From Nitrospirota bacterium (GTDB taxonomy: Bacteria > Nitrospirota > 9FT-COMBO-42-15 > HDB-SIOI813): a DNA stretch of 64,000 nt. Below are positions 1 through 64,000 of this stretch, piece by piece. Location: NCBI GenBank assembly GCA_016212215.1, contig JACRGV010000005.1:1391-65390 (forward strand). The letters run 5' to 3'. Each line of letters begins with the position of its first letter. Position 1 is the first letter of the stretch. The translations under genes were made by a program, and so were the position numbers. The notes under the pieces are model-generated. The model made no database searches. It saw nothing but the letters and a program-made list of their open reading frames with translations, and had not been told where the DNA came from.

Positions 1-571
1 AGAGAACAATCTCCGTCGAATGGGTAAAATACCTACAAGAAAGATTCGGAGGCGCGTTGCGTTTGTACCAAATAATATCATTAAGAATTTTATATCCAAG
101 CTCCTGCATAGCGAAGCCTATGGAGTAAATAATATGAGTTGTGCCGGAAACCCAAATCGTACCGTTAGGTTTCAAGACTCTCTGGCAAGCTCTAAGCCAG
201 TCAAGGGTAAACTCATGATTCTCTTTTACTCCCTTAGATTTATCCCACTTTCCCTTGTTTACAGAAACCATCTTTCCAGCATGGCAGGTAATTCCTCCGT
301 TAGAAAGAAAGTAAGGAGGATCTGCAAAAATCATGTCAACACTGTTTTCCCTTGCCTTATTCAAAATCTCGATGCAATCGCCTTTAAGAAGTTTTAATGA
401 ATATTCAGGGTTGTCATAATAAACAGTGAAAGGTCTTTTGCCGTTATTCCCGTATGTGGCTGTTTCTTCTGATATATAAAATTCAACGGGATGTTCAAGG
501 CTATGCCCGATTGACTTATTAAGCAGTACGGTAGTTCTTGCTTTTTTTTTATTGTCTGTTGGTTTTATCAT
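1..571 (-). CDS. Site-specific DNA methyltransferase (N6-adenine/N4-cytosine, beta-class). 5' portion only; the C-terminus runs off the window edge.
   Basis: Minus-strand translation from the ATG at complement(569-571): MIKPTDNKKKARTTVLLNKSIGHSLEHPV...DMIFADPPYFLSNGG...WVSGTTH. It carries the DPPY catalytic motif of amino-MTases. It is absent from the ORF track because it is open to the window edge. Confidence 0.75.
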   Translation of the reverse strand, partial: MIKPTDNKKKARTTVLLNKSIGHSLEHPVEFYISEETATYGNNGKRPFTVYYDNPEYSLKLLKGDCIEILNKARENSVDMIFADPPYFLSNGGITCHAGKMVSVNKGKWDKSKGVKENHEFTLDWLRACQRVLKPNGTIWVSGTTHIIYSIGFAMQELGYKILNDIIWYKRNAPPNLSCRYFTHSTEIVL

Positions 572-626
572 GGTTGTTTTTCATTAAAGGCATTCTAAGG
601 TGAACTAAGATGAAATCAATTGATAA

Positions 627-818
627 TTATTCCTCAAGCATGTCTGCAATAAACTGAATTGCATCAGGGTTTGCCTTGTATTTCCGCAGTAAAACGACAA
701 TCTCATTAATTGTCATATACCCGTTTTCAGAAATAACATCATTCTCCGGAATAAACGTTTTGTTTACTGTTAGCATGGTGTTCTCCTTTTGTCTTTCTGT
801 TTGTTTTTCAAATTCCAT
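627..818 (-). CDS. Small hypothetical protein immediately upstream of the methyltransferase.
   Basis: 63-aa ORF co-oriented with and 55 bp upstream of the MTase. It has no recognisable motif; it could be a controller or accessory protein, or noise. Confidence 0.3.
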   Translation of the reverse strand: MEFEKQTERQKENTMLTVNKTFIPENDVISENGYMTINEIVVLLRKYKANPDAIQFIADMLEE

Positions 819-1450
819 CTATCCTTTAGATTCCATACTTTTTGCACTAAATGAGTCAACTCAACCAATTAAATAATAACCCTATCTAATACGTATTTGC
901 TTTTCTTCTGATGTTAAAGTAGCAGGATGAGACTATGCTGTCAATAGGAATTTTGCCTGTTGTCAAACTTTGTCAAACCTTGTTGTTGAAAGCAAATAAC
1001 CTGCGGTTTATCTTTATTTCATTAATTGCTACCTTCTCCCTTACCTCATAAAAGGGATATTTGCTGAACATCTCTTTTCGGTGTTCAAGGGTGGGGATAT
1101 ATTTTGCAGCAACATCTCCTATCATTTCCTACTATCTCCGTTATAGTTTAAGGTTACAAAGATTACAAGTAAAAGACGCCAAATTCTAACATTTAGAAAG
1201 AAGCATGTAAACATGCTTCAGTTGCCCCCTTGCATGTTTTTTTCCAGCCTTTTTATCCTCTTCCTGTCTTCAAGTATAATCGCTACAAGCATGGCCTCAT
1301 AAGGGGTGACCCATAGAGGCGTACGCCTGTGCCTGAACGTGCCTGCGTATGTCAATCCAGCATCTCATCAAGGATGGTCTGGCCTTCCTTTCTGAGTGCC
1401 CGGCGGAACTTCTGCCAGCGAAGCCGCTCTTCGTCAAGCAGCATTGTTGG

Positions 1451-1577
1451 CAGCAATTCTCGGTGAATCATATCTCCCTTGCTAATACGGGACAAGAATG
1501 TCCCGCCTATCGCGATAGGCGGGGTTTTCTAACCCCGCTGTAAGAGCATTTGCCCGATATTTCACCGAGAATTGCTG
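1451..1577. mobile_element. MITE copy A: 127 bp with perfect 17-bp terminal inverted repeats (CAGCAATTCTCGGTGAA / TTCACCGAGAATTGCTG), flanked by a 9-bp direct duplication CATTGTTGG.
   Basis: TIRs and TSD were read directly from the sequence. The interior holds nested hairpins (GGGACAAGAATGTCCC; GCCTATCGCGATAGGC; GGCGGGGTTTTCTAACCCCGC). A second near-identical copy lies at 6341-6467. Confidence 0.8.
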
Positions 1578-1683
1578 CATTGTTGGTGTGGGAAGGGTTC
1601 TACCCATTTAGTACCTCATTTCAAATTTATCCACTTCAAATCCCCCCATCCCCCCTTTTCTAAAGAGGGGTATATGAGTTTCT

Positions 1684-1735
1684 CTTGCTTCTTACTTCTG
1701 ACTTCTGCTTACTGCTAACACCTTACTGCTCACTA
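1684..1735. repeat. Heptanucleotide tandem array (CTTNCTN)n.
   Basis: cttacttctgacttctgcttactgctaac..., with 7-nt periodicity, downstream of the lexA stop. Confidence 0.7.
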
Positions 1736-2317
1736 TTTTATCGCCCTGTACAACCCAACAACCTTGCCCAGAATCTCAGGCTGAGGTATATGCCCTTTAA
1801 GGGGAATATCTTTATATGCAGGGTTCGCAGGTTCAAGGAAGACATCTTTCCCTTTCTTTCTAAATGTCTTTACTGTTGCCTCGTCACCAATAAGGGCTAC
1901 AACTATATCTCCTGAATCAGCAGTCTCCTGTTGTTTTACGATAATATAGTCACCATCGAACATGCCTGCACCTGTCATGCTGTCTCCACGCACCCTGAGT
2001 GCAAAATGCACTGAACTGCCCACAAACTTAGCATCAAGAGGAAGCGTGCCTTCTATATTCTCAACAGCCAGAACCGGCATCCCGGCTGCAACACGCCCGA
2101 CCACAGGTATCCCCTCTCCCCTGAAATAGCGGCCATGCAATACCTCAACAGCCCTTCGTTTTCCTGGAGAACATCTCAGATACCCCTTTTTCTCAAGCGC
2201 CCTCAGATGGTCTTTAACACCCTTTACTGTAATACCACCCATAGCCTTCGTCATCTCATAAAGCGTCGGGGGATACCCCAATCCGGCCATTGTGGTCTCT
2301 ATATATGACAACAACTG
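1733..2317 (-). CDS. lexA: LexA repressor (S24 peptidase family).
   Basis: The N-terminal DNA-binding region reads ...LTLRQQQLLSYIETTMAGLGYPPTLYEMTKAMG. The C-terminal autocleavage domain has the GDSM serine motif and a conserved Lys. The frame stays open upstream to ...KLTALTLRQQQ with no canonical ATG (a TTG start was assumed). Confidence 0.9.
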   Translation of the reverse strand, partial: QLLSYIETTMAGLGYPPTLYEMTKAMGGITVKGVKDHLRALEKKGYLRCSPGKRRAVEVLHGRYFRGEGIPVVGRVAAGMPVLAVENIEGTLPLDAKFVGSSVHFALRVRGDSMTGAGMFDGDYIIVKQQETADSGDIVVALIGDEATVKTFRKKGKDVFLEPANPAYKDIPLKGHIPQPEILGKVVGLYRAIK

Positions 2318-2365
2318 CTGCTGCCTTAATGTAAGTGCCGTAAGTTTTTAATCCGTCATAAACAA

Positions 2366-2388
2366 ACTATACTATATATAAGTATAGT
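2366..2388. promoter_or_regulatory. Candidate LexA operator (SOS box): perfect palindrome ACTATACT-ATATATA-AGTATAGT in the divergent lexA/truA promoter region.
   Basis: 8-bp perfect inverted arms with a 7-bp AT spacer, about 30 bp upstream of lexA. It is the only strong palindrome in this intergenic region. Confidence 0.45.
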
Positions 2389-2461
2389 ATGTCAACCCCT
2401 GTTTTATATTTTATGTACCTGCTTGCAAAAATATTGAAGTCGGGTTAATCTCTCAACTTCA

Positions 2462-3265
2462 GTGATGACAAATAATATAAAACTTCTTATTGAGTACGAT
2501 GGGACGAACTATCACGGCTGGCAGAGGCAGGCAAATCTCCTGACAGTACAGGAGGTGCTTGAAGAGGTACTTGGTCGCATTACAAAACAGACCATTAAGG
2601 TAACCGGGGCCTCCCGTACTGATGCGGGCGTACATGCATTAGGACAGTCCGTAAGTTTTAAGAGCAATCTTCAAATAGATGAAACCTCATGGGTAAAGGC
2701 CATCAACTCATTGCTCCCCCATGACATAAGGATAAAAAAAGCAGAGTATGTGCCTATGGAATTTAATGCAAGATTCAGTGCAAAGGGAAAGACATACCAG
2801 TATGCAATATTGAATGTTGAGCAGATGTCTCCTTTCCTGAGGAACTACGCATGGCACATAAAAAGGCCTCTTGATATATATGCAATGAAGGAGGCTGCAG
2901 GGTATCTCTTGGGTACCCATGATTTTTCTTCTTTCAGGTCATCACAGTGCAGTGCCAAATCTCCGGTCAGGACATTGGAGAATATTGAGGTTGCTATGTT
3001 AATCCCCCCTCCCTTGACTGGAGGGGAAAAGGGGGAGGGTGAGCTACGAGTATTTCCAGATAATCCCCTTATCCTTCTCACCTTTGAGGCACGTTCATTC
3101 CTTCAACACATGGTCAGGAATATTGTGGGGACACTTGTGGAGGTTGGAAGAGGGAGGTTTAAACCTGCAGATGTTAAAAATATTTTAGAGAAAAAAGACC
3201 GTCGTCACGCAGGACAGATTGCCCCTTCGCAGGGATTGTTTCTGGTAAAAATAAAGTACGGGTAA
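2462..3265 (+). CDS. truA: tRNA pseudouridine(38-40) synthase TruA, carrying an in-frame repeat insertion.
   Basis: MMTNNIKLLIEYDGTNYHGWQRQ...RTDAGVHA (catalytic Asp)...FLQHMVRNIVGTLVEVG. The segment MLIPPPLTGGEKGEGELRV has no counterpart in other TruA proteins and is encoded by a GC-hairpin repeat copy. Confidence 0.9.
   Translation: MMTNNIKLLIEYDGTNYHGWQRQANLLTVQEVLEEVLGRITKQTIKVTGASRTDAGVHALGQSVSFKSNLQIDETSWVKAINSLLPHDIRIKKAEYVPMEFNARFSAKGKTYQYAILNVEQMSPFLRNYAWHIKRPLDIYAMKEAAGYLLGTHDFSSFRSSQCSAKSPVRTLENIEVAMLIPPPLTGGEKGEGELRVFPDNPLILLTFEARSFLQHMVRNIVGTLVEVGRGRFKPADVKNILEKKDRRHAGQIAPSQGLFLVKIKYG
3004..3044. repeat. GC-rich palindromic hairpin repeat (CCCTCCC-N-GGGGAGGG family), inserted in-frame inside truA.
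   Basis: cccccctcccttgactggaggggaaaagggggagggtgagc. The same family recurs about 30 times in the window. Confidence 0.8.
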
Positions 3266-3295
3266 GTACCCTCCTTCCGTTAGCCGGGAAAATAA

Positions 3296-3634
3296 TTATT
3301 TTTTCTGTGATACAATCTTTGACAGCCTGCCCTTTTCCCTGAGCTGTTCTATCATTACCTCACGCATCAGCTTACATGCCTGAACCACCTTCAGGTTTGA
3401 AATCCTGTAATAGATATTCACCCCATCCCTGCGGAAGTTGAGTATACCCTTTGCCTTCATAATAGAAAGGTGCTGGGACAGGTTTGCCGGCCTGATATCC
3501 ATCTTCTCAGCAATCTCACCCACTGAAAGCTCTTTATCACCAAGAATACTTATAATCTCAAGCCTCTTTGCATTTGCCATAATCTGACAGATACCCGCAT
3601 GCAGTTCAAAAATATCTTTGTCCATATTTAACAC
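3296..3634 (-). CDS. ArsR/SmtB-family transcriptional regulator.
   Basis: Winged-HTH core ICQIMANAKRLEIISILGDKELSVGEIAEKMDIRPANLSQHLSIMKAKGIL. Confidence 0.8.
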   Translation of the reverse strand: MLNMDKDIFELHAGICQIMANAKRLEIISILGDKELSVGEIAEKMDIRPANLSQHLSIMKAKGILNFRRDGVNIYYRISNLKVVQACKLMREVMIEQLREKGRLSKIVSQKK

Positions 3635-3766
3635 CCTCTGAATAAGTTTCGAAACTATGAAACTACTATACTAATTAAAGATAATGGTGTCAATCATTAG
3701 GCTGTTAACAGTACCTTTTGAAGTTTATACTGAAATCAGCGGCGGCGTTTTATTGTTATTATTATA

Positions 3767-4543
3767 TTATATTGGTGTGTTCATGATTTTTTGTGAGAGT
3801 GTTGATTCCCAGCACTGAAGTGTCTTTATTGCGTTGAATTCAGTAAGGTCAAGGCGGAGGGGGGTTATTGATACCATGTTTTCTTCGATTGCTGAGAAAT
3901 CGCTGTCTTCTGTCTTCTCCCATGAGAGTCTGCTCCCGCCGATCCAGTAATATTTCCGGCCCCTCGGATCTACTTTCTCAACTATCGCATTTTTGTCGTA
4001 TATACGCTTACCCTGACGTGTTATCTTCATCCCTCTTATCTCACTCATATCCAGATTGGGGACATTTACATTAAGTAAGACACCGGCAGGCAATGATTGC
4101 TCTTTGACTAATGCGGCAATAATACATGCAATCCGGGCAGATGTCTCAAACTTATAATCTCCCTCTGCAACCTGTGATACAGCAAATGACGGGACTCCGA
4201 GTAATGTGCCTTCAAATGCTGCGGACACTGTCCCTGAATATGTAACATCATCTCCAAGATTTGCACCCTTATTTATACCCGATACAACAATATCCGGCTT
4301 TGCCGGGAGTATCCCATTGATGGCAAGATTAACACAATCAGTCGGCGTACCGCTTACGCTATAGGTTTTATCAGCAACCTCATCCATTCTCAGAGGCTTG
4401 TGTAATGTGAGTGCATGACTTGCCGCAGTCCTCTCCCTGTCAGGAGCAACAATATACACCTCACCAATGACTCTGAGTGCATCAGCAAGTATGTGAAGCC
4501 CCTTTGAATGTATACCATCGTCGTTAGAAACTAAAATTAGCAT
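3767..4543 (-). CDS. surE: 5'/3'-nucleotidase SurE.
   Basis: N-terminus MLILVSNDDGIHSKGL...; the SurE signature DDG and the overall length match. Confidence 0.9.
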   Translation of the reverse strand: MLILVSNDDGIHSKGLHILADALRVIGEVYIVAPDRERTAASHALTLHKPLRMDEVADKTYSVSGTPTDCVNLAINGILPAKPDIVVSGINKGANLGDDVTYSGTVSAAFEGTLLGVPSFAVSQVAEGDYKFETSARIACIIAALVKEQSLPAGVLLNVNVPNLDMSEIRGMKITRQGKRIYDKNAIVEKVDPRGRKYYWIGGSRLSWEKTEDSDFSAIEENMVSITPLRLDLTEFNAIKTLQCWESTLSQKIMNTPI

Positions 4544-4574
4544 ATTTTTAAAAAATCTCCATCCAAAAATCTCT

Positions 4575-4650
4575 CCGGCGGGGTAAGAAAACCCCGCCTA
4601 TCCAGATATATATCAAGGATAGGTGGGACATTCTTGTCCCACTCATTTTC
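4575..4650. repeat. Hairpin-module repeat element (GGCGGGGTAAGAAAACCCCGCC ... GGATAGGTGGGACATTCTTGTCCC), related to the element at 6311-6527 and to the MITE interior.
   Basis: The modules GCGGGGT..ACCCCGC and GGGACATTCTTGTCCC are shared with the other copy and, in inverted orientation, with the MITE core. Confidence 0.65.
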
Positions 4651-4759
4651 ATCCTTTGTGAGCCTATGCTCATGAATCTTTCATTTAATCATTTGACATT
4701 CATTTGGACTTTGATTTTTGATATTTGGATTTATTTCTCTGTGCCTCTGTGGTTATTAT

Positions 4760-4836
4760 TGGTCGGGGCGAGCCGATTTGAACGGCCGGCCACTCCCACC
4801 CCAAGGGAGTGCGCTACCGGGCTGCGCCACGCCCCG
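4760..4836 (-). tRNA. tRNA-Pro (anticodon GGG).
   Basis: Manual fold of the minus strand. Acceptor CGGGGCG/CGCCCCG, D-stem GCGC/GCGC, anticodon stem CUCCC/GGGAG with loop UUGGGGU (anticodon GGG), T-arm GGCCG-UUCAAAU-CGGCU, discriminator A and an encoded CCA. Confidence 0.75.
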
Positions 4837-4839
4837 AAA

Positions 4840-5139
4840 TTAAGACTTCAATAGATTTAGGACACCTTTTAAATCTTCAATGACCTTCTTAATAACCTTA
4901 CTGTCTTTACCGGACTGGTCCTGAAGTTTTTTTCTGGCCCCTGCAATAGTAAAGCCCTCTTCATAGAGCATCTTTTTGATATTCAATATCGCATCAATAT
5001 CTTTTTGCTCGTAAACCCTCTGACCGCCTCTGTTCTTACGGGGAGATAAAAAACGAAATTCTGTTTCCCAGTATCTCAGGACGTAAGACTCAAGTCCTGT
5101 AATTTTGCTGACTTCACTTATCTTGTAGAATAGCTTCAT
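4840..5139 (-). CDS. MerR-family transcriptional regulator.
   Basis: N-terminal MerR HTH: [38 protein letters not shown]. Confidence 0.8.
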
Positions 5140-5167
5140 GATGGTAAAAGTAGATTAGAAACTACAA

Positions 5168-5362
5168 GGTCAGGCCCTAAGGTCTGTCATAAAATAACCT
5201 ATACATTTATGCATCTCATCTTCCGGCCATCTTTGTGTGCTCCTCAATCGCAACCCCTCAGCGTAGATTCTACTACGCCTTCGGGTTTGCTCAATCGGTC
5301 GCACTCAAACCTGACCGAAATCTGAGCGCCTAAATGCACAAGTTATTTCATGACAGACCCTA
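5168..5362 (-). other. About 195-bp element bounded by 15-16-bp inverted repeats (CTTAGGGTCTGTCAT / ATGACAGACCTTAGGG), lying between the ihf stop and the merR start. Candidate structured ncRNA or second MITE-like element.
   Basis: The long-range inverted repeat and an internal hairpin (CGTAG-TAGAAT-CTACG) were read directly. No coding potential. Confidence 0.25.
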
Positions 5363-5406
5363 AGTGAATTTTATATAAACTTCATGCCGCTTCCTAACTC
5401 TGACCT

Positions 5407-5709
5407 TTATTCCTCATCAACCGCATCAATCTTTTCACCGTTAATATACTGTTTAAATATATGGCTTGGCCTGAATGTTACAACCCTGCGGGGTGTTATA
5501 CCAATCTCTTCACCGGTCTTTGGATTGCGCCCCTTTCTCTCACGTTTTTTCCTTATAACAAAATTTCCAAAGCCTGCTATCTTCACTGTCTCACCATGTT
5601 TAAGGCTATCCTTCAGAGTATCCAGGATAAGCTCAACAATATCGAGCGCCTCTTTTTTTGAAATCCCAATCTTGTCATACAGCTCACCGGCAATATCTGC
5701 TTTCTTCAC
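5407..5709 (-). CDS. Integration host factor / HU-family DNA-binding protein.
   Basis: GFGNFVIRKKRERKGRNPKTGEEIGITPRRVVTFRPS is the IHF/HU beta-arm signature. The ihf-MerR pairing is a conserved arrangement. Confidence 0.85.
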   Translation of the reverse strand: MKKADIAGELYDKIGISKKEALDIVELILDTLKDSLKHGETVKIAGFGNFVIRKKRERKGRNPKTGEEIGITPRRVVTFRPSHIFKQYINGEKIDAVDEE

Positions 5710-5798
5710 AAACTATTCCTCCGAAAAACCTAAGCAAATTAACCTAAACTTCCGGTTACTAAGACCCCGAAAATATTATTATAAATAGAAACCAGTGT

Positions 5799-5838
5799 CA
5801 CCCCTCCCCTTAATCCCCTCCCGCAAGGGGAGGGAAAA
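5799..5838. repeat. GC-hairpin repeat copy.
   Basis: cacccctccccttaatcccctcccgcaaggggaggg. Confidence 0.75.
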
Positions 5839-5848
5839 AGTTAGAAAG

Positions 5849-6280
5849 TCAAGGATGCTTCACTGAAATGATCACAGGATTATATTTACCATCTTTAAGA
5901 GCACTTTTATTGTATAACCATATTCCTACATAAAAAATAATCATAAACAATATTCCGGACAGGGCAGCATAAGGGTCTGAACCTGTTACAGCCTTGCCCA
6001 CGAAACTGCCTATAAAGAAACCGATTAGAGGTACCATATACGCAATAAAAGATGCCGTTAAAAAAGTCTTGGACCTCATTGAAACCTCTACCATTTCCCC
6101 AACAGAAGCGCCAAGTTCATTCTTTGCTTCAATAACTACATTTGTATCTGACCCTGACGAGGGCTTGCACAAACTCTTTGATGCACAGCTTCCGCATGAT
6201 GTCCCGCGAACAGCCCTGACCTTCGCCATCCCGTTATGCACCTCAATCACGATGCCTTCTTCTGTCATTCCTTCCTGCAT
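5849..6280 (-). CDS. RseC/MucC-family protein (sigma-E positive regulator / SoxR-reducing system component).
   Basis: N-terminal GIVIEVHNGMAKVRAVRGTSCGSCASKSLC Cys cluster, followed by two hydrophobic helices. Confidence 0.6.
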   Translation of the reverse strand: MQEGMTEEGIVIEVHNGMAKVRAVRGTSCGSCASKSLCKPSSGSDTNVVIEAKNELGASVGEMVEVSMRSKTFLTASFIAYMVPLIGFFIGSFVGKAVTGSDPYAALSGILFMIIFYVGIWLYNKSALKDGKYNPVIISVKHP

Positions 6281-6310
6281 ATTAAAACTCCTTACACCAT
6301 ACCCGAAAAT

Positions 6311-6527
6311 CCCTACGGCGGGGTAAGAAAACCCCGCCTACAGCAATTCTCTGTGAATCATATCTCCATTGCTAATACGGGACAAGAATGTCCCGCCTAT
6401 CGCGATAGGCGGGGTTTTCTAACCCCGCTGTAAGAGCATTTGCCCGATATTTCACCGAGAATTGCTGACCCCGCCTATCCATTTCTATGAGGATAGGCGG
6501 GACATTCTTGTCCCGCTGATTTTCTAA
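6311..6527. repeat. Hairpin-module repeat element (second copy of the 4575-4650 type), split by the nested MITE insertion.
   Basis: cggcggggtaagaaaaccccgccta | MITE | tccatttctatgaggataggcgggacattcttgtcccgc. Confidence 0.7.
6341..6467. mobile_element. MITE copy B: 127 bp with the same 17-bp TIRs, flanked by the 9-bp duplication CCCCGCCTA, inserted into another repeat element.
   Basis: Near-identical to copy A (about 3 substitutions). The TSD was read directly: aaaaCCCCGCCTA|cagcaatt...aattgctg|aCCCCGCCTAtcc. Confidence 0.8.
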
Positions 6528-6622
6528 CTGCCTGTCATGGTTCGACAGGCTCACCATGGCACCTTGGCTGTCATCCTGAGCTTGTCGAAGGATGACCCGA
6601 TTTCCGCTTACCTTTATGACTC

Positions 6623-8206
6623 CTACCCATCATTCATCACCTTATCTTTGAGTAACTTATATTCTATGCTATCCACAAGTGCCAACCAGCTTGCCTCAAT
6701 GATATTATCTGAAACCCCTACTGTCCCCCACTTTCTCTGTTTATCCCCTGATTCAATCAAGACCCTCACCCTTGAGGCCGTACCTCTCACGCCTGTAAGT
6801 ACCCTCACCTTATAATCAATTAAGCCGACATCTTTGAGTGATGGATAAAACTTTTCAAGTGCCTTTCTTAGTGCATTATCAAGTGCATTAACAGGGCCAT
6901 TTCCGACTGCCGCAGTATGCTCAATATCACCGTCTACATTAAGCATTATCGTTGCCTCTGATTCCGTAGATGCCCCTTCTTTTCTCTTCTCCACAATAAC
7001 CCTGAAGCCTATAAGGTTAAAAAAACTCTTATGAAGGCCAAGCGACCTCTTCATCAGGAGTTCAAATGACCCCTCAGCGCCCTCAAACTGATACCCCTTG
7101 TCTTCCATCTCCTTCAATACATTCAGTACATTCTGCAATTTCGGATGGTCTTCCTGTTTAACAATAATACCGTAATCACCGGCCTTCTGAAGAATAGTGC
7201 TTATGCCTGAATAGTCCGATACAAGCATCCTCCGGACATTTCCCACGTCACCAGGATTTACATGCTCATAGGTATTTGATTTCTTCCTGACTGCATGAAC
7301 ATGAAGCCCGCCTTTATGTGTAAAGGCGCTGTCCCCTACATAAGGCTGGCGTCTGTTTGGAGGTATATTGGCTATCTCACTTACAAAATGCGATACATTA
7401 CGCAGATTTCTGAGCTGCTGGTCAGGTATGCAGTCTATATCAAGTTTCAGTTTCAGGTTCGGTATTATTGAACAAAGATTGGCATTCCCGCACCTTTCCC
7501 CCAAGCCATTGATCGTCCCCTGAACATGAGATGCCCCTGCCTCCACTGCCATAATTGAATTGGCAACCGCAAGGTCAGAGTCGTTGTGGGCATGTATCCC
7601 GTAAGATACCTTTACCTCACGCCTTGTATCTTTAAATATCCTCTTTATATCATCAGGCATGGTCCCGCCGTTGGTATCACAGAGTACAACACAATCCGCC
7701 CCGCCTTCGAGAGATGCCTGAAGTGTCTGAATTGCAAATTCCGCATTAGCCTTGAAACCATCGAAGTAATGTTCAGCGTCAAAGAATACATACTTACCTT
7801 CTGACTTCAGATATGAAACAGATTCTTTTATCATCTCTAAATTCTTTTTCAGGGTTATGCCGAGTGCCTCTGTTACATGAAAATCCCAGCTCTTACCGAC
7901 TATTGTAACACAACCGGTCTCTGCCTGCAGAAGTGCAGTAATATTAGGGTCTTTCTTTACATTAGTAGCAGCCTTCTTTGTACTGCCGAAGGCTACTATT
8001 TTTGAATTATTAAGATGAAGATTCTTTACCTCTTTGAAGAACCTTGTATCTTTTGGATTTGCACCAGGGAATCCTCCCTCAATATAATGGACACCAAGAG
8101 AATCCAGCTTTCCGACAATCCTAAGCTTATCTTCAAGCGTAAAAGAGACATCCTCAGCCTGCGCCCCATCACGGAGGGTTGTATCGTAAATTAGTATTTT
8201 TCTCAT
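6623..8206 (-). CDS. cimA: (R)-citramalate synthase / 2-isopropylmalate synthase family, with a LeuA-type C-terminal regulatory domain.
   Basis: MRKILIYDTTLRDGAQAEDVSFTLEDKLRI... DRE-TIM metallolyase N-terminus. The 527-aa length and the C-terminal allosteric domain are typical of CimA. Confidence 0.75.
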   Translation of the reverse strand: MRKILIYDTTLRDGAQAEDVSFTLEDKLRIVGKLDSLGVHYIEGGFPGANPKDTRFFKEVKNLHLNNSKIVAFGSTKKAATNVKKDPNITALLQAETGCVTIVGKSWDFHVTEALGITLKKNLEMIKESVSYLKSEGKYVFFDAEHYFDGFKANAEFAIQTLQASLEGGADCVVLCDTNGGTMPDDIKRIFKDTRREVKVSYGIHAHNDSDLAVANSIMAVEAGASHVQGTINGLGERCGNANLCSIIPNLKLKLDIDCIPDQQLRNLRNVSHFVSEIANIPPNRRQPYVGDSAFTHKGGLHVHAVRKKSNTYEHVNPGDVGNVRRMLVSDYSGISTILQKAGDYGIIVKQEDHPKLQNVLNVLKEMEDKGYQFEGAEGSFELLMKRSLGLHKSFFNLIGFRVIVEKRKEGASTESEATIMLNVDGDIEHTAAVGNGPVNALDNALRKALEKFYPSLKDVGLIDYKVRVLTGVRGTASRVRVLIESGDKQRKWGTVGVSDNIIEASWLALVDSIEYKLLKDKVMNDG

Positions 8207-8220
8207 ATATTCTTTTATAG

Positions 8221-8303
8221 GTTATGGGTAACGGGTTACAGGTAATGAGTAAGAAGTATCCCTTCTTGCTTCTTACCTCTAACTTCTAACTTCTTCCTTC
8301 CAG
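8221..8303. repeat. Heptanucleotide arrays in both orientations (GGTTATG/GGTAACG... then CTTCTTG/CTTCTTA/CCTCTAA...).
   Basis: 7-nt periodicity read directly. The two oppositely oriented halves can pair as a long imperfect hairpin, lying between the lysC stop and the cimA start. Confidence 0.7.
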
Positions 8304-9503
8304 CCCGAACGCTCTATGCAAAGTCCTCACCGCCAACTCAGTATACTTCGCATCTATCACGCAGGAGACTTTTATCTCGGAGGTGCTTATCATCATTATG
8401 TTAATGCCCTCGCCTGCAAGGACTGAAAACATTCTTGCAGCGACGCCGGAGTGGGATTTCATTCCAACACCGACAATAGAAACCTTTGCAATATCCTCTT
8501 TTAACTCATACTCCTTTGCCCCTATCTCTTCTGTGATAGTTTTCATAATCACATTAGTCTTGTTAATATCAGAGCGGGGGACTGTAAAGGATATATCTGT
8601 CAGAGACTCCTGACTGACGTTCTGTATAATCATATCTACATTGATGCTGGCATCTGCCACAGGACCGAATATCTTTGCAGCAATACCCGGCTTATCAGGC
8701 ACACCGACAATTGTTACCTTTGCCTGATTCCTGTCATAAGTAACACCGGAGACAACGACCTTCTCCATATCTTCATCCTCCTCTGTAAGCAATGTACCGC
8801 TTCCATCAACAAACGTGGATACTACGCGGAGCTTTACTCCATGTTTTGCCGCATATTCCACTGACCTGCTCTGCAAAACCTTTGCACCGAGGCTTGCCAG
8901 TTCAAGCATCTCTTCATAAGATATCTTGTCCAATTTCCTTGCATCTGAAACTATATTAGGGTCTGCGGTATAAACCCCATCCACATCCGTATATATATCA
9001 CACAGGTCAGCCTTAATAGCCGCTGCAATCGCAACAGCAGTAAGGTCTGAGCCGCCTCTTCCCAAAGTTGTAACATCTGATGCCTCGCTTATCCCCTGAA
9101 AACCTGCTATTACAGGGATTACACCATGCTTAAGCGCCTCGTGTACACGTTCGCCGCTGACACGCTCTATCCTTGCCTTTGTATGAACACTGTCTGTAAC
9201 AATACCCACCTGGCGGCCTGTAAATGCCTTGGCAGGATACCCTATACTGTTTAAGGCAATCGCAAGAAGTGCTATCGTTACGCGCTCTCCTGATGAAAGG
9301 AGTACATCCATCTCTCTATCAGACGGCGTACCTGTTATCTGGTGGGCAAGGGATACCAGCCTGTCGGTCTCACCGCTCATCGCAGAGACAACCACCACAA
9401 CATCATGCCCTTCATTGCGTGTCCTCGCAACCTTATGAGCAACATTCCTTATCCGCTCAACACTCCCAACCGACGTCCCGCCATATTTCTGTACAATCAA
9501 CAT
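8286..9503 (-). CDS. lysC: Aspartate kinase.
   Basis: [18 protein letters not shown]... kinase N-terminus and two C-terminal ACT domains. Confidence 0.9.
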
Positions 9504-9555
9504 ATAGAAAAGAATCCTCCATGAACACCCACAATATCTTCATATCGCCCACTAT

Positions 9556-9987
9556 TTATAAACTATGGTTCTTAAGATTTTTCTGCGAGTAACTACTTTC
9601 CCCTCCCTTGATGGGAGGGGTTAGGGGAGGGTGATTCAAACAATTCTCCCTAATAACTTCTAATACTCCCTCTATGTTTACTAACACTTCATTATTCCAA
9701 AATCTTAAAACCTTAAACCCCTGTGAGCTAAACCATTCGTCTCTTTCCTTATCTTTGTCTATTTCTATTGAATGCTGTCCCCCGTCAACTTCTATTATTA
9801 TTTGTTTTTCATAACAAACAAAATCTACAACATACTTACCAATAGGCTCCTGCCTTCTGAATTTATATCCTTCTAACTGCTTTGCTCTTAAATATTTCCA
9901 TAATACATTTTCTGTATCAGTTAATCTCTTTCTAAGAGTTTTAGCTATATTATTTATTTTGTTCTTAAATGTCGTAGGCACCCCCAC
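9556..9987 (-). CDS. DUF559-family protein (Vsr-like endonuclease fold), flanked on both sides by GC-hairpin repeats.
   Basis: ...YVVDFVCYEKQIIIEVDGGQHS...RDEWFSSQGFKVLRFWNNEV is the DUF559 core. The C-terminal HPPLTPPIKGGES is read from repeat copy 9598-9633. Confidence 0.6.
   Translation of the reverse strand: MGVPTTFKNKINNIAKTLRKRLTDTENVLWKYLRAKQLEGYKFRRQEPIGKYVVDFVCYEKQIIIEVDGGQHSIEIDKDKERDEWFSSQGFKVLRFWNNEVLVNIEGVLEVIRENCLNHPPLTPPIKGGESSYSQKNLKNHSL
9598..9633. repeat. GC-hairpin repeat copy.
   Basis: ccctcccttgatgggaggggttaggggaggg. Confidence 0.75.
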
Positions 9988-10017
9988 CCTACCCCTCCCC
10001 CATCAAGGGGGAGGGAA
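9980..10017. repeat. GC-hairpin repeat copy.
   Basis: cacccccaccctacccctcccccatcaagggggagggaat. Confidence 0.8.
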
Positions 10018-10320
10018 TCTAATAAACATAGTTATTAATCCACCACTTTTGGATGAACTCTTTCGTCATATAATGAAACTCTCCCATCCTCATGGAGAAA
10101 AAGAAAAGGCTCTATTGACCACCACCGACGCGCTGGTGGAAGGTTTACTACAGAGGCCATTAATGCCTGCCATATCCTGTTGTCCTTCCATAAACCCATT
10201 GGCCTCACCCGACTGAATAGCTCAGAGAAAGATATTATCTCTCCATGTAAAATAGCTTTCCGAATTGCTTCAGGGCAAGACTCCCCCTTAATCCCTTTTC
10301 CCATCTTTTTCTCCTTTCCT

Positions 10321-10383
10321 TTGTCTTCTCCTATCTTGCTTCTTACTTCTGACTTCTTGCTTCTACCTTCTGCTCACTGCTGC
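10321..10383. repeat. Heptanucleotide tandem array.
   Basis: cttgcttcttacttctgacttcttgcttctaccttctgctcactgc. Confidence 0.7.
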
Positions 10384-11606
10384 CTGTCTAAAAACCTCTC
10401 AATCAGCCTCGTCCCATTCTCTACAAAGACCCCGCTGTCAGCCGCATTAAACTCATCATAAGGTCTGTCAGACTTCTCTGTCTCACTGCTGTCATAAAGG
10501 ATAAATGGTATAGGCTCCGGTGAGTGGGTCTTTAAGGCAACAGGGGTCTTATGGTCACACAGTATCAGTATCTTGAAATCACCCTTGCCCTTCATACCTT
10601 CTAAAATCGTCCCGACAACCTTGTCATCAATCTCTTCGATTGCCTTTACCTTGCCGTTGATGTCTCCATTATGTCCGGCCTCATCCGGGGCCTCAACGTG
10701 TATGAATATCATGTCCTTATTTTTATCAAACAGCTCTTTCAGTGCATACTCACCTTTTCCCTTATAGTTTGTATCAATGTAACCTGTTGCCCCGGGGACA
10801 TGTATAATGTCAAACCCAGCATATTTACCTATACCGTTTGTCAGGTCCACTGCTGAAATCATTGAGCCGTTCAGTCCATACTTTACATGAAATGTCTCTA
10901 ACCGAGGTGCCTTGCCCTGCCCCCAGAACCATATCCCGTTTGCAATCTTATCCCCTCTCTCCTTACGCCGGATATTAACTGGGTGGTACTGCAAAATACC
11001 AAGTGCCTTATTCATAATCTCCATCAGGACATCAACCCCGTCACCTGTTGGAAGATAACCCTGAACAGCCTTATCAGTAATATCATGCGGCGGTGTACAC
11101 ATCATCCCAGCCTTACCGTTCTTCCACACGAACAGATGACGGTAACTAACACCGGGGTAAAATTTGAAAGTGTCATTCCCAAGATTTTCATCGAGGAACA
11201 ATAACAATTCTCTTGACTCATCAGTAGTAATGTGTCCGGCACTGAAATCCGCCATAATCACATCATCCGACAGCCTGTCATTAATATACTTCCCGTTCCT
11301 TGTAAGGCTGACCGTATTGCACCTGAATGCAACATCATCCTTCCCCAGAGTTACGCCCATACTTGATGCCTCAAGAGGAGACCTTCCGGTGTAACACTCA
11401 GCAGGGTCATAACCAAGAAGACTCATCTGTGTAACATCACTGCCTGGATAAAACCCATCAGGGGTAAGCTTCACAAGCCCAAGGACTCCCTTTCTTGAAA
11501 GAGAATCCATGTTAGGTATCCTTGCCGCCTGTAAAGGCGTCTTCCCACCCAACTGCTCTACAGGATTATCCCCCATCCCGTCACCGACTAAGATAATATA
11601 TTTCAT
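10374..11606 (-). CDS. apgM: 2,3-bisphosphoglycerate-independent phosphoglycerate mutase, archaeal-type (ApgM).
   Basis: MKYIILVGDGMGD...LQAARIPNMDSL... matches the ApgM family signature; the length is about 410 aa. Confidence 0.85.
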   Translation of the reverse strand: MKYIILVGDGMGDNPVEQLGGKTPLQAARIPNMDSLSRKGVLGLVKLTPDGFYPGSDVTQMSLLGYDPAECYTGRSPLEASSMGVTLGKDDVAFRCNTVSLTRNGKYINDRLSDDVIMADFSAGHITTDESRELLLFLDENLGNDTFKFYPGVSYRHLFVWKNGKAGMMCTPPHDITDKAVQGYLPTGDGVDVLMEIMNKALGILQYHPVNIRRKERGDKIANGIWFWGQGKAPRLETFHVKYGLNGSMISAVDLTNGIGKYAGFDIIHVPGATGYIDTNYKGKGEYALKELFDKNKDMIFIHVEAPDEAGHNGDINGKVKAIEEIDDKVVGTILEGMKGKGDFKILILCDHKTPVALKTHSPEPIPFILYDSSETEKSDRPYDEFNAADSGVFVENGTRLIERFLDRQQ

Positions 11607-11627
11607 AGTTTCCTTCCCTCTATCATT

Positions 11628-11696
11628 TTTCCTTCTTTCTTCTTACATCTTACATCTTACATCTTGCTTCTTACTTCTTACTTCTAACTTCTTCCC
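11628..11696. repeat. Heptanucleotide tandem array.
   Basis: tcttacatcttacatcttacatcttgcttcttacttcttacttctaacttctt. Confidence 0.8.
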
Positions 11697-11713
11697 CTAT
11701 CTCTTCAATTTAA

Positions 11714-12769
11714 TTAATACCCCAGCACCCTCAACACCTCCCCCTTTTCAGCCTTCACTGTTACAGGCTTTTTGGAAAGGTTAATCGCCATCTCTGTATC
11801 TTTAAGGCCATGACCGGTCAGTGTGCAGACAACCCTGTCGCCTTTGGAAAATATGCCCTCTTTATTTTTCTTTATAACACCGGCAATGGATGCGGCGGAG
11901 GCGGCCTCGCAGAATACTCCCTCGTGTGAGGCAAGCATCTTGTATGCCTCAAGGATCTCCTCGTCCGTAACCATATTAATCTCACCCTTTGATTCAGATG
12001 CAGCGGTTACTGCTGTCTTCCAACTGGCAGGATTACCTATCCTGATGGCAGTTGCAATTGTTGAAGGATTTTCCACAACATGGCCAAGCACTATTGGTGC
12101 GGCTCCTGCGGCCTGAAAACCCATCATCTTTGGGAGACCTGAAATCTTCCCCCTTTTATAAAACTCTTTATAACCCATCCAGTAAGCGCTTATATTTCCT
12201 GCATTCCCCACCGGCAGAAAGTGATAATCAGGATACCCGTTAATCTGGTCACACACCTCAAACGCAGCCGACATCTGCCCTTCAAGTCTGTAAGGATTTA
12301 TGGAGTTTACCATTGTAACAGGATATTCAGATGAGATACTCTTTACAATGGTTAAAGCCTCATCAAAATTGCCGTCTACCTGAATAACCACTGCATGATG
12401 AATCATGGCCTGTGCCAGCTTTCCCATAGCTATCTTGCCTTCAGGGATAAGGACAAATACCTTAAGTCCTGCACGTGCACCATACGCAGCGGCAGATGCC
12501 GAGGTATTCCCTGTTGATGCACAGATAACAGCATTCGCCCCTGCCTCCACGGCCTTTGATATTGCCATCGTCATACCCCGGTCTTTAAAAGAACCGGTTG
12601 GATTTGCCCCTTCAAATTTCAGAAAAAGCTCTATATCAGGATTAATCGCCCTTACAAGATTATTGCACGCAATAAATGGTGTATTACCTTCATTCAAGGT
12701 TATAACAGGTGTTTTATCTGTTACTGAAAGATACTCCCTGTACTGCTCAATCACTCCACGCCAGCGCAT
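11714..12769 (-). CDS. thrC: Threonine synthase.
   Basis: PLP-lysine motif FEGANPTGSFKDRGMT; the N-terminus MRWRGVIEQYREYLSVTDKTPVITLNEGNTP is typical. Confidence 0.9.
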   Translation of the reverse strand: MRWRGVIEQYREYLSVTDKTPVITLNEGNTPFIACNNLVRAINPDIELFLKFEGANPTGSFKDRGMTMAISKAVEAGANAVICASTGNTSASAAAYGARAGLKVFVLIPEGKIAMGKLAQAMIHHAVVIQVDGNFDEALTIVKSISSEYPVTMVNSINPYRLEGQMSAAFEVCDQINGYPDYHFLPVGNAGNISAYWMGYKEFYKRGKISGLPKMMGFQAAGAAPIVLGHVVENPSTIATAIRIGNPASWKTAVTAASESKGEINMVTDEEILEAYKMLASHEGVFCEAASAASIAGVIKKNKEGIFSKGDRVVCTLTGHGLKDTEMAINLSKKPVTVKAEKGEVLRVLGY

Positions 12770-12816
12770 AATGTTCCTTTCTTAATCTTAATCTCATTCT
12801 TCTTTTATTAAATTAC

Positions 12817-14124
12817 CTATTGTCCTTCTTCCACCCTTATCATCACTGTTTTATTTGCAATAAAATGAAGCCCGCTTATCTCTTTTAGTGCGTCCTTTAC
12901 ATTCCTCTCCACAGCCTCATGTGTCAGCATAACCAGCGGGACTTCACCGCCCTCTTTTCTACCCTTCTGTATTACCGAGGCTATGCTTATCTTATGGTCA
13001 CCAAGTATACCGGCTATCTTTGAGAGCACACCGGGCATGTCAATAACTGTAAACCGGAAATAGTACATTGACACAATATCATCAATACTCATTATATTCA
13101 GCGGCATCCTGTATTCTTCTTTAAAAGAGGCCGGGGGAATCCTTCCGCAGCAGTTGTTCAGGATATTCCTCGCCACATCAATTATGTCACCAGCAACAGC
13201 ACTGCCGGTTGGTAGACTTCCCGCCCCCCTTCCATAAAACAAGATATGTCCTACTGCATCTCCGGTTACATAGACTGCATTAAATGCCCCGTCTACTGTT
13301 GAGATCAGATGACTGCATGGGACAAAAGTCGGATGTACCCGTGCCTCTATCCTGCCGTCTTTCATTTTTGATATTGCAAGCAGCTTTACCCTGTATTTTA
13401 ATTCTTCAGCATATTCAATATCAAGCGGCTGAATACCGGATATACCCTCTGTATAAACATCTTTAAGATTCACCGGCGTACCGAAGGCGATATTTACAAG
13501 GATAGAGAGTTTATGTGCCGCATCAATACCCTCTACATCATAAGTAGGGTCAGCCTCTGCATATCCAAGCCCCTGTGCATCTTTAAGGGCATCCTTAAAC
13601 TCCTTCCCCTCCTGAGTCATCTTAGTCATTATAAAATTTGACGTACCATTAACAATACCGTACATACTCTCAATCCTGTTCGCAGACAGCCCTTCTCTAA
13701 GTGCCTTGATAATCGGTATACCGCCGCATACACTAGCCTCATAATATAAATCCACACCCTTTTGTGAGGCAGCACGGTACAGGTCATCACCGCTTAATGA
13801 CAGGAGCGCCTTGTTTGCAGTTACAATATGCTTCCCATTCTCAATAGCCCGCAGGGTAAAACTCTTTGCAGGCTCGACCCCGCCCATCAACTCAACCACT
13901 ATGTCTACATCAGGATTATCAATAACCTCTGTTGCATCTGAGCCTACAACAGCAGGATTAAGCCCCTCAGGCAGAGGTCTGGAAGTATCCTTTGTGACTG
14001 CCCTAACAATCTCCAAAGGAACACCTATCCGTCTCTTAATAATATCCGCATTCCTAAGCAGTATCTCAATAACGCCGGAACCAACGGTGCCGATGCCGAT
14101 AATGCCGATGCCGATTTTAGATTT
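12817..14124 (-). CDS. hom: Homoserine dehydrogenase with a C-terminal ACT domain.
   Basis: MKSKIGIGIIGIGTVGSGV Rossmann N-terminus. The track ORF extends 10 codons further (MGVSYGVLC), but those codons are read from a repeat copy, so I called the internal ATG at 14124 as the start. Confidence 0.85.
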   Translation of the reverse strand, partial: KSKIGIGIIGIGTVGSGVIEILLRNADIIKRRIGVPLEIVRAVTKDTSRPLPEGLNPAVVGSDATEVIDNPDVDIVVELMGGVEPAKSFTLRAIENGKHIVTANKALLSLSGDDLYRAASQKGVDLYYEASVCGGIPIIKALREGLSANRIESMYGIVNGTSNFIMTKMTQEGKEFKDALKDAQGLGYAEADPTYDVEGIDAAHKLSILVNIAFGTPVNLKDVYTEGISGIQPLDIEYAEELKYRVKLLAISKMKDGRIEARVHPTFVPCSHLISTVDGAFNAVYVTGDAVGHILFYGRGAGSLPTGSAVAGDIIDVARNILNNCCGRIPPASFKEEYRMPLNIMSIDDIVSMYYFRFTVIDMPGVLSKIAGILGDHKISIASVIQKGRKEGGEVPLVMLTHEAVERNVKDALKEISGLHFIANKTVMIRVEEGQ

Positions 14125-14140
14125 CATGCAAAGAACCCCA

Positions 14141-14220
14141 TAGCTCACCCCCACCCTGACCCTCCCCCCTCAAGGGGGAGGGAAACTTAGTTCCCTCTCC
14201 CTGAGAGAGAGGGAACTCCC
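14141..14220. repeat. GC-hairpin repeat, long form (atagctcacccccaccctgaccctcccccctcaagggggagggaaa, plus a second hairpin ccctctccctgagagagagggaa).
   Basis: The same about 50-bp unit recurs at 46533, 48141 and 45283. Confidence 0.85.
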
Positions 14221-14227
14221 ATCTGTA

Positions 14228-14268
14228 ATCTTACTTCTTGCATCTTTCTTCTTACATCTGCTCAACAC
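14228..14268. repeat. Heptanucleotide tandem array (short).
   Basis: cttacttcttgcatctttcttcttacatctgc. Confidence 0.6.
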
Positions 14269-15441
14269 TTACCTCTGCAATACCTTCTTAATCCCCTTAA
14301 CCGCCTGCCTTATCCTTCGTTCATTCTCCACAAGGGCAAACCTTACGTGGTCATCTCCATACTCTCCAAATCCCACTCCGGGAGATACGGCGACCTTTGC
14401 TTCTGTAAGAAGGAGTTTTGAAAACTCAAGAGAGCCGAGTGCCCTGAATTGCTCTGGTATCTTTGCCCAGACAAACATTGTCCCAAGGGGTTTTTTGATC
14501 TCCCACCCTATCCTCGCAAGACCGTTTATAAGTGCATCTCGTCTTTTTCTGTATATTTCAACTGTCTCCTGAACACATTCCTGAGGACCATTCAAGGCGA
14601 GGATGGCGGCAATCTGTATCGGCTGGAAAACCCCGTAGTCAAGATAGCTCTTTATCTTTATTAATGCCCCGACCATATCTTTATTACCTACACAAAATCC
14701 GACCCTCCAGCCCGGCATATTATAGCTCTTGGACACAGAATAAAACTCAACACCAACATCCTTTGCACCGGGAACCTGCAGGAAACTCGGTGCCTCGTAC
14801 CCATCAAATACAAGGTCTGCGTAAGACAAGTCATGAATAACCATCAGGTCATTATCCTGAGCAAAGTCAACCACCTGCTTAAAAAAACTGATGTCTACAA
14901 CTGCTGTTGTGGGGTTATGTGGAAATGAAATGATGAGCATCTTAGGCCTAGGCCATATCTGTTTATAGGCATTGCACATGTCCTCAAAAAAATCAGAATC
15001 ATCACGAAGAGGGATACTCTTTATCTCACCACCAACTATTATCACGCTGTATGGGTGTATCGGATAAGTCGGATTCGGGGCAAGAACAACATCCCCCGGA
15101 TTTATCGTAGCAAGGGCAAGATGTGATAAACCCTCTTTAGCCCCGATAGTAACAACCGCCTCTGTCTCAGGGTCGAGATCAACATTGTATCTTTTCTTAT
15201 ACCTGTCAACTATGGCAGTCCTGAGCTTTGTAATACCTTTAGATGCCGAGTAACGGTGATTCTTAGGATTCCTTGCGGCCTCAATAAGCTTATCAACAAC
15301 ATGAGGAGGACTACCCATATCAGGATTCCCCATCCCCATATCAATTATGTCCTCCCCCCTCTTCCTCGCCTCTATCTTCATAGAGGTAACAATACTGAAC
15401 ACATAAGGCGGCAGCCTCTGAATCCTGCTGAAATCTCTCAT
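14269..15441 (-). CDS. PLP-dependent aminotransferase, class I/II (alanine/aspartate aminotransferase family).
   Basis: [18 protein letters not shown]...; the PLP-lysine region reads [13 protein letters not shown]. Confidence 0.8.
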
Positions 15442-15473
15442 AATATTTCTTTACAAATCCTTTCTATTTTCAT

Positions 15474-15523
15474 CCCCTCACCCTTACCCTCTCCCCTGAG
15501 GGGAGAGGGTAAGGGTGAGGGGG
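15474..15523. repeat. GC-hairpin repeat: a perfect 50-bp palindrome (cccctcacccttaccctctcccc-TGA-ggggagagggtaagggtgagggg).
   Basis: Perfect inverted repeat read directly, 30 bp upstream of the aminotransferase start. Confidence 0.85.
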
Positions 15524-15888
15524 TAAACATAATCTAAGTAGTGAGATAATAAAGATTTTACCTGTTATTGTCAAACAGAAAATCACTTGATTTTGTTACT
15601 ACGGAGTCATTAATTTTACAAGGACAAAATTTGAGGCTTCCTTTCGTAACCTTTTACAATTTTTTTCAAACCCGTAAGGGGAAAGTTGTAACAGTATGTT
15701 TAAAAGTTCGTGCAGATGTTTCTGATTTTGTGTAATCATTTCCGATAAATCAACAACATCTTCATTGGGTTGTTTTTATAAAAAAGTGCTTGAAAATAAT
15801 AGTTCAATTATGTTATTTTTTCTACCTGTAAATTTTCCTTATTATAATTATAATCTAAACAACTGATAGACAAGTCAGGGGGGAGCTA

Positions 15889-16254
15889 TTGACACGGATA
15901 TTACAGTATTATATTGACCGACATGCGATCAGGACGATTAAGCAGTTCAACAATAAAGTAAGGCGCTTTGTATTGTGTGTCTTTAAACAGAAATATGTGG
16001 AACAGCTTGAGAAGACAAGATTCGGGGATTGTTTTCAATGCGGAAAGTGTTGCAGTCTATTGTACAAGTGTCCTTTCCTTGAGGGGCCTGAAGGGAATAC
16101 AAGATGCACTATATATGATAAAGGAAGGCCAAAACAGTGTGCAGCGTTCCCGATTGATTACAAGGACCTTCATGATGTAGATTATTTATGCGGATATTTC
16201 TTTAGTGAAGAGGTGGAGAAATTAGGTAAGCTCAAAACGCAGAAGCTGTTGTAA
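15889..16254 (+). CDS. YkgJ-family (CxxCxxCC) putative zinc/iron-chelating protein.
   Basis: CFQCGKCCSLLYKCPF...C...C, the Pfam CxxCxxCC-type motif. One of the few plus-strand genes in the window. Confidence 0.55.
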   Translation: MTRILQYYIDRHAIRTIKQFNNKVRRFVLCVFKQKYVEQLEKTRFGDCFQCGKCCSLLYKCPFLEGPEGNTRCTIYDKGRPKQCAAFPIDYKDLHDVDYLCGYFFSEEVEKLGKLKTQKLL

Positions 16255-17490
16255 TACATACTCTCTTATTTCACGGGCAGAGGGTCTGCTGCCCGTTATC
16301 TTACCATTTTCTACAAAAGGCAACAGGATATCGCTGTTTCTGCCGCCGCAATTACAACAAGACAATATAGTATTCTCTTGCGTTTGATCGGAAAACTCCC
16401 GTTGCTCACCCCCACCCTTACCCTCCCCCGTCAATGGGGAGGGAAATTTCGTTGTCTTTAGTTCCATTAAGGGATTAAGAGGTACAATTTCTGATTTATA
16501 ACAGGTATCACACCTCATAACCCTTTTAGAACCTGACATCTTTCCCCGTTTGGCAAGAGGCTTTCCCTCCACTTCCATTATGTCCATTGCAAAATCTATC
16601 ACCTTTGCACTGCTTATCGAAGTCCCAACACCATAAGCATCCACAAAGGGATTTAATTCCGGTATCTTATACTCATCCAGTCCGCCGCTCACATAAAGTT
16701 TCACATGCTTATAACCCCTCAGATCAAGCTCCCACCTTACCTCCTGAAGTATCCTGGGGAAATTACCCCTCCTGCTTGCAGGTGTATCAAGCCTGACACC
16801 ATAGAGTTTATCACCCATTGCCTCAGCAACGGAAAGCACCTCGAACTTTTCATCTCCAAACGTATCCACCAATGCAACCCTTTTTACATGCGGTTCAACG
16901 ACCTCATGGAATGCCTTAGTTGCATCAACAGAATTCCCCATTAATATAATCAGTGCATGAGGCATAGTCCCCATAGGGTCTTCACCGATCATCTCACCGC
17001 TCATCACAACTGCAACACCATCACAACCGCCTATAAAGGCGCTCCGCTCTACCATAGGGGCTATTGCCGGATGCATCCTCCTTGCACCGAAACTTATTAC
17101 ACCTCTACCCTCTGCTGCCTTTTTGCATCTTGCCGCCTTTGTTGCAATACCTGATGCCTGACATAATAAACCGAGTATTGCAGTCTCATAAATACCAAAA
17201 TCCGTATACATACCTTCAATCTCAAGTACCGGTTCATAAGGTCTGAAGAAAGTTCCCTCAGGCATCGAACGGACATTCACTTTCATTCCTTCGAACAGAT
17301 TAAGACATTCATCCAGCCCTGCAAACACGCCCCATTCCCATGTATCAGGAAGGTTTTTGGCAATAAACTCTGCCTTTACCCATTTATCAATACCTTTAGC
17401 CTTTAATATCTTTATTGTCCTGGTAAAATATACATCCGTAATCCTGCCTGCCTTAATATCATCAAAGTCAGCAGTGTATAGTTTAGGCAT
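16222..17490 (-). CDS. pncB: Nicotinate phosphoribosyltransferase, with a C-terminal zinc ribbon interrupted by an in-frame repeat insertion.
   Basis: MPKLYTADFDDIKAGRITDVYF... NAPRTase core. C-terminal RCDTC...[TTKFPSPLTGEGKGGGEQ, repeat-encoded]...CCNCGG. Confidence 0.85.
   Translation of the reverse strand: MPKLYTADFDDIKAGRITDVYFTRTIKILKAKGIDKWVKAEFIAKNLPDTWEWGVFAGLDECLNLFEGMKVNVRSMPEGTFFRPYEPVLEIEGMYTDFGIYETAILGLLCQASGIATKAARCKKAAEGRGVISFGARRMHPAIAPMVERSAFIGGCDGVAVVMSGEMIGEDPMGTMPHALIILMGNSVDATKAFHEVVEPHVKRVALVDTFGDEKFEVLSVAEAMGDKLYGVRLDTPASRRGNFPRILQEVRWELDLRGYKHVKLYVSGGLDEYKIPELNPFVDAYGVGTSISSAKVIDFAMDIMEVEGKPLAKRGKMSGSKRVMRCDTCYKSEIVPLNPLMELKTTKFPSPLTGEGKGGGEQREFSDQTQENTILSCCNCGGRNSDILLPFVENGKITGSRPSAREIREYVLQQLLRFELT
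16404..16448. repeat. GC-hairpin repeat copy inside the pncB coding region.
   Basis: gctcacccccacccttaccctcccccgtcaatggggagggaaa. Confidence 0.8.
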
Positions 17491-17535
17491 CGCCCACCCC
17501 CACCCTACCCCTCCCCCCTCAAGGGGGAGGGAATT
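17491..17535. repeat. GC-hairpin repeat copy.
   Basis: cgcccacccccaccctacccctcccccctcaagggggagggaa. Confidence 0.8.
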
Positions 17536-17546
17536 TTAGTGATTCA

Positions 17547-18131
17547 CTAATCACCAATGTCGCCCAGTTTTATTCTTATCGCCCCTGCTGACAACATTTC
17601 TTTGATTGCTTTATCACTATCACCGGCCTTAACATCTACACCTCGTGAAGCATCCTCAAGAAATACAGTCTGAAAGCCTTCTTTTATGGCATCCAGTACT
17701 GTACTTTTCACACAATAGTCTGTTGCCAGCCCGCCGATAAACAGGCGGTCTATATGTCTTTGTTTAAGATATTCAGAAAGGTTGGTATCCTCAAAACCTG
17801 AGTAAGCATCTTTATCTGACAGCGTTCCCTTTGAAATTATTACTGCATTTGTAGGAATTAGAAGTCCATGATGAAACTCCGCCCCATTAGAATCCTGGAT
17901 ACAATGGGGCGGCCATGTCCCGCCATAAGCATTAAATGATATATGATTCTCAGGATGCCAGTCCCTTGTAAGAAATACCGGTAAACCTCTTTCAATAAAC
18001 TTTTTTGTATAGGAATTAAGAACAGCCACGACCTTATCCCCTTCCGACACAGGCAAAGCCCCGCCTGGACAGAAGTCATTCTGTACATCAACGATAATTA
18101 ATGCAGTGTTGTTGGTAATGAGGATATTCAT
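17547..18131 (-). CDS. pncA: Nicotinamidase/pyrazinamidase (isochorismatase family).
   Basis: ALIIVDVQNDFCPGGAL...catalytic Cys in GGLATDYCVKS; adjacent to pncB. Confidence 0.8.
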   Translation of the reverse strand: MNILITNNTALIIVDVQNDFCPGGALPVSEGDKVVAVLNSYTKKFIERGLPVFLTRDWHPENHISFNAYGGTWPPHCIQDSNGAEFHHGLLIPTNAVIISKGTLSDKDAYSGFEDTNLSEYLKQRHIDRLFIGGLATDYCVKSTVLDAIKEGFQTVFLEDASRGVDVKAGDSDKAIKEMLSAGAIRIKLGDIGD

Positions 18132-18143
18132 TGTTCATCCGTT

Positions 18144-18208
18144 ATCTTACTTCTTAATTCTTGCCTCTTGCTTCTACCTTCTACCTTCAGCCTTACTACC
18201 TCTTACCT
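18144..18208. repeat. Heptanucleotide tandem array.
   Basis: cttacttcttaattcttgcctcttgcttctaccttctaccttcagccttactacctcttacc. Confidence 0.75.
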
Positions 18209-20290
18209 ATCCGTTAAGATATTACTAACCTTTTTCAGAAGCTCCTCTACATTATAAGGTTTTATTATATAATTACTGCCGATTTTTCTAATAATCTTCT
18301 CTGCATGAGGCCCGAGTATATCGCCGGTTGAAAACAGGATGCGGTTTTCCATATTGGGGCGGTTCTCTCTTATCCATTCATATAGAGCAGGGCCGTCAAT
18401 CCCGGGCATCTTAACATCACAAATAACCATATCAAACGCCTCAATCTCTAATCTCTTTATAGCATCTTCTCCGGAACCAGCCCCGGAACAGATATAACGA
18501 CTCATTAAAATATGCCTGATCACATCCCTCTGTTCTTCTTCATCATCTACTATCAGAATCCTCTTCTTATCTGTACTATCCCTTACCTCTCCCTTACCAT
18601 CATCTACTAACCTGAGCAAAGTTGAATAATCTTCTCTTGTTATTACAGGTATCCTTATTGTAAATACAGTCTTCCCCTGCTCACTCTGCACACTTATATC
18701 TCCATTGTGTTCATGGACAATACCATAGCAGAGGCTTAATCCCAAGCCCGTTCCCTTGCCCACGTCCTTACTTGTATAAAATGGGTCAAAAATCTTCTCA
18801 AGTTTATCTTCAGGGATCTGAGGGCCATTGTTGGATATGTCAAAATAAATGTCCATATCCGAATAATAGGACCTTATTTCTATCTCATTTCCCTGCTCAT
18901 TTTTGTCTGTATACATATCCAGTGCATCACATGCATTATTAATGATATTTACAAATACCTGTTCAATTTGCCTGTCATCAGCATACGTCATTGGAAGTGA
19001 TTTATCGAGTTTGATCTTAAGATTTATGCCCATAGAAGATATCCTGTAATGGAGAATATTGATTACGCTATTTAAAACTGTATTAAGATTTACATAGTTC
19101 TTATGAGGTTTTTCCTGCCTTGAGAATCTTAACAAAGATTCAACAATATGTTTAGCGCCGACAGCAGAACGGTTAATCGTCCTGATCAAATTCAGTTCAT
19201 TCTCAGCAATTGACGCCTCCTGCAGGAGTTCAGAATAGACTAATACCGGCAGGAGGCGGTTATTCAATTCATGTGCAATCCCTGAGACAAAAGTCCCCAT
19301 TGATGCAAGCTTCTCAGTCTGAAGGAGTTTCCTTTCCAGCATCTTCCTTTCAGTAATATCCTTTGCAACACCAAGCAGCCCGCTTATCCCTTCACTACTG
19401 CTCTTGAGAGGCGTAAAACTGCATAGGGTCTGACATATATTGCCGTCCTTACCTTTCAGATCAACTTCAATGGTCTTTTTAGAACCTTGTTTTAAGACAT
19501 GAATAAAGGTACGTATTCCTTCTTCACCAATCAGTAAGCTATCAAAAGTTTTTCCGACAAGTTCATCCCTTCTATAGCCGAGCTCCTCTATCTTCTTATT
19601 TAAAAATATAAACCTTCCTTCATTATCAATTGTAAAAATAAGGTCACTTGCATTCTCAAATATATTCTTCAGATAATCATGGGATTCTTCAATCTCTCTC
19701 GTACGCTCCATTACAGTCAACTGAAGGTCTTTGTTTAATCTTTCGAGGTCCTTCTGAAGCTGTACAAAGGTTACAAGGTGACCTATTGTCGAAGATAATA
19801 CTGAGAAAACCTTTTCATGATGTTTGCTGAAGAAATTACGCCTGCTGTGGGATAAGTTTAAAACACCTATAACAGCCGCGCCGGAACATACAGGAAGGCA
19901 TAACAATGACCCAATATCAACAGAAGACTTAACTTTCACATATCTGTTGTCATTATCAACATCAGAGATAAGGATAGCGGCGTTATTCTTTGCAACCATC
20001 CCTGCAACACCTTCACCTATCTTGAAAGAACGATTTACAAATACCTCCCCCTTATTTGCATGGTCTTTAATTGAAACACCTGCCTGATTGACCACATAAT
20101 TTCCGCTTTCGTCCAATAACATTATTGAACAATGGTCAAGTCCAAGTTCATTTGAGAGAATTTTCACTACTTCATTGCAGATAGATTTGACATCGGAACT
20201 CTTATTGACAGTAGTAATAATCCGCTGAAATGCAGAAAGACTCTGCATCACATCATTGTAAAATCTTTGTAGTTCAGTATCCAGATCCAT
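18203..20290 (-). CDS. Hybrid sensor histidine kinase (GAF-PAS-HisKA-HATPase-REC).
   Basis: GAF-like N-terminus, PAS (IFTIDNEGRFIFLNKK...), H-box AHELNNRL, HATPase G-boxes, and a C-terminal receiver ILIVDDEEEQRDVI...DVKMPGIDG. Confidence 0.85.
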   Translation of the reverse strand: MDLDTELQRFYNDVMQSLSAFQRIITTVNKSSDVKSICNEVVKILSNELGLDHCSIMLLDESGNYVVNQAGVSIKDHANKGEVFVNRSFKIGEGVAGMVAKNNAAILISDVDNDNRYVKVKSSVDIGSLLCLPVCSGAAVIGVLNLSHSRRNFFSKHHEKVFSVLSSTIGHLVTFVQLQKDLERLNKDLQLTVMERTREIEESHDYLKNIFENASDLIFTIDNEGRFIFLNKKIEELGYRRDELVGKTFDSLLIGEEGIRTFIHVLKQGSKKTIEVDLKGKDGNICQTLCSFTPLKSSSEGISGLLGVAKDITERKMLERKLLQTEKLASMGTFVSGIAHELNNRLLPVLVYSELLQEASIAENELNLIRTINRSAVGAKHIVESLLRFSRQEKPHKNYVNLNTVLNSVINILHYRISSMGINLKIKLDKSLPMTYADDRQIEQVFVNIINNACDALDMYTDKNEQGNEIEIRSYYSDMDIYFDISNNGPQIPEDKLEKIFDPFYTSKDVGKGTGLGLSLCYGIVHEHNGDISVQSEQGKTVFTIRIPVITREDYSTLLRLVDDGKGEVRDSTDKKRILIVDDEEEQRDVIRHILMSRYICSGAGSGEDAIKRLEIEAFDMVICDVKMPGIDGPALYEWIRENRPNMENRILFSTGDILGPHAEKIIRKIGSNYIIKPYNVEELLKKVSNILTDR

Positions 20291-20404
20291 TTTGGGGGTA
20301 AGGGATTTATCGTTAATAATTAGGACGAATAAATTAATAGGATTTTATATCAAATTTAATTAATAAACAAGTAGGATGAACTATGAATATTTGATGGAAT
20401 AAAT

Positions 20405-20833
20405 CTATAGCTTAATACTTAAATAGGTAGGTGATGTGAACCCTTTTGAAAATGCCTTTGTCATCTGAAACCCCTTATTAACTTGTAAAAGGCGCTCTCC
20501 AATATCTTTATGCAGGATTGTCATTTTACTTTCACATTCTTTTTCATATTCAATTATTTTATTAATGACCCTTTTTATCTTACTTTTAAATTGCACTATA
20601 ATTTCAGTACTGTTTTCAGATAGACAGTGAAGTTCACTCCTGATTATGGATAACTTCTCTACCTCTTCCCTAACTCTTATCTTCTCTGAAATAATATCTT
20701 CCACAAGTCTAAAATCAGTTTCACTTGAGATCGCATCCTTCAATTTAAAACAGATAAATGCAATCTTATTGTAAAGCATTAATTCATTTTCTAAACATAT
20801 TATTATCTCTTTTCCCATATCTTTTGCTGTCAT
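20405..20833 (-). CDS. Hypothetical protein in the fliT position of the fliC-flaG-fliD-fliS operon (putative flagellar chaperone).
   Basis: A 142-aa helical protein translationally coupled to fliS (shared coordinate 20833). Its position suggests a FliT-like role; no motif-level support. Confidence 0.35.
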   Translation of the reverse strand: MTAKDMGKEIIICLENELMLYNKIAFICFKLKDAISSETDFRLVEDIISEKIRVREEVEKLSIIRSELHCLSENSTEIIVQFKSKIKRVINKIIEYEKECESKMTILHKDIGERLLQVNKGFQMTKAFSKGFTSPTYLSIKL

Positions 20834-21258
20834 TATATTTGTACCGGCTGAGCCTGCTGTATAAGGTTGTTTTTACTGTCCGTGTTATTTTTATGTTCAG
20901 GTTTTGAAATTATCTTATCCCATGCCCCTCTCAATTCATTCATGATCTTCAAAGACTCATCTAATCCACGCGTGTCCTTTTTAATATTTGCATCAAATAA
21001 TCTCTTAATCATGTACATATAAAGACTTTTTAGATTAGTTGCAATTGAACCGGCATCCATATTTAAGGCAGCGATAAGCTCAAAAAGTATATCCTGTGCC
21101 TTTGTAATCTTCTCTGACTTACCGATAAAATCCTTTTCCCTGTTCAACTCCTTTGCCTGCTGGAGAAATATGATAGCGCCATCATACATCATCAATATTA
21201 ATTTCCCCTGATCAGCCGTTTTAACATTTATTTCCTGATATTTTAGATATGGATTCAT
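20833..21258 (-). CDS. fliS: Flagellar export chaperone FliS.
   Basis: MNPYLKYQEINVKTADQGKLILMMYDGAIIFL... is typical of FliS. Confidence 0.85.
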   Translation of the reverse strand: MNPYLKYQEINVKTADQGKLILMMYDGAIIFLQQAKELNREKDFIGKSEKITKAQDILFELIAALNMDAGSIATNLKSLYMYMIKRLFDANIKKDTRGLDESLKIMNELRGAWDKIISKPEHKNNTDSKNNLIQQAQPVQI

Positions 21259-21287
21259 CTGTTTAACCTCCTCAGTTACCGATATGT

Positions 21288-23957
21288 TTACATGTGACTC
21301 AACTGTTTAGTAAGCCAGTTACTCATATTCTGTACTTTGCTGATAGCCTTCTCCATTGCGAGAAATTGGTTTGTGAGTTTTTCCCTTTCCCTTGTAAGTC
21401 TTTCATCCATTGTATCCATCTGTTTCTGAAAGTTTTCAATAGAACTCTGCAATCCTGTCTGCCTGTAAGTGACATAACCATCAACAGTATCAAGCATTGT
21501 ATTCAGCTTCTTCTCCATCTGTTCAGCCACACCAAGCGTAAGCTTTAATGTGCCGAGGCTTGCAGGAACAGAGCTGCTATAACTTATTTTTAAACTAAGC
21601 CCGTCAGTGTTGGTATTTCCGCTGTTCCCTATCAAATCCTGCCCGCTGCCTGTTGCTGTCTCACCATTGATAGTACCGGCAACATTAGTCCCGGTATATT
21701 CCTGTGCTGTTATACCCAATTGAGAGGTATTGTTCGTTCCCCCTCCGACATAACTTATTGTAAAACCATTAGTGCTGCCATACTGGTTGTTTGTAATAAC
21801 AAGATTATTTCCACTGCTTGATGCTATTACATCTAATGTATTTCGTCCGGTTGTTGAAACACTAACTGTCCCAAAATCAAGAGAGCCTGCATTCTCCGTC
21901 AACGTCAGACTTGTCTTACTGTCTCCGGCAGTGTTATCTGTAATAGATATCTTTCCATTAGAATCAATTGCAGCAGTTACATTATTCCCGAATTCTGTCT
22001 CAAGTTCCGATAAAAACTCTCCAACCGTTTTGGTCGTCGCACTTGTAATTGTATAACTCCCGCTGAAACTTGCACCGCCTCGTTTTGTACCGGAATATGC
22101 AATCGTACTCCCATCAGTAATATTATTCGCATCGCCGCCGGTATTTATCTCCGACCATTTCGTAGTAGCTGAAATATATCCGCCGCCAGCAGCAGTTGTC
22201 TTTGAATTAGAGACAGATCCGGTCAGTACCTGTGTATACTCTGTTGCAAGCTCGGAATTAATGGCATTAACAATTGTGCTTGTTGAATCTCCATTATTTA
22301 ATGAAACCGATGCAATCCTTCCTGTATACTTATCTGTTATTTTGATTGTATCCGCAGTTGCATCATCTGTATAAGTACCGCTGAATCCGCTCCCTGTAAC
22401 AGTACCCTGAGATGCGGCAGTAGTAAGATATACCTCATAAGTACCTGCCTTAGTATTCTTAGTATGAGAAATATATTCTACTTTACTGTTGGTAGCAGTG
22501 CCTTCATATATGAATAGCCTTTTAACTGCGTTAAAATCGGACTGAAGCTCTTCTGTCAGCTTAGTATCATCTATACTTATCAGACCCTTGCTGTCAATGG
22601 AAATGCCTGCATTGGAGAGCATCTTCATAGTCGAAGAAAGACCGAGTATCTCACCGGCAACAACACTCCTTACATCCGATTGTACAGAGGTAAGGGTAAC
22701 ATCTCCTGAGAGTACTCCTGCTGTCTTCTTTTCCGTATCATAAGTAAATTGTTCATTAGCTAGTTTAATGATTTCGTTATAACTGTTTGTATAATTGCTG
22801 ATAGTTTTTTTAACTGCATCTATATTTCTGGACACGGTTAAGGTCAATGTAGTTGTAGCTTCACTGTTGACAAGGTTTAAGGTGACCCCTTCTATTGCAT
22901 CAGTAATTGTATTTGTTGTCCTTGCCATTGTAATGCCATCAACAGTGATACCGGCATCCTGACCGGCTGTAATCGAATTGGCCAGTCCGCCTTTTAGAAT
23001 TCCAAGTGCCTCAAGGACATTATTGCTGTCTGTAAATGTGTTTGTCCCGCTTATCTTTAGCCGGTATGTAGTTACACCATCTGTTGTTGCAGATTCAATC
23101 GTAGTAGTGACACCGGTCGGCGCCTGTGCATCAATGGCCGTTTTTATATCTGTCAGAGATTGTGTTCCAAGATTAATGCTGACAGTTTTATCACCAATGG
23201 TTACAGTACCGCTTGGCGAAGAGGTCAGACCATATAATGTTCCAACCGCCGTACTGCTGCTTGAGAACTTATCAGACTTTGCACCGGTCGGAGAAACACT
23301 GGTCTTGATTGATGTTGTGGTATTTGTAAAACCAAGGCTTTGTATTACATCTGTACTGCTTGCATCCAAGATACTGAATCCGTCAGCACCCATTTTATCA
23401 CTTGTCAGCACCAGACGGTTGTCTGTACTCGAAACAGAAAGTATATTAGCGGTTACATTGGAAGGAGTTGATCCGGTATTTTTGTTATTTATCTTATCCC
23501 TTAGATTTACTAAGGTATCAGTGGTTTCAAATTTTACATCCTTGCCGTTGATGAGAAATTCACCTGAATAACCAAGTGCCGTTGTTTTACTTGTGAAGGT
23601 AGTTGACGAGGTCTTCTGTGCCTTGGCCAGTGCTGAAACAACAATATTATAGACACCAGAATTTGCCTTGGAACCTACAGAGACATTAAGATAGTTAGCC
23701 GCACTTGTAGAAGTGGATGAGGTTAGACCGGATGTAAATGTATTAAATGTACCGGCCTCTTTTAAAGAAGTAGCTGAGGTCTTTAATGTTTGAAGTTTTC
23801 CTGCTAAACTTTTCCATGCATCCAGTTTATTTTTATACTTAAACTGATTATCATCAATAACCTTAACCTTTTTTCTATCAAGCTCTATCAACTGGTCAAT
23901 AATCTTTTTCCAGTCAATACCTGATGCCAAACCGCTGATTGCACTTGTTGAATCCAT
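21288..23957 (-). CDS. fliD: Flagellar filament cap protein FliD (unusually long at 889 aa, with a Thr/Ser-rich central region).
   Basis: N-terminus MDSTSAISGLASGIDWKKIIDQLIELDRKKV; C-terminus ...LTNQFLAMEKAISKVQNMSNWLTKQL, the FliD terminal helices. Confidence 0.85.
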   Translation of the reverse strand: MDSTSAISGLASGIDWKKIIDQLIELDRKKVKVIDDNQFKYKNKLDAWKSLAGKLQTLKTSATSLKEAGTFNTFTSGLTSSTSTSAANYLNVSVGSKANSGVYNIVVSALAKAQKTSSTTFTSKTTALGYSGEFLINGKDVKFETTDTLVNLRDKINNKNTGSTPSNVTANILSVSSTDNRLVLTSDKMGADGFSILDASSTDVIQSLGFTNTTTSIKTSVSPTGAKSDKFSSSSTAVGTLYGLTSSPSGTVTIGDKTVSINLGTQSLTDIKTAIDAQAPTGVTTTIESATTDGVTTYRLKISGTNTFTDSNNVLEALGILKGGLANSITAGQDAGITVDGITMARTTNTITDAIEGVTLNLVNSEATTTLTLTVSRNIDAVKKTISNYTNSYNEIIKLANEQFTYDTEKKTAGVLSGDVTLTSVQSDVRSVVAGEILGLSSTMKMLSNAGISIDSKGLISIDDTKLTEELQSDFNAVKRLFIYEGTATNSKVEYISHTKNTKAGTYEVYLTTAASQGTVTGSGFSGTYTDDATADTIKITDKYTGRIASVSLNNGDSTSTIVNAINSELATEYTQVLTGSVSNSKTTAAGGGYISATTKWSEINTGGDANNITDGSTIAYSGTKRGGASFSGSYTITSATTKTVGEFLSELETEFGNNVTAAIDSNGKISITDNTAGDSKTSLTLTENAGSLDFGTVSVSTTGRNTLDVIASSSGNNLVITNNQYGSTNGFTISYVGGGTNNTSQLGITAQEYTGTNVAGTINGETATGSGQDLIGNSGNTNTDGLSLKISYSSSVPASLGTLKLTLGVAEQMEKKLNTMLDTVDGYVTYRQTGLQSSIENFQKQMDTMDERLTREREKLTNQFLAMEKAISKVQNMSNWLTKQLSHM

Positions 23958-23962
23958 AATTA

Positions 23963-24337
23963 TTAGATCTCTTTGTCAATAAGCATCCCGACCATATCTT
24001 CAATCTTTGCCTGTAAGTCCAGCAACTCCTTTGCAGGGATCTCTTTGATAACCTCATTGGTATCCTTATTAATAACCTTTACAGCAATCTGGCCGGTAGC
24101 TTCATGAACAAAAAACTTTAAACTTTTATTTGTTGACTCAATTTTACTATTTATTTGATCCGCAACCTTTTCAATATCCCCTTTATTCAGCGTTTTATTT
24201 TCTTTATCATTTTCTGTGTCAATTTTCGTAGTTGAATTGGATAAAGCTGATTCATAATTTTTAGAAGGTGAATTATTATTGCCGGTATCAACTATGGGCT
24301 TATATAAAGAAGCAGATGTATTTATTGGGTCTACCAT
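23963..24337 (-). CDS. flaG: FlaG-family flagellar protein.
   Basis: C-terminal FFVHEATGQIAVKVINKDTNEVIKEIPAKELLDL is the FlaG signature. Confidence 0.75.
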   Translation of the reverse strand: MVDPINTSASLYKPIVDTGNNNSPSKNYESALSNSTTKIDTENDKENKTLNKGDIEKVADQINSKIESTNKSLKFFVHEATGQIAVKVINKDTNEVIKEIPAKELLDLQAKIEDMVGMLIDKEI

Positions 24338-24363
24338 AGTAAGCCACCCCCTGACTATTTAAA

Positions 24364-24417
24364 AGAAAAAACCCTCCGCCCCCAGATAGTGCATCATAAT
24401 TTTAAGGAGCGGAGGGA
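24364..24417 (-). terminator. Rho-independent terminator downstream of flagellin.
   Basis: mRNA-sense CCCUCCGC-(loop)-GCGGAGGG followed by UUUUUUCUUUU. Confidence 0.6.
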
Positions 24418-24440
24418 ATTTTGTTTAATTAATATTAATT

Positions 24441-25559
24441 TTATCCTAATAGCTTAAGAACCATTTGCGGAGTCATGTTTGCCTGGGCAAGCATCGCATT
24501 ACCTGCCTGCATAAGCACCTGGTTCTTTGTAAATGAAGTCATTTCAAAAGCCATATCCGCATCCCTGATAATGGAATCTGCTGCAATAGTATTTTCTATG
24601 GTGGCCGCCAGATTACTTGCTGCAAACTGCAGCCTGTTCTGTTTAGCACCTATATCACCGCGTTTTGTTGTCACATAAGATATTGCAGTATCAATATCAC
24701 TCAGCGCACTCTGGGCAGATGCTGCTGACGTAAGGGTCACATCGAATGTAGCGCCGTCTTTTAAACTAGATGTCTTAAGATTACCTATTGCCAGAGATAT
24801 TCTGTCATCGGAGCTGCTTGATGCTCCAACCTGGAAATCCTGAGTTCCGGCAACTACGGTAAAATAAGCAGCATTCAACTCATTACTTACACTATAATTG
24901 CTGTCAAGGGTTATCTTAACTCCAAGTGATTTGAAGTCCAAAGTCTGTGCCCCTGTCCCTGACAATGTGATCGTCTGGGTTATAGAGCCATTCCAGAGAG
25001 CTATTGTATTATCTCCAGCATCTGTAATTGTATATGTGGCAGATGTATCTACTACCCCTGAAACATCTATCTTTGCAGCACTGGCAATACCGGCGGTGAC
25101 TAAATTCTGGCTGCCTATGCTTGCAGTAGCACCGAAGTTGCCGTTAATAAGGGTATTTGAACCGTACTTTGTAGAATTGGCAATACGATCTATTTCCTGT
25201 TCAAGCTGTGTAGCTTCATCATTCAGCTTAGTCCTGTCTGTAGATGTCAGGTTAGCAGAAGATGCCTGTGTTGCAAGCTCTTTGAGCCGCTGTAAAATAT
25301 TTCCGACTTCATTTGCACCGCCTTCAGCCACCTGTAAAATGGCCATGGCTTGAGATGTATTATCGCTTGCCTTCTTGAATGAACGTATGTTTGCTCTTAA
25401 TGATTCGGAAATTCCAAGACCTGCTGCATCATCACCTGCTCTGTTGATTTTGTAACCTGATGATAATTTTTCCAAAGACTTTGAAAGCATATCATCCGAT
25501 CCGCCTAATGAACGGTGGGCATTGAAAGCGGCTATGTTGTTGTTAATCCTGAGTGACAT
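24441..25559 (-). CDS. fliC: Flagellin.
   Basis: MSLRINNNIAAFNAHRSLGGSDDMLSKSLEKLSSGYKINRAGDDAAGLGISESLR... N-terminal D0/D1; C-terminus ...QANMTPQMVLKLLG. Confidence 0.95.
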   Translation of the reverse strand: MSLRINNNIAAFNAHRSLGGSDDMLSKSLEKLSSGYKINRAGDDAAGLGISESLRANIRSFKKASDNTSQAMAILQVAEGGANEVGNILQRLKELATQASSANLTSTDRTKLNDEATQLEQEIDRIANSTKYGSNTLINGNFGATASIGSQNLVTAGIASAAKIDVSGVVDTSATYTITDAGDNTIALWNGSITQTITLSGTGAQTLDFKSLGVKITLDSNYSVSNELNAAYFTVVAGTQDFQVGASSSSDDRISLAIGNLKTSSLKDGATFDVTLTSAASAQSALSDIDTAISYVTTKRGDIGAKQNRLQFAASNLAATIENTIAADSIIRDADMAFEMTSFTKNQVLMQAGNAMLAQANMTPQMVLKLLG

Positions 25560-25560
25560 G

Positions 25561-25630
25561 GTTAATCCTCCTTGATTGATTTACTAAGGTTTTCTTTGCC
25601 TTAGTTTGTTACGGCATCCTTGCCGTATGA
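25561..25630 (-). promoter_or_regulatory. Flagellin 5' leader with two CsrA-type binding sites: BS1 hairpin ACGGCAAGGAUGCCGU and BS2 AUCAAGGAGGAUUAACC overlapping the SD.
   Basis: BS1 is a 6-bp stem presenting AAGGAU in the loop, matching the CsrA SELEX consensus RUACARGGAUGU. BS2 is CAAGGAGG at the SD, 8 nt from the AUG. The arrangement mirrors the B. subtilis hag leader. Confidence 0.55.
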
Positions 25631-25721
25631 ACCGGACTTATCTTAAAATCGGGAGCCGGCCCTTCTCCACTTTTTCAATCTCACCTGCCTTTCCTTTTTT
25701 ATTGTCTCGTTGATGGTAATT

Positions 25722-25750
25722 TTTATCGGAGATGGTATGAATAACTTTAA
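25722..25750 (-). promoter_or_regulatory. Sigma-28 (FliA) promoter for flagellin: TAAAGTTA-N11-TCCGATAA.
   Basis: mRNA-sense TTAAAGTTATTCATACCATCTCCGATAAA against the consensus TAAAGTTT-N11-GCCGATAA, 14/16 with correct spacing, about 165 nt upstream of the fliC ATG. Confidence 0.6.
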
Positions 25751-28700
25751 TAGGTATCTGCAAGCAATACCAGTGAAGTCTTATAAGACTCCATAGCCTC
25801 ATGCAATAAAGACCTAGCCTCAAATGATTCGCCGATGGAGTCAAAGATTTTTGAAAGTTCTTTTGTTGAATTTATTTCAATATCAATATTCATTTCAGTA
25901 TATTTTAATACCTTGTTACATGCCTCAACACAAGATTGTAAATCTCTTGTAAGTGCAAATAGTCTTGATAAAGAAATGTGCAATGTTAAAGCATTCGGGT
26001 CAATATTCAATGCCTTAGAAAAATATTCTGCGGCTTCATAATATTCCCCGGCTTCCATTAAACAACAGCCGGAATAATAATATTTCAGGTAATCCATTTT
26101 CTTTATTGGTAACGGATATGAGCTGATCTCTATATTTAGATTTTGATGAACTTCCATTTGCTTCAATGCTTCGCTGTATCTTCTTTGAAAGAACAATGCC
26201 TCTCCCAAGAAAAAATATCCGGTAGCAAATTCAGGGAAAAGGGCAATCAACTCCTCGTATATTTTTACGGCATCATCTTGTTTATCCGATTCCCTGTAAA
26301 ATTGGGCCAGCTTAACATAAGCAAACGGATACCAATCCATGTTCCTTACTGCTGATCCCTTCTGAATTCTTGCTTTATCCATATAATATATAGCCTGAAC
26401 AATATCTCCAATGCAATAGAAACTATTCGCCAGATAAAATAGTTTTAAAGGGTCATCCGGAGTTAATGCAAGCTCTTCCATCAGCAGTGGTATATTCCTC
26501 TTAACCTTCATCCTGATTTCATCATCATTCCTGTAACCATAATGTTCAACATTAATATCAAGAGGCGTCACTTTAATACCGGTTTGTTTTAGCGAACCAG
26601 ACACATCCTCATGGACTTTTCCTTTAAATTCAATACCCGGGATATTCGGGAATATCCTGAGACTCCGGAAACTTTCTTCCTCATGATTAAGCTCGTTTAT
26701 TTGATTATTCCGTTTGCTTGTTATAATGATAGAATACGCCTCTGCTTTGCCGTTATAGCTATTAGAACTGTTACGTGTTTCGGGCAGGGTTTCCTTTAAC
26801 TTCAGAATCATATCTTTTGATTCCTGGGATATTTTTTCATCTGCATCAAGCCATAATATATAATCACCGGAGGCATTTTTGATTGATATATTTCGAGGGC
26901 CTGAGAAATCATCTTTCCATTCAGTCTGTAGTATTTTTGCCCCATAAGAAGATGCTATCTTCAGAGTATCATCTATAGAACCGGTATCAACGACTATAAT
27001 CTCATCAACAATATTTGCGACTGATTCAAGACATTCTTTCAACACAGCCTCTTCATTTCTGACTATCATACAAAGTGATAATTTTGGTTTCTTTAAATTT
27101 ACCTTTTTTAATTCATTCAATAACATTGAGACATCATCTAAATGCTGATTCAGCAGCAACGCCTTCTCCAATGACTCAACAGCATGACTTTTGTCGTCTA
27201 ATTTAAGGTAAGATAATCCTATATTTTTATAACATGACGCATAATCAGGTTTTAGATCAATTGCCTTCTTATAATAAATAATGGCCTTATCATAATCTCC
27301 AATCTCATAATAAGCAGAGGCAATGTTATTATATAACCCGGGGTTATCAGGTTCTTTGTTGATACCTTGATTTAAATAAACTATAGCTTCCCTGTGAAAT
27401 CCAAGTGTTATCAGACTTGCCCCAAGATACCCATGAACAAAGGGGAAGTCAGGATTTATGTCCAATACTTTTTTAAATGCCTCAACAGCCTCAGCCGCTA
27501 ATCCATATTCACAGCACTCTATCCCATATTCATAATATGCCTTTGGATTTTCCGGTTCTTCTTCAATCTTCATCCTACAGTAATTTATATACTTAATCCT
27601 TTTCTCTCTTAAAGATAATCCTGATTTTCCTGCACCATAATGATGAACCGGTATGGCAGTCTCTCCAATTATGAGTTTCAGATTTCTTACAGAATCTTCT
27701 ACCAATTCATGAATAACCCCGCTGAATCTTATTCTGCGGTCATTCCTGAACAACCTTACCTTACGGGACGGGAACCATCCTGAATTGCCGCTGCCCTCTT
27801 TATATGAGTTGTCATTTTGTATCCAGACTGCCCCCCTTGAATCATTTATATAATTTCTTGTTAAGAAACTAAAAGCATCATATTCCTTACTTTCACACAG
27901 CAATCTCAATGATTCAATATCTCTCTCTGCAATTATCTCATCCGCATCCAATATTAGTATCCAATCCTTTGTTGCAAGGTCAAGAGACATATTCCTTGCA
28001 TCACTGAAATTATCATTCCATTTAAAGTTGTAGACTTGTGCCCCATATTCGCGTGCAATCTCAATAGTCCTGTCTTCTGAACCGGTATCAACAACTATCA
28101 CTTCGCTTACTATGCGATGCACAGACTTGATGCATTGTGCCAGATTTGCTTCTTCATTTTTAACTATCATGCAAAGAGAAATGCCATGCGTAACTTCTCC
28201 TTCTTTTATACTCTTATTAACTGTCATAAAAAGATCGTTCATAAAGGTCAAAGCAAATCCCCCCCTTTGTTCAAGGGGGGGCTGGGGGGGTATTTTCGGA
28301 TAAAGATCGTTAAGACTTTTTTTAATTAATGTATTGGAAGGATCTTTCTCCAATGCCTTTTTATAATAATATTCTGCATCTGCATATTTACCTGTTTTCT
28401 TATACGCTAATCCAAGATTTAAGAGGAAGGATGATTCATCCTTGTCGAGTGCAGATGCCTCCATGAATATTGGGATACTACTCTCGTATTCCTTATTCTG
28501 TAGAAACGATACTCCGACTGTATTCAGCCGGCAGATATAATTCTTTGACCCCGGGATTAAAGCCTTTTTAAAATGTATACCAGCCTTCTCTTTATTTGAT
28601 AACTTTAGATAAGCCTGTCCTATAAAAAGATTTGCCTTTTCATAAGCCTCCCCCTTCTCCTCCGGTTCATAATTATTATCAGGCATGTTTTCATAAATAT

Positions 28701-29880
28701 TAATAAGCCTTTCCATTCTGTCGGTATATGTATGTTCGCATAGAACCCTCTGATAACCGGCCTCTGCAATCTTTCTCATCTGAGCAGGATTACTCAGGTA
28801 ATAACCGGTAAGTCTGTTTAATTCCTCTTTATCCCTGTAACATATTATCTCTTTTCCTATTAAAAAGTACTCTTCCAATTCCTCTTTGAAATCCGTCAAT
28901 AGAAAGGACATGCATGCAGGGACATCAAATACCCTTTGATTAACTGCTGTAACAAGCTGTGTCCTTGAAATGTTAAGGTTTATCAATGAGGCATTGTATA
29001 CCTTAGGAAGGTCTTCAAAATAATCTACCGCCGGATGAAGGCTGCATTTATCTAAAACCATTAGCCAGCTCTTGTTTCCATATATCCTGATACCATATTT
29101 TAGAAGAGGCCGTATCAATTCTGCTCTGTAATCCCTGCCTGATTCATGCTCAATAATTATATTGATAACCCATGGAATATCCTCCTGCGGATATATTGGA
29201 TTTAATCTAAAGTAATCTAATGCTGACTGATATATTTCAGGAGTACTTTTCTTAGTACCTTTTTTAAGGTTTTCTGAGGCAAGCCTTATTACATCATTCA
29301 TCTCTTTCGGCATGTCAACCCATCTGTTTCTAAGTACATTTCTTAATAATGCACACTTGTCGGCATAACTATAACCCACAAAGCTTATATCTGTTTTGTA
29401 TTTCGCGATATCAGCAGTATCAAGAGTCAGCGGCTTGAAATAATTATCATCTGCACCAAGAGGAAGGTGGTAGGTTTCAGTCATGCCCAGTTTCTTCATC
29501 TCCTCGCACTGATGTTTATCATATACAAGTTTTGTAAATAAATCTGAGTGATTATATTGCCCATAATTAAGCACTATGAGCGGATTATCTACGAACCAGA
29601 TGAATACATGAATATTCAGTATCCTATAGGCTGATAATAATATCCCATCCCTGTCACAGGTTTTTCCATTTATATCCAGAATAAGGTCAGGACCAAAAGG
29701 GATTATCTCTTTGAGCAGGGCTAACGGATCGAATAGGTCGAAGACATTAGAACCCTCCTCGCCCTTCAATTTCATTAGTTGTACGGTATGTCCGATTGCC
29801 TGGAGCCCCCGTACACAGCTTGGGCCGATATAACCTTTTTCATGGTCAATTACAGTAATTTTTAATTTTTCTTTTTTCAT
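25747..29880 (-). CDS. Giant multi-domain glycosyltransferase (1377 aa): CgeB-like GT domain - TPR - GT2 - TPR - GT2 - TPR.
   Basis: CgeB/DUF3880-like tail NISRTQLVTAVNQRVFDVPACMSFLLTDF. Two GT2 cores (LCMIVKNEEANL...VVDTGSEDRT...DADE and LCMIVRNEEAVL...VVDTGSIDDT...DADE). Multiple TPR blocks. An in-frame repeat insertion (KIPPQPPLEQRGG) lies in a linker. Confidence 0.8.
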   Translation of the reverse strand: MKKEKLKITVIDHEKGYIGPSCVRGLQAIGHTVQLMKLKGEEGSNVFDLFDPLALLKEIIPFGPDLILDINGKTCDRDGILLSAYRILNIHVFIWFVDNPLIVLNYGQYNHSDLFTKLVYDKHQCEEMKKLGMTETYHLPLGADDNYFKPLTLDTADIAKYKTDISFVGYSYADKCALLRNVLRNRWVDMPKEMNDVIRLASENLKKGTKKSTPEIYQSALDYFRLNPIYPQEDIPWVINIIIEHESGRDYRAELIRPLLKYGIRIYGNKSWLMVLDKCSLHPAVDYFEDLPKVYNASLINLNISRTQLVTAVNQRVFDVPACMSFLLTDFKEELEEYFLIGKEIICYRDKEELNRLTGYYLSNPAQMRKIAEAGYQRVLCEHTYTDRMERLINIYENMPDNNYEPEEKGEAYEKANLFIGQAYLKLSNKEKAGIHFKKALIPGSKNYICRLNTVGVSFLQNKEYESSIPIFMEASALDKDESSFLLNLGLAYKKTGKYADAEYYYKKALEKDPSNTLIKKSLNDLYPKIPPQPPLEQRGGFALTFMNDLFMTVNKSIKEGEVTHGISLCMIVKNEEANLAQCIKSVHRIVSEVIVVDTGSEDRTIEIAREYGAQVYNFKWNDNFSDARNMSLDLATKDWILILDADEIIAERDIESLRLLCESKEYDAFSFLTRNYINDSRGAVWIQNDNSYKEGSGNSGWFPSRKVRLFRNDRRIRFSGVIHELVEDSVRNLKLIIGETAIPVHHYGAGKSGLSLREKRIKYINYCRMKIEEEPENPKAYYEYGIECCEYGLAAEAVEAFKKVLDINPDFPFVHGYLGASLITLGFHREAIVYLNQGINKEPDNPGLYNNIASAYYEIGDYDKAIIYYKKAIDLKPDYASCYKNIGLSYLKLDDKSHAVESLEKALLLNQHLDDVSMLLNELKKVNLKKPKLSLCMIVRNEEAVLKECLESVANIVDEIIVVDTGSIDDTLKIASSYGAKILQTEWKDDFSGPRNISIKNASGDYILWLDADEKISQESKDMILKLKETLPETRNSSNSYNGKAEAYSIIITSKRNNQINELNHEEESFRSLRIFPNIPGIEFKGKVHEDVSGSLKQTGIKVTPLDINVEHYGYRNDDEIRMKVKRNIPLLMEELALTPDDPLKLFYLANSFYCIGDIVQAIYYMDKARIQKGSAVRNMDWYPFAYVKLAQFYRESDKQDDAVKIYEELIALFPEFATGYFFLGEALFFQRRYSEALKQMEVHQNLNIEISSYPLPIKKMDYLKYYYSGCCLMEAGEYYEAAEYFSKALNIDPNALTLHISLSRLFALTRDLQSCVEACNKVLKYTEMNIDIEINSTKELSKIFDSIGESFEARSLLHEAMESYKTSLVLLADTY
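28255..28292. repeat. GC-hairpin repeat copy in-frame within the 1377-aa GT.
   Basis: cccccctttgttcaagggggggctggggggg. Confidence 0.7.
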
Positions 29881-31160
29881 AACATTTCTAAAATACGTCT
29901 TGCCTCTTCATTTCCGGGGTCATATTTGACGGATAGTCCTATCTCTCTTTTTGCATCCTCTCTTTTCCCTGTTTCAGCGTATATCAGACCAAGATAAAAT
30001 CTCGGCATGCTGTACTGAGGATTTATTCTGACTGCTTCCATAAACTCCTCTGATGCCTCTTTCTTTTTACCGAGTAAATAATAGGCCACACCAAGATTAT
30101 GCCTTGCAATAGAATGATTAGGGTAAACGCGTATAACTTCTCTGAAATGAAGCAAAGAATTGTTAATATCACCGTTTTTAAAGAATATTTCTCCCAGCAT
30201 ATAGTGGGCATTGAAATGCGCTGGTTTTATCCTGATGACATTCAGCAGGAATTTTAATGCCTCATCGGCACGCCCCCTCTTTACCAGAAAATTAGCAAAA
30301 TTATATTGAAACATCGCATTATCGCTATTTAACCTCAATGCCTTTAAATAGAATTTTTCAGACTTCAGGTCATCTGATTTCTCTTCTGATAGTAAAGCAA
30401 GCTCATGATAAGCATCACCAAAACCCGGTTTGGAATCTAATAACTCATTCAGCAATTGTTCTGCCTTTTCAAGTAAGCCTGCTTCTATATTCAGGCGTGA
30501 AGCCCTTAATAAATATTCCGTATTTCCGGGATATTCCCTTGCACGTTTCTCCTCTAATAACGCATAACGCTGTAATTTATTCTTGAATTGATCTTCACCC
30601 CTCATAAATCCATAATGATGAATCGGTATATGAGAATCCTGAAACTGTAATCCTTTATCCTTCATGCTGTCTTCAAGCGTCTCATGAATCCTGCCTTTAT
30701 ATCTTATCCCAAGACCATTCCTGAAAAGCCTGACAAGCGGGAAAGGATGGAACCCTGAAATGCTCATACTTTCTTCATAATCCATTGGATTAGGCAGCCA
30801 TCCGATTATATTTGATTTTTCACTATAATTTCGCAGAATAAAAGTATATCCTGCATATTTTTGGGTTTTTATTAATTCACTTATCTTTGAAAGGTCCCTG
30901 CCTGCGATGGCTTCATCAGCATCAAGTACAAGTATCCAGTCACCTGATGCCTTTGAGATTGAAAAATTCTTTGCCTCACTGAAATCATCATTCCAGTTGA
31001 AGGGGAATACTCTTGCATTGAATCTATTTGCTTCCTCAACCGTCCTGTCGGTAGAGCCTGTATCAACAACAATAATCTCATCTGCTATTTGCTGTACGCT
31101 GGATAATGCCCTGCCGATAACCTCCTCTTCGTTTTTAACAATCATGCAAAGCGTCAACAT
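29877..31160 (-). CDS. GT2 glycosyltransferase with C-terminal TPR repeats.
   Basis: MLTLCMIVKNEEEVIGRAL...IVVDTGSTDRT...LDADE; TPR (AYHELALLSEEKSDDLKSEKFYLKALRLN...). Confidence 0.8.
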   Translation of the reverse strand: MLTLCMIVKNEEEVIGRALSSVQQIADEIIVVDTGSTDRTVEEANRFNARVFPFNWNDDFSEAKNFSISKASGDWILVLDADEAIAGRDLSKISELIKTQKYAGYTFILRNYSEKSNIIGWLPNPMDYEESMSISGFHPFPLVRLFRNGLGIRYKGRIHETLEDSMKDKGLQFQDSHIPIHHYGFMRGEDQFKNKLQRYALLEEKRAREYPGNTEYLLRASRLNIEAGLLEKAEQLLNELLDSKPGFGDAYHELALLSEEKSDDLKSEKFYLKALRLNSDNAMFQYNFANFLVKRGRADEALKFLLNVIRIKPAHFNAHYMLGEIFFKNGDINNSLLHFREVIRVYPNHSIARHNLGVAYYLLGKKKEASEEFMEAVRINPQYSMPRFYLGLIYAETGKREDAKREIGLSVKYDPGNEEARRILEML

Positions 31161-31198
31161 AATATTTCCTTATAGTAACAGTCTTTGTTCATCCAATA

Positions 31199-31290
31199 AC
31201 CCCATCCCCACCCTACCCCTCCCCTTGAAGGGGAGGGAATCAACGTAGCCCCCTCTCCCTCAGGGAGAGTGTCCGGGTGAGGGTGGGGTT
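31199..31290. repeat. GC-hairpin repeat, double-hairpin form.
   Basis: cccatccccaccctacccctccccttgaaggggagggaat...ccctctccctcagggagag...gggtgagggtgggg. Confidence 0.8.
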
Positions 31291-31339
31291 TTCATTGCCC
31301 TTTGTGAGCGCCCCGCTCATGACGGTTCATCCAATAATC

Positions 31340-31378
31340 CCATCCCATCCCTAACCCTCCCCTTGAAGGGGAGGGAAT
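31340..31378. repeat. GC-hairpin repeat copy. Together with 31186-31240 it forms a tandem duplication of the 'ttcatccaataaYcccatccc...' unit.
   Basis: cccatcccatccctaaccctccccttgaaggggagggaat. Confidence 0.8.
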
Positions 31379-31413
31379 GAACTTTAGTATCCCTATACCC
31401 TTCATTTTTTATC

Positions 31414-33123
31414 TTATACATTGACTAAACCGATTCTCTGAAATACAGCACTTGTAATCTCATTCAAAATTATTATCATTCCGGATGATAATAATTTTAA
31501 CAGCCTGTATATCTCCATTGTTTCTCTTATTATCTGTATTGGGTTTTCTTCATGAATACTTGCCTTCTGCATACGGTAAAACGTAGTCAAAGGTCTTATA
31601 TGTTCTGTACCTGAGCCTTTCTCATAAATTAATAAATCAATAATCTCAATATCTTCCATCTTTTCCTGAATGGTGTTTATATAACTTTCTTCATTAGAAA
31701 ATATATTGGAAAGGGTTTCTTCAGCTTTTATTAATCCACGTTCTGCAAAACACTCTAAGACCCTGAGCGCTGATATTAAATCATCAGATTTTTTATCAAA
31801 AGTATCCGGTAAACCTGTTATATCCTTATCTGTTATATCAAAGGTCTCTTTCAGCCATTGGATCTCAGATACAGGAACACTTCCAACTTTTCTGTTGCCC
31901 AGCACATCCTTCCATAGCCTCTTATAGGCAAGCATTAAAATATCATTGAATGTAAGCGGCCTTTTAACAAGCGGGACATACGATATGAACCCGTCATCAT
32001 CAAACATTGAGATATTTACTTCAATGTTTTTGTTATTACAATTTATTGAATTATCCGGATTCAACGCATGGTTAATAACAGAAAACACATCCCCTGAAGA
32101 AATGTTATGCCGGCATTTATAATCAATTGAACATTCATCCTTCCACATACATGGATAACAATCAATAACAGGTGATATTGTTATATGCCCTCTGCCGTAC
32201 GGCCCGGTTTCAATGGGATATGCATGACATATATATAAGCCTATAACCCTTGTGCCGGCTGCGCTTGATAAATGTACAGTTCCTGTGTCATTGCTGACAA
32301 GTAATTTACAACGTTTTAATATGGCGGCAAGCTGTGAAAATGTTGTCTTTCCTGTCAGGTCAACAACGCCGGGATTATCATTTTTAATAGTCTGAGTAAT
32401 ATCCCTTTCAGGGTTTGTTCCAAGGACAATAACCTTTATTCCAGAATTTATGAGCAATCCGGCAAGTTCTGAGAATCTCTCTTTGGGCCAGATACGCCTC
32501 CTGATACTTGCACCCGGCTGTAAGGCTATAACCGGTGTCCCGTCACTCAACCCTTCTTCATGGAATAGCTTCATAGCAAACTCGTCTGCTGAATCACCTG
32601 TCTGGAACCCGCTCATGTCTTCAACAGGGGATCCATATTCGTAATTTCTGAAAACATCAATAATATGGAAAGGGTTGTACTCTCTGGTTTGAACCACACA
32701 CCCCATGTAATTTGCCCATGACCCGTTAACTATCCGTTCGCCATTGCTTCCTGTTGTAAACCCGACCGTGTCAGGTACTTTCAATAGTGACGTTATAAGT
32801 GTTGTTATCTTATTAAAATTAAGATTAATAATGCGATCAAATCTAATATCCCTCAGACCCTCTATAACATTTTTCAGATACCTGTAACCGTATAATATAA
32901 TTTCAGTCTCATCCAATCCGCTCATTCCGCCGGGAAGATTAAGCCAGTCTGCAATCATAACTGAATCAACCTCTTTATAACCCATTAATATATCCTTAAC
33001 TTCTTCACGTGCTAATACTGTGACGTGAGAATCCGGATGAATTTGCTTAATACCCTTTATCAATGGGACTATGAACAGGTTATCCCCAAATCTGTCGAGT
33101 TGAATCAAAAGTATCTTTACCAT
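31414..33123 (-). CDS. GT9-family (heptosyltransferase-like) glycosyltransferase with a C-terminal extension domain.
   Basis: MVKILLIQLDRFGDNLFIVPLIKGIK... and ...SNDTGTVHLSSAAG are GT9 hallmarks; about 220 aa of extra C-terminal sequence. Confidence 0.65.
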   Translation of the reverse strand: MVKILLIQLDRFGDNLFIVPLIKGIKQIHPDSHVTVLAREEVKDILMGYKEVDSVMIADWLNLPGGMSGLDETEIILYGYRYLKNVIEGLRDIRFDRIINLNFNKITTLITSLLKVPDTVGFTTGSNGERIVNGSWANYMGCVVQTREYNPFHIIDVFRNYEYGSPVEDMSGFQTGDSADEFAMKLFHEEGLSDGTPVIALQPGASIRRRIWPKERFSELAGLLINSGIKVIVLGTNPERDITQTIKNDNPGVVDLTGKTTFSQLAAILKRCKLLVSNDTGTVHLSSAAGTRVIGLYICHAYPIETGPYGRGHITISPVIDCYPCMWKDECSIDYKCRHNISSGDVFSVINHALNPDNSINCNNKNIEVNISMFDDDGFISYVPLVKRPLTFNDILMLAYKRLWKDVLGNRKVGSVPVSEIQWLKETFDITDKDITGLPDTFDKKSDDLISALRVLECFAERGLIKAEETLSNIFSNEESYINTIQEKMEDIEIIDLLIYEKGSGTEHIRPLTTFYRMQKASIHEENPIQIIRETMEIYRLLKLLSSGMIIILNEITSAVFQRIGLVNV

Positions 33124-33326
33124 CCCGGCTCTCCTTTATATCTCTTGATTACGCCTTCAAGTAACAGGAATATTTCTTCAGCCTCAGTAAATCTGCCTGA
33201 ACCGCTCTCAATATGTTCTCTGATTGTTCTGAAATTAAATATCTTATCCTGGGGAATATTTTTGAGATATTCGGATAAAGCAGGATCAATACTTTGCATT
33301 TTCAAAACCATTCCGATTGTTGTCAT
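33117..33326 (-). CDS. Small hypothetical protein upstream of, and overlapping, the GT9 gene.
   Basis: 69-aa ORF in operonic position; no motif. Confidence 0.25.
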   Translation of the reverse strand: MTTIGMVLKMQSIDPALSEYLKNIPQDKIFNFRTIREHIESGSGRFTEAEEIFLLLEGVIKRYKGEPGW

Positions 33327-33333
33327 TTATTGA

Positions 33334-33412
33334 CCACCCCCACCCTAACCCTCCCCCGTCAAGGGGGAGGGAATAATTGATATAACCTCTCCGTCAAGTG
33401 GGAGGGAATATT
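33334..33412. repeat. GC-hairpin repeat (two hairpins).
   Basis: ccacccccaccctaaccctcccccgtcaagggggagggaat...ctctccgtcaagtgggagggaat. Confidence 0.8.
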
Positions 33413-33416
33413 ATTT

Positions 33417-36400
33417 TTAGTACGAATTATTTTTCCTCTGTTCAAACTCTGCTACAACCTGTTGTACCTCGGGATTGCCGGGCTGTTTCAAATTAGCGAG
33501 CCGTATCACATCCTCTGCGTCCTTCATATCCCCCTGTTCAAGGAAATACCGGGAAAGGAATATATATGTCTGAATGTAATGGGGGTCAATTTCGAGAGAG
33601 TCCACAGCATATTGAAGTGCTTCAGAGATATTATGTAGTTCCTTTGCAATACAGGCAAGTTTATAGAGGGATTCAGCAAATGTCGGATCTTTGCTTAAAT
33701 CGTCTTTGTATATGGAGATCGCTTCTGTTAATTTCTTATCCTGAACTAATTGTTCCGGTAATGTGTGTGTATCGTACGAATGGTGATTGCATGGTATGTC
33801 TGCATCAACTACTATGCCGCCTGCTTTTATGATAAAAAAACCTTCCCCGCGAACACGACGCTGCAAGAACCAGAACATCTCCTCGTCATTGTTGCTAATG
33901 GCAAGCCCCTGTATACAGGGGCGAATCAGTTTTCCGTTGATTACAGAAATAGACATATCTGCATACTGAATAATCTCTACACTTTTTCCGTTTCCTGTTC
34001 GGTGTGCATGTGTAAGAGGGGCGTAGTTGCCGGTGGGGACAGTTATTGCAGCATCCGGGTATCCTAATGCAATGTCAATTATTGCGCGAACTTTTTCCTG
34101 TGACGGATTCAGTTTTTTATCAATAAGGACAATGAAATCGTATTGTCCCTTCGTCATCGTTTCTATCAGCCAGGGTTGTATCGGATCTCCGCCAGGGGAA
34201 ATGATCTCCCCTCTGTAGAACTCTGCAATGGAAGTGTAGCTTCTCAGGTGATCCGCAGGTATAGATGTGCCGCCGCCTCTTTCTACAATAGCTATACGTG
34301 GGAACCTAATGACAGTGTTTTCCGCCACCGGGATGAGATCGTCCGGTTCATAAGGCATTAATGTAAGTTTACCCTGTTGCCCTACTTCTATTCGTTCATT
34401 TTTATTAAGTTTTATAAAATATTTTTCCTTGTTGATATTTTGAGACGGCCCGAACATATCCGCCCGGTATCTGCTTGTGGTAACGCTGCCGAAGTGGTGG
34501 ATAAAAACGTCATTAGCAACGATCAACCTATATCCTGCTAAAAGAAGCCGCAAGGTTAAATCGTCATCACTAAAGCCATATCCGCCGTCTCTGCCATTGG
34601 TAGGAAGATCAGGGTCCCACCCTCCAATCCTTTCTAATATCTCCTTTTTTATAATATAAAGCATACCAACTACTCTCTGAGTTTCGAAATTCGATCCTTT
34701 GTGGTTCTTTCCCCACTCGGCTGCAAATGTCTGGTAAGCTTCTAAGGTGTCATACTCTGCTTGAGCAGCCTGTGGGCCGCTTATATTGTTTGAGCGTGGC
34801 CCAACCATTGCTATGTCAGGCGCAGATTCGATTTGTCCGATGAAATTATGCAGCCATCCCTCGTGCACAATCGTGTCATTGGTGACAGCGACAATGTATT
34901 TTCCTAGTGTAAGTGAAGCTACATAGTTGCCGAGATATTCAACATTGCGGTTCTGATAATTTCTAATAATGCGGGTATTGGGATGGAATGTCTTGACAGA
35001 TTCAAAATATTCATAAGTACCGTCTGTTGAGCCGTTATCAACGAGCAGTAATTCGTAATGGCCTGTAGTATAATGTAAAATACTCTCTACGCACAGCCTG
35101 GTGTATTGAATCTGATTATATGCTAAAACGATAATACTTGTCATAATGCTTTCGTTATCTCCCAGGTTATTCGATTGCAAGGTATCAATAGAAGAGGAAA
35201 GGCTATTCACAGGAGCAGGCGGAATTGATTGAAGAAAAGGAGATGGGCTGACGTGCGGCAGAGTCTTGGCATTAGCAGGGAATCCGACATGGTTAAATAT
35301 TCCCAAAAGCCGGTGCGTCCAAGTATGTTCGGCAATCGTCCGCTCGTATCCACGCTGTGCAATCACCTCACGTTCGTGAACATGGGAAAGATAATACATG
35401 GATTTGTCAATCAATTCTTCCGGAGAGGATGCAAGCACAACTTCCCTGTCAGGCTCATAGTACTCTTCCAAATGGTCAGCAGGTGTTGTAAGCAGGAATC
35501 CCCTGCACCCCGGTATCTCAAAAATCCTTTTACTAATCTTATGGTCATCGCTGCCAATAGAATCACCAATATTTAGATTTATCTTTGTTTGATTATAAAT
35601 CCTCACCATATCTTGATACGGTATGTCCATTGACCCGGGCCAACCGAAACCGAAAACATCAATAGCGAAACGGTTTTGGCGTATCTTCTCTATTATGTCT
35701 GAACGATTATCCTTAGCCGAACCAACAAAGCTCATATCTCGCGTCCTGACGCCTGGCATTTGTTGATAAGTAAATGGGTTGAATGCCCACTGGCTTTTAA
35801 TAACTTTATGACCGAAACCGGCTTGTTGGTATTTGCCTATGTCTTCATGCGAGGTGGTTATAATGTGGTCAACGCAGGGTGCCCAATGCTGCGCGTTATA
35901 ATCAAAACTATGACGGTCATCGTTCATCCAGATGATTGTTTGTGTATCTGTATGATCAGTAATTGAGCGCAATGCTTCAGGCAGAATGTCCGCATGAATG
36001 TTAAACGGGCTGTATAAGAACAGATCAAACTGTTCTTTACGAACAATTTCCATGAGCCTGTCCGACATGCCGGCAACCCCTCGCTGCTGCGCCTCGGTGA
36101 CGAAATCATAAAATTGCACCTGTACGTCCTCAAAGCGATTAAGTGCATCGTACATGTTCCACCAATTATAATCATATCCTCTTTGTGCATTGCCGGAATT
36201 ATATTTGGCTCCGGCAACCAATACCTTTATCGCCGGTTTCTTTCTGATAAGGGAAAACTTGTGATCCCGCACAGCAGGTACCATAAGCCCCTGTATTCGC
36301 GAGATCAACTGCTCTCTAATGATTTTATTATTATACAGTTCAGGAGGCGAGGCACTCGATAAATGCTTCCATGACCACATCACAGGATTACTTATAAACT

Positions 36401-38843
36401 GCCAGGCCCTTACCGTTGGCGGTACGGCTTTACCTTCTGTCCATGTTCTGTCCCCGTCAAATAGTGTGTCTAATGATTTTGATGATGCTCCGGCACACAC
36501 TTCCACCAGAGAATCATAAAGCGCATAAGAGGAGTACTTACGCAAGTTTCCGTTAATTATCCACGCGTCAATCGCTGAGACATATCCTTCATATTCTTTC
36601 TGGGACATATTTCTAAGATAGTTGTCGAGTTCTCCAAGGCCGGCAAATCTACGAAAATCAATGAAGCATTCTTCTGAAATATAATCCCCGATATTAGAGG
36701 CACCTAAGTATATAGGCACTGTCCTCGCTTCAAAACAATCGAGAATCTTTTCTGTAATGTAACCGGCAGACAGCGTCTGATGGTTAGTGTTCTCAAAACA
36801 TAGGCTGTAGCGGTATTGTTTCAGTACAGATATTTTTTGACCATCCGGGATTGCACCGCAGTAATTGGTCATTTGGAAAGCTGTTCTGCCGTATACATCA
36901 AAGGGGATTGCCGAGTTTTTAGAAAACCACTCTGCAACCTCAATGCGTTTTGAGTAAAGCTCACCTGGTACATGAGAATGTTTATTGCCGCTGATCATAC
37001 AGATCGCATTCTTACGGCCCATTAAAGGGTAAAGCAATTCGCGCTGACGCGGCATTTCAGTGACCGGTTCCTTTGTTGATCCATCAGCACGCGGAAATAG
37101 TATCTTCTTGAATCTATTGTCCTGTCCGATAAGCGCATCGAATAGCGTGAAAACATAGTCAAAATGCTTCCAGACACGCTCATCAAATTCACCGGGTAAC
37201 ACAACAGCAGGTTCGAGCATGACAAGGATATTTAAACCAGGCCGCTTGCCCCGGTAACTGAACGAATTGTGATATGCATAATGGTCACATCCTTCTATAG
37301 GAAGTTGAGACCAGAGAATAGATACATTGCCTCTATGAACTTCAGTAACATAATTCGGGCGTAAATGCCCATATACAATATTTATTGTGAACCTGTGCCG
37401 GCTGCCGGGATGAGGGATTACAGTCCTCAAATTAAACTCCTGTTCAAGTTTTGCAAGCTCTCCACGTATAGGTATAGAATGATCTATGGTTGTACAGAAT
37501 TCTTTGCTGACAAATATACCGTTAGTGCGATTATCAAATACCAAAAGATAATCATGCTGTTCCAGAAATTGTACAATTTCATTACCACCGACATTAATCT
37601 CAATGATTATAAGGGATGGCCGATAACGGTTCCAATCATTGCTTTTCAAAACAGCAAGGTCGTAGCCCTCCGCATCAACAGACAGAAAATCTATCTTCTG
37701 CCCTTTAAGGTGTGACTCTAAAATATCAACAAGTTTTACAACAGGAGCCGGCTCTTCAGAGACTAACGCAGCACCATAGATTTTTCCGGCCTGAATGGCA
37801 GCCTGTTTGTTGAAGGAAGAGAGGGTATCTGCCGACATGCGATAAAATGTCATGGTCCCGGCTTCCGGTCCGACACCGACTTTAAGATTGATATCCCGGA
37901 CTCTCTTTTCACAGAGTTTGGCGTGAAGATTAGGTTCGGGTTCTATATTGATACCGCACCATCCTCTATTATAAAACAGCTTGGTGTTACTGATTACATC
38001 CGGGTCATTTGCCCCAATGTCTATATAGACGCCTGTTTTTTTGTGCGATAGCAGGGCATCTATGACCACATCTTCACCGTATTGACTATACGATTTTAGG
38101 AATGAGTTCGGTAATACCTTGGGGACTAACAGTTCACGTTCCATAATGAATTCAATATGGTCGGATGATTTTTCTCCTTTGACCCTCCACCGGACATCCA
38201 TTTCCCATGCTGCTTCAGCCTGCTGTGGAGATACAGGGTCAATCCACAACACATCATAATTTTCAGATAAGAGTTCTGTAAAATCACTGAATTTACTTTC
38301 CGGTATTCCAAGGTATCTTGGCGGTGTATTGTCAGGTTCAACTTCGCACTGGATTTCACGAATCTGCCCTTTTTGGATCATATCTTTGAGGGATTTCAGG
38401 ACAGTAAGGTCCATCCCCTGCAAATCTGTAATCAGCGTGTCTATTTCCTGAATGTTATTGGTTATACAAAAATCATGAAGATTTATTGCAGGTACTTTTA
38501 TCTTCTTTTGTGAAGTAAGCAAGCCGCTTATCATGTGCCCAAACTCAGGGTTAGGCATGCCGAGAGAAGAAGCAGGGTCCCAATTTGTCGTAATTGTAAA
38601 CTCTACGTCCTCCCCGCTCTTTTCTGTCAAAGCCCCGTAAATAAATTTTACATTGGGATCATTTTTATACATGTTGCCGGCATTTACCACTTTATCCGGA
38701 TTGGCATCAAAGCCATAACACATATCGAAATATGGTCTGATGCGGCTGAAGTTGACTAAATTGTGAATTCCACAATAAAACAATATTTTCATCGGCAAAC
38801 CTCTCATAGTGTTTTCTATTGTTGTAAACTGTTTATTTTGCAA
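33417..38843 (-). CDS. Giant multi-domain protein (1808 aa): 2x FkbM-type methyltransferase - GT10-like fucosyltransferase motif - CgeB-like GT - GT2 - TPR.
   Basis: FkbM motifs (GVYIDIGANDPDVISNTKLFYNRGWCGINIEPEP). GT10 signature YRYSLCFENTNHQTLSAGYITEK. CgeB tail (NIGDSIGSDDHKISKRIFEIPGCRGFLLT). GT2 core (IIVLAYNQIQYTRLC...LLLVDNGSTDGT). C-terminal TPR. Confidence 0.8.
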   Translation of the reverse strand: MQNKQFTTIENTMRGLPMKILFYCGIHNLVNFSRIRPYFDMCYGFDANPDKVVNAGNMYKNDPNVKFIYGALTEKSGEDVEFTITTNWDPASSLGMPNPEFGHMISGLLTSQKKIKVPAINLHDFCITNNIQEIDTLITDLQGMDLTVLKSLKDMIQKGQIREIQCEVEPDNTPPRYLGIPESKFSDFTELLSENYDVLWIDPVSPQQAEAAWEMDVRWRVKGEKSSDHIEFIMERELLVPKVLPNSFLKSYSQYGEDVVIDALLSHKKTGVYIDIGANDPDVISNTKLFYNRGWCGINIEPEPNLHAKLCEKRVRDINLKVGVGPEAGTMTFYRMSADTLSSFNKQAAIQAGKIYGAALVSEEPAPVVKLVDILESHLKGQKIDFLSVDAEGYDLAVLKSNDWNRYRPSLIIIEINVGGNEIVQFLEQHDYLLVFDNRTNGIFVSKEFCTTIDHSIPIRGELAKLEQEFNLRTVIPHPGSRHRFTINIVYGHLRPNYVTEVHRGNVSILWSQLPIEGCDHYAYHNSFSYRGKRPGLNILVMLEPAVVLPGEFDERVWKHFDYVFTLFDALIGQDNRFKKILFPRADGSTKEPVTEMPRQRELLYPLMGRKNAICMISGNKHSHVPGELYSKRIEVAEWFSKNSAIPFDVYGRTAFQMTNYCGAIPDGQKISVLKQYRYSLCFENTNHQTLSAGYITEKILDCFEARTVPIYLGASNIGDYISEECFIDFRRFAGLGELDNYLRNMSQKEYEGYVSAIDAWIINGNLRKYSSYALYDSLVEVCAGASSKSLDTLFDGDRTWTEGKAVPPTVRAWQFISNPVMWSWKHLSSASPPELYNNKIIREQLISRIQGLMVPAVRDHKFSLIRKKPAIKVLVAGAKYNSGNAQRGYDYNWWNMYDALNRFEDVQVQFYDFVTEAQQRGVAGMSDRLMEIVRKEQFDLFLYSPFNIHADILPEALRSITDHTDTQTIIWMNDDRHSFDYNAQHWAPCVDHIITTSHEDIGKYQQAGFGHKVIKSQWAFNPFTYQQMPGVRTRDMSFVGSAKDNRSDIIEKIRQNRFAIDVFGFGWPGSMDIPYQDMVRIYNQTKINLNIGDSIGSDDHKISKRIFEIPGCRGFLLTTPADHLEEYYEPDREVVLASSPEELIDKSMYYLSHVHEREVIAQRGYERTIAEHTWTHRLLGIFNHVGFPANAKTLPHVSPSPFLQSIPPAPVNSLSSSIDTLQSNNLGDNESIMTSIIVLAYNQIQYTRLCVESILHYTTGHYELLLVDNGSTDGTYEYFESVKTFHPNTRIIRNYQNRNVEYLGNYVASLTLGKYIVAVTNDTIVHEGWLHNFIGQIESAPDIAMVGPRSNNISGPQAAQAEYDTLEAYQTFAAEWGKNHKGSNFETQRVVGMLYIIKKEILERIGGWDPDLPTNGRDGGYGFSDDDLTLRLLLAGYRLIVANDVFIHHFGSVTTSRYRADMFGPSQNINKEKYFIKLNKNERIEVGQQGKLTLMPYEPDDLIPVAENTVIRFPRIAIVERGGGTSIPADHLRSYTSIAEFYRGEIISPGGDPIQPWLIETMTKGQYDFIVLIDKKLNPSQEKVRAIIDIALGYPDAAITVPTGNYAPLTHAHRTGNGKSVEIIQYADMSISVINGKLIRPCIQGLAISNNDEEMFWFLQRRVRGEGFFIIKAGGIVVDADIPCNHHSYDTHTLPEQLVQDKKLTEAISIYKDDLSKDPTFAESLYKLACIAKELHNISEALQYAVDSLEIDPHYIQTYIFLSRYFLEQGDMKDAEDVIRLANLKQPGNPEVQQVVAEFEQRKNNSY

Positions 38844-39895
38844 AGTGACAAATGGTGTGCAATTGTTCGTTCAATGGCTGTCCTAAGATCAACGACCTGT
38901 CTAATTCCTAAATTTATTTGTGCCAGCTTTGTCAACGGTACATATCGTTCGGCTGGCCTGTCTGCGTCAGGTAATTTGGCTATTCTCACCTCAATAGGCT
39001 TCTGAAAACTCTTTGCCACCGTATCAGCTACATCCGCAATAGTTATATCATCTTCCGAGCCGACGTTATATGCCCTGCATGACTCGCCATTAAAAAGGAT
39101 CGTCCATAACCAGACGGCCAAATCAGCAGCGTAGAGGTAGGAGCGATAAGGCGTCCCATCCCCGTTGACCAGGATAGGGCCGCCATTCAATGCATCCCGT
39201 ATGAAATTCCCAATTGCGTAATGGATATCTAAGGGCAAGTGGGGGCCGACAAAGGAAAAACATCGGGCGATCTTAGTTTCGATGCCATACCTGCTTGAAT
39301 AATACGCACATAGAAATTCTGCTGCACGTTTGCCTTCTCCCCAAGCGGAGTTTGGATCAGCAGGATCTGGAGCGCCGCAATAATCTTCTGAAATATGGGT
39401 CATGCCGGATGGTTGTTTACCATAGACAACCCCGGAACTTGTATAAAGAAACTTTCTTGCATGACACTGAACAGCAAAATCAAGGGTATGCCTTGTTCCC
39501 TCGACAATGGTATCGAACTTCACCAGTGGGTCTTCGTTGTTGAACGTGGCAATGGCTGATGTGGCGGCGGCGTGAATGATGTGTGAGAATTCCCCTTCAG
39601 GGAAACTGAAATCCCTGACATCTCCAATATGAAATTTGATTGCCGGATTGGCAGCAAGGTGTGGTGCATTCTTTTGGAACGTATCGTAATTCCTCGTAAG
39701 AACAATGGCTGATGCATTAAGATCGAGGTTATCATTCGCCCAGGCAAAACTCTCCAAAAGCCAGCAGCCGAAAAAACCGGTGCCGCCGGTAATAAACAGG
39801 CGTTTCCCCCGGAGGTCTTCCCAAAGACCTCCGGTATGTGTCAGAATATAATCCAAATCCCCTGTAAGAGGGTTATCTCGAAGATTGCTATGCAT
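38816..39895 (-). CDS. NAD-dependent NDP-sugar epimerase/dehydratase/reductase (extended SDR).
   Basis: Rossmann motif ITGGTGFFG, with the YxxxK catalytic region downstream. Confidence 0.8.
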   Translation of the reverse strand: MHSNLRDNPLTGDLDYILTHTGGLWEDLRGKRLFITGGTGFFGCWLLESFAWANDNLDLNASAIVLTRNYDTFQKNAPHLAANPAIKFHIGDVRDFSFPEGEFSHIIHAAATSAIATFNNEDPLVKFDTIVEGTRHTLDFAVQCHARKFLYTSSGVVYGKQPSGMTHISEDYCGAPDPADPNSAWGEGKRAAEFLCAYYSSRYGIETKIARCFSFVGPHLPLDIHYAIGNFIRDALNGGPILVNGDGTPYRSYLYAADLAVWLWTILFNGESCRAYNVGSEDDITIADVADTVAKSFQKPIEVRIAKLPDADRPAERYVPLTKLAQINLGIRQVVDLRTAIERTIAHHLSLCKINSLQQ

Positions 39896-39972
39896 ACAAA
39901 TGGCCTTCTAACGCAAGATGATCCATCGGGTTATCCTCCCCACATAATATCTTTTTCTACGTAATTCATGGC

Positions 39973-41088
39973 TCAAGGACGGAAAAGCTGACGTTGATTC
40001 GGATCAATTAAATCCTCGCTTGTAAATACTTCGGAATAAGGTACCGGGAGCGGTTTGCCATAAACATTTTTTGCCACAATATCAATAAATTCATTGTTTT
40101 CACCAATAAGACACTTAGGAGTATATTTCCCGAACCACTTAACACTTAAACCCCTTTCGATAATATCTTTTAATGGCTCCTTAAAAAAATTCCCAAGCGA
40201 AATATGGATGTAAGGGCATGGCATCACATCACCATACTTAGTAATTGAAACCATTCTTTTGACTGCTATGCAGCCTAAATCAAGACCATACGACGGAGTC
40301 ATATGTGTAAACACAGGATATTTTTTCTCGAGTTCTCTCACATAATCTGCATCATCTTGAGTGATAAGGACATCAAAATTACCTTCCCATGCCCCAACGG
40401 GCTTAGCATATGTGACATAAACACCTATTCCCCTTGCTTGCGAAAACTCCAATAAATCAAGAAACTCCTGTGATCTGGCCCTGTGCTTTGTGAGCACCGT
40501 TTGAAAAATCAGATTTAATCCTACGTCCAATGCTGCATCAACAGCCCTCATGATTCTTTCATACGAATTGTCTTTATGTCTGAATTTATCATGTTCCGTT
40601 GGTGAAAAGTTATCAAGGCTCAACTGAATTTTATCAATGCCTATCTTTTTCATATGTTTCGCTCTTTTTTCATCCAATAGCCATCCATTAGTATCAGAAG
40701 TTATGTAGAATTTATTTGGGTTGATTGCCTCAACTATATCATCAAAATCCGGGAATATTAATGGTTCGCCGCCTGTGATTACAATATGCGCAAGTCCCAT
40801 TTCGTCAGCTTGTCGTGAAAGTTCTTTTACATCTTTAGGTGTAAAAAATCTCCGCGTGTCAGCTTCACGTTCTTTCTTGGTTTTGTGCTGGAATTTATCT
40901 ATTGAACAATGTTCACAAGTAAAATTGCACGTATAATCATATTGGAATTGAAGTATCGCTATGCTCTCTCCATTTTTAATTTTATCATCATATTTCATGA
41001 TTTTATCATAGACATAAGGTTTTTCTTTTTTTAGCAGGTTCCTTTTATCTGTTTCATGAGCTTTTACTTGTTCTTGTTGAGTTGACAT
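39973..41088 (-). CDS. Radical SAM protein with a SPASM/twitch-like C-terminal Cys cluster.
   Basis: CNFTCEHC (CxxxCxxC), then the later cluster ...LDLGCIAVKRMVSITKYGDVMPCPY. Confidence 0.75.
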   Translation of the reverse strand: MSTQQEQVKAHETDKRNLLKKEKPYVYDKIMKYDDKIKNGESIAILQFQYDYTCNFTCEHCSIDKFQHKTKKEREADTRRFFTPKDVKELSRQADEMGLAHIVITGGEPLIFPDFDDIVEAINPNKFYITSDTNGWLLDEKRAKHMKKIGIDKIQLSLDNFSPTEHDKFRHKDNSYERIMRAVDAALDVGLNLIFQTVLTKHRARSQEFLDLLEFSQARGIGVYVTYAKPVGAWEGNFDVLITQDDADYVRELEKKYPVFTHMTPSYGLDLGCIAVKRMVSITKYGDVMPCPYIHISLGNFFKEPLKDIIERGLSVKWFGKYTPKCLIGENNEFIDIVAKNVYGKPLPVPYSEVFTSEDLIDPNQRQLFRP

Positions 41089-41152
41089 AATATTTATCTC
41101 CTTATTAAATTGATTTAATATCTAAGAACCATAACTAAGAGTTTATAATCAG

Positions 41153-42817
41153 CTATATGGGGACATTAAACATATCCACATAGTTGCGCCAAAAAGGCTT
41201 TTCTGTTGCAATCATCTTTGCAGTATTCATGTATTGTTGTGCTTTTCCCGAATCACCGAGTTTTTCGTAGCATTTCGCTGCATAGTAATATGCAATGGCA
41301 TGGTCATTTTTGGCTCTTATTGCATTCTCAAATCCATCCAACGCCATTTTGTAATTGCCCAAACGGAAATCGCTGTTTTCTACAAGATTAAGCTCCAGAT
41401 TTAAGATATAGGCCATTTCCTGTATATATTCAGCGGTAAAATCCTCAGTTTCGACAATGGCTTTTTTGTAATCGCAATCAGTATAATTACCTTTAAGATA
41501 ATTATTATTAAGAGATATATCAAACATTTCACTTCCTACAAGAGGGGTTGCAACATTTATTCTAAACCAGTTTGCATTAATGGTTTTTAAAAATGACCTT
41601 GTATCCTCAATATCCTGCTTCGTTTCACCCGGAAGCCCTATTAATATATTCACATCCGTATATATTCCAAGTTCACGGCAATCGTCAGCTACGCGCTTTA
41701 CTATTGAAAGGTTAAGGGGTTTATGCATTACTTCCTTTAAAACTCTATTGCTTCCCGATTCTATAGACAAAACAAGCTGATTAACCTCTACACTTTTTAA
41801 GGCCTCAAGCATCTTTCTATCAAGAGCATATAGAGCCAATGAATTAGGGAAAAAAGCAGTTAATTGAAATTCATGCAATATATCAATGAGTCCCATGGCT
41901 CTTTTTTTATCCGCCATGAAGTGATCGTCCTGAAAAATAATTGTTTTTGCCCCATATTGGTCTCTTAGGCGTATAAAATCTTCTCTGACTCTGTTGATGC
42001 TGTAATAGCGCATCATTCTTCCGTGGACCGTGTGTGATGAGCAAAAACAACAACGGAAAGTACACCCCCTTGAGGTCATCACGGGCATATTTTTCTTTTT
42101 TCCGTTTATAGAAAGGTAAGCTGATATTGTTGGATTTAATCTATATTCATCCGGATCTAAAATACCATAATCATAAAAAGGTATTTCATCAAGGTTTTCA
42201 ATAAAATCATATTGAAATGTCTGTCCGTTTTCAATCTTTCCCCGCGTAATCCACGAAGGATTTTCTTCAAGGTACCTCAATTTATCATCGGCTTCCACAA
42301 GACCTAACAGAGACTTTTCGCCCTCACCATAGCAAAGTGCGTCAAAGCATGCGCTGTTTCTAAATATTTCTCTATACATATTTGTTGGCACACCGCCACC
42401 TGCAATTATAACAGCGCCGGGAAATATATCACGGCAGCACTGTGCAATATCCAGCATATTTTGGTAGGATGGCGCAAATAATGCGGATATGCCTATTATG
42501 CTGGGAGCATACTCCATCCAAATTGGATTTGAAATAGAGCTATAGAAAAACTCTGCAAAAGAACTAAATTTAAAACTTTCCAATTTATTTAAAACAATGT
42601 TAAAATCCAAAAGCTTGGTTTCTGCTGCAGTATGCTTTTTCACATACGAGCTCAAAGATAGTACACCTAGATAAATATCTGTAATGACTGCTCCATAGCT
42701 TCCTGATTCTTTTATTACTATTTTTACATTGGCAGGAGGATTGACAAAATCCTCATAATTAATATTAGGCGGAACTATAAATAAAATTTTATCCATTATT
42801 ATCAACCCCATCTGCAC
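41153..42817 (-). CDS. B12-binding-domain radical SAM protein (class B methyltransferase-like) with a C-terminal TPR.
   Basis: N-terminal cobalamin-binding-like Rossmann (KILFIVPP...), CTFRCCFC radical SAM motif, C-terminal TPR (AIAYYYAAKCYEKLGDSGKAQQYM). Confidence 0.75.
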   Translation of the reverse strand: MQMGLIIMDKILFIVPPNINYEDFVNPPANVKIVIKESGSYGAVITDIYLGVLSLSSYVKKHTAAETKLLDFNIVLNKLESFKFSSFAEFFYSSISNPIWMEYAPSIIGISALFAPSYQNMLDIAQCCRDIFPGAVIIAGGGVPTNMYREIFRNSACFDALCYGEGEKSLLGLVEADDKLRYLEENPSWITRGKIENGQTFQYDFIENLDEIPFYDYGILDPDEYRLNPTISAYLSINGKKKNMPVMTSRGCTFRCCFCSSHTVHGRMMRYYSINRVREDFIRLRDQYGAKTIIFQDDHFMADKKRAMGLIDILHEFQLTAFFPNSLALYALDRKMLEALKSVEVNQLVLSIESGSNRVLKEVMHKPLNLSIVKRVADDCRELGIYTDVNILIGLPGETKQDIEDTRSFLKTINANWFRINVATPLVGSEMFDISLNNNYLKGNYTDCDYKKAIVETEDFTAEYIQEMAYILNLELNLVENSDFRLGNYKMALDGFENAIRAKNDHAIAYYYAAKCYEKLGDSGKAQQYMNTAKMIATEKPFWRNYVDMFNVPI

Positions 42818-42825
42818 TTTTCATG

Positions 42826-43965
42826 TTAAACCACTTCCAATCCAAAATCTCTCAATATAGCAATATTTATATTTCTATCAAACTTCTGTCGTATGGTCCT
42901 CGCTACTTCATCAGAGTAACTTGCCGCCATTACAATAACCGCATCTACCGGATCGGAGTCAAGTGTATCAGGAGGAACGATGCGAAGATGGGTAGCCGGA
43001 GTATATTTACCCTGTTTAAAGAGTGCAGAGTCAACAACATACTTTATTTTACCGGCTAAATTTATCAGAGAAATAACAGATAGCGTCTGATGCCCGGCGC
43101 CCCATATCGCCACCTGCTTATCCTTAAAACCACCGATATATTCTTCAATATTATTTTTAAGTTGCACCTGACATTTGTAAAAATGCGATATGTCTAACCT
43201 TTCCCTTTTCTTTACAATCGCTGAAATTATGTAATTGTGCCACACTTCATTACACTCAATAATCTCAAATCCATTTAGCCTTAATGTTGCAATTAATGTT
43301 TCTCTGGTGAAATAAAACAGATGATCAGATATAAATTCAGAGAAAAGTTTGTTCCTCAAAATCATATCAAAATTCGGAACCTCAACAAGACCTACAGCGC
43401 CATATGTCAAATTGTTATATATTCCTCTGAGGGTTGAATTTGGGTCAGGCAAGTGCTCAAGAAAATTCAATATATAAAAGGCATCAAATGGGGCATAGTT
43501 TAACCTATCAGTATTGTTTTGCACAAATCCTTTTGATACCTTCAGGCTATTCCGGACACATTGCATCACTGATTCTTCTGAATGCTCCAATCCATAGGCA
43601 TCTGCACCGCATTGCTGAATAACTGACAGATATTCTCCCCGGCCGCAGCCGATCTCGATAACTTTCTTATTTTTAAGAGAAAAAGTTCGCACGAAACTGC
43701 TGAATTGCTTATTCCTGAAATCCTTCATTTCCTCTGAAAAAGCAGCAGCGCGTATAACCTCTTTATAATAAGGGACTGGAGCATTGCTCAGTTGCACCAA
43801 TCCACAACCGGAACACTGACAGACTTCCAGATCAATCCCTCTGTCTCTTTCGAGAGACTCTGCGTCCGGCAAATATTGCGCAGCCCCCGGCATATTCTCA
43901 TATCGTAGCAATGGTTCTTTGAAAAATTTATGCCCACAAACTCTACACTTGTTTATTAATTTCAT
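42826..43965 (-). CDS. NDP-hexose C-methyltransferase-like (TylCIII/Methyltransf_13-14 architecture): N-terminal Zn ribbon plus class I SAM MTase.
   Basis: CRVCGHKF...CQCSGCG zinc ribbon; SAM motif VIEIGCGRGEY. Confidence 0.7.
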   Translation of the reverse strand: MKLINKCRVCGHKFFKEPLLRYENMPGAAQYLPDAESLERDRGIDLEVCQCSGCGLVQLSNAPVPYYKEVIRAAAFSEEMKDFRNKQFSSFVRTFSLKNKKVIEIGCGRGEYLSVIQQCGADAYGLEHSEESVMQCVRNSLKVSKGFVQNNTDRLNYAPFDAFYILNFLEHLPDPNSTLRGIYNNLTYGAVGLVEVPNFDMILRNKLFSEFISDHLFYFTRETLIATLRLNGFEIIECNEVWHNYIISAIVKKRERLDISHFYKCQVQLKNNIEEYIGGFKDKQVAIWGAGHQTLSVISLINLAGKIKYVVDSALFKQGKYTPATHLRIVPPDTLDSDPVDAVIVMAASYSDEVARTIRQKFDRNINIAILRDFGLEVV

Positions 43966-44020
43966 AATCGTTTAGATGAATTTTCTATACATCTCGTGTT
44001 CAGGGATTATAATGTGCACC

Positions 44021-45928
44021 CTATCCTTCTTTCAGAAGAGGAATAATCATATTTGCAGCAAATTCATCTCTATCTAAAAAAGGCCACAAATCTTCAAGCG
44101 GTTTAGAAACCATCGCCCCATCCGGTCTCGCCGATGATGAAAGTCTTGGGGCCATTTGCATATCCGTGTCGATCATCACATCACATACAACAGGACCATC
44201 CATGTCGAGGATTTTGGAGACTTCATGCACAAGATTGTTTTGGTTCAATATTCTGACAGTCTTTAATCCATAAGCAGAGGCGATTCTGCATGTATCCGGC
44301 AGTGTAAGTCCGCTTGAAGGGTCACAGCATACCAGACGTCCATCAAAGAAACGCTTATGGGTATTTCTTATGGCAGCATAACCGTTGTTATTGAGGACAA
44401 ATATTTTTACAGGGATATTCAGCCTCTTCAGGGTCTCCAATTCCTGAATATTGTGCTGAAGCCCGCCGTCGCCAATAATACAGATAGTCCTTCTACCGCT
44501 TGCAACACATGCACCTATACTTTGCGGAAGTCCAAAGCCCATAGAACCAAGTCCTGGTGAATTCAAAAGCCTCTGCCCCTTTTTTATTCTGAAAGCCTGG
44601 CATGTTATCTCAGCACAGCTCCCTGAACTGCCTGGGACAATAACATCATCACTGCCTGATATCTCTGAAAGCACATCTATAAGTGCATAAGTATTTACAT
44701 ATTTCGCAGGTTCTAAGTACTCAGGAAGTATGACCGGATATTTCCCCTTCCATTCCCTGCATTTTGACAACCATACTGTGCGGTCTTTGGGCCTGACCAT
44801 TGCTATTTTATTGTAGAATTCAGATAAGAACTTTTTTGAATCTGCTGTTATAGTCACATCAACCTTAGAATCTATTTTGTTAATTTCAGCAGGGTCAATA
44901 TCAACGATTATCTTTTTTGCATTACGGGCGAAATTGGGATAACTATGGCCCACCTGGGGTAAATCAAGTCGTGCACCTATTGTTAGTATGAAGTCTGCAT
45001 TCTGTTGAACAAAATTGGCACCTCTTGATGCAATAGAGCCAGGCCTGCCGAAGTAAAGTTCATTATCCTCGGAAAGGATATCCATTATTCTCCAAGTTGT
45101 CAGTACAGGGATTTTTAAGGTCTCAATTACCTTTAAAAATTCCTCCTCTGCATGTCCCAGCCGTATGCCTCTTCCTGCAAGAATTACAGGGCGTTCGGAT
45201 TCATTCAATAGACTTATTGTCTCTTCAATACAATTGTCCATCAGAATGTCTTGTCCATGTTGGGTTTCGCTGGAAAATCTCCATAGCTCACCCTCACCCC
45301 CTCCCGTCATTTCAATTTGGGGAGGGGGGATAAACTTTGCATCCTCCCCCATCAAAGAGGATGGAATAAACTTATAATGGTCAAACGGACTGAGCGTTTC
45401 CTCATCAATTATTGCTGCCTGTACATCAAGCGGTATATCAATCCAAACCGGCCCAGGCCGCCCATTCATAGCAAGGTATATCGCCTTCTCAAGATGATAG
45501 CGAATACTATCAGGTTCAAGCACTGTAACGGCATATTTTGTAATGGGTTTCACGAGCGGGATAATATCTACTTCTTGTATCCCCATCTGCCTGATTCCCT
45601 TTCCTTGAAGCATGTCTTTACGTTTAACCTGTCCGGACAAAACCAGTAGAGGGGTAGAATCAATCCATGAGGCAGTGACTCCTGTTATCGTATTTGTGCC
45701 TCCTGGGCCTGTGGTAACAAGGGCAACACCTATGTCATTCTTATATTGGGCATATCCATCAGCCGCTATTACAGCGGCCTGTTCATGGAGGGTTCCAATA
45801 AATTCAATATCTTTATGCCTTCCGACTGAATCAACAAGATGCATACATCCGCCGCCGGGGAGCATAAAGATATTCTTAACTCCGAGGTCAGCAACAAAAT
45901 TTATTACATAATCCGACAGCTTAATCAT
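44021..45928 (-). CDS. Thiamine-pyrophosphate-dependent enzyme, acetolactate-synthase-like (YerE-like sugar two-carbon branching enzyme candidate), with an in-frame repeat insertion.
   Basis: TPP_enzyme N (MLPGGGCMHLVD), central and C-terminal TPP-binding (GLGSMGFGLP...IGDGG) domains. The inter-domain segment IEMTGGGEGELWRF is encoded by a GC-hairpin repeat copy. Confidence 0.8.
   Translation of the reverse strand: MIKLSDYVINFVADLGVKNIFMLPGGGCMHLVDSVGRHKDIEFIGTLHEQAAVIAADGYAQYKNDIGVALVTTGPGGTNTITGVTASWIDSTPLLVLSGQVKRKDMLQGKGIRQMGIQEVDIIPLVKPITKYAVTVLEPDSIRYHLEKAIYLAMNGRPGPVWIDIPLDVQAAIIDEETLSPFDHYKFIPSSLMGEDAKFIPPPQIEMTGGGEGELWRFSSETQHGQDILMDNCIEETISLLNESERPVILAGRGIRLGHAEEEFLKVIETLKIPVLTTWRIMDILSEDNELYFGRPGSIASRGANFVQQNADFILTIGARLDLPQVGHSYPNFARNAKKIIVDIDPAEINKIDSKVDVTITADSKKFLSEFYNKIAMVRPKDRTVWLSKCREWKGKYPVILPEYLEPAKYVNTYALIDVLSEISGSDDVIVPGSSGSCAEITCQAFRIKKGQRLLNSPGLGSMGFGLPQSIGACVASGRRTICIIGDGGLQHNIQELETLKRLNIPVKIFVLNNNGYAAIRNTHKRFFDGRLVCCDPSSGLTLPDTCRIASAYGLKTVRILNQNNLVHEVSKILDMDGPVVCDVMIDTDMQMAPRLSSSARPDGAMVSKPLEDLWPFLDRDEFAANMIIPLLKEG
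45283..45366. repeat. GC-hairpin repeat copy inside the TPP-enzyme CDS.
   Basis: atagctcaccctcaccccctcccgtcatttcaatttggggagggggg...cctcccccatcaaagaggatgg. Confidence 0.8.
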
Positions 45929-46521
45929 TCGTTCGCCTCATTAATTGAATTATTCAGAATTAACAGCGCCTCTGCCGGCGTCAGTTTTGAATCATTCCAT
46001 GGCCGCGGCCAAAGAATACCGTTTATCCCAATACTTTTGGCCGCTTTTATATTATCCGGGTTGTCATCAATAAATACATCAACCTTTGACTGCCATTTCA
46101 GGAAATCGGATTTATCACTGTCGTAAGACGGTAATGATTCGCCGGCCCGGTTCGATGGCACAAAATGAAATGTCCTGATCCACATACCAAAGTTCTTAAA
46201 AACCCACTGTGCAGAGGCTGATGCAGCAATCAAAGGCACTGCTGTTAGTGCAATATGCCGGCATTTATCTCCGTATTCCACAAACCACTCCATTATCTCT
46301 TTTACCGGCGGCATTTGTTGATAAAAATCCGAAAGACGATATTCATCCAAAGACCTTAAATATTCATTAATGTCTGCTCCCAATAAATTATGCGGTGGAT
46401 TCTTTGTTATTTCTTTATAACTTAATCTACAGTCTTTGTGCCCCATAACCCATTTCTCCTGAAACCACATCCTCATTAAATCATTAAGCACATCATCCAC
46501 ATCCCAGGCTATTGTTATCAC
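45925..46521 (-). CDS. HAD-superfamily hydrolase, 5'(3')-deoxyribonucleotidase-like.
   Basis: IAWDVDDVL (HAD motif I DxDxV), with later conserved Asp/Lys motifs. GTG start. Confidence 0.5.
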   Translation of the reverse strand: MITIAWDVDDVLNDLMRMWFQEKWVMGHKDCRLSYKEITKNPPHNLLGADINEYLRSLDEYRLSDFYQQMPPVKEIMEWFVEYGDKCRHIALTAVPLIAASASAQWVFKNFGMWIRTFHFVPSNRAGESLPSYDSDKSDFLKWQSKVDVFIDDNPDNIKAAKSIGINGILWPRPWNDSKLTPAEALLILNNSINEANE

Positions 46522-46532
46522 TCAGAAATCTC

Positions 46533-46579
46533 CATAGCTCACCCCCACCCTGACCCTCCCCCCTCAAGGGGGAGGGAAA
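46533..46579. repeat. GC-hairpin repeat, long form (atctccatagctcacccccaccctgaccctcccccctcaagggggagggaaa).
   Basis: Identical unit to 14141 and 48141. Confidence 0.85.
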
Positions 46580-46598
46580 GAAACATAGATCCATTTTC

Positions 46599-48125
46599 TT
46601 ATGAAACTGGCTTTAATAGCCAATCTGACCAGAAGGTGAGAAAGGTTTTTCTGTTTTTATTGTTAAGTACATTGCTATCATTATAAAAGGAGTCGTCTTT
46701 ATAATGTGTTGTTGATATTTCCTCAAATATTGCCCCAAGTGCAGAGCTAAAGCTGTGTTTCATTTCCCTTTCCACTATTACCATTTCTCCGGCCTTACAA
46801 TTTCTTTCTTCCCCGTCAAGGTTTACAGCTAAATCACCATACAATACATGAAATGTCTCTTCCTTCATTTTATGATGATGAATAGGGTGTTTCTGACCCG
46901 GAAGGAGAATAATAAGTTTCTTGCAATATTCACGGTTAATGCAATTTATAATAACAGCACCCCATTCATCAAACATGTCAATTCCATAATGGTGAGATAT
47001 TTCCATTTCGAGTTTATCAGGGAGAACGACTTTACTCTCCATGAGGAGGTGACTTATCTTATTAACAATCTGCAAAACCCTCCCGCGAAGATTAGTTATA
47101 GTAACATCCGTCCGCATAACAGGCTGATTAATCTCAATATCTTTGTTCGCGATAAATTCTGTATATTTAGACATATCGTTTGCTGTAATCTGCATTTCAA
47201 TATTAGGTATTGCTAAAAAGGAATTTTCGATAACGATCCTTTCACCTTTCTTAATCCCGTGTTTCGCAAATACACCCCTTTGCAGTCCCCTTAAATCCGT
47301 CCTCTCCTTTTCTGAACCCTCAAGTCTTTCTCCGGCAACTCCACACATTTCATAAGCCTCCTGTGCGACATCAAGCCATGCAGAAATCTGTTCCGGAGTT
47401 GATGAATAACCGTTTATTGCATATTTCTCTGTTTTTAAACCTACATGCCTCTCAAATACCCTTGCCCCTTTTGCAATTGCAATCTTAATCGCATCCAAGT
47501 TGTCAGGGGACTCATGTGTTGAATAACCTATTTGAATATTTGCATATCTATTTTTCAGCAAGTCAATCTGATTCAATTGCAAATTATTCCTGCCTGTAGG
47601 GTACTCGCCTACGCAATGCATTATGCAAAATTGTTTATCTCTATGTTCAAAGAAAGATACAACCTTATCAATATCTTCAATAGAGGCACCGGCTGTAGAG
47701 GCAATAATCGGTTTATCTGTTTTTGCTATCTTCTCCAACAAAGGCCAGTCCGTGAATGAACAGCTCGCAATCTTAATGATATCGAAATTGTGCTTCTCTA
47801 TTAAATCAACGGCAATTTCATCAAAGGGTGTGCATATTGAAATAAATCCAAGCCTCATAACCTCTTCCTTCAGAAGGGCCTGGTGAGTCTCAGATAGTCT
47901 TGTTTCCTGAAAGCGTTTTACATATTTGACATCAGTCCGGTTTCTATAATCAGGATGAATAAAAGTGTCTATATCTCTATATTGAAATTTAAAGGCAAAT
48001 TTGAAATTATATTTTTTGCAAACATCATACATTCTTCTTATAATTTTTAGACCATGTTCAACATCACCATTATGATTGTTGGCCATTTCGAATATGAATA
48101 GATTGTTAAAGTAATTCATGTTTTT
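46599..48125 (-). CDS. NeuB-family (N-acetylneuraminate/pseudaminate synthase-like) - SAF - cupin fusion protein.
   Basis: MKNMNYFNNLFIFEMANNHNGDVEHG...(NeuB TIM barrel)...SAF-like GVFAKHGIKKGERIVIE...cupin HPIHHHKMKEETFHVLYGDL. The track's MGVSYGDIE prefix is repeat-derived. Confidence 0.75.
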   Translation of the reverse strand, partial: KNMNYFNNLFIFEMANNHNGDVEHGLKIIRRMYDVCKKYNFKFAFKFQYRDIDTFIHPDYRNRTDVKYVKRFQETRLSETHQALLKEEVMRLGFISICTPFDEIAVDLIEKHNFDIIKIASCSFTDWPLLEKIAKTDKPIIASTAGASIEDIDKVVSFFEHRDKQFCIMHCVGEYPTGRNNLQLNQIDLLKNRYANIQIGYSTHESPDNLDAIKIAIAKGARVFERHVGLKTEKYAINGYSSTPEQISAWLDVAQEAYEMCGVAGERLEGSEKERTDLRGLQRGVFAKHGIKKGERIVIENSFLAIPNIEMQITANDMSKYTEFIANKDIEINQPVMRTDVTITNLRGRVLQIVNKISHLLMESKVVLPDKLEMEISHHYGIDMFDEWGAVIINCINREYCKKLIILLPGQKHPIHHHKMKEETFHVLYGDLAVNLDGEERNCKAGEMVIVEREMKHSFSSALGAIFEEISTTHYKDDSFYNDSNVLNNKNRKTFLTFWSDWLLKPVS

Positions 48126-48140
48126 CATTTCAATATCTCC

Positions 48141-48268
48141 ATAGCTCACCCCCACCCTGACCCTCCCCCCTCAAGGGGGAGGGGATAGATACGCAACGCC
48201 CTATCCATTCAGTTGCTCTTCTGATCTCCCCTCCCCTTGCGGGAGGGGATTATGGGGAGGGGGGGTTA
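48141..48268. repeat. GC-hairpin repeat cluster (long form plus two additional hairpins).
   Basis: atagctcacccccaccctgaccctcccccctcaagggggagggg...tcccctccccttgcgggaggggattatggggaggggggg. Confidence 0.85.
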
Positions 48269-49592
48269 CAAATTTCCTGACAGTATCTATAACGTATTCA
48301 ATCATCTCTGCCGTCATTCCTGGATAGACTCCAACAAGGAATGTGTTTCTCATGATCATGTCAGTATTATCAAGTTTTCCTGCAATACGATAACCATCGC
48401 CGCTCTTCCTCATATCATCAAAACAGGGATGTTTCAGAAGATTCCCTGCAAATAGCATCCTAGTCTGTATATTTTTTGATTCAAGGTGGTTTACAATCAT
48501 ATTCCTCGTAAATCCTGCATCCTCTCTAACTGTAAGCATAAAACCGAACCATGAAGGGTCTGAACATTCCGCCGGTTCAGGAAGAATAAATCTGTCAGAG
48601 AGGTCTGCCAGACCATCATGCAGGAGTTTCCAATTCAGCTTTCTTGCTTCAATAAAAAACGGCAGTTTCTCAAGCTGGGCACAACCTACTGCTGCCTGCA
48701 TATCCGTGACCTTCAGGTTATAACCAAAATGTGAATACACATATTTATGGTCATAACCGTGCGGTAAATCCCCATGCCTCTGTCCGAAACGGTTGCCGCA
48801 TCTATTATCCCTGCCGGGATTGCAGCTACAGTCACGCCCCCAGTCACGAAATGATGCGAGCAGTCTTTTAATATGCCCGTCATTGGTATAAACCGCCCCG
48901 CCTTCTCCCATAGTAATATGGTGCGGCGGATAAAAACTCGATGTAGCTACATTCCCAAAAGTTCCTGTATATCTCCACTCTCCATTATAAAAATAGCGGG
49001 ATCCGAGTGAATCACAATTATCTTCAATAAGCCACAGGTTATGCCTGTTACAAAAATCCATTATATAATTCAGATTAAATGGGTTTCCAAGTGTATGTGC
49101 AATCATGATTGCCTTTGTTTTCTCAGACAGGGCATCCTCAAGTTGAGTGCAATCAATATTGTATTCAGGAATTGTCACATCAACAAACACCGGTATTGCG
49201 CCATATTGAATAATAGGTGCTACTGTAGTTGGAAACGCCGCTGCTACAGTAATAACTTCATCGCCCCTTTTAATTCTCCTCTCACCAAGCTTAGGTGAAG
49301 TAAGGGCCATAAAGGCGAGTAAATTTGCCGATGATCCCGAATTTACCAGTAACGAGTATTTAACCCCAAGAAACCGGGCAAATTCTTTTTCAAACTTTTC
49401 TGCATACCGGCCGGCAGTGAGCCAGAAATCAAGGGAAGAGTCAACAAGATTAATCAGCTCCTTTTCATCAAAGTACCTGCCTGCATAGTTAATCTGATCT
49501 CCGGCATTAAATATACTTTCCCTTCCGTATACCATTTGATAGTACTGAATGGTCTTTAACAGGATATCCTCTCTAAGCTCCTGTTCGCTCAT
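48201..49592 (-). CDS. ddhC: CDP-6-deoxy-D-xylo-4-hexulose-3-dehydrase (E1; DegT/RfbH family); the C-terminus reads through a repeat.
   Basis: MSEQELREDILLKTIQYYQMVYGRE...AGRYAEKFEKEFARFLG...SGSSANLL is RfbH-like. The final TPPPHNPLPQGEGRSEEQLNG is repeat-encoded. Confidence 0.8.
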   Translation of the reverse strand: MSEQELREDILLKTIQYYQMVYGRESIFNAGDQINYAGRYFDEKELINLVDSSLDFWLTAGRYAEKFEKEFARFLGVKYSLLVNSGSSANLLAFMALTSPKLGERRIKRGDEVITVAAAFPTTVAPIIQYGAIPVFVDVTIPEYNIDCTQLEDALSEKTKAIMIAHTLGNPFNLNYIMDFCNRHNLWLIEDNCDSLGSRYFYNGEWRYTGTFGNVATSSFYPPHHITMGEGGAVYTNDGHIKRLLASFRDWGRDCSCNPGRDNRCGNRFGQRHGDLPHGYDHKYVYSHFGYNLKVTDMQAAVGCAQLEKLPFFIEARKLNWKLLHDGLADLSDRFILPEPAECSDPSWFGFMLTVREDAGFTRNMIVNHLESKNIQTRMLFAGNLLKHPCFDDMRKSGDGYRIAGKLDNTDMIMRNTFLVGVYPGMTAEMIEYVIDTVRKFVTPPPHNPLPQGEGRSEEQLNG

Positions 49593-49605
49593 CTGAATAA
49601 TCTCG

Positions 49606-49708
49606 TTGCTCACCCCCACTCTAACCCTCCCTCGTCAAGGGGGAGGGAATTTTCGTTTCCATCTGCCCCCCTATCCCCTCCCGTCTTATTAATTAGCGAA
49701 GGGGGAAT
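49606..49708. repeat. GC-hairpin repeat (two hairpins).
   Basis: gctcacccccactctaaccctccctcgtcaagggggagggaat...cccccctatcccctcccgtc...gaagggggaat. Confidence 0.8.
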
Positions 49709-49718
49709 TTTCAGTTGT

Positions 49719-49770
49719 ACTTCTTACTTCTGCCTTTCTTGCTTCTTACTTCTAACTTCTTACTTCTGTT
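49719..49770. repeat. Heptanucleotide tandem array.
   Basis: cttcttacttctgcctttcttgcttcttacttctaacttcttacttctg. Confidence 0.75.
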
Positions 49771-50843
49771 TACATATCCTTAATATATTCATTTATCTGA
49801 TTCAAACACAAGGCCCTTGAGCCAACGCCCCCAATGTACCCCTTTGTCCACTCAACAATGCTTTGGAGTGCCCTGTCAAGGTTCCATCGCGTCCTCCACC
49901 CCAACATCATCCTTGCTTTTGAAGAATCAAGTTTTAAATATTTCGCCTCAGTCAATTGCTTTGATTTTTTGACTGAATATGCAGCACCTTTTCCCCACAT
50001 AAGGCAGAATATTTTTACTACTGACTCAATATTTTTTGTCTCTATATCATCTGTACCGAAGTTCCATGCATCTGCTGATGCCGGGTCACCTTCGTATAGC
50101 CTTTGCGAAAGCATCATATAACCGGCAAGCGGTTCAAGCACATGCTGCCATGACCTGGTAAAATTCGGGTTCCTGATGATAATCTTTTTATTATCCGAGA
50201 TCGCCCTGATACAATCAGGGATGAGCCTGTTCTCAGCCCAGTCACCTCCGCCTATTACGTTACCTGCCCGGGCAGTTGCAATAAGGACGCGATGTTTTTT
50301 GTAGTCAGACAAATTAAAAAATGAATGACGATACGATGCAGTAACCATTTCTGAACACACCTTGCTGCCTGAATACGGGTCATGGCCGCCAAGTGTATCG
50401 TTTTCCCTGTATCCCCATGTCCACTCTTTATTCTCATAACATTTGTCGGTGGTTACATTGAGTACTGCCCTTATGTTTTTAGTGTTCCTTACTGCCTCCA
50501 AAAGATTAACCGTACCCATTACATTTGTTGAAAATGTTTCTACAGGGTGTTCATAAGAGTGGAGGACGAGAGACTGTGCCGCCAGATGGATTACAATATC
50601 GGGTTTGCTTTCCTGAATTGCGGTTAAGAGGTGTTTATAATCTCTTATGTCACCCTTTATTGAGTGAACCGATTCTCCTATCTTGCATAATTCATATAAA
50701 GACGGTACGGTCGGTGGATCAAGGGCGTAACCTGTTACCTTAGCCCCCATAGCCGTTAGCCAGAGTGACAGCCACGACCCTTTAAATCCGGTGTGTCCTG
50801 TAATAAATACCTTTTTCCTGTCCCAGAATTCTTTCTTTATCAT
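49770..50843 (-). CDS. ddhB: CDP-glucose 4,6-dehydratase.
   Basis: MIKKEFWDRKKVFITGHTGFKGSWLSLWL... The track ORF extends 57 codons upstream, overlapping ddhA, so the internal ATG was chosen. Confidence 0.85.
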   Translation of the reverse strand: MIKKEFWDRKKVFITGHTGFKGSWLSLWLTAMGAKVTGYALDPPTVPSLYELCKIGESVHSIKGDIRDYKHLLTAIQESKPDIVIHLAAQSLVLHSYEHPVETFSTNVMGTVNLLEAVRNTKNIRAVLNVTTDKCYENKEWTWGYRENDTLGGHDPYSGSKVCSEMVTASYRHSFFNLSDYKKHRVLIATARAGNVIGGGDWAENRLIPDCIRAISDNKKIIIRNPNFTRSWQHVLEPLAGYMMLSQRLYEGDPASADAWNFGTDDIETKNIESVVKIFCLMWGKGAAYSVKKSKQLTEAKYLKLDSSKARMMLGWRTRWNLDRALQSIVEWTKGYIGGVGSRALCLNQINEYIKDM

Positions 50844-50868
50844 AAATATTATTTTTAGTTCAGATGAA

Positions 50869-51645
50869 CTACTCCCATATTTTCCATGGTGGTTTTCCGG
50901 ATTTCCAGAGTTCCTCCAGATATACTTTGTCACGCATCGTATCCATAGGCTGCCAGAAACCAAAATGCTTATGAGCCATAAACTGTTTATCCCTTTGTAA
51001 TCCCGGCAGGGCATTTACCTCAAGATTCGGGTCATTCTCATGCAGATAATCAAAGACTTCAGGCTGCATAACAAAAAAACCGCCATTAATCCAACTGCCG
51101 TTGGCCTTAGGCTTCTCTTTAAATCCATCCACCACGCCGGCGCTGTTTATATGCATTGCACCGAATCTGGAAAGCGGCTGAAGGGCGGTGACTGTGACAA
51201 ACTTACCATGAGATTTATGGAAGTTGATCAGTTCTGTTATGTTTATGTCTGCAACCCCGTCACCATAAGTCAGCATAAACGGTTCATTCCCTACATATTT
51301 TTGTATACGTTTTACCCTGCCGCCGGTCATTGTTTCCAATCCTGTATTGACTAATGTTACTGACCATTTTTCAGCAAAATGCTCGTGTGTATATACCTCT
51401 TTTCCATTCTTGAAATTGAAGGTAACATCAGACTCATATACAAAGTAATTGGCAAAATAGTCTTTAATAACATTTCCTTTATATCCAAGACAGATAATAA
51501 AATCATTAAAACCATAATGGGAATATATCTTCATAATGTGCCATAGAATGGGTTTTTCACCTATCTCTATCATAGGCTTAGGCTTGAGATGAGATTCTTC
51601 ACTGATTCGTGTACCCATTCCACCTGCCAGAATAACTACCTTCAT
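50869..51645 (-). CDS. ddhA: Glucose-1-phosphate cytidylyltransferase.
   Basis: MKVVILAGGMGTRISEESHLKPKPMIEIGEKPILWHIMKIYSHYG is a near-invariant RfbF N-terminus. Confidence 0.9.
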   Translation of the reverse strand: MKVVILAGGMGTRISEESHLKPKPMIEIGEKPILWHIMKIYSHYGFNDFIICLGYKGNVIKDYFANYFVYESDVTFNFKNGKEVYTHEHFAEKWSVTLVNTGLETMTGGRVKRIQKYVGNEPFMLTYGDGVADINITELINFHKSHGKFVTVTALQPLSRFGAMHINSAGVVDGFKEKPKANGSWINGGFFVMQPEVFDYLHENDPNLEVNALPGLQRDKQFMAHKHFGFWQPMDTMRDKVYLEELWKSGKPPWKIWE

Positions 51646-51660
51646 TTGTCTCCTCCAAAT

Positions 51661-53067
51661 TCACGCTGTTGCAAGTCTTCTTTTTCCGGCAATCCTGTTG
51701 ATAACCGCCAATCCCTTTTTTCCATCAGTATTAAACGGGTCTAAGGATAATCCAAGTTTAAAAAACTCTTCTGCAAGAACATTCTGCTTTATCTCATAAG
51801 CAGCAGCCCCAAGAAGATTCAACGCATCTATGTAACTGTGGTCCGTCCGTATCAATCTGTTCATCTGTTCACTGTACTCTGAATCAGTTAAACATAAACT
51901 CACATACTTAAACATCTCCGACATTCTTATTTCAAAAGTATGTTTCTCCATGACCTTTTCTTTTGCAGAATCTGCAATCTTTCTTCTTTCATCCGGGTGA
52001 GAAAGGAAATATCTTATATGGCCTTTTAACTCTTCAATATTCCTGTAACTGACTATCTCCCTGCCTGATGCAAATAGCTCTTCAACATCCTCACGAAAAT
52101 CTGTAATCAGAAAACCTCCTGAAGCAGGTACGTCAAACAGCCTCTGATTAACAGCAGTCCTTAATTGCATTCTTGATATATTGAGATTGATCTTGGTATT
52201 TTTATATATTGAGGCAAGCCCTGAAAAATAATTTACCTCATTGAGATAATGTCTCTTATCAACTACATCAAGCCATTCCCATCCGCCGCATACTGTTATA
52301 TTAAAAGGCTTTAATGCCCTGATAGTCTCAGTCCTGTGAAGGACATTAGCCATATACTCTACTGAATTATAAAACAGGGTCTTAATATCATTTGAGGGAA
52401 ATCTAAATGGAAAACCGCAATCATTAAATGTTGTCTCAGATATTAATTCTATTGATATTCCTGATCTGTTTCGATATGAATTGATAATCCTTTTAAAAAT
52501 ATTATCAAAATCAGCAGGTTTGTTCTGCCACCTGTCTTTCAGTGTATTGAAATATGTATTAGCCTTTTCTCTATCTAATTTCCCTACAAAGACAATATCC
52601 TTTAATCTGTCTTTATATTGTTCTGTTCCTTCACTAAATCGTGCAGGGTTTGTTGCAAGCGGCAGGAAAAATGCCTTCTTAATCCCTGAATATCTCAAAT
52701 CTCCAACATAAGATTTATCTGTTACAAACACTACAGTAGTCGGTGATATATTTTCTTTATTCCAGTTCTCAAGCGTATCCGGCCTGTCCACGTACCATAA
52801 GGCAAGAGGTATTTTTAATAATGCCGCTATCCTTGGAATAAAACCCCTCTCGTCAATTCCATTGCCGTTCACCATAAACAGGAGGTCAGGCATAAATGTT
52901 AGAAGCTCAGATACCCTTTCAATAATATTATAGGGAAGTGTTATGTCAGGGTTTGCAGGGTCCCTATCAAGGCTTATGACCTTTATCTTATGTCCCAGGC
53001 TCTGAAATGCATTAACACATTCAGGTTCTATAAATCCCGCTGAGTCTTGAAACACTGCAATTTTCAT
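51661..53067 (-). CDS. CgeB-family (DUF3880/Glyco_trans_1_2) glycosyltransferase with a C-terminal TPR.
   Basis: NISRMQLRTAVNQRLFDVPASGGFLITDFREDVEELF is the CgeB signature; TPR tail. Confidence 0.7.
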   Translation of the reverse strand: MKIAVFQDSAGFIEPECVNAFQSLGHKIKVISLDRDPANPDITLPYNIIERVSELLTFMPDLLFMVNGNGIDERGFIPRIAALLKIPLALWYVDRPDTLENWNKENISPTTVVFVTDKSYVGDLRYSGIKKAFFLPLATNPARFSEGTEQYKDRLKDIVFVGKLDREKANTYFNTLKDRWQNKPADFDNIFKRIINSYRNRSGISIELISETTFNDCGFPFRFPSNDIKTLFYNSVEYMANVLHRTETIRALKPFNITVCGGWEWLDVVDKRHYLNEVNYFSGLASIYKNTKINLNISRMQLRTAVNQRLFDVPASGGFLITDFREDVEELFASGREIVSYRNIEELKGHIRYFLSHPDERRKIADSAKEKVMEKHTFEIRMSEMFKYVSLCLTDSEYSEQMNRLIRTDHSYIDALNLLGAAAYEIKQNVLAEEFFKLGLSLDPFNTDGKKGLAVINRIAGKRRLATA

Positions 53068-53084
53068 ATAAGACTTCTCCTATG

Positions 53085-53174
53085 CCCACCCTCCCCCTAC
53101 CCCCTCCCGTCAAGGGAGGGGGAATTAAGATAGCAACCTCTCCCCTGGCGGAAGATGGCCCTGGTGAGTGGGTC
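53085..53174. repeat. GC-hairpin repeat (two hairpins).
   Basis: cccaccctccccctaccccctcccgtcaagggagggggaat...cctctcccctggcggaag. Confidence 0.8.
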
Positions 53175-53184
53175 ATTCTTTTTT

Positions 53185-53289
53185 CTTGCATCTTACCTCT
53201 AACTTCTTACCTCTAACATCTTACTTCTTGCATCTTACATCTTACTTCTTACTTCTTGCATCTAACTTCTTACTTCTGACTTCTTACCT
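53185..53289. repeat. Heptanucleotide tandem array, the largest in the window (15 units: CTTGCAT CTTACCT CTAACTT CTTACCT CTAACAT CTTACTT CTTGCAT CTTACAT CTTACTT CTTACTT CTTGCAT CTAACTT CTTACTT CTGACTT CTTACCT).
   Basis: Units read directly. It overlaps the stop codon of the 849-aa GT gene. Confidence 0.9.
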
Positions 53290-55819
53290 CAGGTCTTACA
53301 ATCTTTTTTGCCCCTTCATGGTTAGGTTCGATCTCAAGAACCCTGCGATAAAAAGTGGTCGAATCTTCCACATATCCATTGGATTTAAGCAGTGATGCCA
53401 GCCTGAATATAGCCTCTGCATGCTCAGGATTAGATGAGATGGCCTCACGATATTGATCAAAGGCATCCTGTGGAAAACCCAGTGCCTCCAGCATCAGACC
53501 GCAGTTATATCTTGCGCTTGCATCTCTCCTGTCAAGCTCCAGTGTGCTTGTAAAATATTTTAATGCCTCGACATAGTTATTCTGTTTTGCATAGAGGACA
53601 CCGAGATTGAAATGCGTCCTCTTTCTTGATGAATCAATTACAAGGGATTTTTTCAGCAGCTCCTCAGCACGGAAATAATCCCCTGATGCGGTATAATGAC
53701 TGCCGAGGTCACACATAGATTTAGAATCAAACGGGTTTTCCTGTATCCCCTTCTCCCCCAACTCCCTGTAATATTCAAATTTTTTATTATTATCACGATC
53801 ACTCCTGACGTAACCATAATGATGAACAGGTATATCTGTATTTATAATTGATATACCTAAATTACTCATTGATGGTTCAACGACCTCATGCGATTTTCCT
53901 ATGTACCTTAATCCCTCTTTCCTCCTGAAAAGCCTCGTTAACGGTACCTCTCCATATCCGGGGTAATCTTTACCTTCTTCATAATCATAAGAGTTATGAT
54001 GCCATCCTGTGATTCCACCCTTAAATTCATAATTTCTCAGAATCAGACTATATGCATCTATCCCAGGATGCTTAATAATTTCCCGTATCTTCTTTATATC
54101 CTTTTCAGCAATAACCTCATCTGCATCCAATACAAGTATCCATTCACCGCCTGCATTTTCAAGGCATACATTCCTTGCCGCACTAAAGTCACCTTCCCAG
54201 TTATGATTAATTAGATTTGCGCCAAACCCCTTTGCAATCTCAATAGTACGGTCAGTTGAGCCTGTATCCACAATGATTATTTCATCTACATAACCTTTGA
54301 CACTTTCAAGACATCTGGAAAGATATTCTTCTTCATCCTTAACAATCATGCAGAGGGAGAGGCGTGGTTCAGGCGTAGTTAAACCCATCCCCACCCTAAC
54401 CCTCCCCTTGAAGGGGAGGGAATCTTGTGGAGGGGGCGGCAATTCGACACTTCTTGACTTTCCATCCCCTTGCGGGAGGGCTGCAATTATGTTACTTCCA
54501 AATTCCTCCCCCACTTGCGGGGGGAGGCAGGAGGGGGGGGGATTAGCGGGGGTCTGGTTTGCCTTATCCGTATGCTCAAGCTCCTCTGCCTTTCTAACCA
54601 AGGCATCTCCGGTGACATTGTCTCCGAGCTTCATACTTACATGCCCAAGTCTTTTATATGCATCAGGGAAATCCGGTTTGATTGAAAGGGCCTTTTCATA
54701 ACATTCAATAGCCTTCAGAAAATCAGAAACCTTCTCAAGTAATATTCCGTAATTGAATAAAACAATATAGTGGTCAGGATTCGCTTTTATTGCATTTTCA
54801 TAATAACCCTTTGCCTCATCGAATCTACCCTCTTCATTCAATATGCCGGCAAGATTATTACTTGCACCGACATTTCCTGTTTCAAGTCTTAATGCCTCAA
54901 GATAACATGATTTTGCCTCAGCCTTTTTCCCCAAATTCTCATAAGCTACACCAAGGTTAAAATGTGCATGGGCTGATGACGGGTCAAGCTCTACAGCCTT
55001 CTTTAAGACGGTTTCTGCCTCTCTGAATAATCCCATTTCAATATACTGGGTTCCAAGGTCCCTTTGTGCACGTGCATCCTCAGGATTCAACGCAACCTTT
55101 TTCTCACCGGCCTCCACATATATTTGATTTTTCTGGTCCATACGCCCCTTTTCCAGCATCCTTCCATAATGATGAATGGGAATATCCGTAAGAACGATAA
55201 TGCCGCCTCTATCCGTTATAGAGTACTCAACCACTTCATGTACAACGCCCTGAAAAAGAATCCCGTCTCCCCTGCGGAACAGCCTGACAAGGTATGCAGG
55301 TACATAGCCGGATGCACCAAGTGCTTCAGGACAATCTCTCTCAACACTGTACCAGTTTGCAATCCCGCCATTATCCTGATAATTCCTGAGGACAAAGCGG
55401 TAACCAGTAACTTTTTCGCTCGAAAATACCCCCCCAAGCCCCCCCTTGTTAAGGGGGGGATGTTCGTTATCCTTCAAAATTATCCCCCCCTTTATAAGGG
55501 GGGGCTTGGGGGGGTGATTTTCATCAGTAAGTAATGTCTTAATCCTCTCATGGTCTTTCTTTGCAATAACCTCATCTGCATCCAAAACAAGAATCCAATC
55601 TCCGGATGCATGCTTCAGGGATTCATTCCGTGTCTTACTGAAGTCATTTTCCCATTGATGGAAATAAACTTTTGCCTCAAATTCTTTTGCAATACTAACC
55701 GTATTATCAACTGAACCCGTATCAACAATAATTATCTCATCAACAAGACCCTGCACACTTTCAAGACACCTCTTAATATGTCTTTCCTCATTACGTACAA
55801 TCATGCACAACGAAAGCAT
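53270..55819 (-). CDS. Dual-GT2 glycosyltransferase with TPR repeats (849 aa); two repeat copies inserted in-frame in linkers.
   Basis: GT2 #1 MLSLCMIVRNEERHI...IIVDTGSVDNT...LDADE; GT2 #2 LSLCMIVKDEEEYL...IIVDTGSTDRT...LDADE. Linker segments PPKPPLIKGG...PPLNKGGLGG and LPPQVGEEFG...LPQGDGK...TTPEPR are repeat-encoded. Confidence 0.8.
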   Translation of the reverse strand: MLSLCMIVRNEERHIKRCLESVQGLVDEIIIVDTGSVDNTVSIAKEFEAKVYFHQWENDFSKTRNESLKHASGDWILVLDADEVIAKKDHERIKTLLTDENHPPKPPLIKGGIILKDNEHPPLNKGGLGGVFSSEKVTGYRFVLRNYQDNGGIANWYSVERDCPEALGASGYVPAYLVRLFRRGDGILFQGVVHEVVEYSITDRGGIIVLTDIPIHHYGRMLEKGRMDQKNQIYVEAGEKKVALNPEDARAQRDLGTQYIEMGLFREAETVLKKAVELDPSSAHAHFNLGVAYENLGKKAEAKSCYLEALRLETGNVGASNNLAGILNEEGRFDEAKGYYENAIKANPDHYIVLFNYGILLEKVSDFLKAIECYEKALSIKPDFPDAYKRLGHVSMKLGDNVTGDALVRKAEELEHTDKANQTPANPPPSCLPPQVGEEFGSNIIAALPQGDGKSRSVELPPPPQDSLPFKGRVRVGMGLTTPEPRLSLCMIVKDEEEYLSRCLESVKGYVDEIIIVDTGSTDRTIEIAKGFGANLINHNWEGDFSAARNVCLENAGGEWILVLDADEVIAEKDIKKIREIIKHPGIDAYSLILRNYEFKGGITGWHHNSYDYEEGKDYPGYGEVPLTRLFRRKEGLRYIGKSHEVVEPSMSNLGISIINTDIPVHHYGYVRSDRDNNKKFEYYRELGEKGIQENPFDSKSMCDLGSHYTASGDYFRAEELLKKSLVIDSSRKRTHFNLGVLYAKQNNYVEALKYFTSTLELDRRDASARYNCGLMLEALGFPQDAFDQYREAISSNPEHAEAIFRLASLLKSNGYVEDSTTFYRRVLEIEPNHEGAKKIVRPEVRSQK
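54384..54545. repeat. GC-hairpin repeat cluster (4 hairpins) in-frame inside the 849-aa GT.
   Basis: cccatccccaccctaaccctccccttgaaggggagggaat...tccatccccttgcgggagggc...cctcccccacttgcggggggagg. Confidence 0.85.
55428..55518. repeat. GC-hairpin repeat variant (poly-C/G arms) in-frame inside the 849-aa GT.
   Basis: cccccccaagcccccccttgttaaggggggga...tcccccccctttataagggggggcttggggggg. Confidence 0.8.
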
Positions 55820-56268
55820 GTCAGAGTCCTCCTGATTTTTAAATTTATAAAACTGTTCTGCCCTGAGACCCTAAATTGCAATCAATATGCCATAAAGATA
55901 TGTTTTTTTTGACGCTATATAACTAATTGATATTTAAGGATAATACTTTGAAGAGCAGTTTAACTAGCGATATTTATAAAGCGGCCCTTATGTCAATTTA
56001 AACGATAAACTGTCAATACATTGACTGGGCATTTAATAGAGACTCGGGGAAAAATAATCGGCATGGCCGCCTGACCATAAATCTGTTTATTTAATCTTAT
56101 CTTATGCCTATTAAATTATGCAATCCCGTTCTGCAATGATTGGGTAACAATTCTAATTTAATCAATCATAACAAATAGATACATTCACTAATTTATTGAG
56201 GCACACATGTTGCTCTTTATACCTGAATAGATATTAACAATTAACATCTTTTCAGAGGAGGATCAATT

Positions 56269-57054
56269 ATGTCCAAAACAAAAATCAATGTAACAATCAT
56301 AGCTTTATTCATCCATGCAATCTTCTTAATATGCGGACACACTGGAAATGCCGGGACTATTTTCTTTGATGACTTTAATCAAAACAGCTTAGATGAATCA
56401 AAATGGAATATAAAGTTGAAATACGGGTCATACCGATTCTTAAATGGTTCTCTGTTGTTGTATTCCACTAATTATTCATCGAGTGGTGATGGTTTCCCTG
56501 AAATATACACTAAGTATAATCCATTCCCGATAGATTCCGACTGGACACTCACTACAATGATGCACTATATAACCAGCCCACGTAACTTTGGTGACGGCAT
56601 GGCTATCTATGATGACCAGCATTACCGCAAGATAGCTTATGTTTACCAAAGCAATTACATTGGAAGATTTAAAATGTGGGATTCAAGGGAAAATAAAGAA
56701 AAAATAATATGGGACGGCGATACATCAGATGATAGCCACAAATTTTCTGTGAAGAGAAATGGAGATTATTATGAGGGATATGTTGATGGAGTATTAAAAG
56801 GCTCTGTTTACAATGAATCGGATGCCGGAGGGCTTTCTTTTGGTAATTATGATTTAGCACCAGTGTTCGGTAACTGGAACCCTGTGTCAATTAATTATGT
56901 GGATATCGCTGAAAAAGATCCGGAGATTAAGCTGCCCCCTGCACCTGTACCGGAGCCTGGTTCTTTCATAATGACATTGGCAGGGATAACCGCTGTCATC
57001 TCTATTCCGGTATTACGCCTTAGAGCCGGCCACAGCGGGCATGTTGTTCAATAA
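56269..57054 (+). CDS. Secreted PEP-CTERM-anchored protein (lectin/glucanase-like fold), a putative exosortase substrate.
   Basis: N-terminal signal peptide MSKTKINVTIIALFIHAIFLICG. C-terminal PAPVPEPGSFIMTLAGITAVISIPVLRLRAG (VPEP, then a TM helix, then a basic tail). Confidence 0.55.
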   Translation: MSKTKINVTIIALFIHAIFLICGHTGNAGTIFFDDFNQNSLDESKWNIKLKYGSYRFLNGSLLLYSTNYSSSGDGFPEIYTKYNPFPIDSDWTLTTMMHYITSPRNFGDGMAIYDDQHYRKIAYVYQSNYIGRFKMWDSRENKEKIIWDGDTSDDSHKFSVKRNGDYYEGYVDGVLKGSVYNESDAGGLSFGNYDLAPVFGNWNPVSINYVDIAEKDPEIKLPPAPVPEPGSFIMTLAGITAVISIPVLRLRAGHSGHVVQ

Positions 57055-57492
57055 TGGAAAACGAACCTGATATTCTTCTCCTGTAAGGACTATCTGCTTT
57101 GCTGTTCTTGAACTTAGATTAACAACAACAGGCCCCTGTAAGTTTGCCGTCATCTTTTCAGGCTCACCATGCGGTATTGTAACAATAACAATAATACCGC
57201 GTTCAGATAAATCTTTAATGCCGAGTTCCTTTAACTCCTGTTCGTTAATAGAAGGGTTATAAGCAGGCTCAAATAACAAAGGGTCAGTAATAACAAAAGC
57301 AAGTTCAGGACTGTCTATTGCCTGAAGCCATTTGAAGGGTATATCAGGCTTATTCAGATGATTTAATACAATATATCTTTTGATATTCGGGAATCCTAAT
57401 ATGCCATGCGGAAAATGTATTATCTTCTCTTCCTCGATCTCAATCTCACCGAACCTTTTAGTAAATAGTTTCACCTGAAATGCTCCTTTCAA
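57013..57492 (-). CDS. fliW: Flagellar assembly factor FliW.
   Basis: IHFPHGILGFPNIKRYIVLNHLNKPDIPFKWLQAIDSPELAFVITDP is the FliW core. Confidence 0.85.
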   Translation of the reverse strand: MKGAFQVKLFTKRFGEIEIEEEKIIHFPHGILGFPNIKRYIVLNHLNKPDIPFKWLQAIDSPELAFVITDPLLFEPAYNPSINEQELKELGIKDLSERGIIVIVTIPHGEPEKMTANLQGPVVVNLSSRTAKQIVLTGEEYQVRFPLLNNMPAVAGSKA

Positions 57493-57499
57493 TATCTAA

Positions 57500-57591
57500 C
57501 CCCATCCCCACCCTAACCCTCCCCTTGAAGGGGAGGGAATTCTGGGGTAACGACAACCCCATCCCGTCAATTCCATGTAAGGGTGGATTTC
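57500..57591. repeat. GC-hairpin repeat (two hairpins).
   Basis: cccatccccaccctaaccctccccttgaaggggagggaat...ccccatcccgtcaattccatgtaagggtgg. Confidence 0.8.
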
Positions 57592-57602
57592 TTGTGATAT
57601 CC

Positions 57603-57654
57603 TTGCTTCTTACATCTAACTTCTTACTTCTGCTAACTGCTTACTCTTTCTTAT
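57603..57654. repeat. Heptanucleotide tandem array (overlaps the csrA stop).
   Basis: cttgcttcttacatctaacttcttacttctgctaactgcttac. Confidence 0.7.
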
Positions 57655-57877
57655 CAGTCCATAACTTAAACAGCTTTTGTAAATAATCAGGCGTTACGGA
57701 TGCTGCCTTTATGTTCTCTGCCTTAATCCTTTCAAAAACTTCATCCCTGTGAACCTGTATTTCCTGCGGTGCCTCTATACCTATCCTGACCTGATTTCCT
57801 TTTACTTCAAGTATTACAACCTTAATATCCTCTCCAATCCTTAATCCCTCTCCGGACCTCCTTGTCAATATAAGCAT
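57641..57877 (-). CDS. csrA: Carbon storage regulator CsrA.
   Basis: [47 protein letters not shown] is near-canonical CsrA. Confidence 0.9.
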
Positions 57878-57923
57878 TTTATGCCCTCCCTGGCATTGTA
57901 AGACTTAGTAACTTCTTTATTAC

Positions 57924-58814
57924 TTATTTAAGAAAATCCATAATAGACTGCTGAAGTACCCTTGAAACAGATGCCCTTGAAATCTCCACACTATTCTGTT
58001 GCATAGTTAGTTTTGTTATTACCTCAGTCAGGTCGGCATCCTCTGTCTGACTCTTAAAATCCGTAAGGTCAAGCTTTAATTTGCTCAGATAACTCTTTGC
58101 AGTATCTAACCTGTTTGTCTTTGCCCCGACCTCTGCACGAGCATTATTCAACTGCTCAAGCGAAGAATCAAGTGTTGTCATGGCAGTGCCTATTCCATCA
58201 GTGTTGTTATTTTCAAGGGCAGTCTGAAGACTATTGAGAGCACTAAGTATATTTGTGCCATACGCTGAAGAACCGAATACCATGTAACCGGGCATATTTA
58301 TTTCTACTGTAGAACCTGAGTCCACCTCAACTTCCATGTAGCCGCCGGGATAAGTCCCGTTATAAGTACCATCTGAGCTGTAAGGTGCAGTGCTGTTATT
58401 ATAACCTGCAAAGATGTATTTGCCGTTCACCTTTGTATTTGCCGTTGACAATACCTGATTGTATATCTGCTCAACCTCTTTTGCAATTATTGCCCTGTCA
58501 GAACTGTCGTTCGATGCATCCGATGCCTGTACAGTAAGTTCCTTTGCCCTTTGAACAACCTCCTGAACACTTGATATTGCAGATTCTGTTGCAGTTAAAT
58601 TAGAATTTCCATTACCGACATTCCTCTCATGCTGTTCAACCTTCGATATCGCAGTATCATAATCCATGACCTTAATTACACCGGAAGGGTCATCAGAAGG
58701 CCGGTTAATCCTTTTACCGGACGAGGCGCTTTCCTGTAACTGTAAAAGTCTCTCTAATCCGGCCTGAAGATTATTGGTAATTGTATTATATAATGACTTA
58801 TCCGATACCCGCAT
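57924..58814 (-). CDS. flgL: Flagellar hook-associated protein 3 (FlgL).
   Basis: MRVSDKSLYNTITNNLQAGLERLLQLQESASSGKRINRPSDDP; flagellin-like N- and C-terminal helices. Confidence 0.85.
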   Translation of the reverse strand: MRVSDKSLYNTITNNLQAGLERLLQLQESASSGKRINRPSDDPSGVIKVMDYDTAISKVEQHERNVGNGNSNLTATESAISSVQEVVQRAKELTVQASDASNDSSDRAIIAKEVEQIYNQVLSTANTKVNGKYIFAGYNNSTAPYSSDGTYNGTYPGGYMEVEVDSGSTVEINMPGYMVFGSSAYGTNILSALNSLQTALENNNTDGIGTAMTTLDSSLEQLNNARAEVGAKTNRLDTAKSYLSKLKLDLTDFKSQTEDADLTEVITKLTMQQNSVEISRASVSRVLQQSIMDFLK

Positions 58815-58817
58815 CTT

Positions 58818-60482
58818 TTATTTCAACATCCCCAATAAGGTTTGAAGCATATCATCACCGACTGTTATAAGACGTGCAGATGCCTCATAAGCACGCTGAT
58901 ATTTCATCAGATTTGTCATCTCCTCATCCAAAGAAACCCCGGATACGGACTCCCTCATGTTTTCCATCTGCTTTAATGAGAAATCCTGTGCAGTATAAGA
59001 ACTGTTTACATACTGTGAGTCAGCCCCTATTGCCCCGACAATTGAGCTATAGTAGCCGTTAAATGTTGACGTGCCGTCTACAGATAGTTCATCCTGAAGC
59101 TGTGATATGGCAACAGCATTCCTGTTATCACCCCTGTTGTCGGCATTAACAGTTGCGGCCGCAATCTTGTCAGTCTCAGACGATGATAAGGCAACCGTCA
59201 GATTTTTTCCGGCATCTTTATGTGCACTGATTGTGTATATATCTCCATCAGCATGAGCACCTGTAATATTAAAAGAAAGTCCTTGAAAAGTTACAACAGC
59301 AGGGTCAGCATAAACATTGGACTGCAACTCATTGGTGGATTTATTTGTAATTATATAACTCCCGCTTGAAAACGTGAGTTCATAATCCTGATAAGTCAGA
59401 ATAGACGGGTCATCTATGGTTACATCCACTCCGGTCTTATTCGTATTTGTGCTTTGTGGGCTCACAGAGACTGCATCCCCTGCCTCAAACGCAGGTGTAA
59501 ACAGATTCTCTCCTGTAGAACCATCAAGTCCGAATCCCCCCCTGTGCAACTGGTTAATCTCATTGGCCACAGCCGCGGCAAATCGGTCTACCTTATCAAT
59601 AATAGCTGTTGTTGTATTATCCCTGACAGTCACCAGACCTTTGAGTTTACCGTTTGAGATATTGTTTGTTATATCAACACTGTTATTGCCGGAGGGATCA
59701 AATACTATATTGTAGTATCCTTTATTATCAGCATTACTTTCTACACCTAAATTCCATGACTTGCCCTTCTCTACCAGTAAGGCAGAGCCTGCGCCTATAA
59801 TTGAAACCTGACCGGAAGCATCCTCATAAAATGAAATATCTACTTTATCTGAAAGTTCATTTAAGAGATTCCCTCTCTTGTCCCTGATATCGTTTGCATT
59901 TTGTCCGCCATTCTCCGCCTGACTGATTTTAACATTCAGGTCTGCTATCTGTGATGTAATGCTGTTTATATTCGTTACGGTCTGATTTATCTGGGTATTC
60001 ATGTCTTTTTGAAGTTGTAGAAGATTTGTAGAAGTGCTGTTGATGGTATCGGCAAATGCCCCTGCCTTAGACAAAATAGATATCCGCTCAGGTGTACCTG
60101 ATGGATTAGCAGAAAGGTCATGAAATGCCTTAAAGAAGTCCTGCAAAAGTCTGTTAATACCTGAACCCTGTGAGTCATAAAACATAGTCTCGAGCTTTGA
60201 AAGGGCTGATTTCTTTATGTCAAGATTACCGAAACTCTCCCTGCTGTCTACTAACTGACTTTCAATAAAGCTATCGTATTTTCTCCTTATTGTAGCGGCA
60301 TTTACCCCCTTACCAATCTGACCGGGATTTCCATTAACCGGATCTGCCTCATCAAATACAACCTCCTGACGTGAATATCCCTGAGTATTAATGTTCGATA
60401 TATTATGTGACGTTACCTGGATTGCGGTCTGCTGTGCCCTGATCCCGTGCTTTCCAATATCAAATATGTCATATATACCCAT
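58818..60482 (-). CDS. flgK: Flagellar hook-associated protein 1 (FlgK).
   Basis: MGIYDIFDIGKHGIRAQQTAIQVTSHNISNINTQGYSRQ. The start is set at the internal ATG; the track ORF's extra 28 codons overlap flgN. Confidence 0.85.
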   Translation of the reverse strand: MGIYDIFDIGKHGIRAQQTAIQVTSHNISNINTQGYSRQEVVFDEADPVNGNPGQIGKGVNAATIRRKYDSFIESQLVDSRESFGNLDIKKSALSKLETMFYDSQGSGINRLLQDFFKAFHDLSANPSGTPERISILSKAGAFADTINSTSTNLLQLQKDMNTQINQTVTNINSITSQIADLNVKISQAENGGQNANDIRDKRGNLLNELSDKVDISFYEDASGQVSIIGAGSALLVEKGKSWNLGVESNADNKGYYNIVFDPSGNNSVDITNNISNGKLKGLVTVRDNTTTAIIDKVDRFAAAVANEINQLHRGGFGLDGSTGENLFTPAFEAGDAVSVSPQSTNTNKTGVDVTIDDPSILTYQDYELTFSSGSYIITNKSTNELQSNVYADPAVVTFQGLSFNITGAHADGDIYTISAHKDAGKNLTVALSSSETDKIAAATVNADNRGDNRNAVAISQLQDELSVDGTSTFNGYYSSIVGAIGADSQYVNSSYTAQDFSLKQMENMRESVSGVSLDEEMTNLMKYQRAYEASARLITVGDDMLQTLLGMLK

Positions 60483-60486
60483 ATCT

Positions 60487-60981
60487 CTATGCCTTTTTAC
60501 AGACCAATTTGCCTGTCTGATAACCCTGTTCAATCTGACCTGTAGGGCGATATACCGGCAGTTCATGGATAAGACGGTTCAGGAATGTTAGAGAAGTTCT
60601 TGTATAGTTCACCGCCCTCTCTGCAAGGATTCCGTTAATCTGATTTATCTCTCTTATGCTGTTTACAAGAGACAAAAGGTTTGAGCGGCATGATTCAAGG
60701 GCCTTCTTATAACGCATTGGGGCGATATTAATTATCATTAATAATGTAAGCGGCCCGGAATGGTATTCATCCTGAATCATCCCTGTTACGTCAACCCGGG
60801 ATTCTTCCAATATCTTTAGGTTTAATATTATGGTCTCCTTATGATTAGCACACTCATGCAGCTTATCTAATGACAGGTCTACCATATACTGCCTCTCAAC
60901 CTGAAGAATACTCAAAAATTCATGGTAAACATCAACCTCTTTTTCAAGTATCTCCAGGAGATTTTCAAAATTCTTATCCAC
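60487..60981 (-). CDS. flgN: FlgN-family flagellar export chaperone.
   Basis: MDKNFENLLEILEKEVDVYHEFLSILQVERQYMV... FlgN-like helical protein lying between flgM and flgK. Confidence 0.6.
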   Translation of the reverse strand: MDKNFENLLEILEKEVDVYHEFLSILQVERQYMVDLSLDKLHECANHKETIILNLKILEESRVDVTGMIQDEYHSGPLTLLMIINIAPMRYKKALESCRSNLLSLVNSIREINQINGILAERAVNYTRTSLTFLNRLIHELPVYRPTGQIEQGYQTGKLVCKKA

Positions 60982-61002
60982 TACAACCCTCTATGTTATT
61001 AA

Positions 61003-61338
61003 CTATTTAATCAGCCTGTCTGCAATGGTTTCTTTTACTAAACCTGATGCAACCGATTCTGCATCAACCCTGTAAGTCCCGTTCTTCACCTGATCCGACA
61101 CCTCTTTAACCTTCTCCTCCCTGATGTCCGGCATTCCCTTAACAGCAGTCTTAATATTGTTAAACTCTTTTGCCCTGTCGGACACTTCAATCCTGTCATC
61201 TGAATACCCCGGCTTATTAACATCATCTGCATCTCCGTCATTTTTACCCTTAACCAGCGAAGTCGTACGAACTACATTTACACCTGTTGCTGCCTGATTC
61301 TCAGGATTTTTTGGGATGTTCTGTCCAATAATTTTCAT
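61003..61338 (-). CDS. flgM: Anti-sigma-28 factor FlgM.
   Basis: C-terminal ...VSDQVKNGTYRVDAESVASGLV is the FlgM sigma-binding region. Confidence 0.75.
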   Translation of the reverse strand: MKIIGQNIPKNPENQAATGVNVVRTTSLVKGKNDGDADDVNKPGYSDDRIEVSDRAKEFNNIKTAVKGMPDIREEKVKEVSDQVKNGTYRVDAESVASGLVKETIADRLIK

Positions 61339-61369
61339 ATAATCCTCCGGATATAGTTAGTTAAATTGC

Positions 61370-61405
61370 CTTTATATCGGCATAAGTACCGGAGATTATT
61401 AAAAC
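61370..61405 (-). promoter_or_regulatory. Candidate sigma-28 promoter upstream of flgM (-10 GCCGATAT perfect; -35 weak).
   Basis: mRNA-sense ...TTTTAATAATCTCCGGTACTTATGCCGATATAAAGG. Confidence 0.4.
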
Positions 61406-61686
61406 TATTTTACTCCTTTATCTTTTACTTCCATTTGCCTGATTAAAAGGTCCGAAAGCCCAAGACCGCCTCTAGCTGCAATACCTTCTGCGATGTTTTC
61501 ATCTATAATAGAATTATAGATATTTTCACTCATCCCTGAATTCAGTAATCCGCTTTTCGGAACAGACTCCCTCATTACCTTCAAAAGGTAAAATGCAAAG
61601 AACGATTCAAACTCTTTAGCCGCCTTCGCAACATCTGTCTTAGATGTTGGAATATTCGTCCCCTGCATTAATTGATCTATTTTCAT
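61405..61686 (-). CDS. Rod-binding protein (FlgJ N-terminal domain only; no muramidase domain).
   Basis: AAKEFESFFAFYLLKVMRESV is the Rod_binding signature. The track ORF's first 19 codons are repeat-derived, so the internal ATG was used. Confidence 0.7.
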   Translation of the reverse strand: MKIDQLMQGTNIPTSKTDVAKAAKEFESFFAFYLLKVMRESVPKSGLLNSGMSENIYNSIIDENIAEGIAARGGLGLSDLLIRQMEVKDKGVK

Positions 61687-61696
61687 GTGAAAATAA

Positions 61697-61817
61697 CCCC
61701 ATCCCCACCCTAACCCTCCCCTTGAAGGGGAGGGAATAAACATAGCACCCTCTCCCCTCTTGCTTGCTCGTCTAATCTCCCCTCCCCTTGCGGGAGGGGA
61801 TTAAGGGGAGGGGGGGC
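61697..61817. repeat. GC-hairpin repeat cluster (3 hairpins).
   Basis: ccccatccccaccctaaccctccccttgaaggggagggaat...ccctctcccctcttg...tcccctccccttgcgggaggggattaaggggaggggggg. Confidence 0.85.
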
Positions 61818-61884
61818 TTCTTACTTCTTGCTTCTAACTTCTTGCTTCTTTTATCTGCTAACTGCTTACTGCTTACTGCTCACT
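61817..61884. repeat. Heptanucleotide tandem array.
   Basis: cttcttacttcttgcttctaacttcttgcttctt...ctgctaactgcttactgcttactgctcac. Confidence 0.75.
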
Positions 61885-62977
61885 ATATTATTTCAAGGTC
61901 CGCCTGCAACGCCCCTGCCTCTTTAATCGCCTGCAGTATTGCTATCAAATCGCGCGGCGTAACACCGACAGAGTTGAGTGCCCTTACAACCTCATCAACT
62001 GTCACACCTGACTGCAGTACCATCAGCCTTGCCTGCGGCTCATCAACTGAGACATCAGGCTGAGGCACAACCACTGTCTCGCCCTTTGAAAATGGCCCGG
62101 GCTGAGAGACCTTCATCTGTGTCTTTATTTGAATAGTAAGATTCCCATGAGATATGGCTACAGTTGATATTCTTACATTCTCTCCCATAACCACAGTGCC
62201 GGTACGTTCATTTAAAACGATTCTTGCAGGCGCATCAACTTTAATGTCAAGATTTTCTACAGATGCTATAAGCTCTACAACCCTATTCTTATATTCCTCA
62301 GGTATAGATAGAACAACAGTGCTTGAGTCTTTTGGATAGGCCAGTTTCTTCTGAGTAAAACGGTTAATTGAATCAGAAAGCCTGACTGCTGTACTGAAAT
62401 CCTGTTGTCTCAGAGAGATCATAACTTCATCTTTGGCATTCATATCCATCTCTACTTCCCGCTCTATTATTGCACCATTTGCAATCCTGCCTACAGTTGA
62501 ATGATTCTTCTGAACACTATTACCCTCAGAGCCTCCGGTATACCCTCCAAGGGACATTGGCCCCTGTGCAACTGCATACACAACCTGATTTGCACCTTTC
62601 AGAGGGGTCATCAAAAGTGTCCCTCCCTGAAGACTTGTGGAGTCCCCGATTGACGAAACTATCACATCAAGTTTATTCCCTTTTTTTGCAAATGGCGGAA
62701 GCTTCGCAGTAACCACAACAGCCGCAATATTCTTAACACTTATAACCGAAGGGTCTACAGTAATACCCATTTTTGTAAGCATTGTTGCTGTACTTCTAAT
62801 AGTAAAATCAGTCCCCTTCTTATCACCGGTACCATTAAGCCCAATCACGAGGCCATAACCGACAAGCTGATTATCCCTCACCCCACCAACAGTAGCCACA
62901 TCCTTCACACGAACAGCATGGGCAACGCCGGCAAAGAGGAGAAATATTAATAATGTTAATGATAGAATCTTTTTCAT
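61883..62977 (-). CDS. flgI: Flagellar P-ring protein FlgI.
   Basis: Signal peptide, then VRVKDVATVGGVRDNQLVGYGLVIGLNGTGDK, the canonical FlgI start. Confidence 0.95.
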   Translation of the reverse strand: MKKILSLTLLIFLLFAGVAHAVRVKDVATVGGVRDNQLVGYGLVIGLNGTGDKKGTDFTIRSTATMLTKMGITVDPSVISVKNIAAVVVTAKLPPFAKKGNKLDVIVSSIGDSTSLQGGTLLMTPLKGANQVVYAVAQGPMSLGGYTGGSEGNSVQKNHSTVGRIANGAIIEREVEMDMNAKDEVMISLRQQDFSTAVRLSDSINRFTQKKLAYPKDSSTVVLSIPEEYKNRVVELIASVENLDIKVDAPARIVLNERTGTVVMGENVRISTVAISHGNLTIQIKTQMKVSQPGPFSKGETVVVPQPDVSVDEPQARLMVLQSGVTVDEVVRALNSVGVTPRDLIAILQAIKEAGALQADLEII

Positions 62978-62993
62978 GATTTCACCTGTAAAA

Positions 62994-63033
62994 CCCCACC
63001 CTCACCCTACCCCTCTCCCTGAGGGAGAGGGAA
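62994..63033. repeat. GC-hairpin repeat copy.
   Basis: ccccaccctcaccctacccctctccctgagggagagggaat. Confidence 0.8.
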
Positions 63034-63040
63034 TCTTAGT

Positions 63041-63090
63041 GTCTAACTTCTTGCTTCTTGTTTCTTGCTTATAATTTCTTCCTTCTAACC
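63041..63090. repeat. Heptanucleotide tandem array.
   Basis: ctaacttcttgcttcttgtttcttgcttataatttcttccttctaacc. Confidence 0.65.
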
Positions 63091-63110
63091 TATGCTAACA
63101 ACCGCCTATG

Positions 63111-63152
63111 CTCACCCTCCCCCTGCCCCCCTCCCGTCAAGGGAGGGGGAAT
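63111..63152. repeat. GC-hairpin repeat copy.
   Basis: ctcaccctccccctgcccccctcccgtcaagggagggggaat. Confidence 0.8.
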
Positions 63153-63188
63153 TCTTGCTTCTGCTAACTATTCACTATTCACTGCCTT

Positions 63189-63986
63189 TTAGAACGGCCA
63201 TATAAAATCAATCACCCTCACAAGCCAGCCTACACGTTGTTTATCGCCGATAACACCGCTTCCTGTATATGTAATCTTTGCATCGGCAATATAAGATGAC
63301 AATATTGTATTTCCGGGGCCTATATCTTCGGGCCTGATTATCCCGTTTATAGAGATTATCTGGGTTTCATTATTTACAACAACTTCTCTTTTACCATCAA
63401 TTACAAGGTTACCGTTAGGCAATACATCAAGGACTTTTGCTGTCATAACAGCAGTGAGCTGGCTGCTCCTTGAGGTAGTCCCTGAACCATCATGTTTTTC
63501 ACTGGTCTCTGCGCCTACTGACCCTTTTGATAATTTGTCTGTCGGTATCCCGAATAATGCAGATAATGAGGTTGAGATACTTGAATCCTTCTCAGTCTTG
63601 GTTGACGCATTCTTATTACCCTTTGAACTCTCTACTATCCGTACTGTAAGGATATCCCCTACACTGTTTGCCCTGAAGTCACTGAAAAGGAATGACTGTG
63701 GTTTATCCTCAGACCAGAGAGAACCGTTGTTTTCATGGCCATTAGAAACCACCCCCCCTCCCCCCCCCTTAACTACAGGGGGGGAATTCTGAATATCCCC
63801 CTGACCCCTCGATTGCTCAACTAATTTCCCATCCCCTTGCGGGAGGGGATTAAACTTAGCACCCTCTCCCCTGGCGGGAGAGGGTCCGGGTGAGGGGGCC
63901 TTATCGTTTTCATTTATCTGCCCGGCATATACAGTATTCATGCTTATTACTGCAATAAATAATAGTACTCCAATGATGTATTTCAT
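63189..63986 (-). CDS. flgH: Flagellar L-ring protein FlgH with an about 50-aa in-frame repeat-encoded insertion.
   Basis: C-terminal ...VMTAKVLDVLPNGNLVIDGKREVVVNNETQIISINGIIRPEDIGPGNTILSSYIADAKITYTGSG is canonical FlgH. The N-proximal PSPGPSPARGEGAKFNPLPQGDGK...PPVVKGGGGG is read from repeat 63752-63900. Confidence 0.85.
   Translation of the reverse strand: MKYIIGVLLFIAVISMNTVYAGQINENDKAPSPGPSPARGEGAKFNPLPQGDGKLVEQSRGQGDIQNSPPVVKGGGGGVVSNGHENNGSLWSEDKPQSFLFSDFRANSVGDILTVRIVESSKGNKNASTKTEKDSSISTSLSALFGIPTDKLSKGSVGAETSEKHDGSGTTSRSSQLTAVMTAKVLDVLPNGNLVIDGKREVVVNNETQIISINGIIRPEDIGPGNTILSSYIADAKITYTGSGVIGDKQRVGWLVRVIDFIWPF
63752..63900. repeat. GC-hairpin repeat cluster (4 hairpins, about 150 bp, a multiple of 3) in-frame inside flgH.
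   Basis: ccccccctcccccccccttaactacagggggggaat...tcccatccccttgcgggaggggatt...ccctctcccctggcgggagagggtccgggtgaggggg. Confidence 0.85.
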
Positions 63987-64000
63987 ACAGTGCCCCCTAC

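What the first reader, a model, noticed from the sequence alone, without database searches (positions are those of the whole stretch)
1451..1577. 127-bp MITE with perfect 17-bp TIRs and 9-bp TSD; the second copy is nested inside another repeat
Copy A (1451-1577) is flanked by the direct repeat CATTGTTGG. Copy B (6341-6467) is flanked by CCCCGCCTA and interrupts a hairpin-module element (6311-6527) whose uninterrupted relative lies at 4575-4650. The two copies are about 97% identical, which implies recent mobility, so an autonomous partner encoding a transposase that generates a 9-bp duplication should exist elsewhere in the genome. The MITE interior shares hairpin modules (GCGGGGT..ACCCCGC and GGGACA..TGTCCC) with the element it has inserted into, suggesting a related origin.
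Basis: seen in the sequence. Interest (0 to 1): 0.65.

Follow-up and report, generated by a model that had tools for sequence, protein, structure and literature searches.

The report
Miniature transposon nested in REP repeats
A 127-bp non-coding "hitch-hiker" transposon occurs twice in this Nitrospirota genome piece and has really moved, because a related genome has the exact empty site, but it is an ordinary new member of a well-known kind of element.

Summary
The two 127-bp copies (1451-1577, 6341-6467) are 125/127 identical. Copy A has perfect 17-bp TIRs and an exact 9-bp duplication. Copy B has one TIR mismatch, and its exact duplication is 10 bp (ACCCCGCCTA).

The same 17-mer ends bound ~1.7-kb insertion sequences in other bacteria. 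These encode a 433-442-aa IS4-like DDE transposase; PGAP labels distant homologues "ISNCY". Fifteen other paired elements there have exact 9-10-bp duplications.

A related MAG (L258) has one CCAACAATG exactly where copy A sits, inside an 85-aa DUF8156 gene. That is a textbook empty site.

Copy B sits in a hairpin doublet. Those hairpins are REP-type repeats: in metagenome contigs the same two hairpins flank a Y1 (RAYT-like) transposase gene. The MITE core is itself such a doublet, conserved in 87%- and ~81%-identical homologues (L192, L110). So the nest is REP doublet > DDE MITE > REP doublet.

The autonomous partner could not be looked for in the source genome. It is absent from the window, and only a truncated copy was seen in a Nitrospirota locus.

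Verdict: a genuine, recently mobile MITE, new member of a known kind, modest interest.

The parts
1451..1577 (.). MITE copy A, 127 bp, no coding capacity
   Evidence: family D3. DNA fold -36.9 kcal/mol, z = -9.4. Exact empty site in L258.
1451..1467 (+). Left TIR of copy A, CAGCAATTCTCGGTGAA
   Evidence: Identical to the ends of the full-length IS copies L005, L031 and L103.
1561..1577 (-). Right TIR of copy A (perfect complement of the left TIR)
   Evidence: I20.
1442..1450 (.). Target-site duplication of copy A, first copy (CATTGTTGG)
   Evidence: Present once in L258.
1578..1586 (.). Target-site duplication of copy A, second copy (CATTGTTGG)
1488..1537 (.). REP doublet core of copy A: hp2 CGGGACAAGAATGTCCCG (1488-1505), tags CCTATC-GCG-ATAGG (1506-1519), hp1 CGGGGTTTTCTAACCCCG (1520-1537). 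The tags face inwards.
   Evidence: The same two hairpins flank Y1_Tnp genes in metagenome loci.
1212..1607 (-). Remnant of an 85-aa DUF8156-type gene, split by copy A after codon 9-10 and also frameshifted twice (approximate limits)
   Evidence: three frames. L258 has the intact ORF at 2770-3027 with Pfam DUF8156. blastn HSPs.
6341..6467 (.). MITE copy B, 127 bp, 125/127 identical to A
6341..6357 (+). Left TIR of copy B, one mismatch (T at 6352)
6451..6467 (-). Right TIR of copy B
6331..6340 (.). Target-site duplication of copy B, first copy (10 bp, ACCCCGCCTA)
6468..6477 (.). Target-site duplication of copy B, second copy (10 bp, ACCCCGCCTA)
6378..6427 (.). REP doublet core of copy B (identical to that of A)
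6318..6340 (.). Left part of the host REP doublet (hairpin GCGGGGTAAGAAAACCCCGC plus CTA), cut by copy B
   Evidence: (D6).
6468..6516 (.). Right part of the host REP doublet (duplicated ACCCCGCCTA, then TCC, spacer, GGATAG tag and hairpin GCGGGACATTCTTGTCCCGC)
   Evidence: (D5, D8).
4578..4642 (.). Uninterrupted paralogous REP doublet. It gives the pre-insertion sequence AAAACCCCGCCTATCC.
   Evidence: It is absent from the merR/tRNA-Pro/surE spacer of relatives.

Best explanation
[quoted passage not shown] Its 17-bp ends are the recognition ends of a large, poorly annotated group of ~1.7-kb insertion sequences. These IS encode a 433-442-aa IS4-like DDE transposase with an N-terminal DDE_Tnp_1_assoc region. 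NCBI's pipeline labels distant homologues 'ISNCY family'.

Inferred mechanism: a transposase supplied in trans binds both TIRs, excises or copies the element, and joins it to a target cut with a 9-nt stagger (sometimes 10). Repair of the stagger makes the flanking duplication.

Shown: copy A landed in codons 8-10 of a small DUF8156 gene downstream of lexA. Copy B landed in the tag and stem of a REP-type hairpin doublet that had itself been inserted between cimA and rseC.

The middle of the MITE is another such REP doublet. That doublet belongs to a separate Y1/RAYT-type system and has been part of this MITE lineage since before it diverged to 81-87% identity.
For: Anatomy in the window:
- 127 bp with no ORF, 17-bp TIRs, and exact 9- and 10-bp duplications.
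- The two copies are 98.4% identical in unrelated flanks.
- The DNA fold has z = -9.4.

Link to a transposase:
- The same 17-mer bounds complete IS copies: L005 (1719 bp), L031 (1753 bp, 9-bp TSD), L103 (1709 bp), L011 (2148 bp, duplication matching at 8 of 9) and L073 (1710 bp), plus L030 (1909 bp), whose reading frame carries three stop codons. L002 holds the transposase gene with only one end.
- In each, the ends lie ~180-210 bp before and ~210-430 bp after a homologous ORF.
- The ORF passes the Pfam DDE_Tnp_1 threshold (29.4 and 26.2 bits against 23).
- D129, D218 and E338 are invariant in 8 sequences.

Duplication length in the family:
- 13 exact 9-bp and 2 exact 10-bp duplications among paired ends.
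- A 10-bp duplication flanks the Nostoc punctiforme IS, whose ends start CAGCAATTCTC.

Empty and filled sites:
- L258 has a single CCAACAATG, and homology to the window stops exactly at 1450/1451 and 1577/1578.
- For copy B, the paralogue at 4578-4642 shows the uninterrupted target.
- Relatives have cimA and rseC adjacent or overlapping, with neither repeat.

Homologues elsewhere:
- L192 has the same 127-bp length and is 111/127 identical, with a decayed 7/9 duplication.
- L110 and L161 are partial copies.
Against: - No transposase homologue lies in the 64-kb window, and the rest of the source genome could not be searched.
- Among 19 Nitrospirota loci carrying the 17-mer, only a truncated transposase remnant was seen (L118).
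- No sampled IS shares the MITE's sub-terminal arms beyond ~23-29 nt, so the direct parent is unidentified.
- Only two copies are visible.
- By my calculation, a pattern with 16 specified bases is expected about 280 times by chance in 596 Gb.
Confidence: 0.9

Rival explanations
1. The whole 127-bp unit is a REPIN/BIME-type element moved by the Y1 (RAYT-like) transposase that owns its internal hairpins, and the outer inverted repeats are only accessory.
For: The core is a REP doublet whose two hairpins flank Y1_Tnp genes. The core is better conserved than the arms: 50/52 against 29/41 versus L192.
Against: By established knowledge, HUH/Y1 transposition makes no target duplication and needs no TIRs. 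Here exact 9/10-bp duplications abut TIRs that are identical to those of DDE insertion sequences. Free REP doublets in the window and in the metagenome loci lack these TIRs; only L161 and L192 of 120 hairpin-bearing loci have them.
Confidence: 0.03
2. Each copy is what is left of a full-length IS that lost its interior in place, so the small element itself never moved.
For: MITEs are thought to arise by internal deletion of an IS (PMC3184786). Truncated IS remnants of this family exist (L118).
Against: Two independent deletions would not give the same 127-bp product with identical breakpoints and an identical REP core. The same 127-bp architecture also occurs in L192.
Confidence: 0.03
3. The element is a genuine MITE but a fossil in this genome. 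The partner IS has been lost, so it is no longer mobile.
For: No partner in the window. Only a truncated partner was seen in Nitrospirota loci. Only two copies were seen. One IS copy elsewhere carries stop codons (L030).
Against: The duplications are still perfect and the copies differ at 2 of 127 positions, whereas the homologue L192 has a decayed duplication (7/9) and 87% identity. A close relative still has the empty site. The transposase family is very large: 7,995 clusters at E <= 1e-20 among 8,000 scored.
Confidence: 0.3
4. It is a structured non-coding RNA gene or regulatory hairpin cluster duplicated by recombination, not a transposon.
For: It folds very stably, lies in intergenic or 3' positions, and contains terminator-like hairpins.
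Against: No Rfam family matches even at E <= 1; only tRNA-Pro and chance hairpin hits far below threshold were found. The flanks are unrelated, the duplications differ between copies, and an empty site exists.
Confidence: 0.02

Closest known systems
Bacterial MITEs derived from DDE insertion sequences (e.g. Nezha with ISNpu3-like IS in Anabaena/Nostoc; MaeMITEs of Microcystis)
   Same: About 130 bp, non-coding, with TIRs shared with an intact IS, flanking direct repeats, a very stable predicted fold, and filled versus empty sites between related genomes (as described for Nezha in PMC3184786).
   Different: The host is an uncultured Nitrospirota MAG. The core is a REP doublet of a Y1/RAYT system. 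Whether Nezha's parent belongs to the same IS group could not be tested: the original paper is not held, and I recall no TIR sequence.
IS group that PGAP names 'ISNCY family transposase' (e.g. WP_234711115.1 on Nostoc punctiforme pNPUN02, L123 541-2181)
   Same: Ends start CAGCAATTCTC, length is ~1.64 kb, the duplication is 10 bp, and there is a DDE_Tnp_1-type transposase.
   Different: Those proteins are only 35-45% identical to the IS copies that carry the exact 17-mer. The MITE itself encodes nothing.
IS4 family (IS10, IS50)
   Same: RNase-H-fold DDE transposase of the DDE_Tnp_1 type, and a 9-bp duplication (the latter from my own knowledge).
   Different: NCBIfam IS4, IS701, IS1380 and IS1634 models score 11-22 bits against cut-offs of 100-180, so it is not a member of any of these defined families.
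REP / BIME / REPIN repeats with their RAYT transposase (REPtrons)
   Same: This applies to the hairpin modules. They are ~20-nt GC-rich palindromes with an unpaired tag at one end, arranged as head-head or tail-tail heterodimers. They sit downstream of genes and flank a Y1_Tnp gene in inverted orientation (definitions in PMC3733652, PMC3116915, PMC3333891).
   Different: The tag is mostly (G)ATAGG rather than GTAG, with GTAGG in 7 of 124 occurrences. Copy number in this genome is unknown. No RAYT was found in the window by a crude motif scan.
REP sequences as insertion targets of IS elements (Tobes and Pareja 2006, PMC1525189)
   Same: A transposase-dependent element sits inside a REP.
   Different: Those IS are REP-specific.
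REP dimers embedded in longer palindromes (Anabaena variabilis GTAG-15; PMC3733652 section 7). From memory only, the nested small dispersed repeats of Nostoc punctiforme (Elhai et al. 2008).
   Same: REP doublets lie inside a longer inverted-repeat element, and small repeats are nested within each other.
   Different: Those cases were not tied to a DDE IS with target duplications. Here the outer element is demonstrably a DDE-type MITE.

Membership tests
Prokaryotic MITE | Small (well under 600 bp) and without coding capacity | tested here: met
   127 bp. Only spurious ORFs cross it.
Prokaryotic MITE | Terminal inverted repeats | tested here: met
   17/17 in copy A and 16/17 in copy B.
Prokaryotic MITE | Target-site duplication abutting both ends | tested here: met
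   9 bp for A and 10 bp for B.
Prokaryotic MITE | Several near-identical copies at unrelated loci | tested here: met
   Two copies at 98.4% in the window. Homologues L192 (87%) and L110. The genome-wide count is not testable.
Prokaryotic MITE | TIRs shared with an autonomous IS | tested here: met
   L005, L031, L103, L011 and L073. These are all in other organisms. A partner in the same genome is not testable with these tools.
Prokaryotic MITE | Empty site in a related genome | tested here: met
   Copy A: L258 has a single CCAACAATG at the exact position. Copy B: only a paralogous uninterrupted target (4578-4642), plus relatives that lack the whole spacer.
IS4-like DDE IS group labelled ISNCY by PGAP (as parent of the MITE) | Transposase with a DDE_Tnp_1 domain and invariant D, D, E | tested here: met
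IS4-like DDE IS group labelled ISNCY by PGAP (as parent of the MITE) | Ends beginning CAGCAATT(C/A)T and a 9-10-bp duplication | tested here: met
Defined NCBIfam IS families (IS4, IS701, IS1380, IS1634) | Score at or above the curated cut-off | tested here: not met
   Best scores are 11-22 bits against cut-offs of 100-180.
REP/REPIN-RAYT system (for the hairpin modules only) | Short palindrome with an unpaired GTAG-like tag at one end | tested here: inconclusive
   The tag is CTATC/GATAG in 67 and CTACC/GGTAG in 7 of 124 occurrences. The first base departs from GTAG.
REP/REPIN-RAYT system (for the hairpin modules only) | The repeats flank a Y1 (RAYT) transposase gene in inverted orientation | tested here: met
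   L133, L142, L164, L191 and L240. Three of the five proteins (L142, L164, L191) were scanned and give Y1_Tnp E = 5e-13 to 4e-12.
REP/REPIN-RAYT system (for the hairpin modules only) | High copy number in the host genome and a RAYT gene in that genome | not testable with these tools
   Only 4 doublets in 64 kb, two of them inside the MITE copies. No RAYT motif in the window.
Nezha MITE (ISNpu3-like) | Same TIR sequence and parent IS | not tested
   The original paper is not held. This is a lead from memory only.

The most novel reading that the evidence does not exclude
The 127-bp element may be a stable chimera of two unrelated mobile systems: DDE-IS ends wrapped around a RAYT-type REP doublet. 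On this reading the doublet is functionally required. It might hold the two ends together, act as a terminator or insulator, or let a Y1 transposase also act on the element. MITE copies could then also seed REPs in genomes that lack a RAYT.

The hint is that the core is kept nearly invariant while the arms drift:
- 50/52 against 29/41 versus L192.
- 40/43 against 15/19 versus L110, which was found independently of the core.

This is weakened by ascertainment, because L192 was fetched with a 19-mer of the core. It is also weakened by possible gene conversion with free REPs.
Probability: 0.12. Interest if true: 0.55.

Novelty: new member of a known kind. Interest (0 to 1): 0.3.

Why it matters
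It gives a clean, fully documented MITE in an uncultured Nitrospirota lineage, with ends, duplication, empty site and parent IS family. It also ties that MITE to a very large, almost unannotated IS group, where most members are called 'hypothetical protein'. That is useful for annotating MAGs, and it explains why contigs break at these repeats.

It shows how the cimA-rseC junction, where the two genes overlap or touch in relatives, was pushed 342 bp apart by successive small insertions. It also shows a small gene being knocked out.

The side result may be of wider use than the MITE itself: the hairpin modules are REPs of a RAYT-like system that is widespread in sediment, peat and groundwater metagenomes.

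Tried and rejected
- Metagenome scan for the right arm plus TIR (GCCCGATATTTCACCGAGAATT): 0 hits.
- Two viral-contig scans with arm/TIR junctions: 0 hits and 2 chance hits without TIRs or transposase.
- Exact-protein look-ups for the window's rseC-like and LexA ORFs: not on record. The window's own NCBI contig is not in the position index; only a 1.8-kb Logan contig is.
- tblastn of the transposase against the window: nothing.
- Rfam at gathering and at E <= 1: nothing relevant.
- NCBIfam naming of the transposase: no family.
- ISfinder subgroup (ISDol1, ISMae2): the literature held gave no end sequences, so no assignment was made.
- Crude HUH/Y-motif scan for a RAYT in the window: none.
- Test of a family-wide preference for structured or REP targets: negative. 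Only the two window sites are unusually structured, so 'REP-targeting IS' was rejected as a general property.
- A parent IS with the same sub-terminal arms: none among 148 ends.

Full report
**Observation.**
- They align without gaps and differ at 2 of 127 positions.
- Copy A has perfect 17-bp TIRs and the exact 9-mer CATTGTTGG abutting both ends.
- Copy B has one mismatch in its left TIR.
- Copy B's abutting exact direct repeat is the 10-mer ACCCCGCCTA (6331-6340 and 6468-6477).
- Four matches to the 17-mer occur where 0.25 are expected.

**Source and setting.**
- The window's citramalate synthase is identical to MBI5191877.1 of a 'Nitrospirae bacterium' MAG, on a contig of 73,972 bp.
- The first 10 kb carries core genes on the minus strand: lexA, arsR-type, surE, tRNA-Pro, merR-type, HU/IHF, rseC-like, cimA and ask. 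truA lies on the plus strand.
- Copy A lies 146 bp downstream of lexA.
- Copy B lies between cimA and rseC.

**Link to a transposase.**
- A scan of species-representative genomes with the 17-mer hit its 120-locus limit.
- By my calculation about 280 chance matches are expected for 16 specified bases in 596 Gb, so I relied only on structured evidence.
- Paired ends 72-280 bp apart (MITE-like) or 1.7-2.1 kb apart occur in many phyla.
- Among the pairs, 13 have exact 9-bp and 2 have exact 10-bp duplications.
- Nine loci carry a homologous ORF next to the ends. Five of these look like complete IS copies, and a sixth (L030) carries stop codons.
- L031 306-2058 is complete, with a 433-aa ORF and the duplication TTTTCTCTT.
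- The protein passes the Pfam DDE_Tnp_1 threshold and has a near-threshold DDE_Tnp_1_assoc N-terminus.
- D129, D218 and E338 (in an RWKIENETF motif) are invariant.
- No NCBIfam IS model comes near its cut-off.
- Homologues at 35-45% identity on plasmids are annotated 'ISNCY family transposase' or 'hypothetical'.
- The Nostoc punctiforme copy has ends CAGCAATTCTCAT... and a 10-bp duplication. The Saccharobesus copy has CAGCAATTATTGGTGAA.
- The family is very large and mostly unnamed: 7,995 clusters at E <= 1e-20 among 8,000 scored, many on ~1.7-kb contigs.

**Empty site.** A related MAG, GCA_028715355.1, is 81-90% identical in the flanks.
- Its locus L258 reads ...CCCTTCCCACA CCAACAATG CTCCTTGATG... 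with one copy of the 9-mer.
- The window, read on the minus strand, has CCAACAATG, then the MITE, then CCAACAATG.
- The blastn alignments end exactly at 1577/1578 and 1450/1451.
- The target is in codons 8-10 of an 85-aa ORF that carries Pfam DUF8156 in L258.
- The window's orthologue is split by the MITE and also has two frameshifts.

**The cimA-rseC spacer (copy B).** No precise orthologous empty site was found, but the junction is very variable.
- The two genes overlap or touch in relatives at 78-79% identity, and in one member of the >=90% cluster (L245-L250, L256).
- They are 163 bp apart, with other hairpins, in L253.
- They are 342 bp apart in the window.
- An 87% relative has the first hairpin 36 nt after the cimA stop, at a contig end (L244).
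- The paralogue at 4578-4642 gives the uninterrupted target AAAACCCCGCCTATCC.

**What the 'hairpin modules' are.** The 19-mer CGGGACAAGAATGTCCCGC has more than 120 exact hits in metagenome contigs.
- In 79 of 124 occurrences it is followed by a CTATC, CTACC or CTATT tag.
- It often pairs with GATAGG-CGGGGTTTTCTAACCCCG, either tags-outside or tags-inside.
- In five loci a 150-165-aa ORF with HUH and Y motifs lies between the two hairpins. GATAGG-hp1 is just upstream (clearest in L191 and L240) and hp2-CCTATC just downstream (L142, L164, L191). The three proteins scanned (L142, L164, L191) match Pfam Y1_Tnp at E = 5e-13 to 4e-12.
- This is the REPtron layout described for RAYTs (PMC3733652, PMC3333891, PMC3116915).
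- So the host element of copy B, its paralogue, and the MITE's own core (1488-1537) are all tail-to-tail REP heterodimers.
- The core belongs to the MITE lineage: L192 has the same 127-bp layout (111/127), and L110 has the same left half and core.
- L161 is a truncated variant.

**Mechanism.**
- Shown: the ends, the duplications, the empty site, and the parent IS family.
- Inferred: trans-mobilisation by the DDE transposase with a 9-nt staggered target cut (occasionally 10).
- Unresolved: how the REP doublet got between the ends. It could be RAYT-type insertion into an ancestral MITE, or capture during MITE formation.
- The family shows no target consensus and no preference for structured targets. 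The landing in a REP is therefore best read as incidental, although both window sites are unusually structured.
- As RNA, the nested inverted REPs are predicted to form a long duplex in the cimA-rseC spacer. Any effect on rseC expression is speculation.

**Rivals.**
- A RAYT-moved REPIN is contradicted by the duplications and the DDE-type ends.
- In-place decay of two IS copies is contradicted by identical 127-bp products.
- An RNA gene is contradicted by Rfam silence and the empty site.
- The only live alternative concerns activity: the partner may be absent from this genome. It is not in the window, and only a truncated copy was seen in Nitrospirota loci.

**Verdict.** This is a genuine, recently transposed MITE, a new member of a known kind. 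The triple nest (REP doublet, DDE MITE, REP doublet) and the RAYT link are a neat curiosity rather than a new principle.

Noticed in passing
L133 99-665, L142 998-1492, L164 578-1057, L191 5519-6028, L240 12786-13259: Y1_Tnp (RAYT-like) genes lie between the same two hairpins that make up the window's hairpin modules, GATAGG-hp1 upstream (clearest in L191, L240) and hp2-CCTATC downstream (L142, L164, L191). The hairpin 19-mer has more than 120 exact hits in sediment, peat and groundwater metagenomes.
   Followed up: partly
L124, L125, L128, L132, L137, L141, L146 and about 20 more metagenome loci: A different, highly conserved multi-hairpin repeat of 150 nt or more carries the same 19-mer (...GGCGACTTTCCAGTCGCC...CGGGACAAGAATGTCCCGCAAACCCGCAGACAAGAATGTCTGCGCTAC...). 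It accounts for 26 of 124 hits and its nature is unknown.
   Followed up: no
window 6281-6622 (minus strand): cimA and rseC overlap or touch in relatives but are 342 bp apart here. The nested inverted REP copies are predicted to form a very long RNA duplex (-148 kcal/mol, z = -8.5), which might terminate or process the transcript.
   Followed up: partly
window 400-1730: An ORF-poor 1.3-kb stretch downstream of lexA. It aligns at 83-90% with L258, where intact small ORFs exist (DUF8156 and a 49-aa ORF). A 186-aa ORF present in L258 (2195-2755) is missing from the window. This looks like gene decay.
   Followed up: partly
window 1683-1714, 8264-8295, 10334-10379, 11601-11695: Tandem heptamer repeats (CTTCTKA-like) recur in intergenic spacers. 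Similar runs lie downstream of lexA in L258 and L257.
   Followed up: no
window 3006-3033, 5815-5842, 9600-9627, 9983-10017; L253 2395-2420: Another hairpin repeat family (CCCCTCCC..GGGAGGGG). A similar hairpin occupies the cimA-rseC spacer of the relative L253 in place of the REP doublet.
   Followed up: no
L016 1594-3235: A 143-bp MITE with a 9-bp duplication (3093-3235), plus a solo end at 1594, bracket a 394-aa non-transposase ORF. This could be a composite arrangement.
   Followed up: no
L008, L019, L089, L100 (Nitrospirae nDJH8bin6) and many other loci: The 17-mer lies 100-300 bp from contig ends with identical sub-terminal sequence in several contigs of one MAG. This indicates multi-copy elements that break assemblies.
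   Followed up: no
window 4760-4836: The gathering-mode Rfam scan of the whole window listed nothing. The E-value-mode scan of 1-7000 found tRNA-Pro at 55.7 bits, above its gathering score. A negative gathering-mode result on the full window should therefore not be over-read.
   Followed up: no

Follow-up and report, generated by a model that had tools for sequence, protein, structure and literature searches.

Several essential genes of a Nitrospirota genome carry in-frame units of a dispersed palindromic repeat, and the repeat is almost certainly the BoxC/PIT/TMECO "intrastrand triplex motif" family of E. coli. Unit counts refer to the window, the whole 64-kb stretch of this genome that was analysed. 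The combined explanation that we consider likely is that BoxC-family units inside genes are in-frame survivors, that intergenic units provide a portable start signal and that a cassette carrying a DUF559 gene is the parent element. In-frame palindromic repeats as a kind are already known, while the DUF559-repeat link appears to be new.

A three-arm repeat of the BoxC family

The exact core CCCTCCCC-N3-6-GGGGAGGG matched five times in the window and never in 100 shuffles, on a background GC of ~41%. A relaxed scan for hairpins of at least 7 pairs with a C-rich left arm and a G-rich right arm recovered 34 (0-1 in shuffles), and a strict scan recovered 29 three-arm units (0 in 10 shuffles), confirming the family of about 30 copies claimed in the initial annotation. 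Clustering was also confirmed, with units standing alone or in groups of 2-3 rather than the 2-4 proposed; arrangements comprise solo units, inverted pairs and composites of up to 156 nt. The description as a two-arm hairpin, however, covered only two thirds of the unit. Each unit spans ~32-37 nt and runs from a C-rich arm through a loop, a complementary G-rich arm and a 2-5 nt spacer to a third G-rich arm. The third arm mirrors the second, and each A stands opposite a T or an A. Mirrored third arms outnumbered direct ones by 14:1 in the window, 129:0 in genome loci and 54:1 in DUF559 loci. The rule that governs purine-motif intrastrand triplexes prescribes this arrangement, and the window units held to it when it was applied as a refuting test.

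The BoxC/PIT/TMECO family has been on record in E. coli since the 1990s and is still unexplained (Holder 2015; PMC4666352). The published TMECO pattern had four exact matches in the window, and the units also aligned with E. coli BoxC, a second comparison that could have refuted the assignment. Positions 15465-15530 matched 5358 of 5426 E. coli genomes at a median of 18 places per genome (identity up to 92%). Among the matches listed, a 20-nt type A pattern occurred at at least 120 loci, isolates included, in ~10 phyla, with the hairpin continuing downstream in nearly all of the type A loci and a near-identical 40-nt sequence shared across those phyla. Units are ~90 times denser in the window than in E. 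coli K-12, where none lies in an ORF, compared with 11 of 29 in the window.

In-frame units within genes

The window contains in-frame units inside at least eight genes, besides its intergenic units:

3005..3038, plus strand: truA, sense three-arm unit in frame
9600..9631, plus strand: C-terminal tail of the DUF559 ORF (tail HPPLTPPIKGGE), a further intragenic copy
16410..16443, minus strand: pncB, in-frame type A unit separating the two halves of the zinc knuckle
28259..28291, plus strand: 1377-aa TPR-glycosyltransferase (GT), poly-C/poly-G variant in frame
45283..45366, minus strand: TPP-dependent enzyme, two decayed units in frame (families D13, D6)
48227..48260, plus strand: ddhC C-terminus, type B unit encoding the last 22 aa and the stop region
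54389..54537, mixed strands: 849-aa GT, three-unit composite in frame between the TPR region and the second GT2 domain; members 54389-54420 (-), degenerate 54455-54480 (+) and 54505-54537 (+)
55428..55515, inverted pair: 849-aa GT, in-frame poly-C/poly-G units within the first GT2 domain
~63747..63902, mixed strands: flgH, three-unit composite in frame (156 nt, 52 codons); members 63751-63784 (-), degenerate 63822-63849 (+) and 63862-63895 (+)

All eight intragenic sites of the initial annotation lie where it had placed them, in uninterrupted ORFs, and the peptides it quoted were reproduced. Its central reading, a dispersed palindromic family that entered conserved genes at permissive places without breaking the frame, is supported by gaps in structure alignments and by empty sites, and we regard genuine in-frame insertion as very probable. 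Alignment with solved structures gave clean gaps for TruA, PncB and the TPP enzyme. The truA insert (~2996-3052; predicted peptide IPPPLTGGEKGEGEL) is a clean 19-aa gap against E. coli TruA and corresponds to residues 183-198, the sole part of the AlphaFold model whose pLDDT falls below 50, between two strands. Across the clade this loop carries a hypervariable insert of 0-60 aa, with none in 244-aa orthologues, and the copy has decayed in the relative L121. The pncB unit, predicted to encode KFPSPLTGEGKGGGEQ, lies in a clean 33-aa gap inside the zinc knuckle compared with P. furiosus 2i14, and the TPP enzyme has ~32 extra aa in the linker between its N-terminal and central domains. The unit antisense to the 1377-aa GT falls in the linker that joins the TPR domain to the GT2 domain. 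In the 849-aa GT, the second, paralogous module of the same protein lacks an insert at the 55428..55515 site, and the domain placement of this pair is based on comparison with that module. The flgH insert follows the signal peptide and precedes the conserved core; its last unit is an exact TMECO match, and all 156 nt are absent from a relative with 92% amino acid identity (FlgH P0121/L125), an empty site. Inserted DNA matches intergenic copies (families D15, D16, D19), and in-frame inserts were found in MnmE, a PMT_2 glycosyltransferase and an Fe-S oxidoreductase from three other phyla.

Intragenic copies are strongly depleted, with 11 of the 29 strict units in ORFs against a coding density of 87% (P = 9e-10), in agreement with the selective filter that the initial annotation had proposed. 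Landing is probably blind to the reading frame, and selection probably removes most copies that land in genes. Survivors would be those with a length divisible by three and a stop-free frame (each unit strand has 1-3 of 3, mostly 2) in a loop, inter-domain linker or terminus; they would add a predicted disordered Pro/Gly/Glu-rich peptide and then decay. The suggested parallel with Rickettsia palindromic elements held in that both are dispersed palindromes in conserved genes that keep the frame at permissive places. The family is not lineage-specific, as BoxC/PIT/TMECO extends across phyla. In-frame REP insertions outside Rickettsia, including one in Stenotrophomonas truA, have already been reported (PMC3733652).

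Intergenic units and translation starts

The intergenic units, alone or paired, are as follows:

5802..5835, minus strand: unit between two convergent genes
14149..14182, minus strand: type A unit; homoserine dehydrogenase ATG 21 nt past the third arm
15476..15520, palindromic: full double unit with a 24-bp stem
17498..17531, minus strand: type A unit 7 nt before the pncB ATG, with the isochorismatase stop codon on its other side
31206..31282, inverted pair: type A' 31206-31237 (-) and TCC-loop unit 31251-31282 (+)
31344..31375, minus strand: solo unit
33338..33409, minus strand: type A unit 33338-33371, then degenerate hairpin 33385-33409
46543..46576, minus strand: type A unit, GGAG in tail; GTG of the next gene 21 nt past the third arm
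48150..48260, inverted pair: type A 48150-48183 (-) and type B 48227-48260 (+), the latter being the ddhC unit listed above
49611..49650, minus strand: type A unit 5' of ddhC, slightly degenerate (families D3, D5)
53090..53170: unit 53090-53122 (-) and decayed partner 53136-53170 (family D19)
57506..57537, minus strand: type A' unit upstream of fliW
61703..61811, inverted pair: A'+B, downstream of flgI (families D15, D16)
63000..63031, minus strand: exact TMECO match; flgI ATG 22 nt past the third arm
63116..63149, minus strand: solo unit just 3' of the flgH stop codon

Strict intergenic units are co-oriented with genes in 14 of 17 cases (counting the palindromic 15476-15520 in each orientation), and six gene starts lie exactly 21-22 nt past a third arm, in a conserved tail with GGAG. 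These positions suggest that the intergenic unit probably acts as a portable hairpin with a putative ribosome-binding site. Against the combined explanation, PIT elements showed neither promoter nor terminator activity in E. coli (PMC4666352). The type A unit at 48150-48183 forms the putative ribosome-binding region of a NeuB-like gene with its ATG 21 nt on, the true start of ddhC is M10 with its ATG 21 nt past the third arm of 49611..49650, and the gene after 53090..53170 has its ATG 22 nt past the third arm. At the pncB start the unit replaces the ribosome-binding site of a syntenic relative (contig L126), where the orthologous site is empty. On each strand the double unit at 15476..15520 is an exact TMECO match, and its identity to E. 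coli BoxC copies is 92%. The pair at 31206..31282 folds into two hairpins inside an outer stem, and the 61703..61811 composite is also present in deltaproteobacterial MAGs.

The DUF559 cassette and its possible part in the spread of the repeats

One ORF is flanked by a unit on each side in inverted orientation:

9556..9987, minus strand: DUF559 ORF (Vsr-like PD-(D/E)XK endonuclease), 143 aa, Pfam PF04480, E = 1.3e-42
9600..9631, plus strand: right (downstream) inverted terminal unit, type B, arms CCCCTCCC/GGGAGGGG/GGGGAGGG
9982..10015, minus strand: left (upstream) terminal unit, type A (family D3)

The left and right terminal units are of types A and B, the two main solo types, and the left one shares 98% identity with the solo copy at 17495-17534. 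The cassette is conserved across phyla. The same bracketed form occurs in L070, L072 and L081 and its upstream unit in the truncated L106, four different lineages. The metagenomic query consisted mostly of repeat-associated genes; among its 80 closest relatives, a unit lay within 150 nt upstream of DUF559 in 58 of 78 with enough upstream sequence and downstream in 51 of 77, figures (74% and 66%) that describe the repeat-associated DUF559 subfamily and not DUF559 proteins overall. Upstream units were in sense orientation in 57 of 68 cases and downstream units antisense in 49 of 58. Unit density beside DUF559 was 5.8 and 5.0 per kb; beyond 300 nt it fell to 0.12 per kb, a 45-fold difference. Third arms face the gene in ~85% of cassettes and point outward in Deinococcus, L194 and L195. 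In Deinococcus a cassette occupies the interval between paaD and paaZ, and a related species lacks it, giving a filled and an empty site. Inspection of 32 cassettes revealed neither a target-site duplication nor a conserved cut site. In E. coli a decayed unit lies at the stop codon of ycjD, with TMECO no. 9 168 nt downstream. No strict unit was present in 16 kb of L126, and copy number therefore changes fast. A Caulobacter DUF559 protein damages DNA in vivo (PMC12907096).

The association with DUF559 is observed, and a causal role in the spread has somewhat less than even chances. The cassette could be an autonomous parent element whose nuclease nicks the structured repeat, after which repair synthesis or template switching would copy it to new sites, and solo units may be its non-autonomous derivatives. 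As only ~4% of type A matches in genomes, among the matches listed, adjoin a DUF559 gene, action in trans must be assumed. We know of no way in which a PD-(D/E)XK nuclease alone moves DNA to non-allelic sites, which counts against the DUF559 model, as do the cassettes without target-site duplication or conserved cut site and the L126 stretch that has no strict unit.

The repeats could instead be host cis-elements, acting either as DNA-structure elements or as stabilising hairpins with a G-rich ribosome-binding site, and selection and gene conversion would maintain them and keep them uniform. Intragenic copies would then be accidental and DUF559 a small passenger that uses the repeats as expression signals and takes no part in their spread. 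The co-orientation with genes, the six spaced starts with GGAG, the replacement at pncB and the upstream unit of DUF559 cassettes, likewise 10-30 nt before the start codon, all fit this. We nevertheless consider it rather unlikely, as it leaves unexplained the near-identical 40-nt sequences in ~10 phyla (among the matches listed), the copies inside coding regions, the inverted downstream unit in 66% of DUF559 cassettes and the large copy-number gaps between close relatives (L126; PMC4666352); E. coli PIT elements also showed no promoter, terminator or regulatory activity (PMC4666352). It is unlikely, too, that the repeats came first and were spread by another agent, with DUF559 a homing-type parasite that cuts a repeat or pair and whose gene is then copied in. 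Outward third arms in Deinococcus, L194 and L195 do resemble a gene in the spacer of an ordinary inverted pair, and most repeats do not adjoin DUF559, but ~70 of the 80 metagenomic loci have no unit within 3 kb other than the two that flank the gene, so that units travel with DUF559, unlike abundant targets, and each end of the resident cassette, left and right, has its match in one of the two resident solo types.

It is very unlikely that these are ordinary REP elements mobilised by a RAYT (an IS200/IS605-like tyrosine transposase) whose gene lies elsewhere in the genome. An [A/G]TAGC before several copies resembles the REP GTAG tag, REPs occur in ORFs of some species (PMC3733652) and our view of the genome is 64 kb; the tag is missing from copies in other genomes, however, the mirror third arm is not a REP feature, and the gene found to lie between inverted units is DUF559 and not RAYT. 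Among window ORFs scanned against Pfam, none showed a transposase or integrase domain, Y1 included (the flagellar/histidine-kinase block at 17547-25559 was read only from the L126 annotation, and truA and ddhC were assigned from PDB matches), and no mobility gene was detected close to the E. coli copies (PMC4666352).

It is extremely improbable that the inserts are low-complexity linkers of ancestral origin or were created by errors in metagenome assembly or binning. Pro/Gly-rich linkers are common, the TruA loop varies clade-wide and the window derives from a MAG. Yet inserts and intergenic copies consist of one and the same three-arm repeat, with an exact TMECO match in flgH, whose insert is missing in relatives with 92% amino acid identity. 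NCBI's own annotation calls the same intact ORFs, independent assemblies (L122, L126) carry the truA and pncB inserts, and the family is present in isolates, E. coli K-12 included.

The BoxC family in a Nitrospirota genome

The window is about 41% GC and nearly all of its genes lie on the minus strand. The initial annotation had described about 30 GC-rich two-arm hairpins in it, and such a family was recovered at the coordinates given there: its exact core matched five times against none in 100 shuffles, a relaxed scan (C-rich left arm, G-rich right arm) found 34 hairpins in the window against 0-1 in shuffles, and a repeat search grouped about 20 window copies under the 40-nt consensus CACCCCCACCC-TNA-CCCTCCCCC-NTCAA-GGGGGAGGG-AAT. 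The two-arm description stood only in part. The hairpin is present and almost every one has a third arm, the order on the G-rich strand being C arm, 3-8-nt loop, G arm, 2-5-nt spacer and second G arm. Under strict criteria (8-nt arms, at most one mismatch per arm pair), three-arm units number 29 in the window, 10 on the plus and 19 on the minus strand, and none in 10 shuffles.

The third arm mirrors the G arm, each A being faced by T or A, as in GGGGGAGGG-TTA-GGGTGGGGG. Where the arms were not self-symmetric, perfect mirror third arms outnumbered perfect direct ones 14:1 in the window; the ratio was 129:0 among the 120 matches listed in other genomes and 54:1 across 80 loci carrying a DUF559 endonuclease gene. 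Judged from the arm sequences, this mirror arrangement is the purine-motif intrastrand triplex rule (antiparallel; G*G, A*A or T*A). A simple switch between alternative hairpins, in which the third arm pairs with the C arm, was ruled out because it needs direct copies of the G arm, which are essentially absent, and mirror copies predominate. The G-rich strand of each unit also holds four G-tracts, and a switch between hairpin and G-quadruplex was considered and disfavoured, as a quadruplex needs neither mirror symmetry nor T opposite A; the mirror test favours the published triplex rule, and quadruplexes may still form.

Units occur in the window as solo copies, inverted pairs that fold as an outer stem around two hairpins, three-unit composites and a perfect 24-bp palindrome:

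15472-15524 (unit 15476-15520), both orientations: perfect palindromic unit with a 24-bp stem
31206/31251, 48150/48227, 53090/53136, 54389/54505, 55428/55484, 61703/61778 and 63751/63862: inverted pairs of a TTA-spacer and a CCG-type-spacer unit

No Rfam family matched in the whole window at gathering thresholds, and the sole ARAGORN match over the window was a tRNA-Pro at 4760-4836, so the repeats are neither a known RNA family nor tRNA-derived.

A literature search with sequence strings traced the family to Holder et al. 2015 (PMC4666352), where the TMECO pattern is given as 5'-CCCTCNCCC-N3-6-GGGNGAGGG-N3-GGGNGAGGG-3' with one mismatch allowed. That study counted 3610 copies across 262 proteobacterial genomes and 23 in E. 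coli K-12, 'always' intergenic; it distinguished TTA (type A) and CCG (type B) spacers, often in inverted A+B pairs, reported triplex formation by the BoxC motif in vitro and a link to genomic instability, and found no mobility gene or function for the E. coli copies (PMC4666352). On sequence grounds the window repeats are the BoxC repeats of E. coli, alias PIT elements, alias TMECO. Both share the three-arm architecture and mirror rule, the arms CCCTCTCCC / GGGAGAGGG / GGGTGAGGG with the CCCTCCCCC variant, the TTA and CCG/TCC spacers and the inverted A+B pairs. The published pattern has four exact matches in the window, one of them within flgH, and none in shuffles. The palindromic unit region 15465-15530 has matches in 5358 of the 5426 complete E. 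coli genomes, at a median of 18 places each and with up to 92% identity over 49 nt; against the fimH-gntP copy the alignment runs base for base. The BoxC or triplex motif was reportedly treated earlier by Bachellier (1990s) and by Hoyne and Maher (2000), and the family has been an orphan for about 30 years, with no origin or mobility function reported for it.

A search with a 20-nt type A pattern in one genome per species gave at least 120 loci. Those listed lie in Dehalococcoidia, Desulfobacterota, Alpha-, Beta- and Gammaproteobacteria, Nitrospirota, Planctomycetota, Armatimonadota, Actinomycetota, Schekmanbacteria and others, with Aminobacter, Microvirga, Undibacterium and Noviherbaspirillum among the isolates; in nearly all matches listed the hairpin extends past the 20-nt pattern, often with an identical loop. 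A striking feature of a Nitrospirota genome is assigned to a known family, and the BoxC range widens to many phyla from Proteobacteria, which Holder's count covered, and Cyanobacteria, the motif having previously been seen also in Synechocystis. Units are far denser in the window (0.45/kb) than in E. coli K-12 (0.005/kb) or the richest genome reported (about 0.03/kb).

Units within genes and at gene starts

Open reading frames (ORFs) of the window hold 11 of the 29 strict units and at least four decayed ones, whereas those of E. coli K-12 are 'always intergenic'. A strictly intergenic location is a trait of the E. coli copies, outside the sequence definition, and does not hold for the window units; the family's known locations now take in essential and flagellar genes, where in-frame units are frequent. 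Within the 64 kb of this genome analysed, strict units are rarer in ORFs than coding density predicts (11/29 against 87% coding, P = 9e-10), and each has one to three of three frames per strand free of stops, mostly two. ORF depletion together with stop-free frames fits indiscriminate insertion with strong filtering afterwards.

At least eight in-frame insertions had been proposed from the sequence, and gaps or empty sites in TruA, PncB, a TPP enzyme and FlgH bear out insertion into conserved genes with the ORF kept intact. The window TruA and PncB are MBI5191870.1 and MBI5191886.1 (100% identity). Residues 6-178 of E. coli TruA pair with 6-178 of the query, and residues 178-246 with 198-266. 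Among 25 aligned relatives, the distant orthologues of 244 aa are without any insert at this hairpin turn, and members of the Nitrospirota clade have 0-60 aa there, varied and repeat-derived; in a truA relative at 88% nt identity the C arm is gone and the remainder of the unit decayed. In an AlphaFold model (mean pLDDT 81) TruA residues 183-198, between strands 171-180 and 203-210, form the only segment below 50 pLDDT. Aligned with P. furiosus 2i14, PncB has 33 extra aa at one clean break in the zinc knuckle, where 2i14 passes from residue 348 to 349. The insert is absent from most PncB relatives (76% identity), and in one relative (86% by BLASTP; 90% over aligned positions) the unit is shared and encloses another, unrelated repeat. 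The TPP enzyme gains about 32 residues from two decayed units in the linker between its N-terminal and central domains. FlgH is 265 aa long here against 200-220 aa in typical relatives, and a 92%-identical relative is without exactly 156 nt (52 codons), a three-unit composite at the junction of signal peptide and conserved core. DdhC matches 3bcx over M10 to residue 450, and a unit supplies its last 22 residues and stop codon.

In two TPR-glycosyltransferases the units sit in linkers. One unit pair lies within a GT2 domain and its site is empty in that protein's own second module, an internal comparison made possible by the paralogy of the GT2 + TPR modules. Such modules (263-nt repeats, 62-71% identical) build three neighbouring genes, 25747-29880, 29877-31160 and 53270-55819, in a flagellin-glycosylation and sugar-biosynthesis region adjoining flagellar genes.

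Outside the window, units split in frame the MnmE of a Brocadiaceae MAG (locus L113, ~5900-6150), a PMT_2 glycosyltransferase of Ca. Aquidulcis (L077, 3803-3838) and an Fe-S/CCG oxidoreductase of a betaproteobacterium (L107, 7134-7232), making BoxC-type protein remodelling a cross-phylum phenomenon. Earlier records exist of REPs inserted in frame, Stenotrophomonas truA being one of the sites, and of Rickettsia palindromic elements (RPEs) (PMC3733652). A second widespread GC-rich repeat, recognised by the peptides ACPERSRRG, LRQAQDDR and VMVSLSNH (pncB of the syntenic contig L126, ~11040-11100; relatives' proteins P0006 and P0242), fills identical permissive loops in relatives and is once nested inside the pncB unit; permissive sites thus take several repeat families.

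Of the 17 strict intergenic units, 14 point the same way as the genes, the palindrome 15476-15520 being counted once per orientation. With gene starts taken as predicted, the start codon falls exactly 21-22 nt past the third arm in six genes, counting the slightly degenerate copy at 49611-49650, and in these six the start falls within a conserved tail of the form GTGAGCTATGGAGAT with GGAG; pncB starts 7 nt past the third arm. In L126, which is 81-86% identical at the nucleotide level over 10 kb, just 7 nt separate the isochorismatase stop from the pncB ATG. A unit occupies this site in the window and takes the place of the ribosome-binding site seen in L126. We infer that the intergenic unit combines a hairpin with a ribosome-binding site, a window subfamily apparently differing from E. 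coli BoxC in the tail that would bear it.

GTG occurs inside the third arm at 14154, 48155, 49619 and 9987. Mechanical ORF calls consequently begin within the repeat and acquire a false VGVS... N-terminus; the true starts lie 21-27 nt downstream, as the 3bcx alignment confirmed for ddhC. Spurious GTG starts, C-terminal extensions and Pro/Gly/Glu-rich segments produced by units are an annotation hazard in MAG proteomes.

A DUF559 nuclease gene between inverted units

One small gene of the window is bracketed by units that correspond to the two main solo types of the window:

9556-9987, minus strand: ORF for a full-length DUF559 / Vsr-like PD-(D/E)XK nuclease (Pfam PF04480, E = 1.3e-42, profile positions 2-107/109)
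9982-10015, sense to the ORF: type A unit directly upstream
9600-9631, antisense to the ORF: type B unit downstream, coding the ORF's C-terminal tail

The left unit of this cassette is 98% identical to a solo copy. The nuclease is 45-57% identical to homologues of other phyla and 49% to E. coli YcjD. No link of DUF559 to BoxC repeats was found in the open-access papers searched, the BoxC work included; a Caulobacter DUF559 protein causes DNA damage in vivo (PMC12907096).

The association recurs in both directions of search. A DUF559 homologue was present at five of the 120 matches listed, which had been found by the repeat alone, and four of these lay within 22-157 nt of the repeat; three loci among the matches listed (Kiloniellaceae, Dehalococcoidia and a Pseudomonadota MAG) have the full bracketed cassette, and a truncated Schekmanbacteria locus has the upstream unit. 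A metagenome scan with a DUF559 alignment yielded 80 loci, a subfamily selected by similarity. A strict unit lay within 150 nt upstream in 58 of 78 loci, with 57 of 68 such units in sense, and downstream in 51 of 77, with 49 of 58 in antisense. Unit density was 5.8 and 5.0/kb beside the gene against 0.12/kb beyond 300 nt, a 45-fold excess (Poisson P ~1e-156), and at most of the 80 loci the flanking units were the sole units. The three arms co-vary within a cassette unit (e.g. CCTTCCCCC / GGGGGAAGG / GGGATGGGGG), and left and right units differ from one another.

E. coli K-12 ycjD, the only K-12 DUF559 gene examined, has a decayed unit at its end, and 168 nt downstream of the gene lies TMECO no. 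9 (1,351,204-1,351,239; Table 1 of Holder et al.). Past the ycjD end a duplicated fragment of the ycjD 3' end precedes TMECO no. 9 (NC_000913.3 1,351,204-1,351,420), an arrangement resembling what would be left of a second cassette end. A filled and empty pair was found in the phenylacetate operon of Deinococcus: on a D. psychrotolerans plasmid (L208, 285-790) a DUF559 gene with ~50-nt inverted ends containing units lies between paaD and paaZ, and in Deinococcus sp. QL22 (L210) these genes are adjacent and the cassette absent. The third arms of the D. psychrotolerans cassette point outward, a minority arrangement. An Azospirillum DUF559 copy also has the upstream unit. Carriage by plasmids or phages was rejected as the route of spread, as the gene is rare there (45 plasmid records out of 72,556, most of them megaplasmids or chromids, and 3 phage records).

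Origin of the repeats and related systems

We propose, with slightly less than even confidence, that BoxC repeats are the TIRs and non-autonomous offspring of a selfish one-gene DUF559 nicking-nuclease cassette. The cassette would be the autonomous parent, its nuclease would recognise or nick the folded unit, and solo units would be copied in trans via repair-linked synthesis, making the cassette an analogue of the RAYT/REP 'REPtron' that is driven by a nuclease. It would have crossed ten or more bacterial phyla; in hosts rich in repeats, this Nitrospirota among them, its in-frame inserts would remodel TruA, PncB, FlgH and MnmE, and its units would provide genes in operons with ribosome-binding sites.

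The great distance of most solo units from any DUF559 gene counts against the cassette as their source. We know of no transposition chemistry for a PD-(D/E)XK fold acting alone, and target-site duplications were absent at 32 DUF559 cassettes, the flgH insert and the unit upstream of pncB. The repeats may instead be host expression elements, as their fixed spacing to start codons might suggest, with DUF559 as a passenger. Alternatively the repeats may have come first, with DUF559 as a parasite homing on them. A RAYT-flanked REPtron was rejected for the window: the bracketed gene is DUF559, and neither Y1_Tnp nor another transposase domain occurs in the Pfam-scanned window ORFs, the block 17547-25559 being read from the syntenic L126 annotation only. 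REPs bear a conserved GTAG (or CGTC) tetranucleotide at one end; in the window [A/G]TAGC stands before some of the copies, and the flanks of 129 copies in other genomes show no such tag.

The cassette proposal makes DUF559 a concrete, testable candidate for the spread and maintenance of the BoxC/triplex motif, open to genetics and biochemistry in a model organism because E. coli ycjD adjoins a BoxC copy. If the nuclease recognises the folded repeat, a non-B DNA structure would be tied to a dedicated enzyme, and the genomic instability reported at such sites would be explained.

RPEs are 100-150 bp long and known only from AT-rich obligate intracellular Rickettsiales, and we know of no transposase associated with them; the window units are set apart by description, being 32-37 nt, GC-rich, three-armed and cross-phylum, in a Nitrospirota host and identified as BoxC. 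The parallel drawn with RPEs in the initial annotation nevertheless holds for in-frame insertion with the ORF kept: like the RPEs of Ogata et al. (2000), the units are short palindromes in frame within housekeeping genes, at surface-exposed sites, adding a peptide to an apparently functional protein. BoxC is a second, independent and far more widespread case of this phenomenon.

REPs resemble the window repeats as short GC-rich palindromes of high copy number, mostly between co-directional genes, single or as inverted dimers, with a small gene between two inverted copies as the proposed mobilising unit, and occasionally in frame in ORFs, including truA and truB of other species (Di Nocera et al. 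2013, PMC3733652). Here, however, the bracketed gene encodes a PD-(D/E)XK Vsr-like nuclease (DUF559) rather than a Y1 HUH transposase, the units have an extra mirror arm and apparently no general GTAG tag, and the sequence is nearly identical across phyla where REP families are species-specific. MITEs (Correia/NEMIS, Nezha, Coxiella QMITEs) are likewise non-autonomous short repeats with inverted ends, in or beside genes, that can alter proteins or supply expression signals; unlike them, the 32 cassettes and two window insertions inspected showed no target-site duplication, the unit is one structured arm set rather than two TIRs around a core, and the candidate parent codes a nuclease, not a DDE transposase.

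Other repeats also occur in the window. Heptamer tandem arrays, (CTTCTTA)n on the plus strand and (TAAGAAG)n in gene sense, lie in at least nine intergenic regions (8262-8300, 10334-10371, 11632-11693, 14228-14259, 18171-18201, 49718-49767, 53183-53287, 61816-61884 and 63042-63088), often adjoin GC-rich units and resemble cyanobacterial STRR heptamers. The longest, of 15 copies, overlaps the last codons and stop of the 849-aa glycosyltransferase, and the contig of the flgH relative L125 terminates in the same array. A 127-nt repeat has two copies, 98% identical, at 1451-1577 and 6341-6467; its G-first hairpins (GGCGGGG...CCCCGCC), found also at 4577-4598 and 6317-6338, form a family distinct from the C-first units. 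The ~700 nt from flgN to an A'+B repeat pair (60981-61700) hold no ORF of at least 120 aa. A short ORF (MKIDQLMQGTNIPT...) begins 16 nt past the unit at 61703-61734; it is possibly a small flagellar gene missed by annotation.

Follow-up and report, generated by a model that had tools for sequence, protein, structure and literature searches.

The window analysed here is a stretch of 64,000 nucleotides, identical to a contig of a Nitrospirota MAG at NCBI, and the source organism is an uncultured Nitrospirota bacterium known as a MAG. On the minus strand it carries a gene for a flagellin of 372 amino acids (ATG at 25559), which was identical to the flagellin of that MAG and matched the Pfam families Flagellin_N (6e-35) and Flagellin_C (2e-24). 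The genes of this strand follow the order flgH-flgI-flgJ-like-flgM-flgN-flgK-flgL-csrA-fliW, then an island of ~31 kb, then flagellin-flaG-fliD-fliS (Table 1). The island encodes TPR-GT2 giants, a GT9 protein, an FkbM methyltransferase, NeuB, DegT, epimerases/dehydratases, a radical SAM protein and a TPP enzyme and is, judging from this content, a glycosylation island inserted in a B. subtilis-like late flagellar cluster. Apart from the island, the layout is the late-gene order of B. subtilis, flgM-flgN-flgK-flgL ... flagellin-flaG-fliD-fliS. The anti-sigma factor FlgM is encoded in the window (Pfam 2.6e-17), and fliA is absent from its 64 kb.

Table 1. Features of the flagellin locus, its leader and the csrA-fliW pair; positions are counted from the first letter of the window.
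Feature	Position	Strand	Evidence or remark
Flagellin gene	24441..25559	-	Pfam; flaG, fliD and fliS come next
SD-overlapping CsrA-type site (BS2-like), hairpin AAUC-AAGGAG-GAUU	25564..25577	-	Conservation, hairpin enrichment
Hairpin 3 (CUAAGG-N9-CCUUAG), between both CsrA-type sites	25583..25605	-	Predicted in relatives
Upstream CsrA-type site (BS1-like), hairpin UACGGC-AAGGAU-GCCGUA	25610..25627	-	Folding, conservation, covariation
Hairpin 2 (GGGCCGGCU ... AGUCCGGUUC)	25629..25662	-	RNAalifold and single folds; Nitrospirota group
Single-stranded UGGAGAAG just 5' of hairpin 2	25662..25669	-	Conservation, unpaired in MFE folds
5' SD-like purine box GGAAAGGCAGGUGAG	25680..25694	-	Invariant columns, anti-SD energy
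-10 element TCCGATAA, sigma-28-type	25723..25730	-	Consensus match and conservation
-35 element TAAAGTTA, sigma-28 (FliA/SigD)-type	25742..25749	-	Consensus match and conservation
fliW	57013..57492 as called (TTG 57492)	-	Pfam FliW 1.3e-39
csrA, 78 aa	57641..57877	-	Pfam CsrA 5.9e-24 over residues 1-52
csrA SD hairpin augcc-AGGGAG-ggcau, GGA at -12..-10	57881..57896	-	Sole non-flagellin ANGGAN gene-start hairpin

The earlier note on this DNA had pointed to csrA and fliW at 57013-57877 as a pair encoded 32 kb away from the flagellin gene. Pfam confirmed both identities and the distance holds, but the pair is not a distant one: it closes the flgM-flgN-flgK-flgL cluster and lies ~32 kb from the flagellin gene because the glycosylation island splits the late flagellar cluster. 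At locus L020, from the Syntrophobacterales, csrA-fliW immediately precedes flagellin, and the order of the two genes is that of the window. The CsrA of the window was collinear with that of E. coli (1Y00) over residues 1-59, R44 included, and its C-terminal tail could be aligned up to residue ~69 with those of B. subtilis (1T3O) and Geobacillus (5DMB_D), but not with the E. coli protein. These three proteins have the motif E54-N55 in common, whereas E. coli has K55. Judged from the alignments, this CsrA carries a FliW-type C-terminal extension and N55, as do FliW-regulated CsrAs; the N55D substitution makes CsrA defective for binding to FliW (PMC6529632). The FliW protein matched the Geobacillus FliW of the solved complex (5DMB_A, E 4.5e-23) in an alignment that begins at residue 8 of the ORF. 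Since it does so, and since the SD sequence GAAAGGAG precedes GTG 57474, this codon is more likely the fliW start than the TTG of the gene call. The SD of csrA lies in a hairpin of its own, a possible candidate for CsrA autoregulation.

In front of the flagellin gene, the sequence TAAAGTTA-N11-TCCGATAA (25749..25723) agrees with the sigma-28 consensus TAAAGTTT-N11-GCCGATAA at 14 of 16 positions. The two elements, correctly spaced, are of the type TAAA(GTTT)-N11-GCCGATAA. This was the highest-scoring sigma-28-type site of the window and the sole strong match rightly placed before a gene; it was also the only site in the window with at most two mismatches to the consensus and the only exact occurrence of TAAA-N14-16-CCGATA. 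The -35 element overlaps the TAA stop codon of the preceding 1377-aa TPR/glycosyltransferase ORF. We found no other convincing sigma-28 promoter in the window; a 12/16 match located 39 nt before an aspartate kinase gene (9542) is no better than chance, shuffled sequences giving ~7 such hits. The end of the -10 element is 163 nt from the ATG and, with a TSS placed 7-8 nt after it, at about 25714-25716, the leader would be ~156 nt long, close to the ~150 nt given before. Within the leader, the minus strand yielded no sigma-70-like promoter prediction. A terminator scan found none on this strand between the upstream glycosyltransferase ORF and the flagellin gene, so read-through from the former is possible.

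We compared the locus with 13 further ones whose flagellins are 65-82% identical to that of the window (14 loci in all), taken from Nitrospirae MAGs, metagenome contigs and MAGs labelled Thermodesulfobacteriota, Deltaproteobacteria or Pseudomonadota. Among the related loci having sequence there, the -35 element was kept in place as TAAAGT[TA]A in 11 of 12 and the -10 core CCGATA in 12 of 13. The entire motif, TAAAGT[TA]A-N11/12-NCCGATA, was also kept in 12 of 13, with diverging spacer sequences, which bears out the near-consensus sigma-28 promoter of the earlier note. The exception, L082, is without the -10 box; its leader is the same as that of L163 downstream of GATAAAAATG and differs upstream, probably as the result of a rearrangement, a chimeric contig or an assembly artefact. 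A broader survey took in 116 non-redundant regions upstream of flagellin genes at the fetched loci; 28 of them carried a sigma-28-like motif, compared with 1 of 565 control windows. Fourfold-degenerate sites of the related flagellin genes were only 24-58% identical to the window and are close to saturation, with just 1 of 63 such columns invariant over the 14 loci. The leaders are much more conserved than this, a pattern that points to purifying selection on the leader elements.

Two CsrA-type sites are present in the leader. In the upstream one, a 7-bp stem UACGGCA/UGCCGUA formed in both the MFE and the centroid folds, leaving a GGA (25619..25617, -60..-58 from the ATG) unpaired in the loop, as had been proposed. 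The core of this hairpin, CAAGGAUG, fits CANGGANG, the central part of the consensus recognised by CsrA/RsmE. The claimed match to the CsrA SELEX consensus RUACARGGAUGU, which Dubey reportedly obtained in 2005, stands for the central 8 of 12 positions and fails at the remaining ones. The second site had been placed across the SD, where we indeed found AAUCAAGGAGGAUU covering it (-18..-5), with GGAs at -12..-10 and -9..-7. Its core CAAGGAGG also fits CANGGANG, and the SD itself is the loop of a small hairpin, aaucAAGGAGgauu. The consensus of RsmE on hcnA, said to have been given by Schubert in 2007, is A/UCANGGANGU/A. Both sites of the leader resemble the RsmE/SELEX type in reading CANGGANG and in placing GGA within a hexaloop that a C-G pair closes, and differ from it in their flanking pair, which is G-C and not A/U-U/A.

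Two CsrA-type sites within one sequence are weak evidence by themselves, because GGA-loop hairpins are frequent and GGA is inherent in any SD of the AGGAGG type. The minus strand of the window contains 36 GGA-loop hairpins with a stem of at least 6 and 26 occurrences of CANGGANG, and the upstream hairpin is not statistically unusual there. With a stricter descriptor (an ANGGAN hexaloop on a stem of at least 4 bp, within -130..+12 of the start codon), only 2 of the 49 gene starts of the window were retained: that of flagellin, with one hairpin at -60 and another at the SD, and that of csrA, at its own SD. Both leader sites exceed chance because of this rarity at gene starts and because of their conservation in relatives, the comparison with relatives being decisive. 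When each leader was folded singly, 13 of 14 formed the upstream hairpin with GGA in the loop; GGCAAGGATGCC was invariant across all 14, and the outer pairs of the hairpin covaried among the relatives in RNAalifold (C-G<->U-A; A-U/U-A/G-C/U.G). At the SD, AAUCA(A/U)GGAGGAU was invariant in ten close leaders and the box was kept as (U)UCAAGGAGGAU in L169-L171, its core UCA(A/U)GGAGGAU being invariant or nearly so in relatives. At least three flanking pairs were found at 31 of 89 ANGGAN-type flagellin SDs (shuffled mean 16, maximum 25), and the stems of the SD hairpins covary over flagellin loci (aauc/gauu, uuuc/gaaa, caauc/gauug, gaauc/gauuc). A third GGA, in flagellin codon 4 (AGG, Arg), alternates with AGA in relatives, hence is no conserved site. 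The upstream hairpin was also considered as a terminator or attenuator; this reading was rejected, a U-run being missing after the hairpin and no terminator having been found on the minus strand.

The survey of flagellin upstream regions recovered the upstream hairpin far beyond the relatives of the window. An ANGGAN hexaloop hairpin of at least 4 bp at -125..-30 preceded 56 of 114 flagellin genes, compared with 11 of 973 controls (odds ratio ~84). The loop was always A-N-G-G-A-N and its closing pair C-G in 33 of 34 distinct examples, while the stems differed completely between groups, with cggagc/gctccg in Gemmatimonadota, tggcc/ggccg and gccggtcc/ggaccggc in Actinomycetota, acgaagac/gtcttcgt in Spirochaetes, tagaaagc/gctttcta in Halanaerobiales and gggc/gccc in Desulfobacterota. 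Selection on at least four inner pairs inflates their pairing percentage; what informs is the constancy of the loop, the turnover of the stems, the outer pairs, on which no selection was made, and the enrichment test, which is independent. The hairpin was present at 8 of the 9 fetched flagellin loci adjoining fliW, and about half of the surveyed upstream regions were without it by the ANGGAN criterion. It starts 42-49 nt before the ATG in most phyla, at about -68 in the clade of the window and at -99 to -117 in L169-L171. At least five other phyla have flagellin genes with the same leader design in front of them. The E. coli fliC leader, taken as a negative control, was uninformative: it lacks an ANGGAN hexaloop, yet has a GGGU-GGAA-ACCC hairpin together with an SD reading AGGAU.

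The leader contains further conserved elements, namely a 5' SD-like box, the single-stranded UGGAGAAG and hairpins 2 and 3, which were absent from the earlier note. The 5' box lies ~20-35 nt from the predicted 5' end, in invariant columns of the close-leader alignment, and its consensus over Nitrospirota and Desulfobacterota leaders is AAAGGRGG(U/G)GA. Of 23 sigma-28-bearing leaders, 19 had an anti-SD site 19-63 nt past the -10 element, with energies of -13 to -18 kcal/mol, against a background of 0.09 per 60 nt; the energies are those for a generic 16S 3' end, because the window does not include the 16S of the organism itself. In close relatives of the window the pairing of the box reaches -13.8 kcal/mol, compared with -11.2 for the true SD. 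The box is unlikely to be a CsrA site, because GGA is not conserved inside it in the related leaders. By analogy, it would most simply be a STAB-SD-type 30S-binding stabiliser of the abundant flagellin mRNA, or a standby 30S site. A STAB-SD was reportedly described by Agaisse and Lereclus in 1996 for cry3A of B. thuringiensis. The box shares with it a position close to where a long leader begins and >100 nt away from the start codon, a very strong complementarity to the 3' end of 16S, and the lack of a conserved ORF behind it; here, however, it occurs in Nitrospirota and Desulfobacterota flagellin leaders and not in Firmicutes toxin genes. A 30S subunit bound to a STAB-SD near the 5' end blocks 5'-to-3' decay without initiating translation (PMC4113751).

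Among the close leaders, the columns of UGGAGAAG (T84-A90) were invariant or nearly so and GGA was present in 9 of 10 sequences, making it a possible candidate for an extra, low-affinity CsrA site. Hairpin 2 shows partial covariation in RNAalifold, with one- and two-sided changes at pairs 113/148, 114/147 and 115/146. Hairpin 3 was predicted at the equivalent place in every related leader with differing stem sequences (CUAAGG/CCUUAG, AGGGUU/AACCCU, CUUGUGGC/GCCGCAGG, GCA-GGGU/ACCC-UGC), and the extra sequence of the longer leaders L169-L171 likewise folds into hairpins. If formed, hairpin 3 would shorten the effective distance between both CsrA-type sites. Other pairings were discarded. The long-range helix GAUUGA (25680..25675)/UCAAUC (25579..25574) of the MFE fold is reduced to GAU/AUC in the relatives, with no compensatory changes, and the RNAalifold pairs 44-47/223-226 are spurious, as they join the -10 DNA to the SD and lie upstream of the predicted TSS. 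Rfam gave no match at the gathering threshold over the whole window, and a permissive scan of 25500..25800 returned only noise (E >= 0.76, 9-15 bits compared with cut-offs of 39-50).

The partner switch between Hag, FliW and CsrA and the hag leader of B. subtilis were reportedly described by Yakhnin (2007) and Mukherjee (2011). Literature data place such a switch in B. subtilis, C. jejuni, B. burgdorferi, C. difficile and H. pylori. The design of the hag leader, with two GGA-containing stem-loops, is experimentally established (PMC7652899, PMC13443453), the GGA of the loop being located at -39..-37 (PMC13443453). Our comparison with it rests on published positions (-39..-37, C-17) and descriptions. 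The earlier note saw the hag architecture reproduced here, and this is correct for the sigma-28/SigD-type promoter and for the two GGA stem-loops, the second one over the SD; the CsrA with a C-terminal extension and N55 and the adjoining fliW are also shared with B. subtilis. The parallel does not extend to the position of the GGA (-60 instead of -39; PMC13443453), to the extra conserved hairpin between the two sites, or to the conserved 5' SD-like box and hairpin 2, for which no counterpart has been described in hag. The start of the hairpin in most phyla, 42-49 nt before the ATG, agrees by contrast with the hag position. The leader is ~156 nt long here, with the predicted TSS, whereas the hag 5' UTR was assayed from +1 to +100. 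The regulators are also arranged differently: csrA precedes fliW here, with a spacer of ~166 nt, whereas in B. subtilis fliW precedes csrA and the two are translationally coupled; unlike in B. subtilis, they are separated from flagellin by the ~31-kb glycosylation island.

The leader of C. jejuni flaA contains two stem-loops with ANGGA loops, the second over the RBS, with compensatory changes in relatives (PMC4894983). The locus described here has this design in common with flaA, as well as, by prediction, a sigma-28-dependent late gene. In contrast, the flaA UTR is only 45 nt long, compared with ~156 nt here, fliW and csrA are unlinked in C. jejuni and linked here, and the early-coding GGA present here (Arg4 AGG) is not conserved.

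The sequence elements, their conservation and covariation and the family features of the proteins are established by this analysis. The circuit predicted in the earlier note is upheld at the level of sequence, every element of it being present and under purifying selection, and it is thus probable that flagellin translation is governed by a FliW-CsrA-flagellin feedback acting on a sigma-28-driven leader. The flagellin gene would be transcribed from a sigma-28 (FliA/SigD)-type late promoter into a structured leader of ~156 nt, in which two stem-loops would each present an ANGGAN hexaloop closed by C-G, the upstream one stable (GGA at -60) and the second one weak, with the SD as its loop. A CsrA dimer would bind both stem-loops, hairpin 3 bringing the sites close to each other, and would block the access of the 30S subunit to the SD, repressing flagellin translation. 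With 48 nt between the two sites here and 80-97 nt between those of L169-L171, the bridging of both by a single CsrA dimer is an assumption. When cytoplasmic flagellin is low, FliW would bind the C-terminal region of CsrA, in which N55 is present, and the mRNA would be released; accumulated flagellin would titrate FliW and free CsrA, just as B. subtilis does through its Hag-FliW-CsrA partner switch. FliW recognises the ~72 N-terminal residues of flagellin together with D1-C (PMC6070490). We infer the TSS, the binding of CsrA, the translational repression and the FliW/flagellin contacts from the elements themselves.

Flagellin is a very abundant protein, and its mRNA could simply have a leader suited to high expression, in which the hairpins shield it from nucleases, the SD is merely very strong and CsrA plays no role. 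Such a leader would fit the frequency of GGA-loop hairpins in the window, the fact that AAGGAGG is simply the consensus of an SD, and the presence of a 5' SD-like box of the stabiliser type. A structural hairpin should however tolerate changes in its loop, whereas it is the C-ANGGAN-G loop and closing pair that are kept across phyla while the stems turn over. The conserved block at the SD is also much longer than ribosome binding would require and folds into a second ANGGAN hairpin, and the upstream hairpin co-occurs with an adjoining fliW; we consider this explanation improbable. Still less credible is a short leader peptide (uORF) driven by the 5' box and acting by translational coupling or attenuation. 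In several relatives the box is indeed followed by a start codon (ATG/GTG GAG AAG ...), and GAGAAGNGCNGGCUCC is a conserved stretch, but the putative start is ATG, GTG, CTG, TTG or absent, its frame differs (UUG in the window compared with AUG in L164), and the stop comes after 7 to >25 codons. The variable third position of one codon alters the amino acid (G/S/C/R) but tracks the pairing of hairpin 2, and the boxes of the Desulfobacterota run straight into AUGA, leaving no spacing. The leader peptide was rejected because start codon, frame and stop are not conserved behind the box in the related leaders.

CsrA could also bind the leader but, unlike in hag, act mainly on mRNA stability, processing or localisation, or in conjunction with the 5' SD-like box. 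Precedents exist on both counts: CsrA lowers the abundance of the hag transcript in B. subtilis by a route left unexplained (PMC6529632), and the localisation of flaA mRNA depends on the CsrA-FliW network (PMC4894983). The 5' box, UGGAGAAG and hairpin 2 would be the extra conserved elements, without a described counterpart in hag, on which such an action might rely. One of the two sites, on the other hand, lies over the SD in precisely the way that the established occlusion mechanism has it, and no feature of the sequence demands another mechanism, so that we regard a main effect of this kind as unlikely, though a little less so than the generic leader. Control of flagellin translation by the FliW-CsrA-flagellin feedback is the reading that we retain.

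The circuit and the leader design are already well known, and the present case is confirmatory rather than surprising. Our literature search found no paper on Nitrospirota flagellin leaders. The new part is modest and consists of a long-leader variant with a conserved 5' SD-like box, common to Nitrospirota and Desulfobacterota. Somewhat speculatively, these long leaders might form a distinct and undescribed class, which would combine the CsrA two-hairpin switch with a 5' 30S-binding box and further hairpins; the box would serve as a stabiliser, a standby site or a decoy, and CsrA occupancy would control both ribosome access and transcript lifetime. We hold this extension to be possible, with the odds against it. 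If true, such a dual control could be the route by which CsrA lowers the hag transcript in B. subtilis, and the conserved box may in any case help to explain the effect of CsrA on flagellin transcript levels.

The locus extends FliW-CsrA-flagellin homeostasis to uncultured Nitrospirota, at the sequence level and with covariation support. A Nitrospira CsrA is already known to repress hag in B. subtilis (PMC13443453). The design, a C-ANGGAN-G hexaloop hairpin followed by a GGA embedded in the SD, was recovered in Nitrospirota, Desulfobacterota, Gemmatimonadota, Actinomycetota, Spirochaetes and Halanaerobiales, and provides a ready search rule for flagellin leaders. It fits the published view that the partner-switch system is conserved in deep branches (PMC6529632) and the published view that the control of flagellin is the ancestral function of CsrA.

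Variation in the flagellin leader was seen in two of the related flagellin loci. The leaders of L082 and L163 are identical 3' of GATAAAAATG (L082:1-100 vs L163:1312-1420) and the sequence 5' of this point is unrelated, so that in L082 the -10 box of the sigma-28-type promoter is broken (GTAGATAA) and a TATAAT is found about 10 nt upstream. The L082 junction may have arisen by a promoter swap in nature; alternatively, the contig is chimeric. In L164, a tandem duplication (AAATGGCC AAATGGCC G AATGGCAAGG, L164:690-720) lies directly 5' of the GGA hairpin, the upstream CsrA-type site of the leader, and gives rise to an extra small hairpin. E. coli has, to our knowledge, no FliW, yet the fliC leader of strain K-12 (L172, 3108..3200, minus strand), preceded by TAAAGGTT-N11-GACGATAA, carries a GGGU-GGAA-ACCC hairpin, in which GGA is part of the tetraloop, as well as an AGGAU SD.

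The region between fliW and flagellin corresponds to a putative flagellin-glycosylation island, encoding several very large TPR and GT2 proteins (1377, 1808, and 849 aa) together with GT9, an FkbM methyltransferase, NeuB, a DegT aminotransferase, epimerases/dehydratases, two radical SAM enzymes (one of them B12-binding), a C-methyltransferase, and a TPP enzyme. The 3' end of a plus-strand ORF overlaps that of fliW by 42 nt. No match to its product was found in Pfam; the C-terminus (VPEPGSF, followed by a hydrophobic stretch and then RLR) resembles, in sequence, a PEP-CTERM sorting signal.

Positions of features in the window
Feature	Position	Strand	Remarks
Putative flagellin-glycosylation island	25747..55819	-	~31 kb, between fliW and flagellin
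261-aa ORF	56269..57054	+	Sole sizeable plus-strand ORF of its region
csrA-fliW spacer	57474..57640	-	~166 nt, G-tract repeat inside; csrA first, then fliW
csrA SD as ANGGAN hexaloop hairpin	57881..57896	-	augcc-AGGGAG-ggcau; GGA -12..-10 from csrA ATG
C5-T3..A3-G5 palindromes	28261..28279, 55440..55503, 1651..1669 (+)		Listed sites
G-tract element copies	9982, 14149, 15476, 15502(+), 16410, 17498, 31206, 31344, 33338, 46543, 48150, 49614, 54389, 57506, 61703, 62994, 63000		17 sites, up to 3 mismatches

Two kinds of short repeats were strongly over-represented in the window. The 19-nt G-tract element GGGGAGGGTTAGGGTGGGG, whose four G-tracts make it a G-quadruplex-type motif, is present in 17 copies (up to 3 mismatches) against 0.04 expected, all but one (16/17) on the minus, transcribed strand. 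Most copies are located in short intergenic spacers, including the csrA-fliW gap, and two fall within ORF calls; the element may be REP-like, or may act in processing or stability. A palindrome such as CCCTCCCCTTCAAGGGGAGGG often stands 5' of it. The second kind, short palindromes of the form C5-T3..A3-G5 (CCCCCTTTnnAAGGGGG), is present in 8 copies against 0.34 expected. Some of these palindromes are located within the TPR-GT2 ORFs, where they read as PPL.KGG in the peptide, and they may be small elements inserted into coding sequence.

The csrA-fliW arrangement differs from that of B. subtilis, in which fliW precedes csrA and the two genes are translationally coupled, whereas here csrA comes first and the genes are well separated. 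The fliW start is more likely the GTG at 57474 than the TTG of the ORF call (57492). A Syntrophobacterales locus (L020) exhibits the same gene order with a gap of just 4 nt. Among the gene starts of the window, only those of flagellin and csrA carry an ANGGAN hexaloop hairpin, the CsrA-type stem-loop with GGA in the loop. CsrA autoregulation is known in E. coli; the presence of such a hairpin at the SD of csrA itself suggests a putative autoregulation of CsrA in this bacterium.
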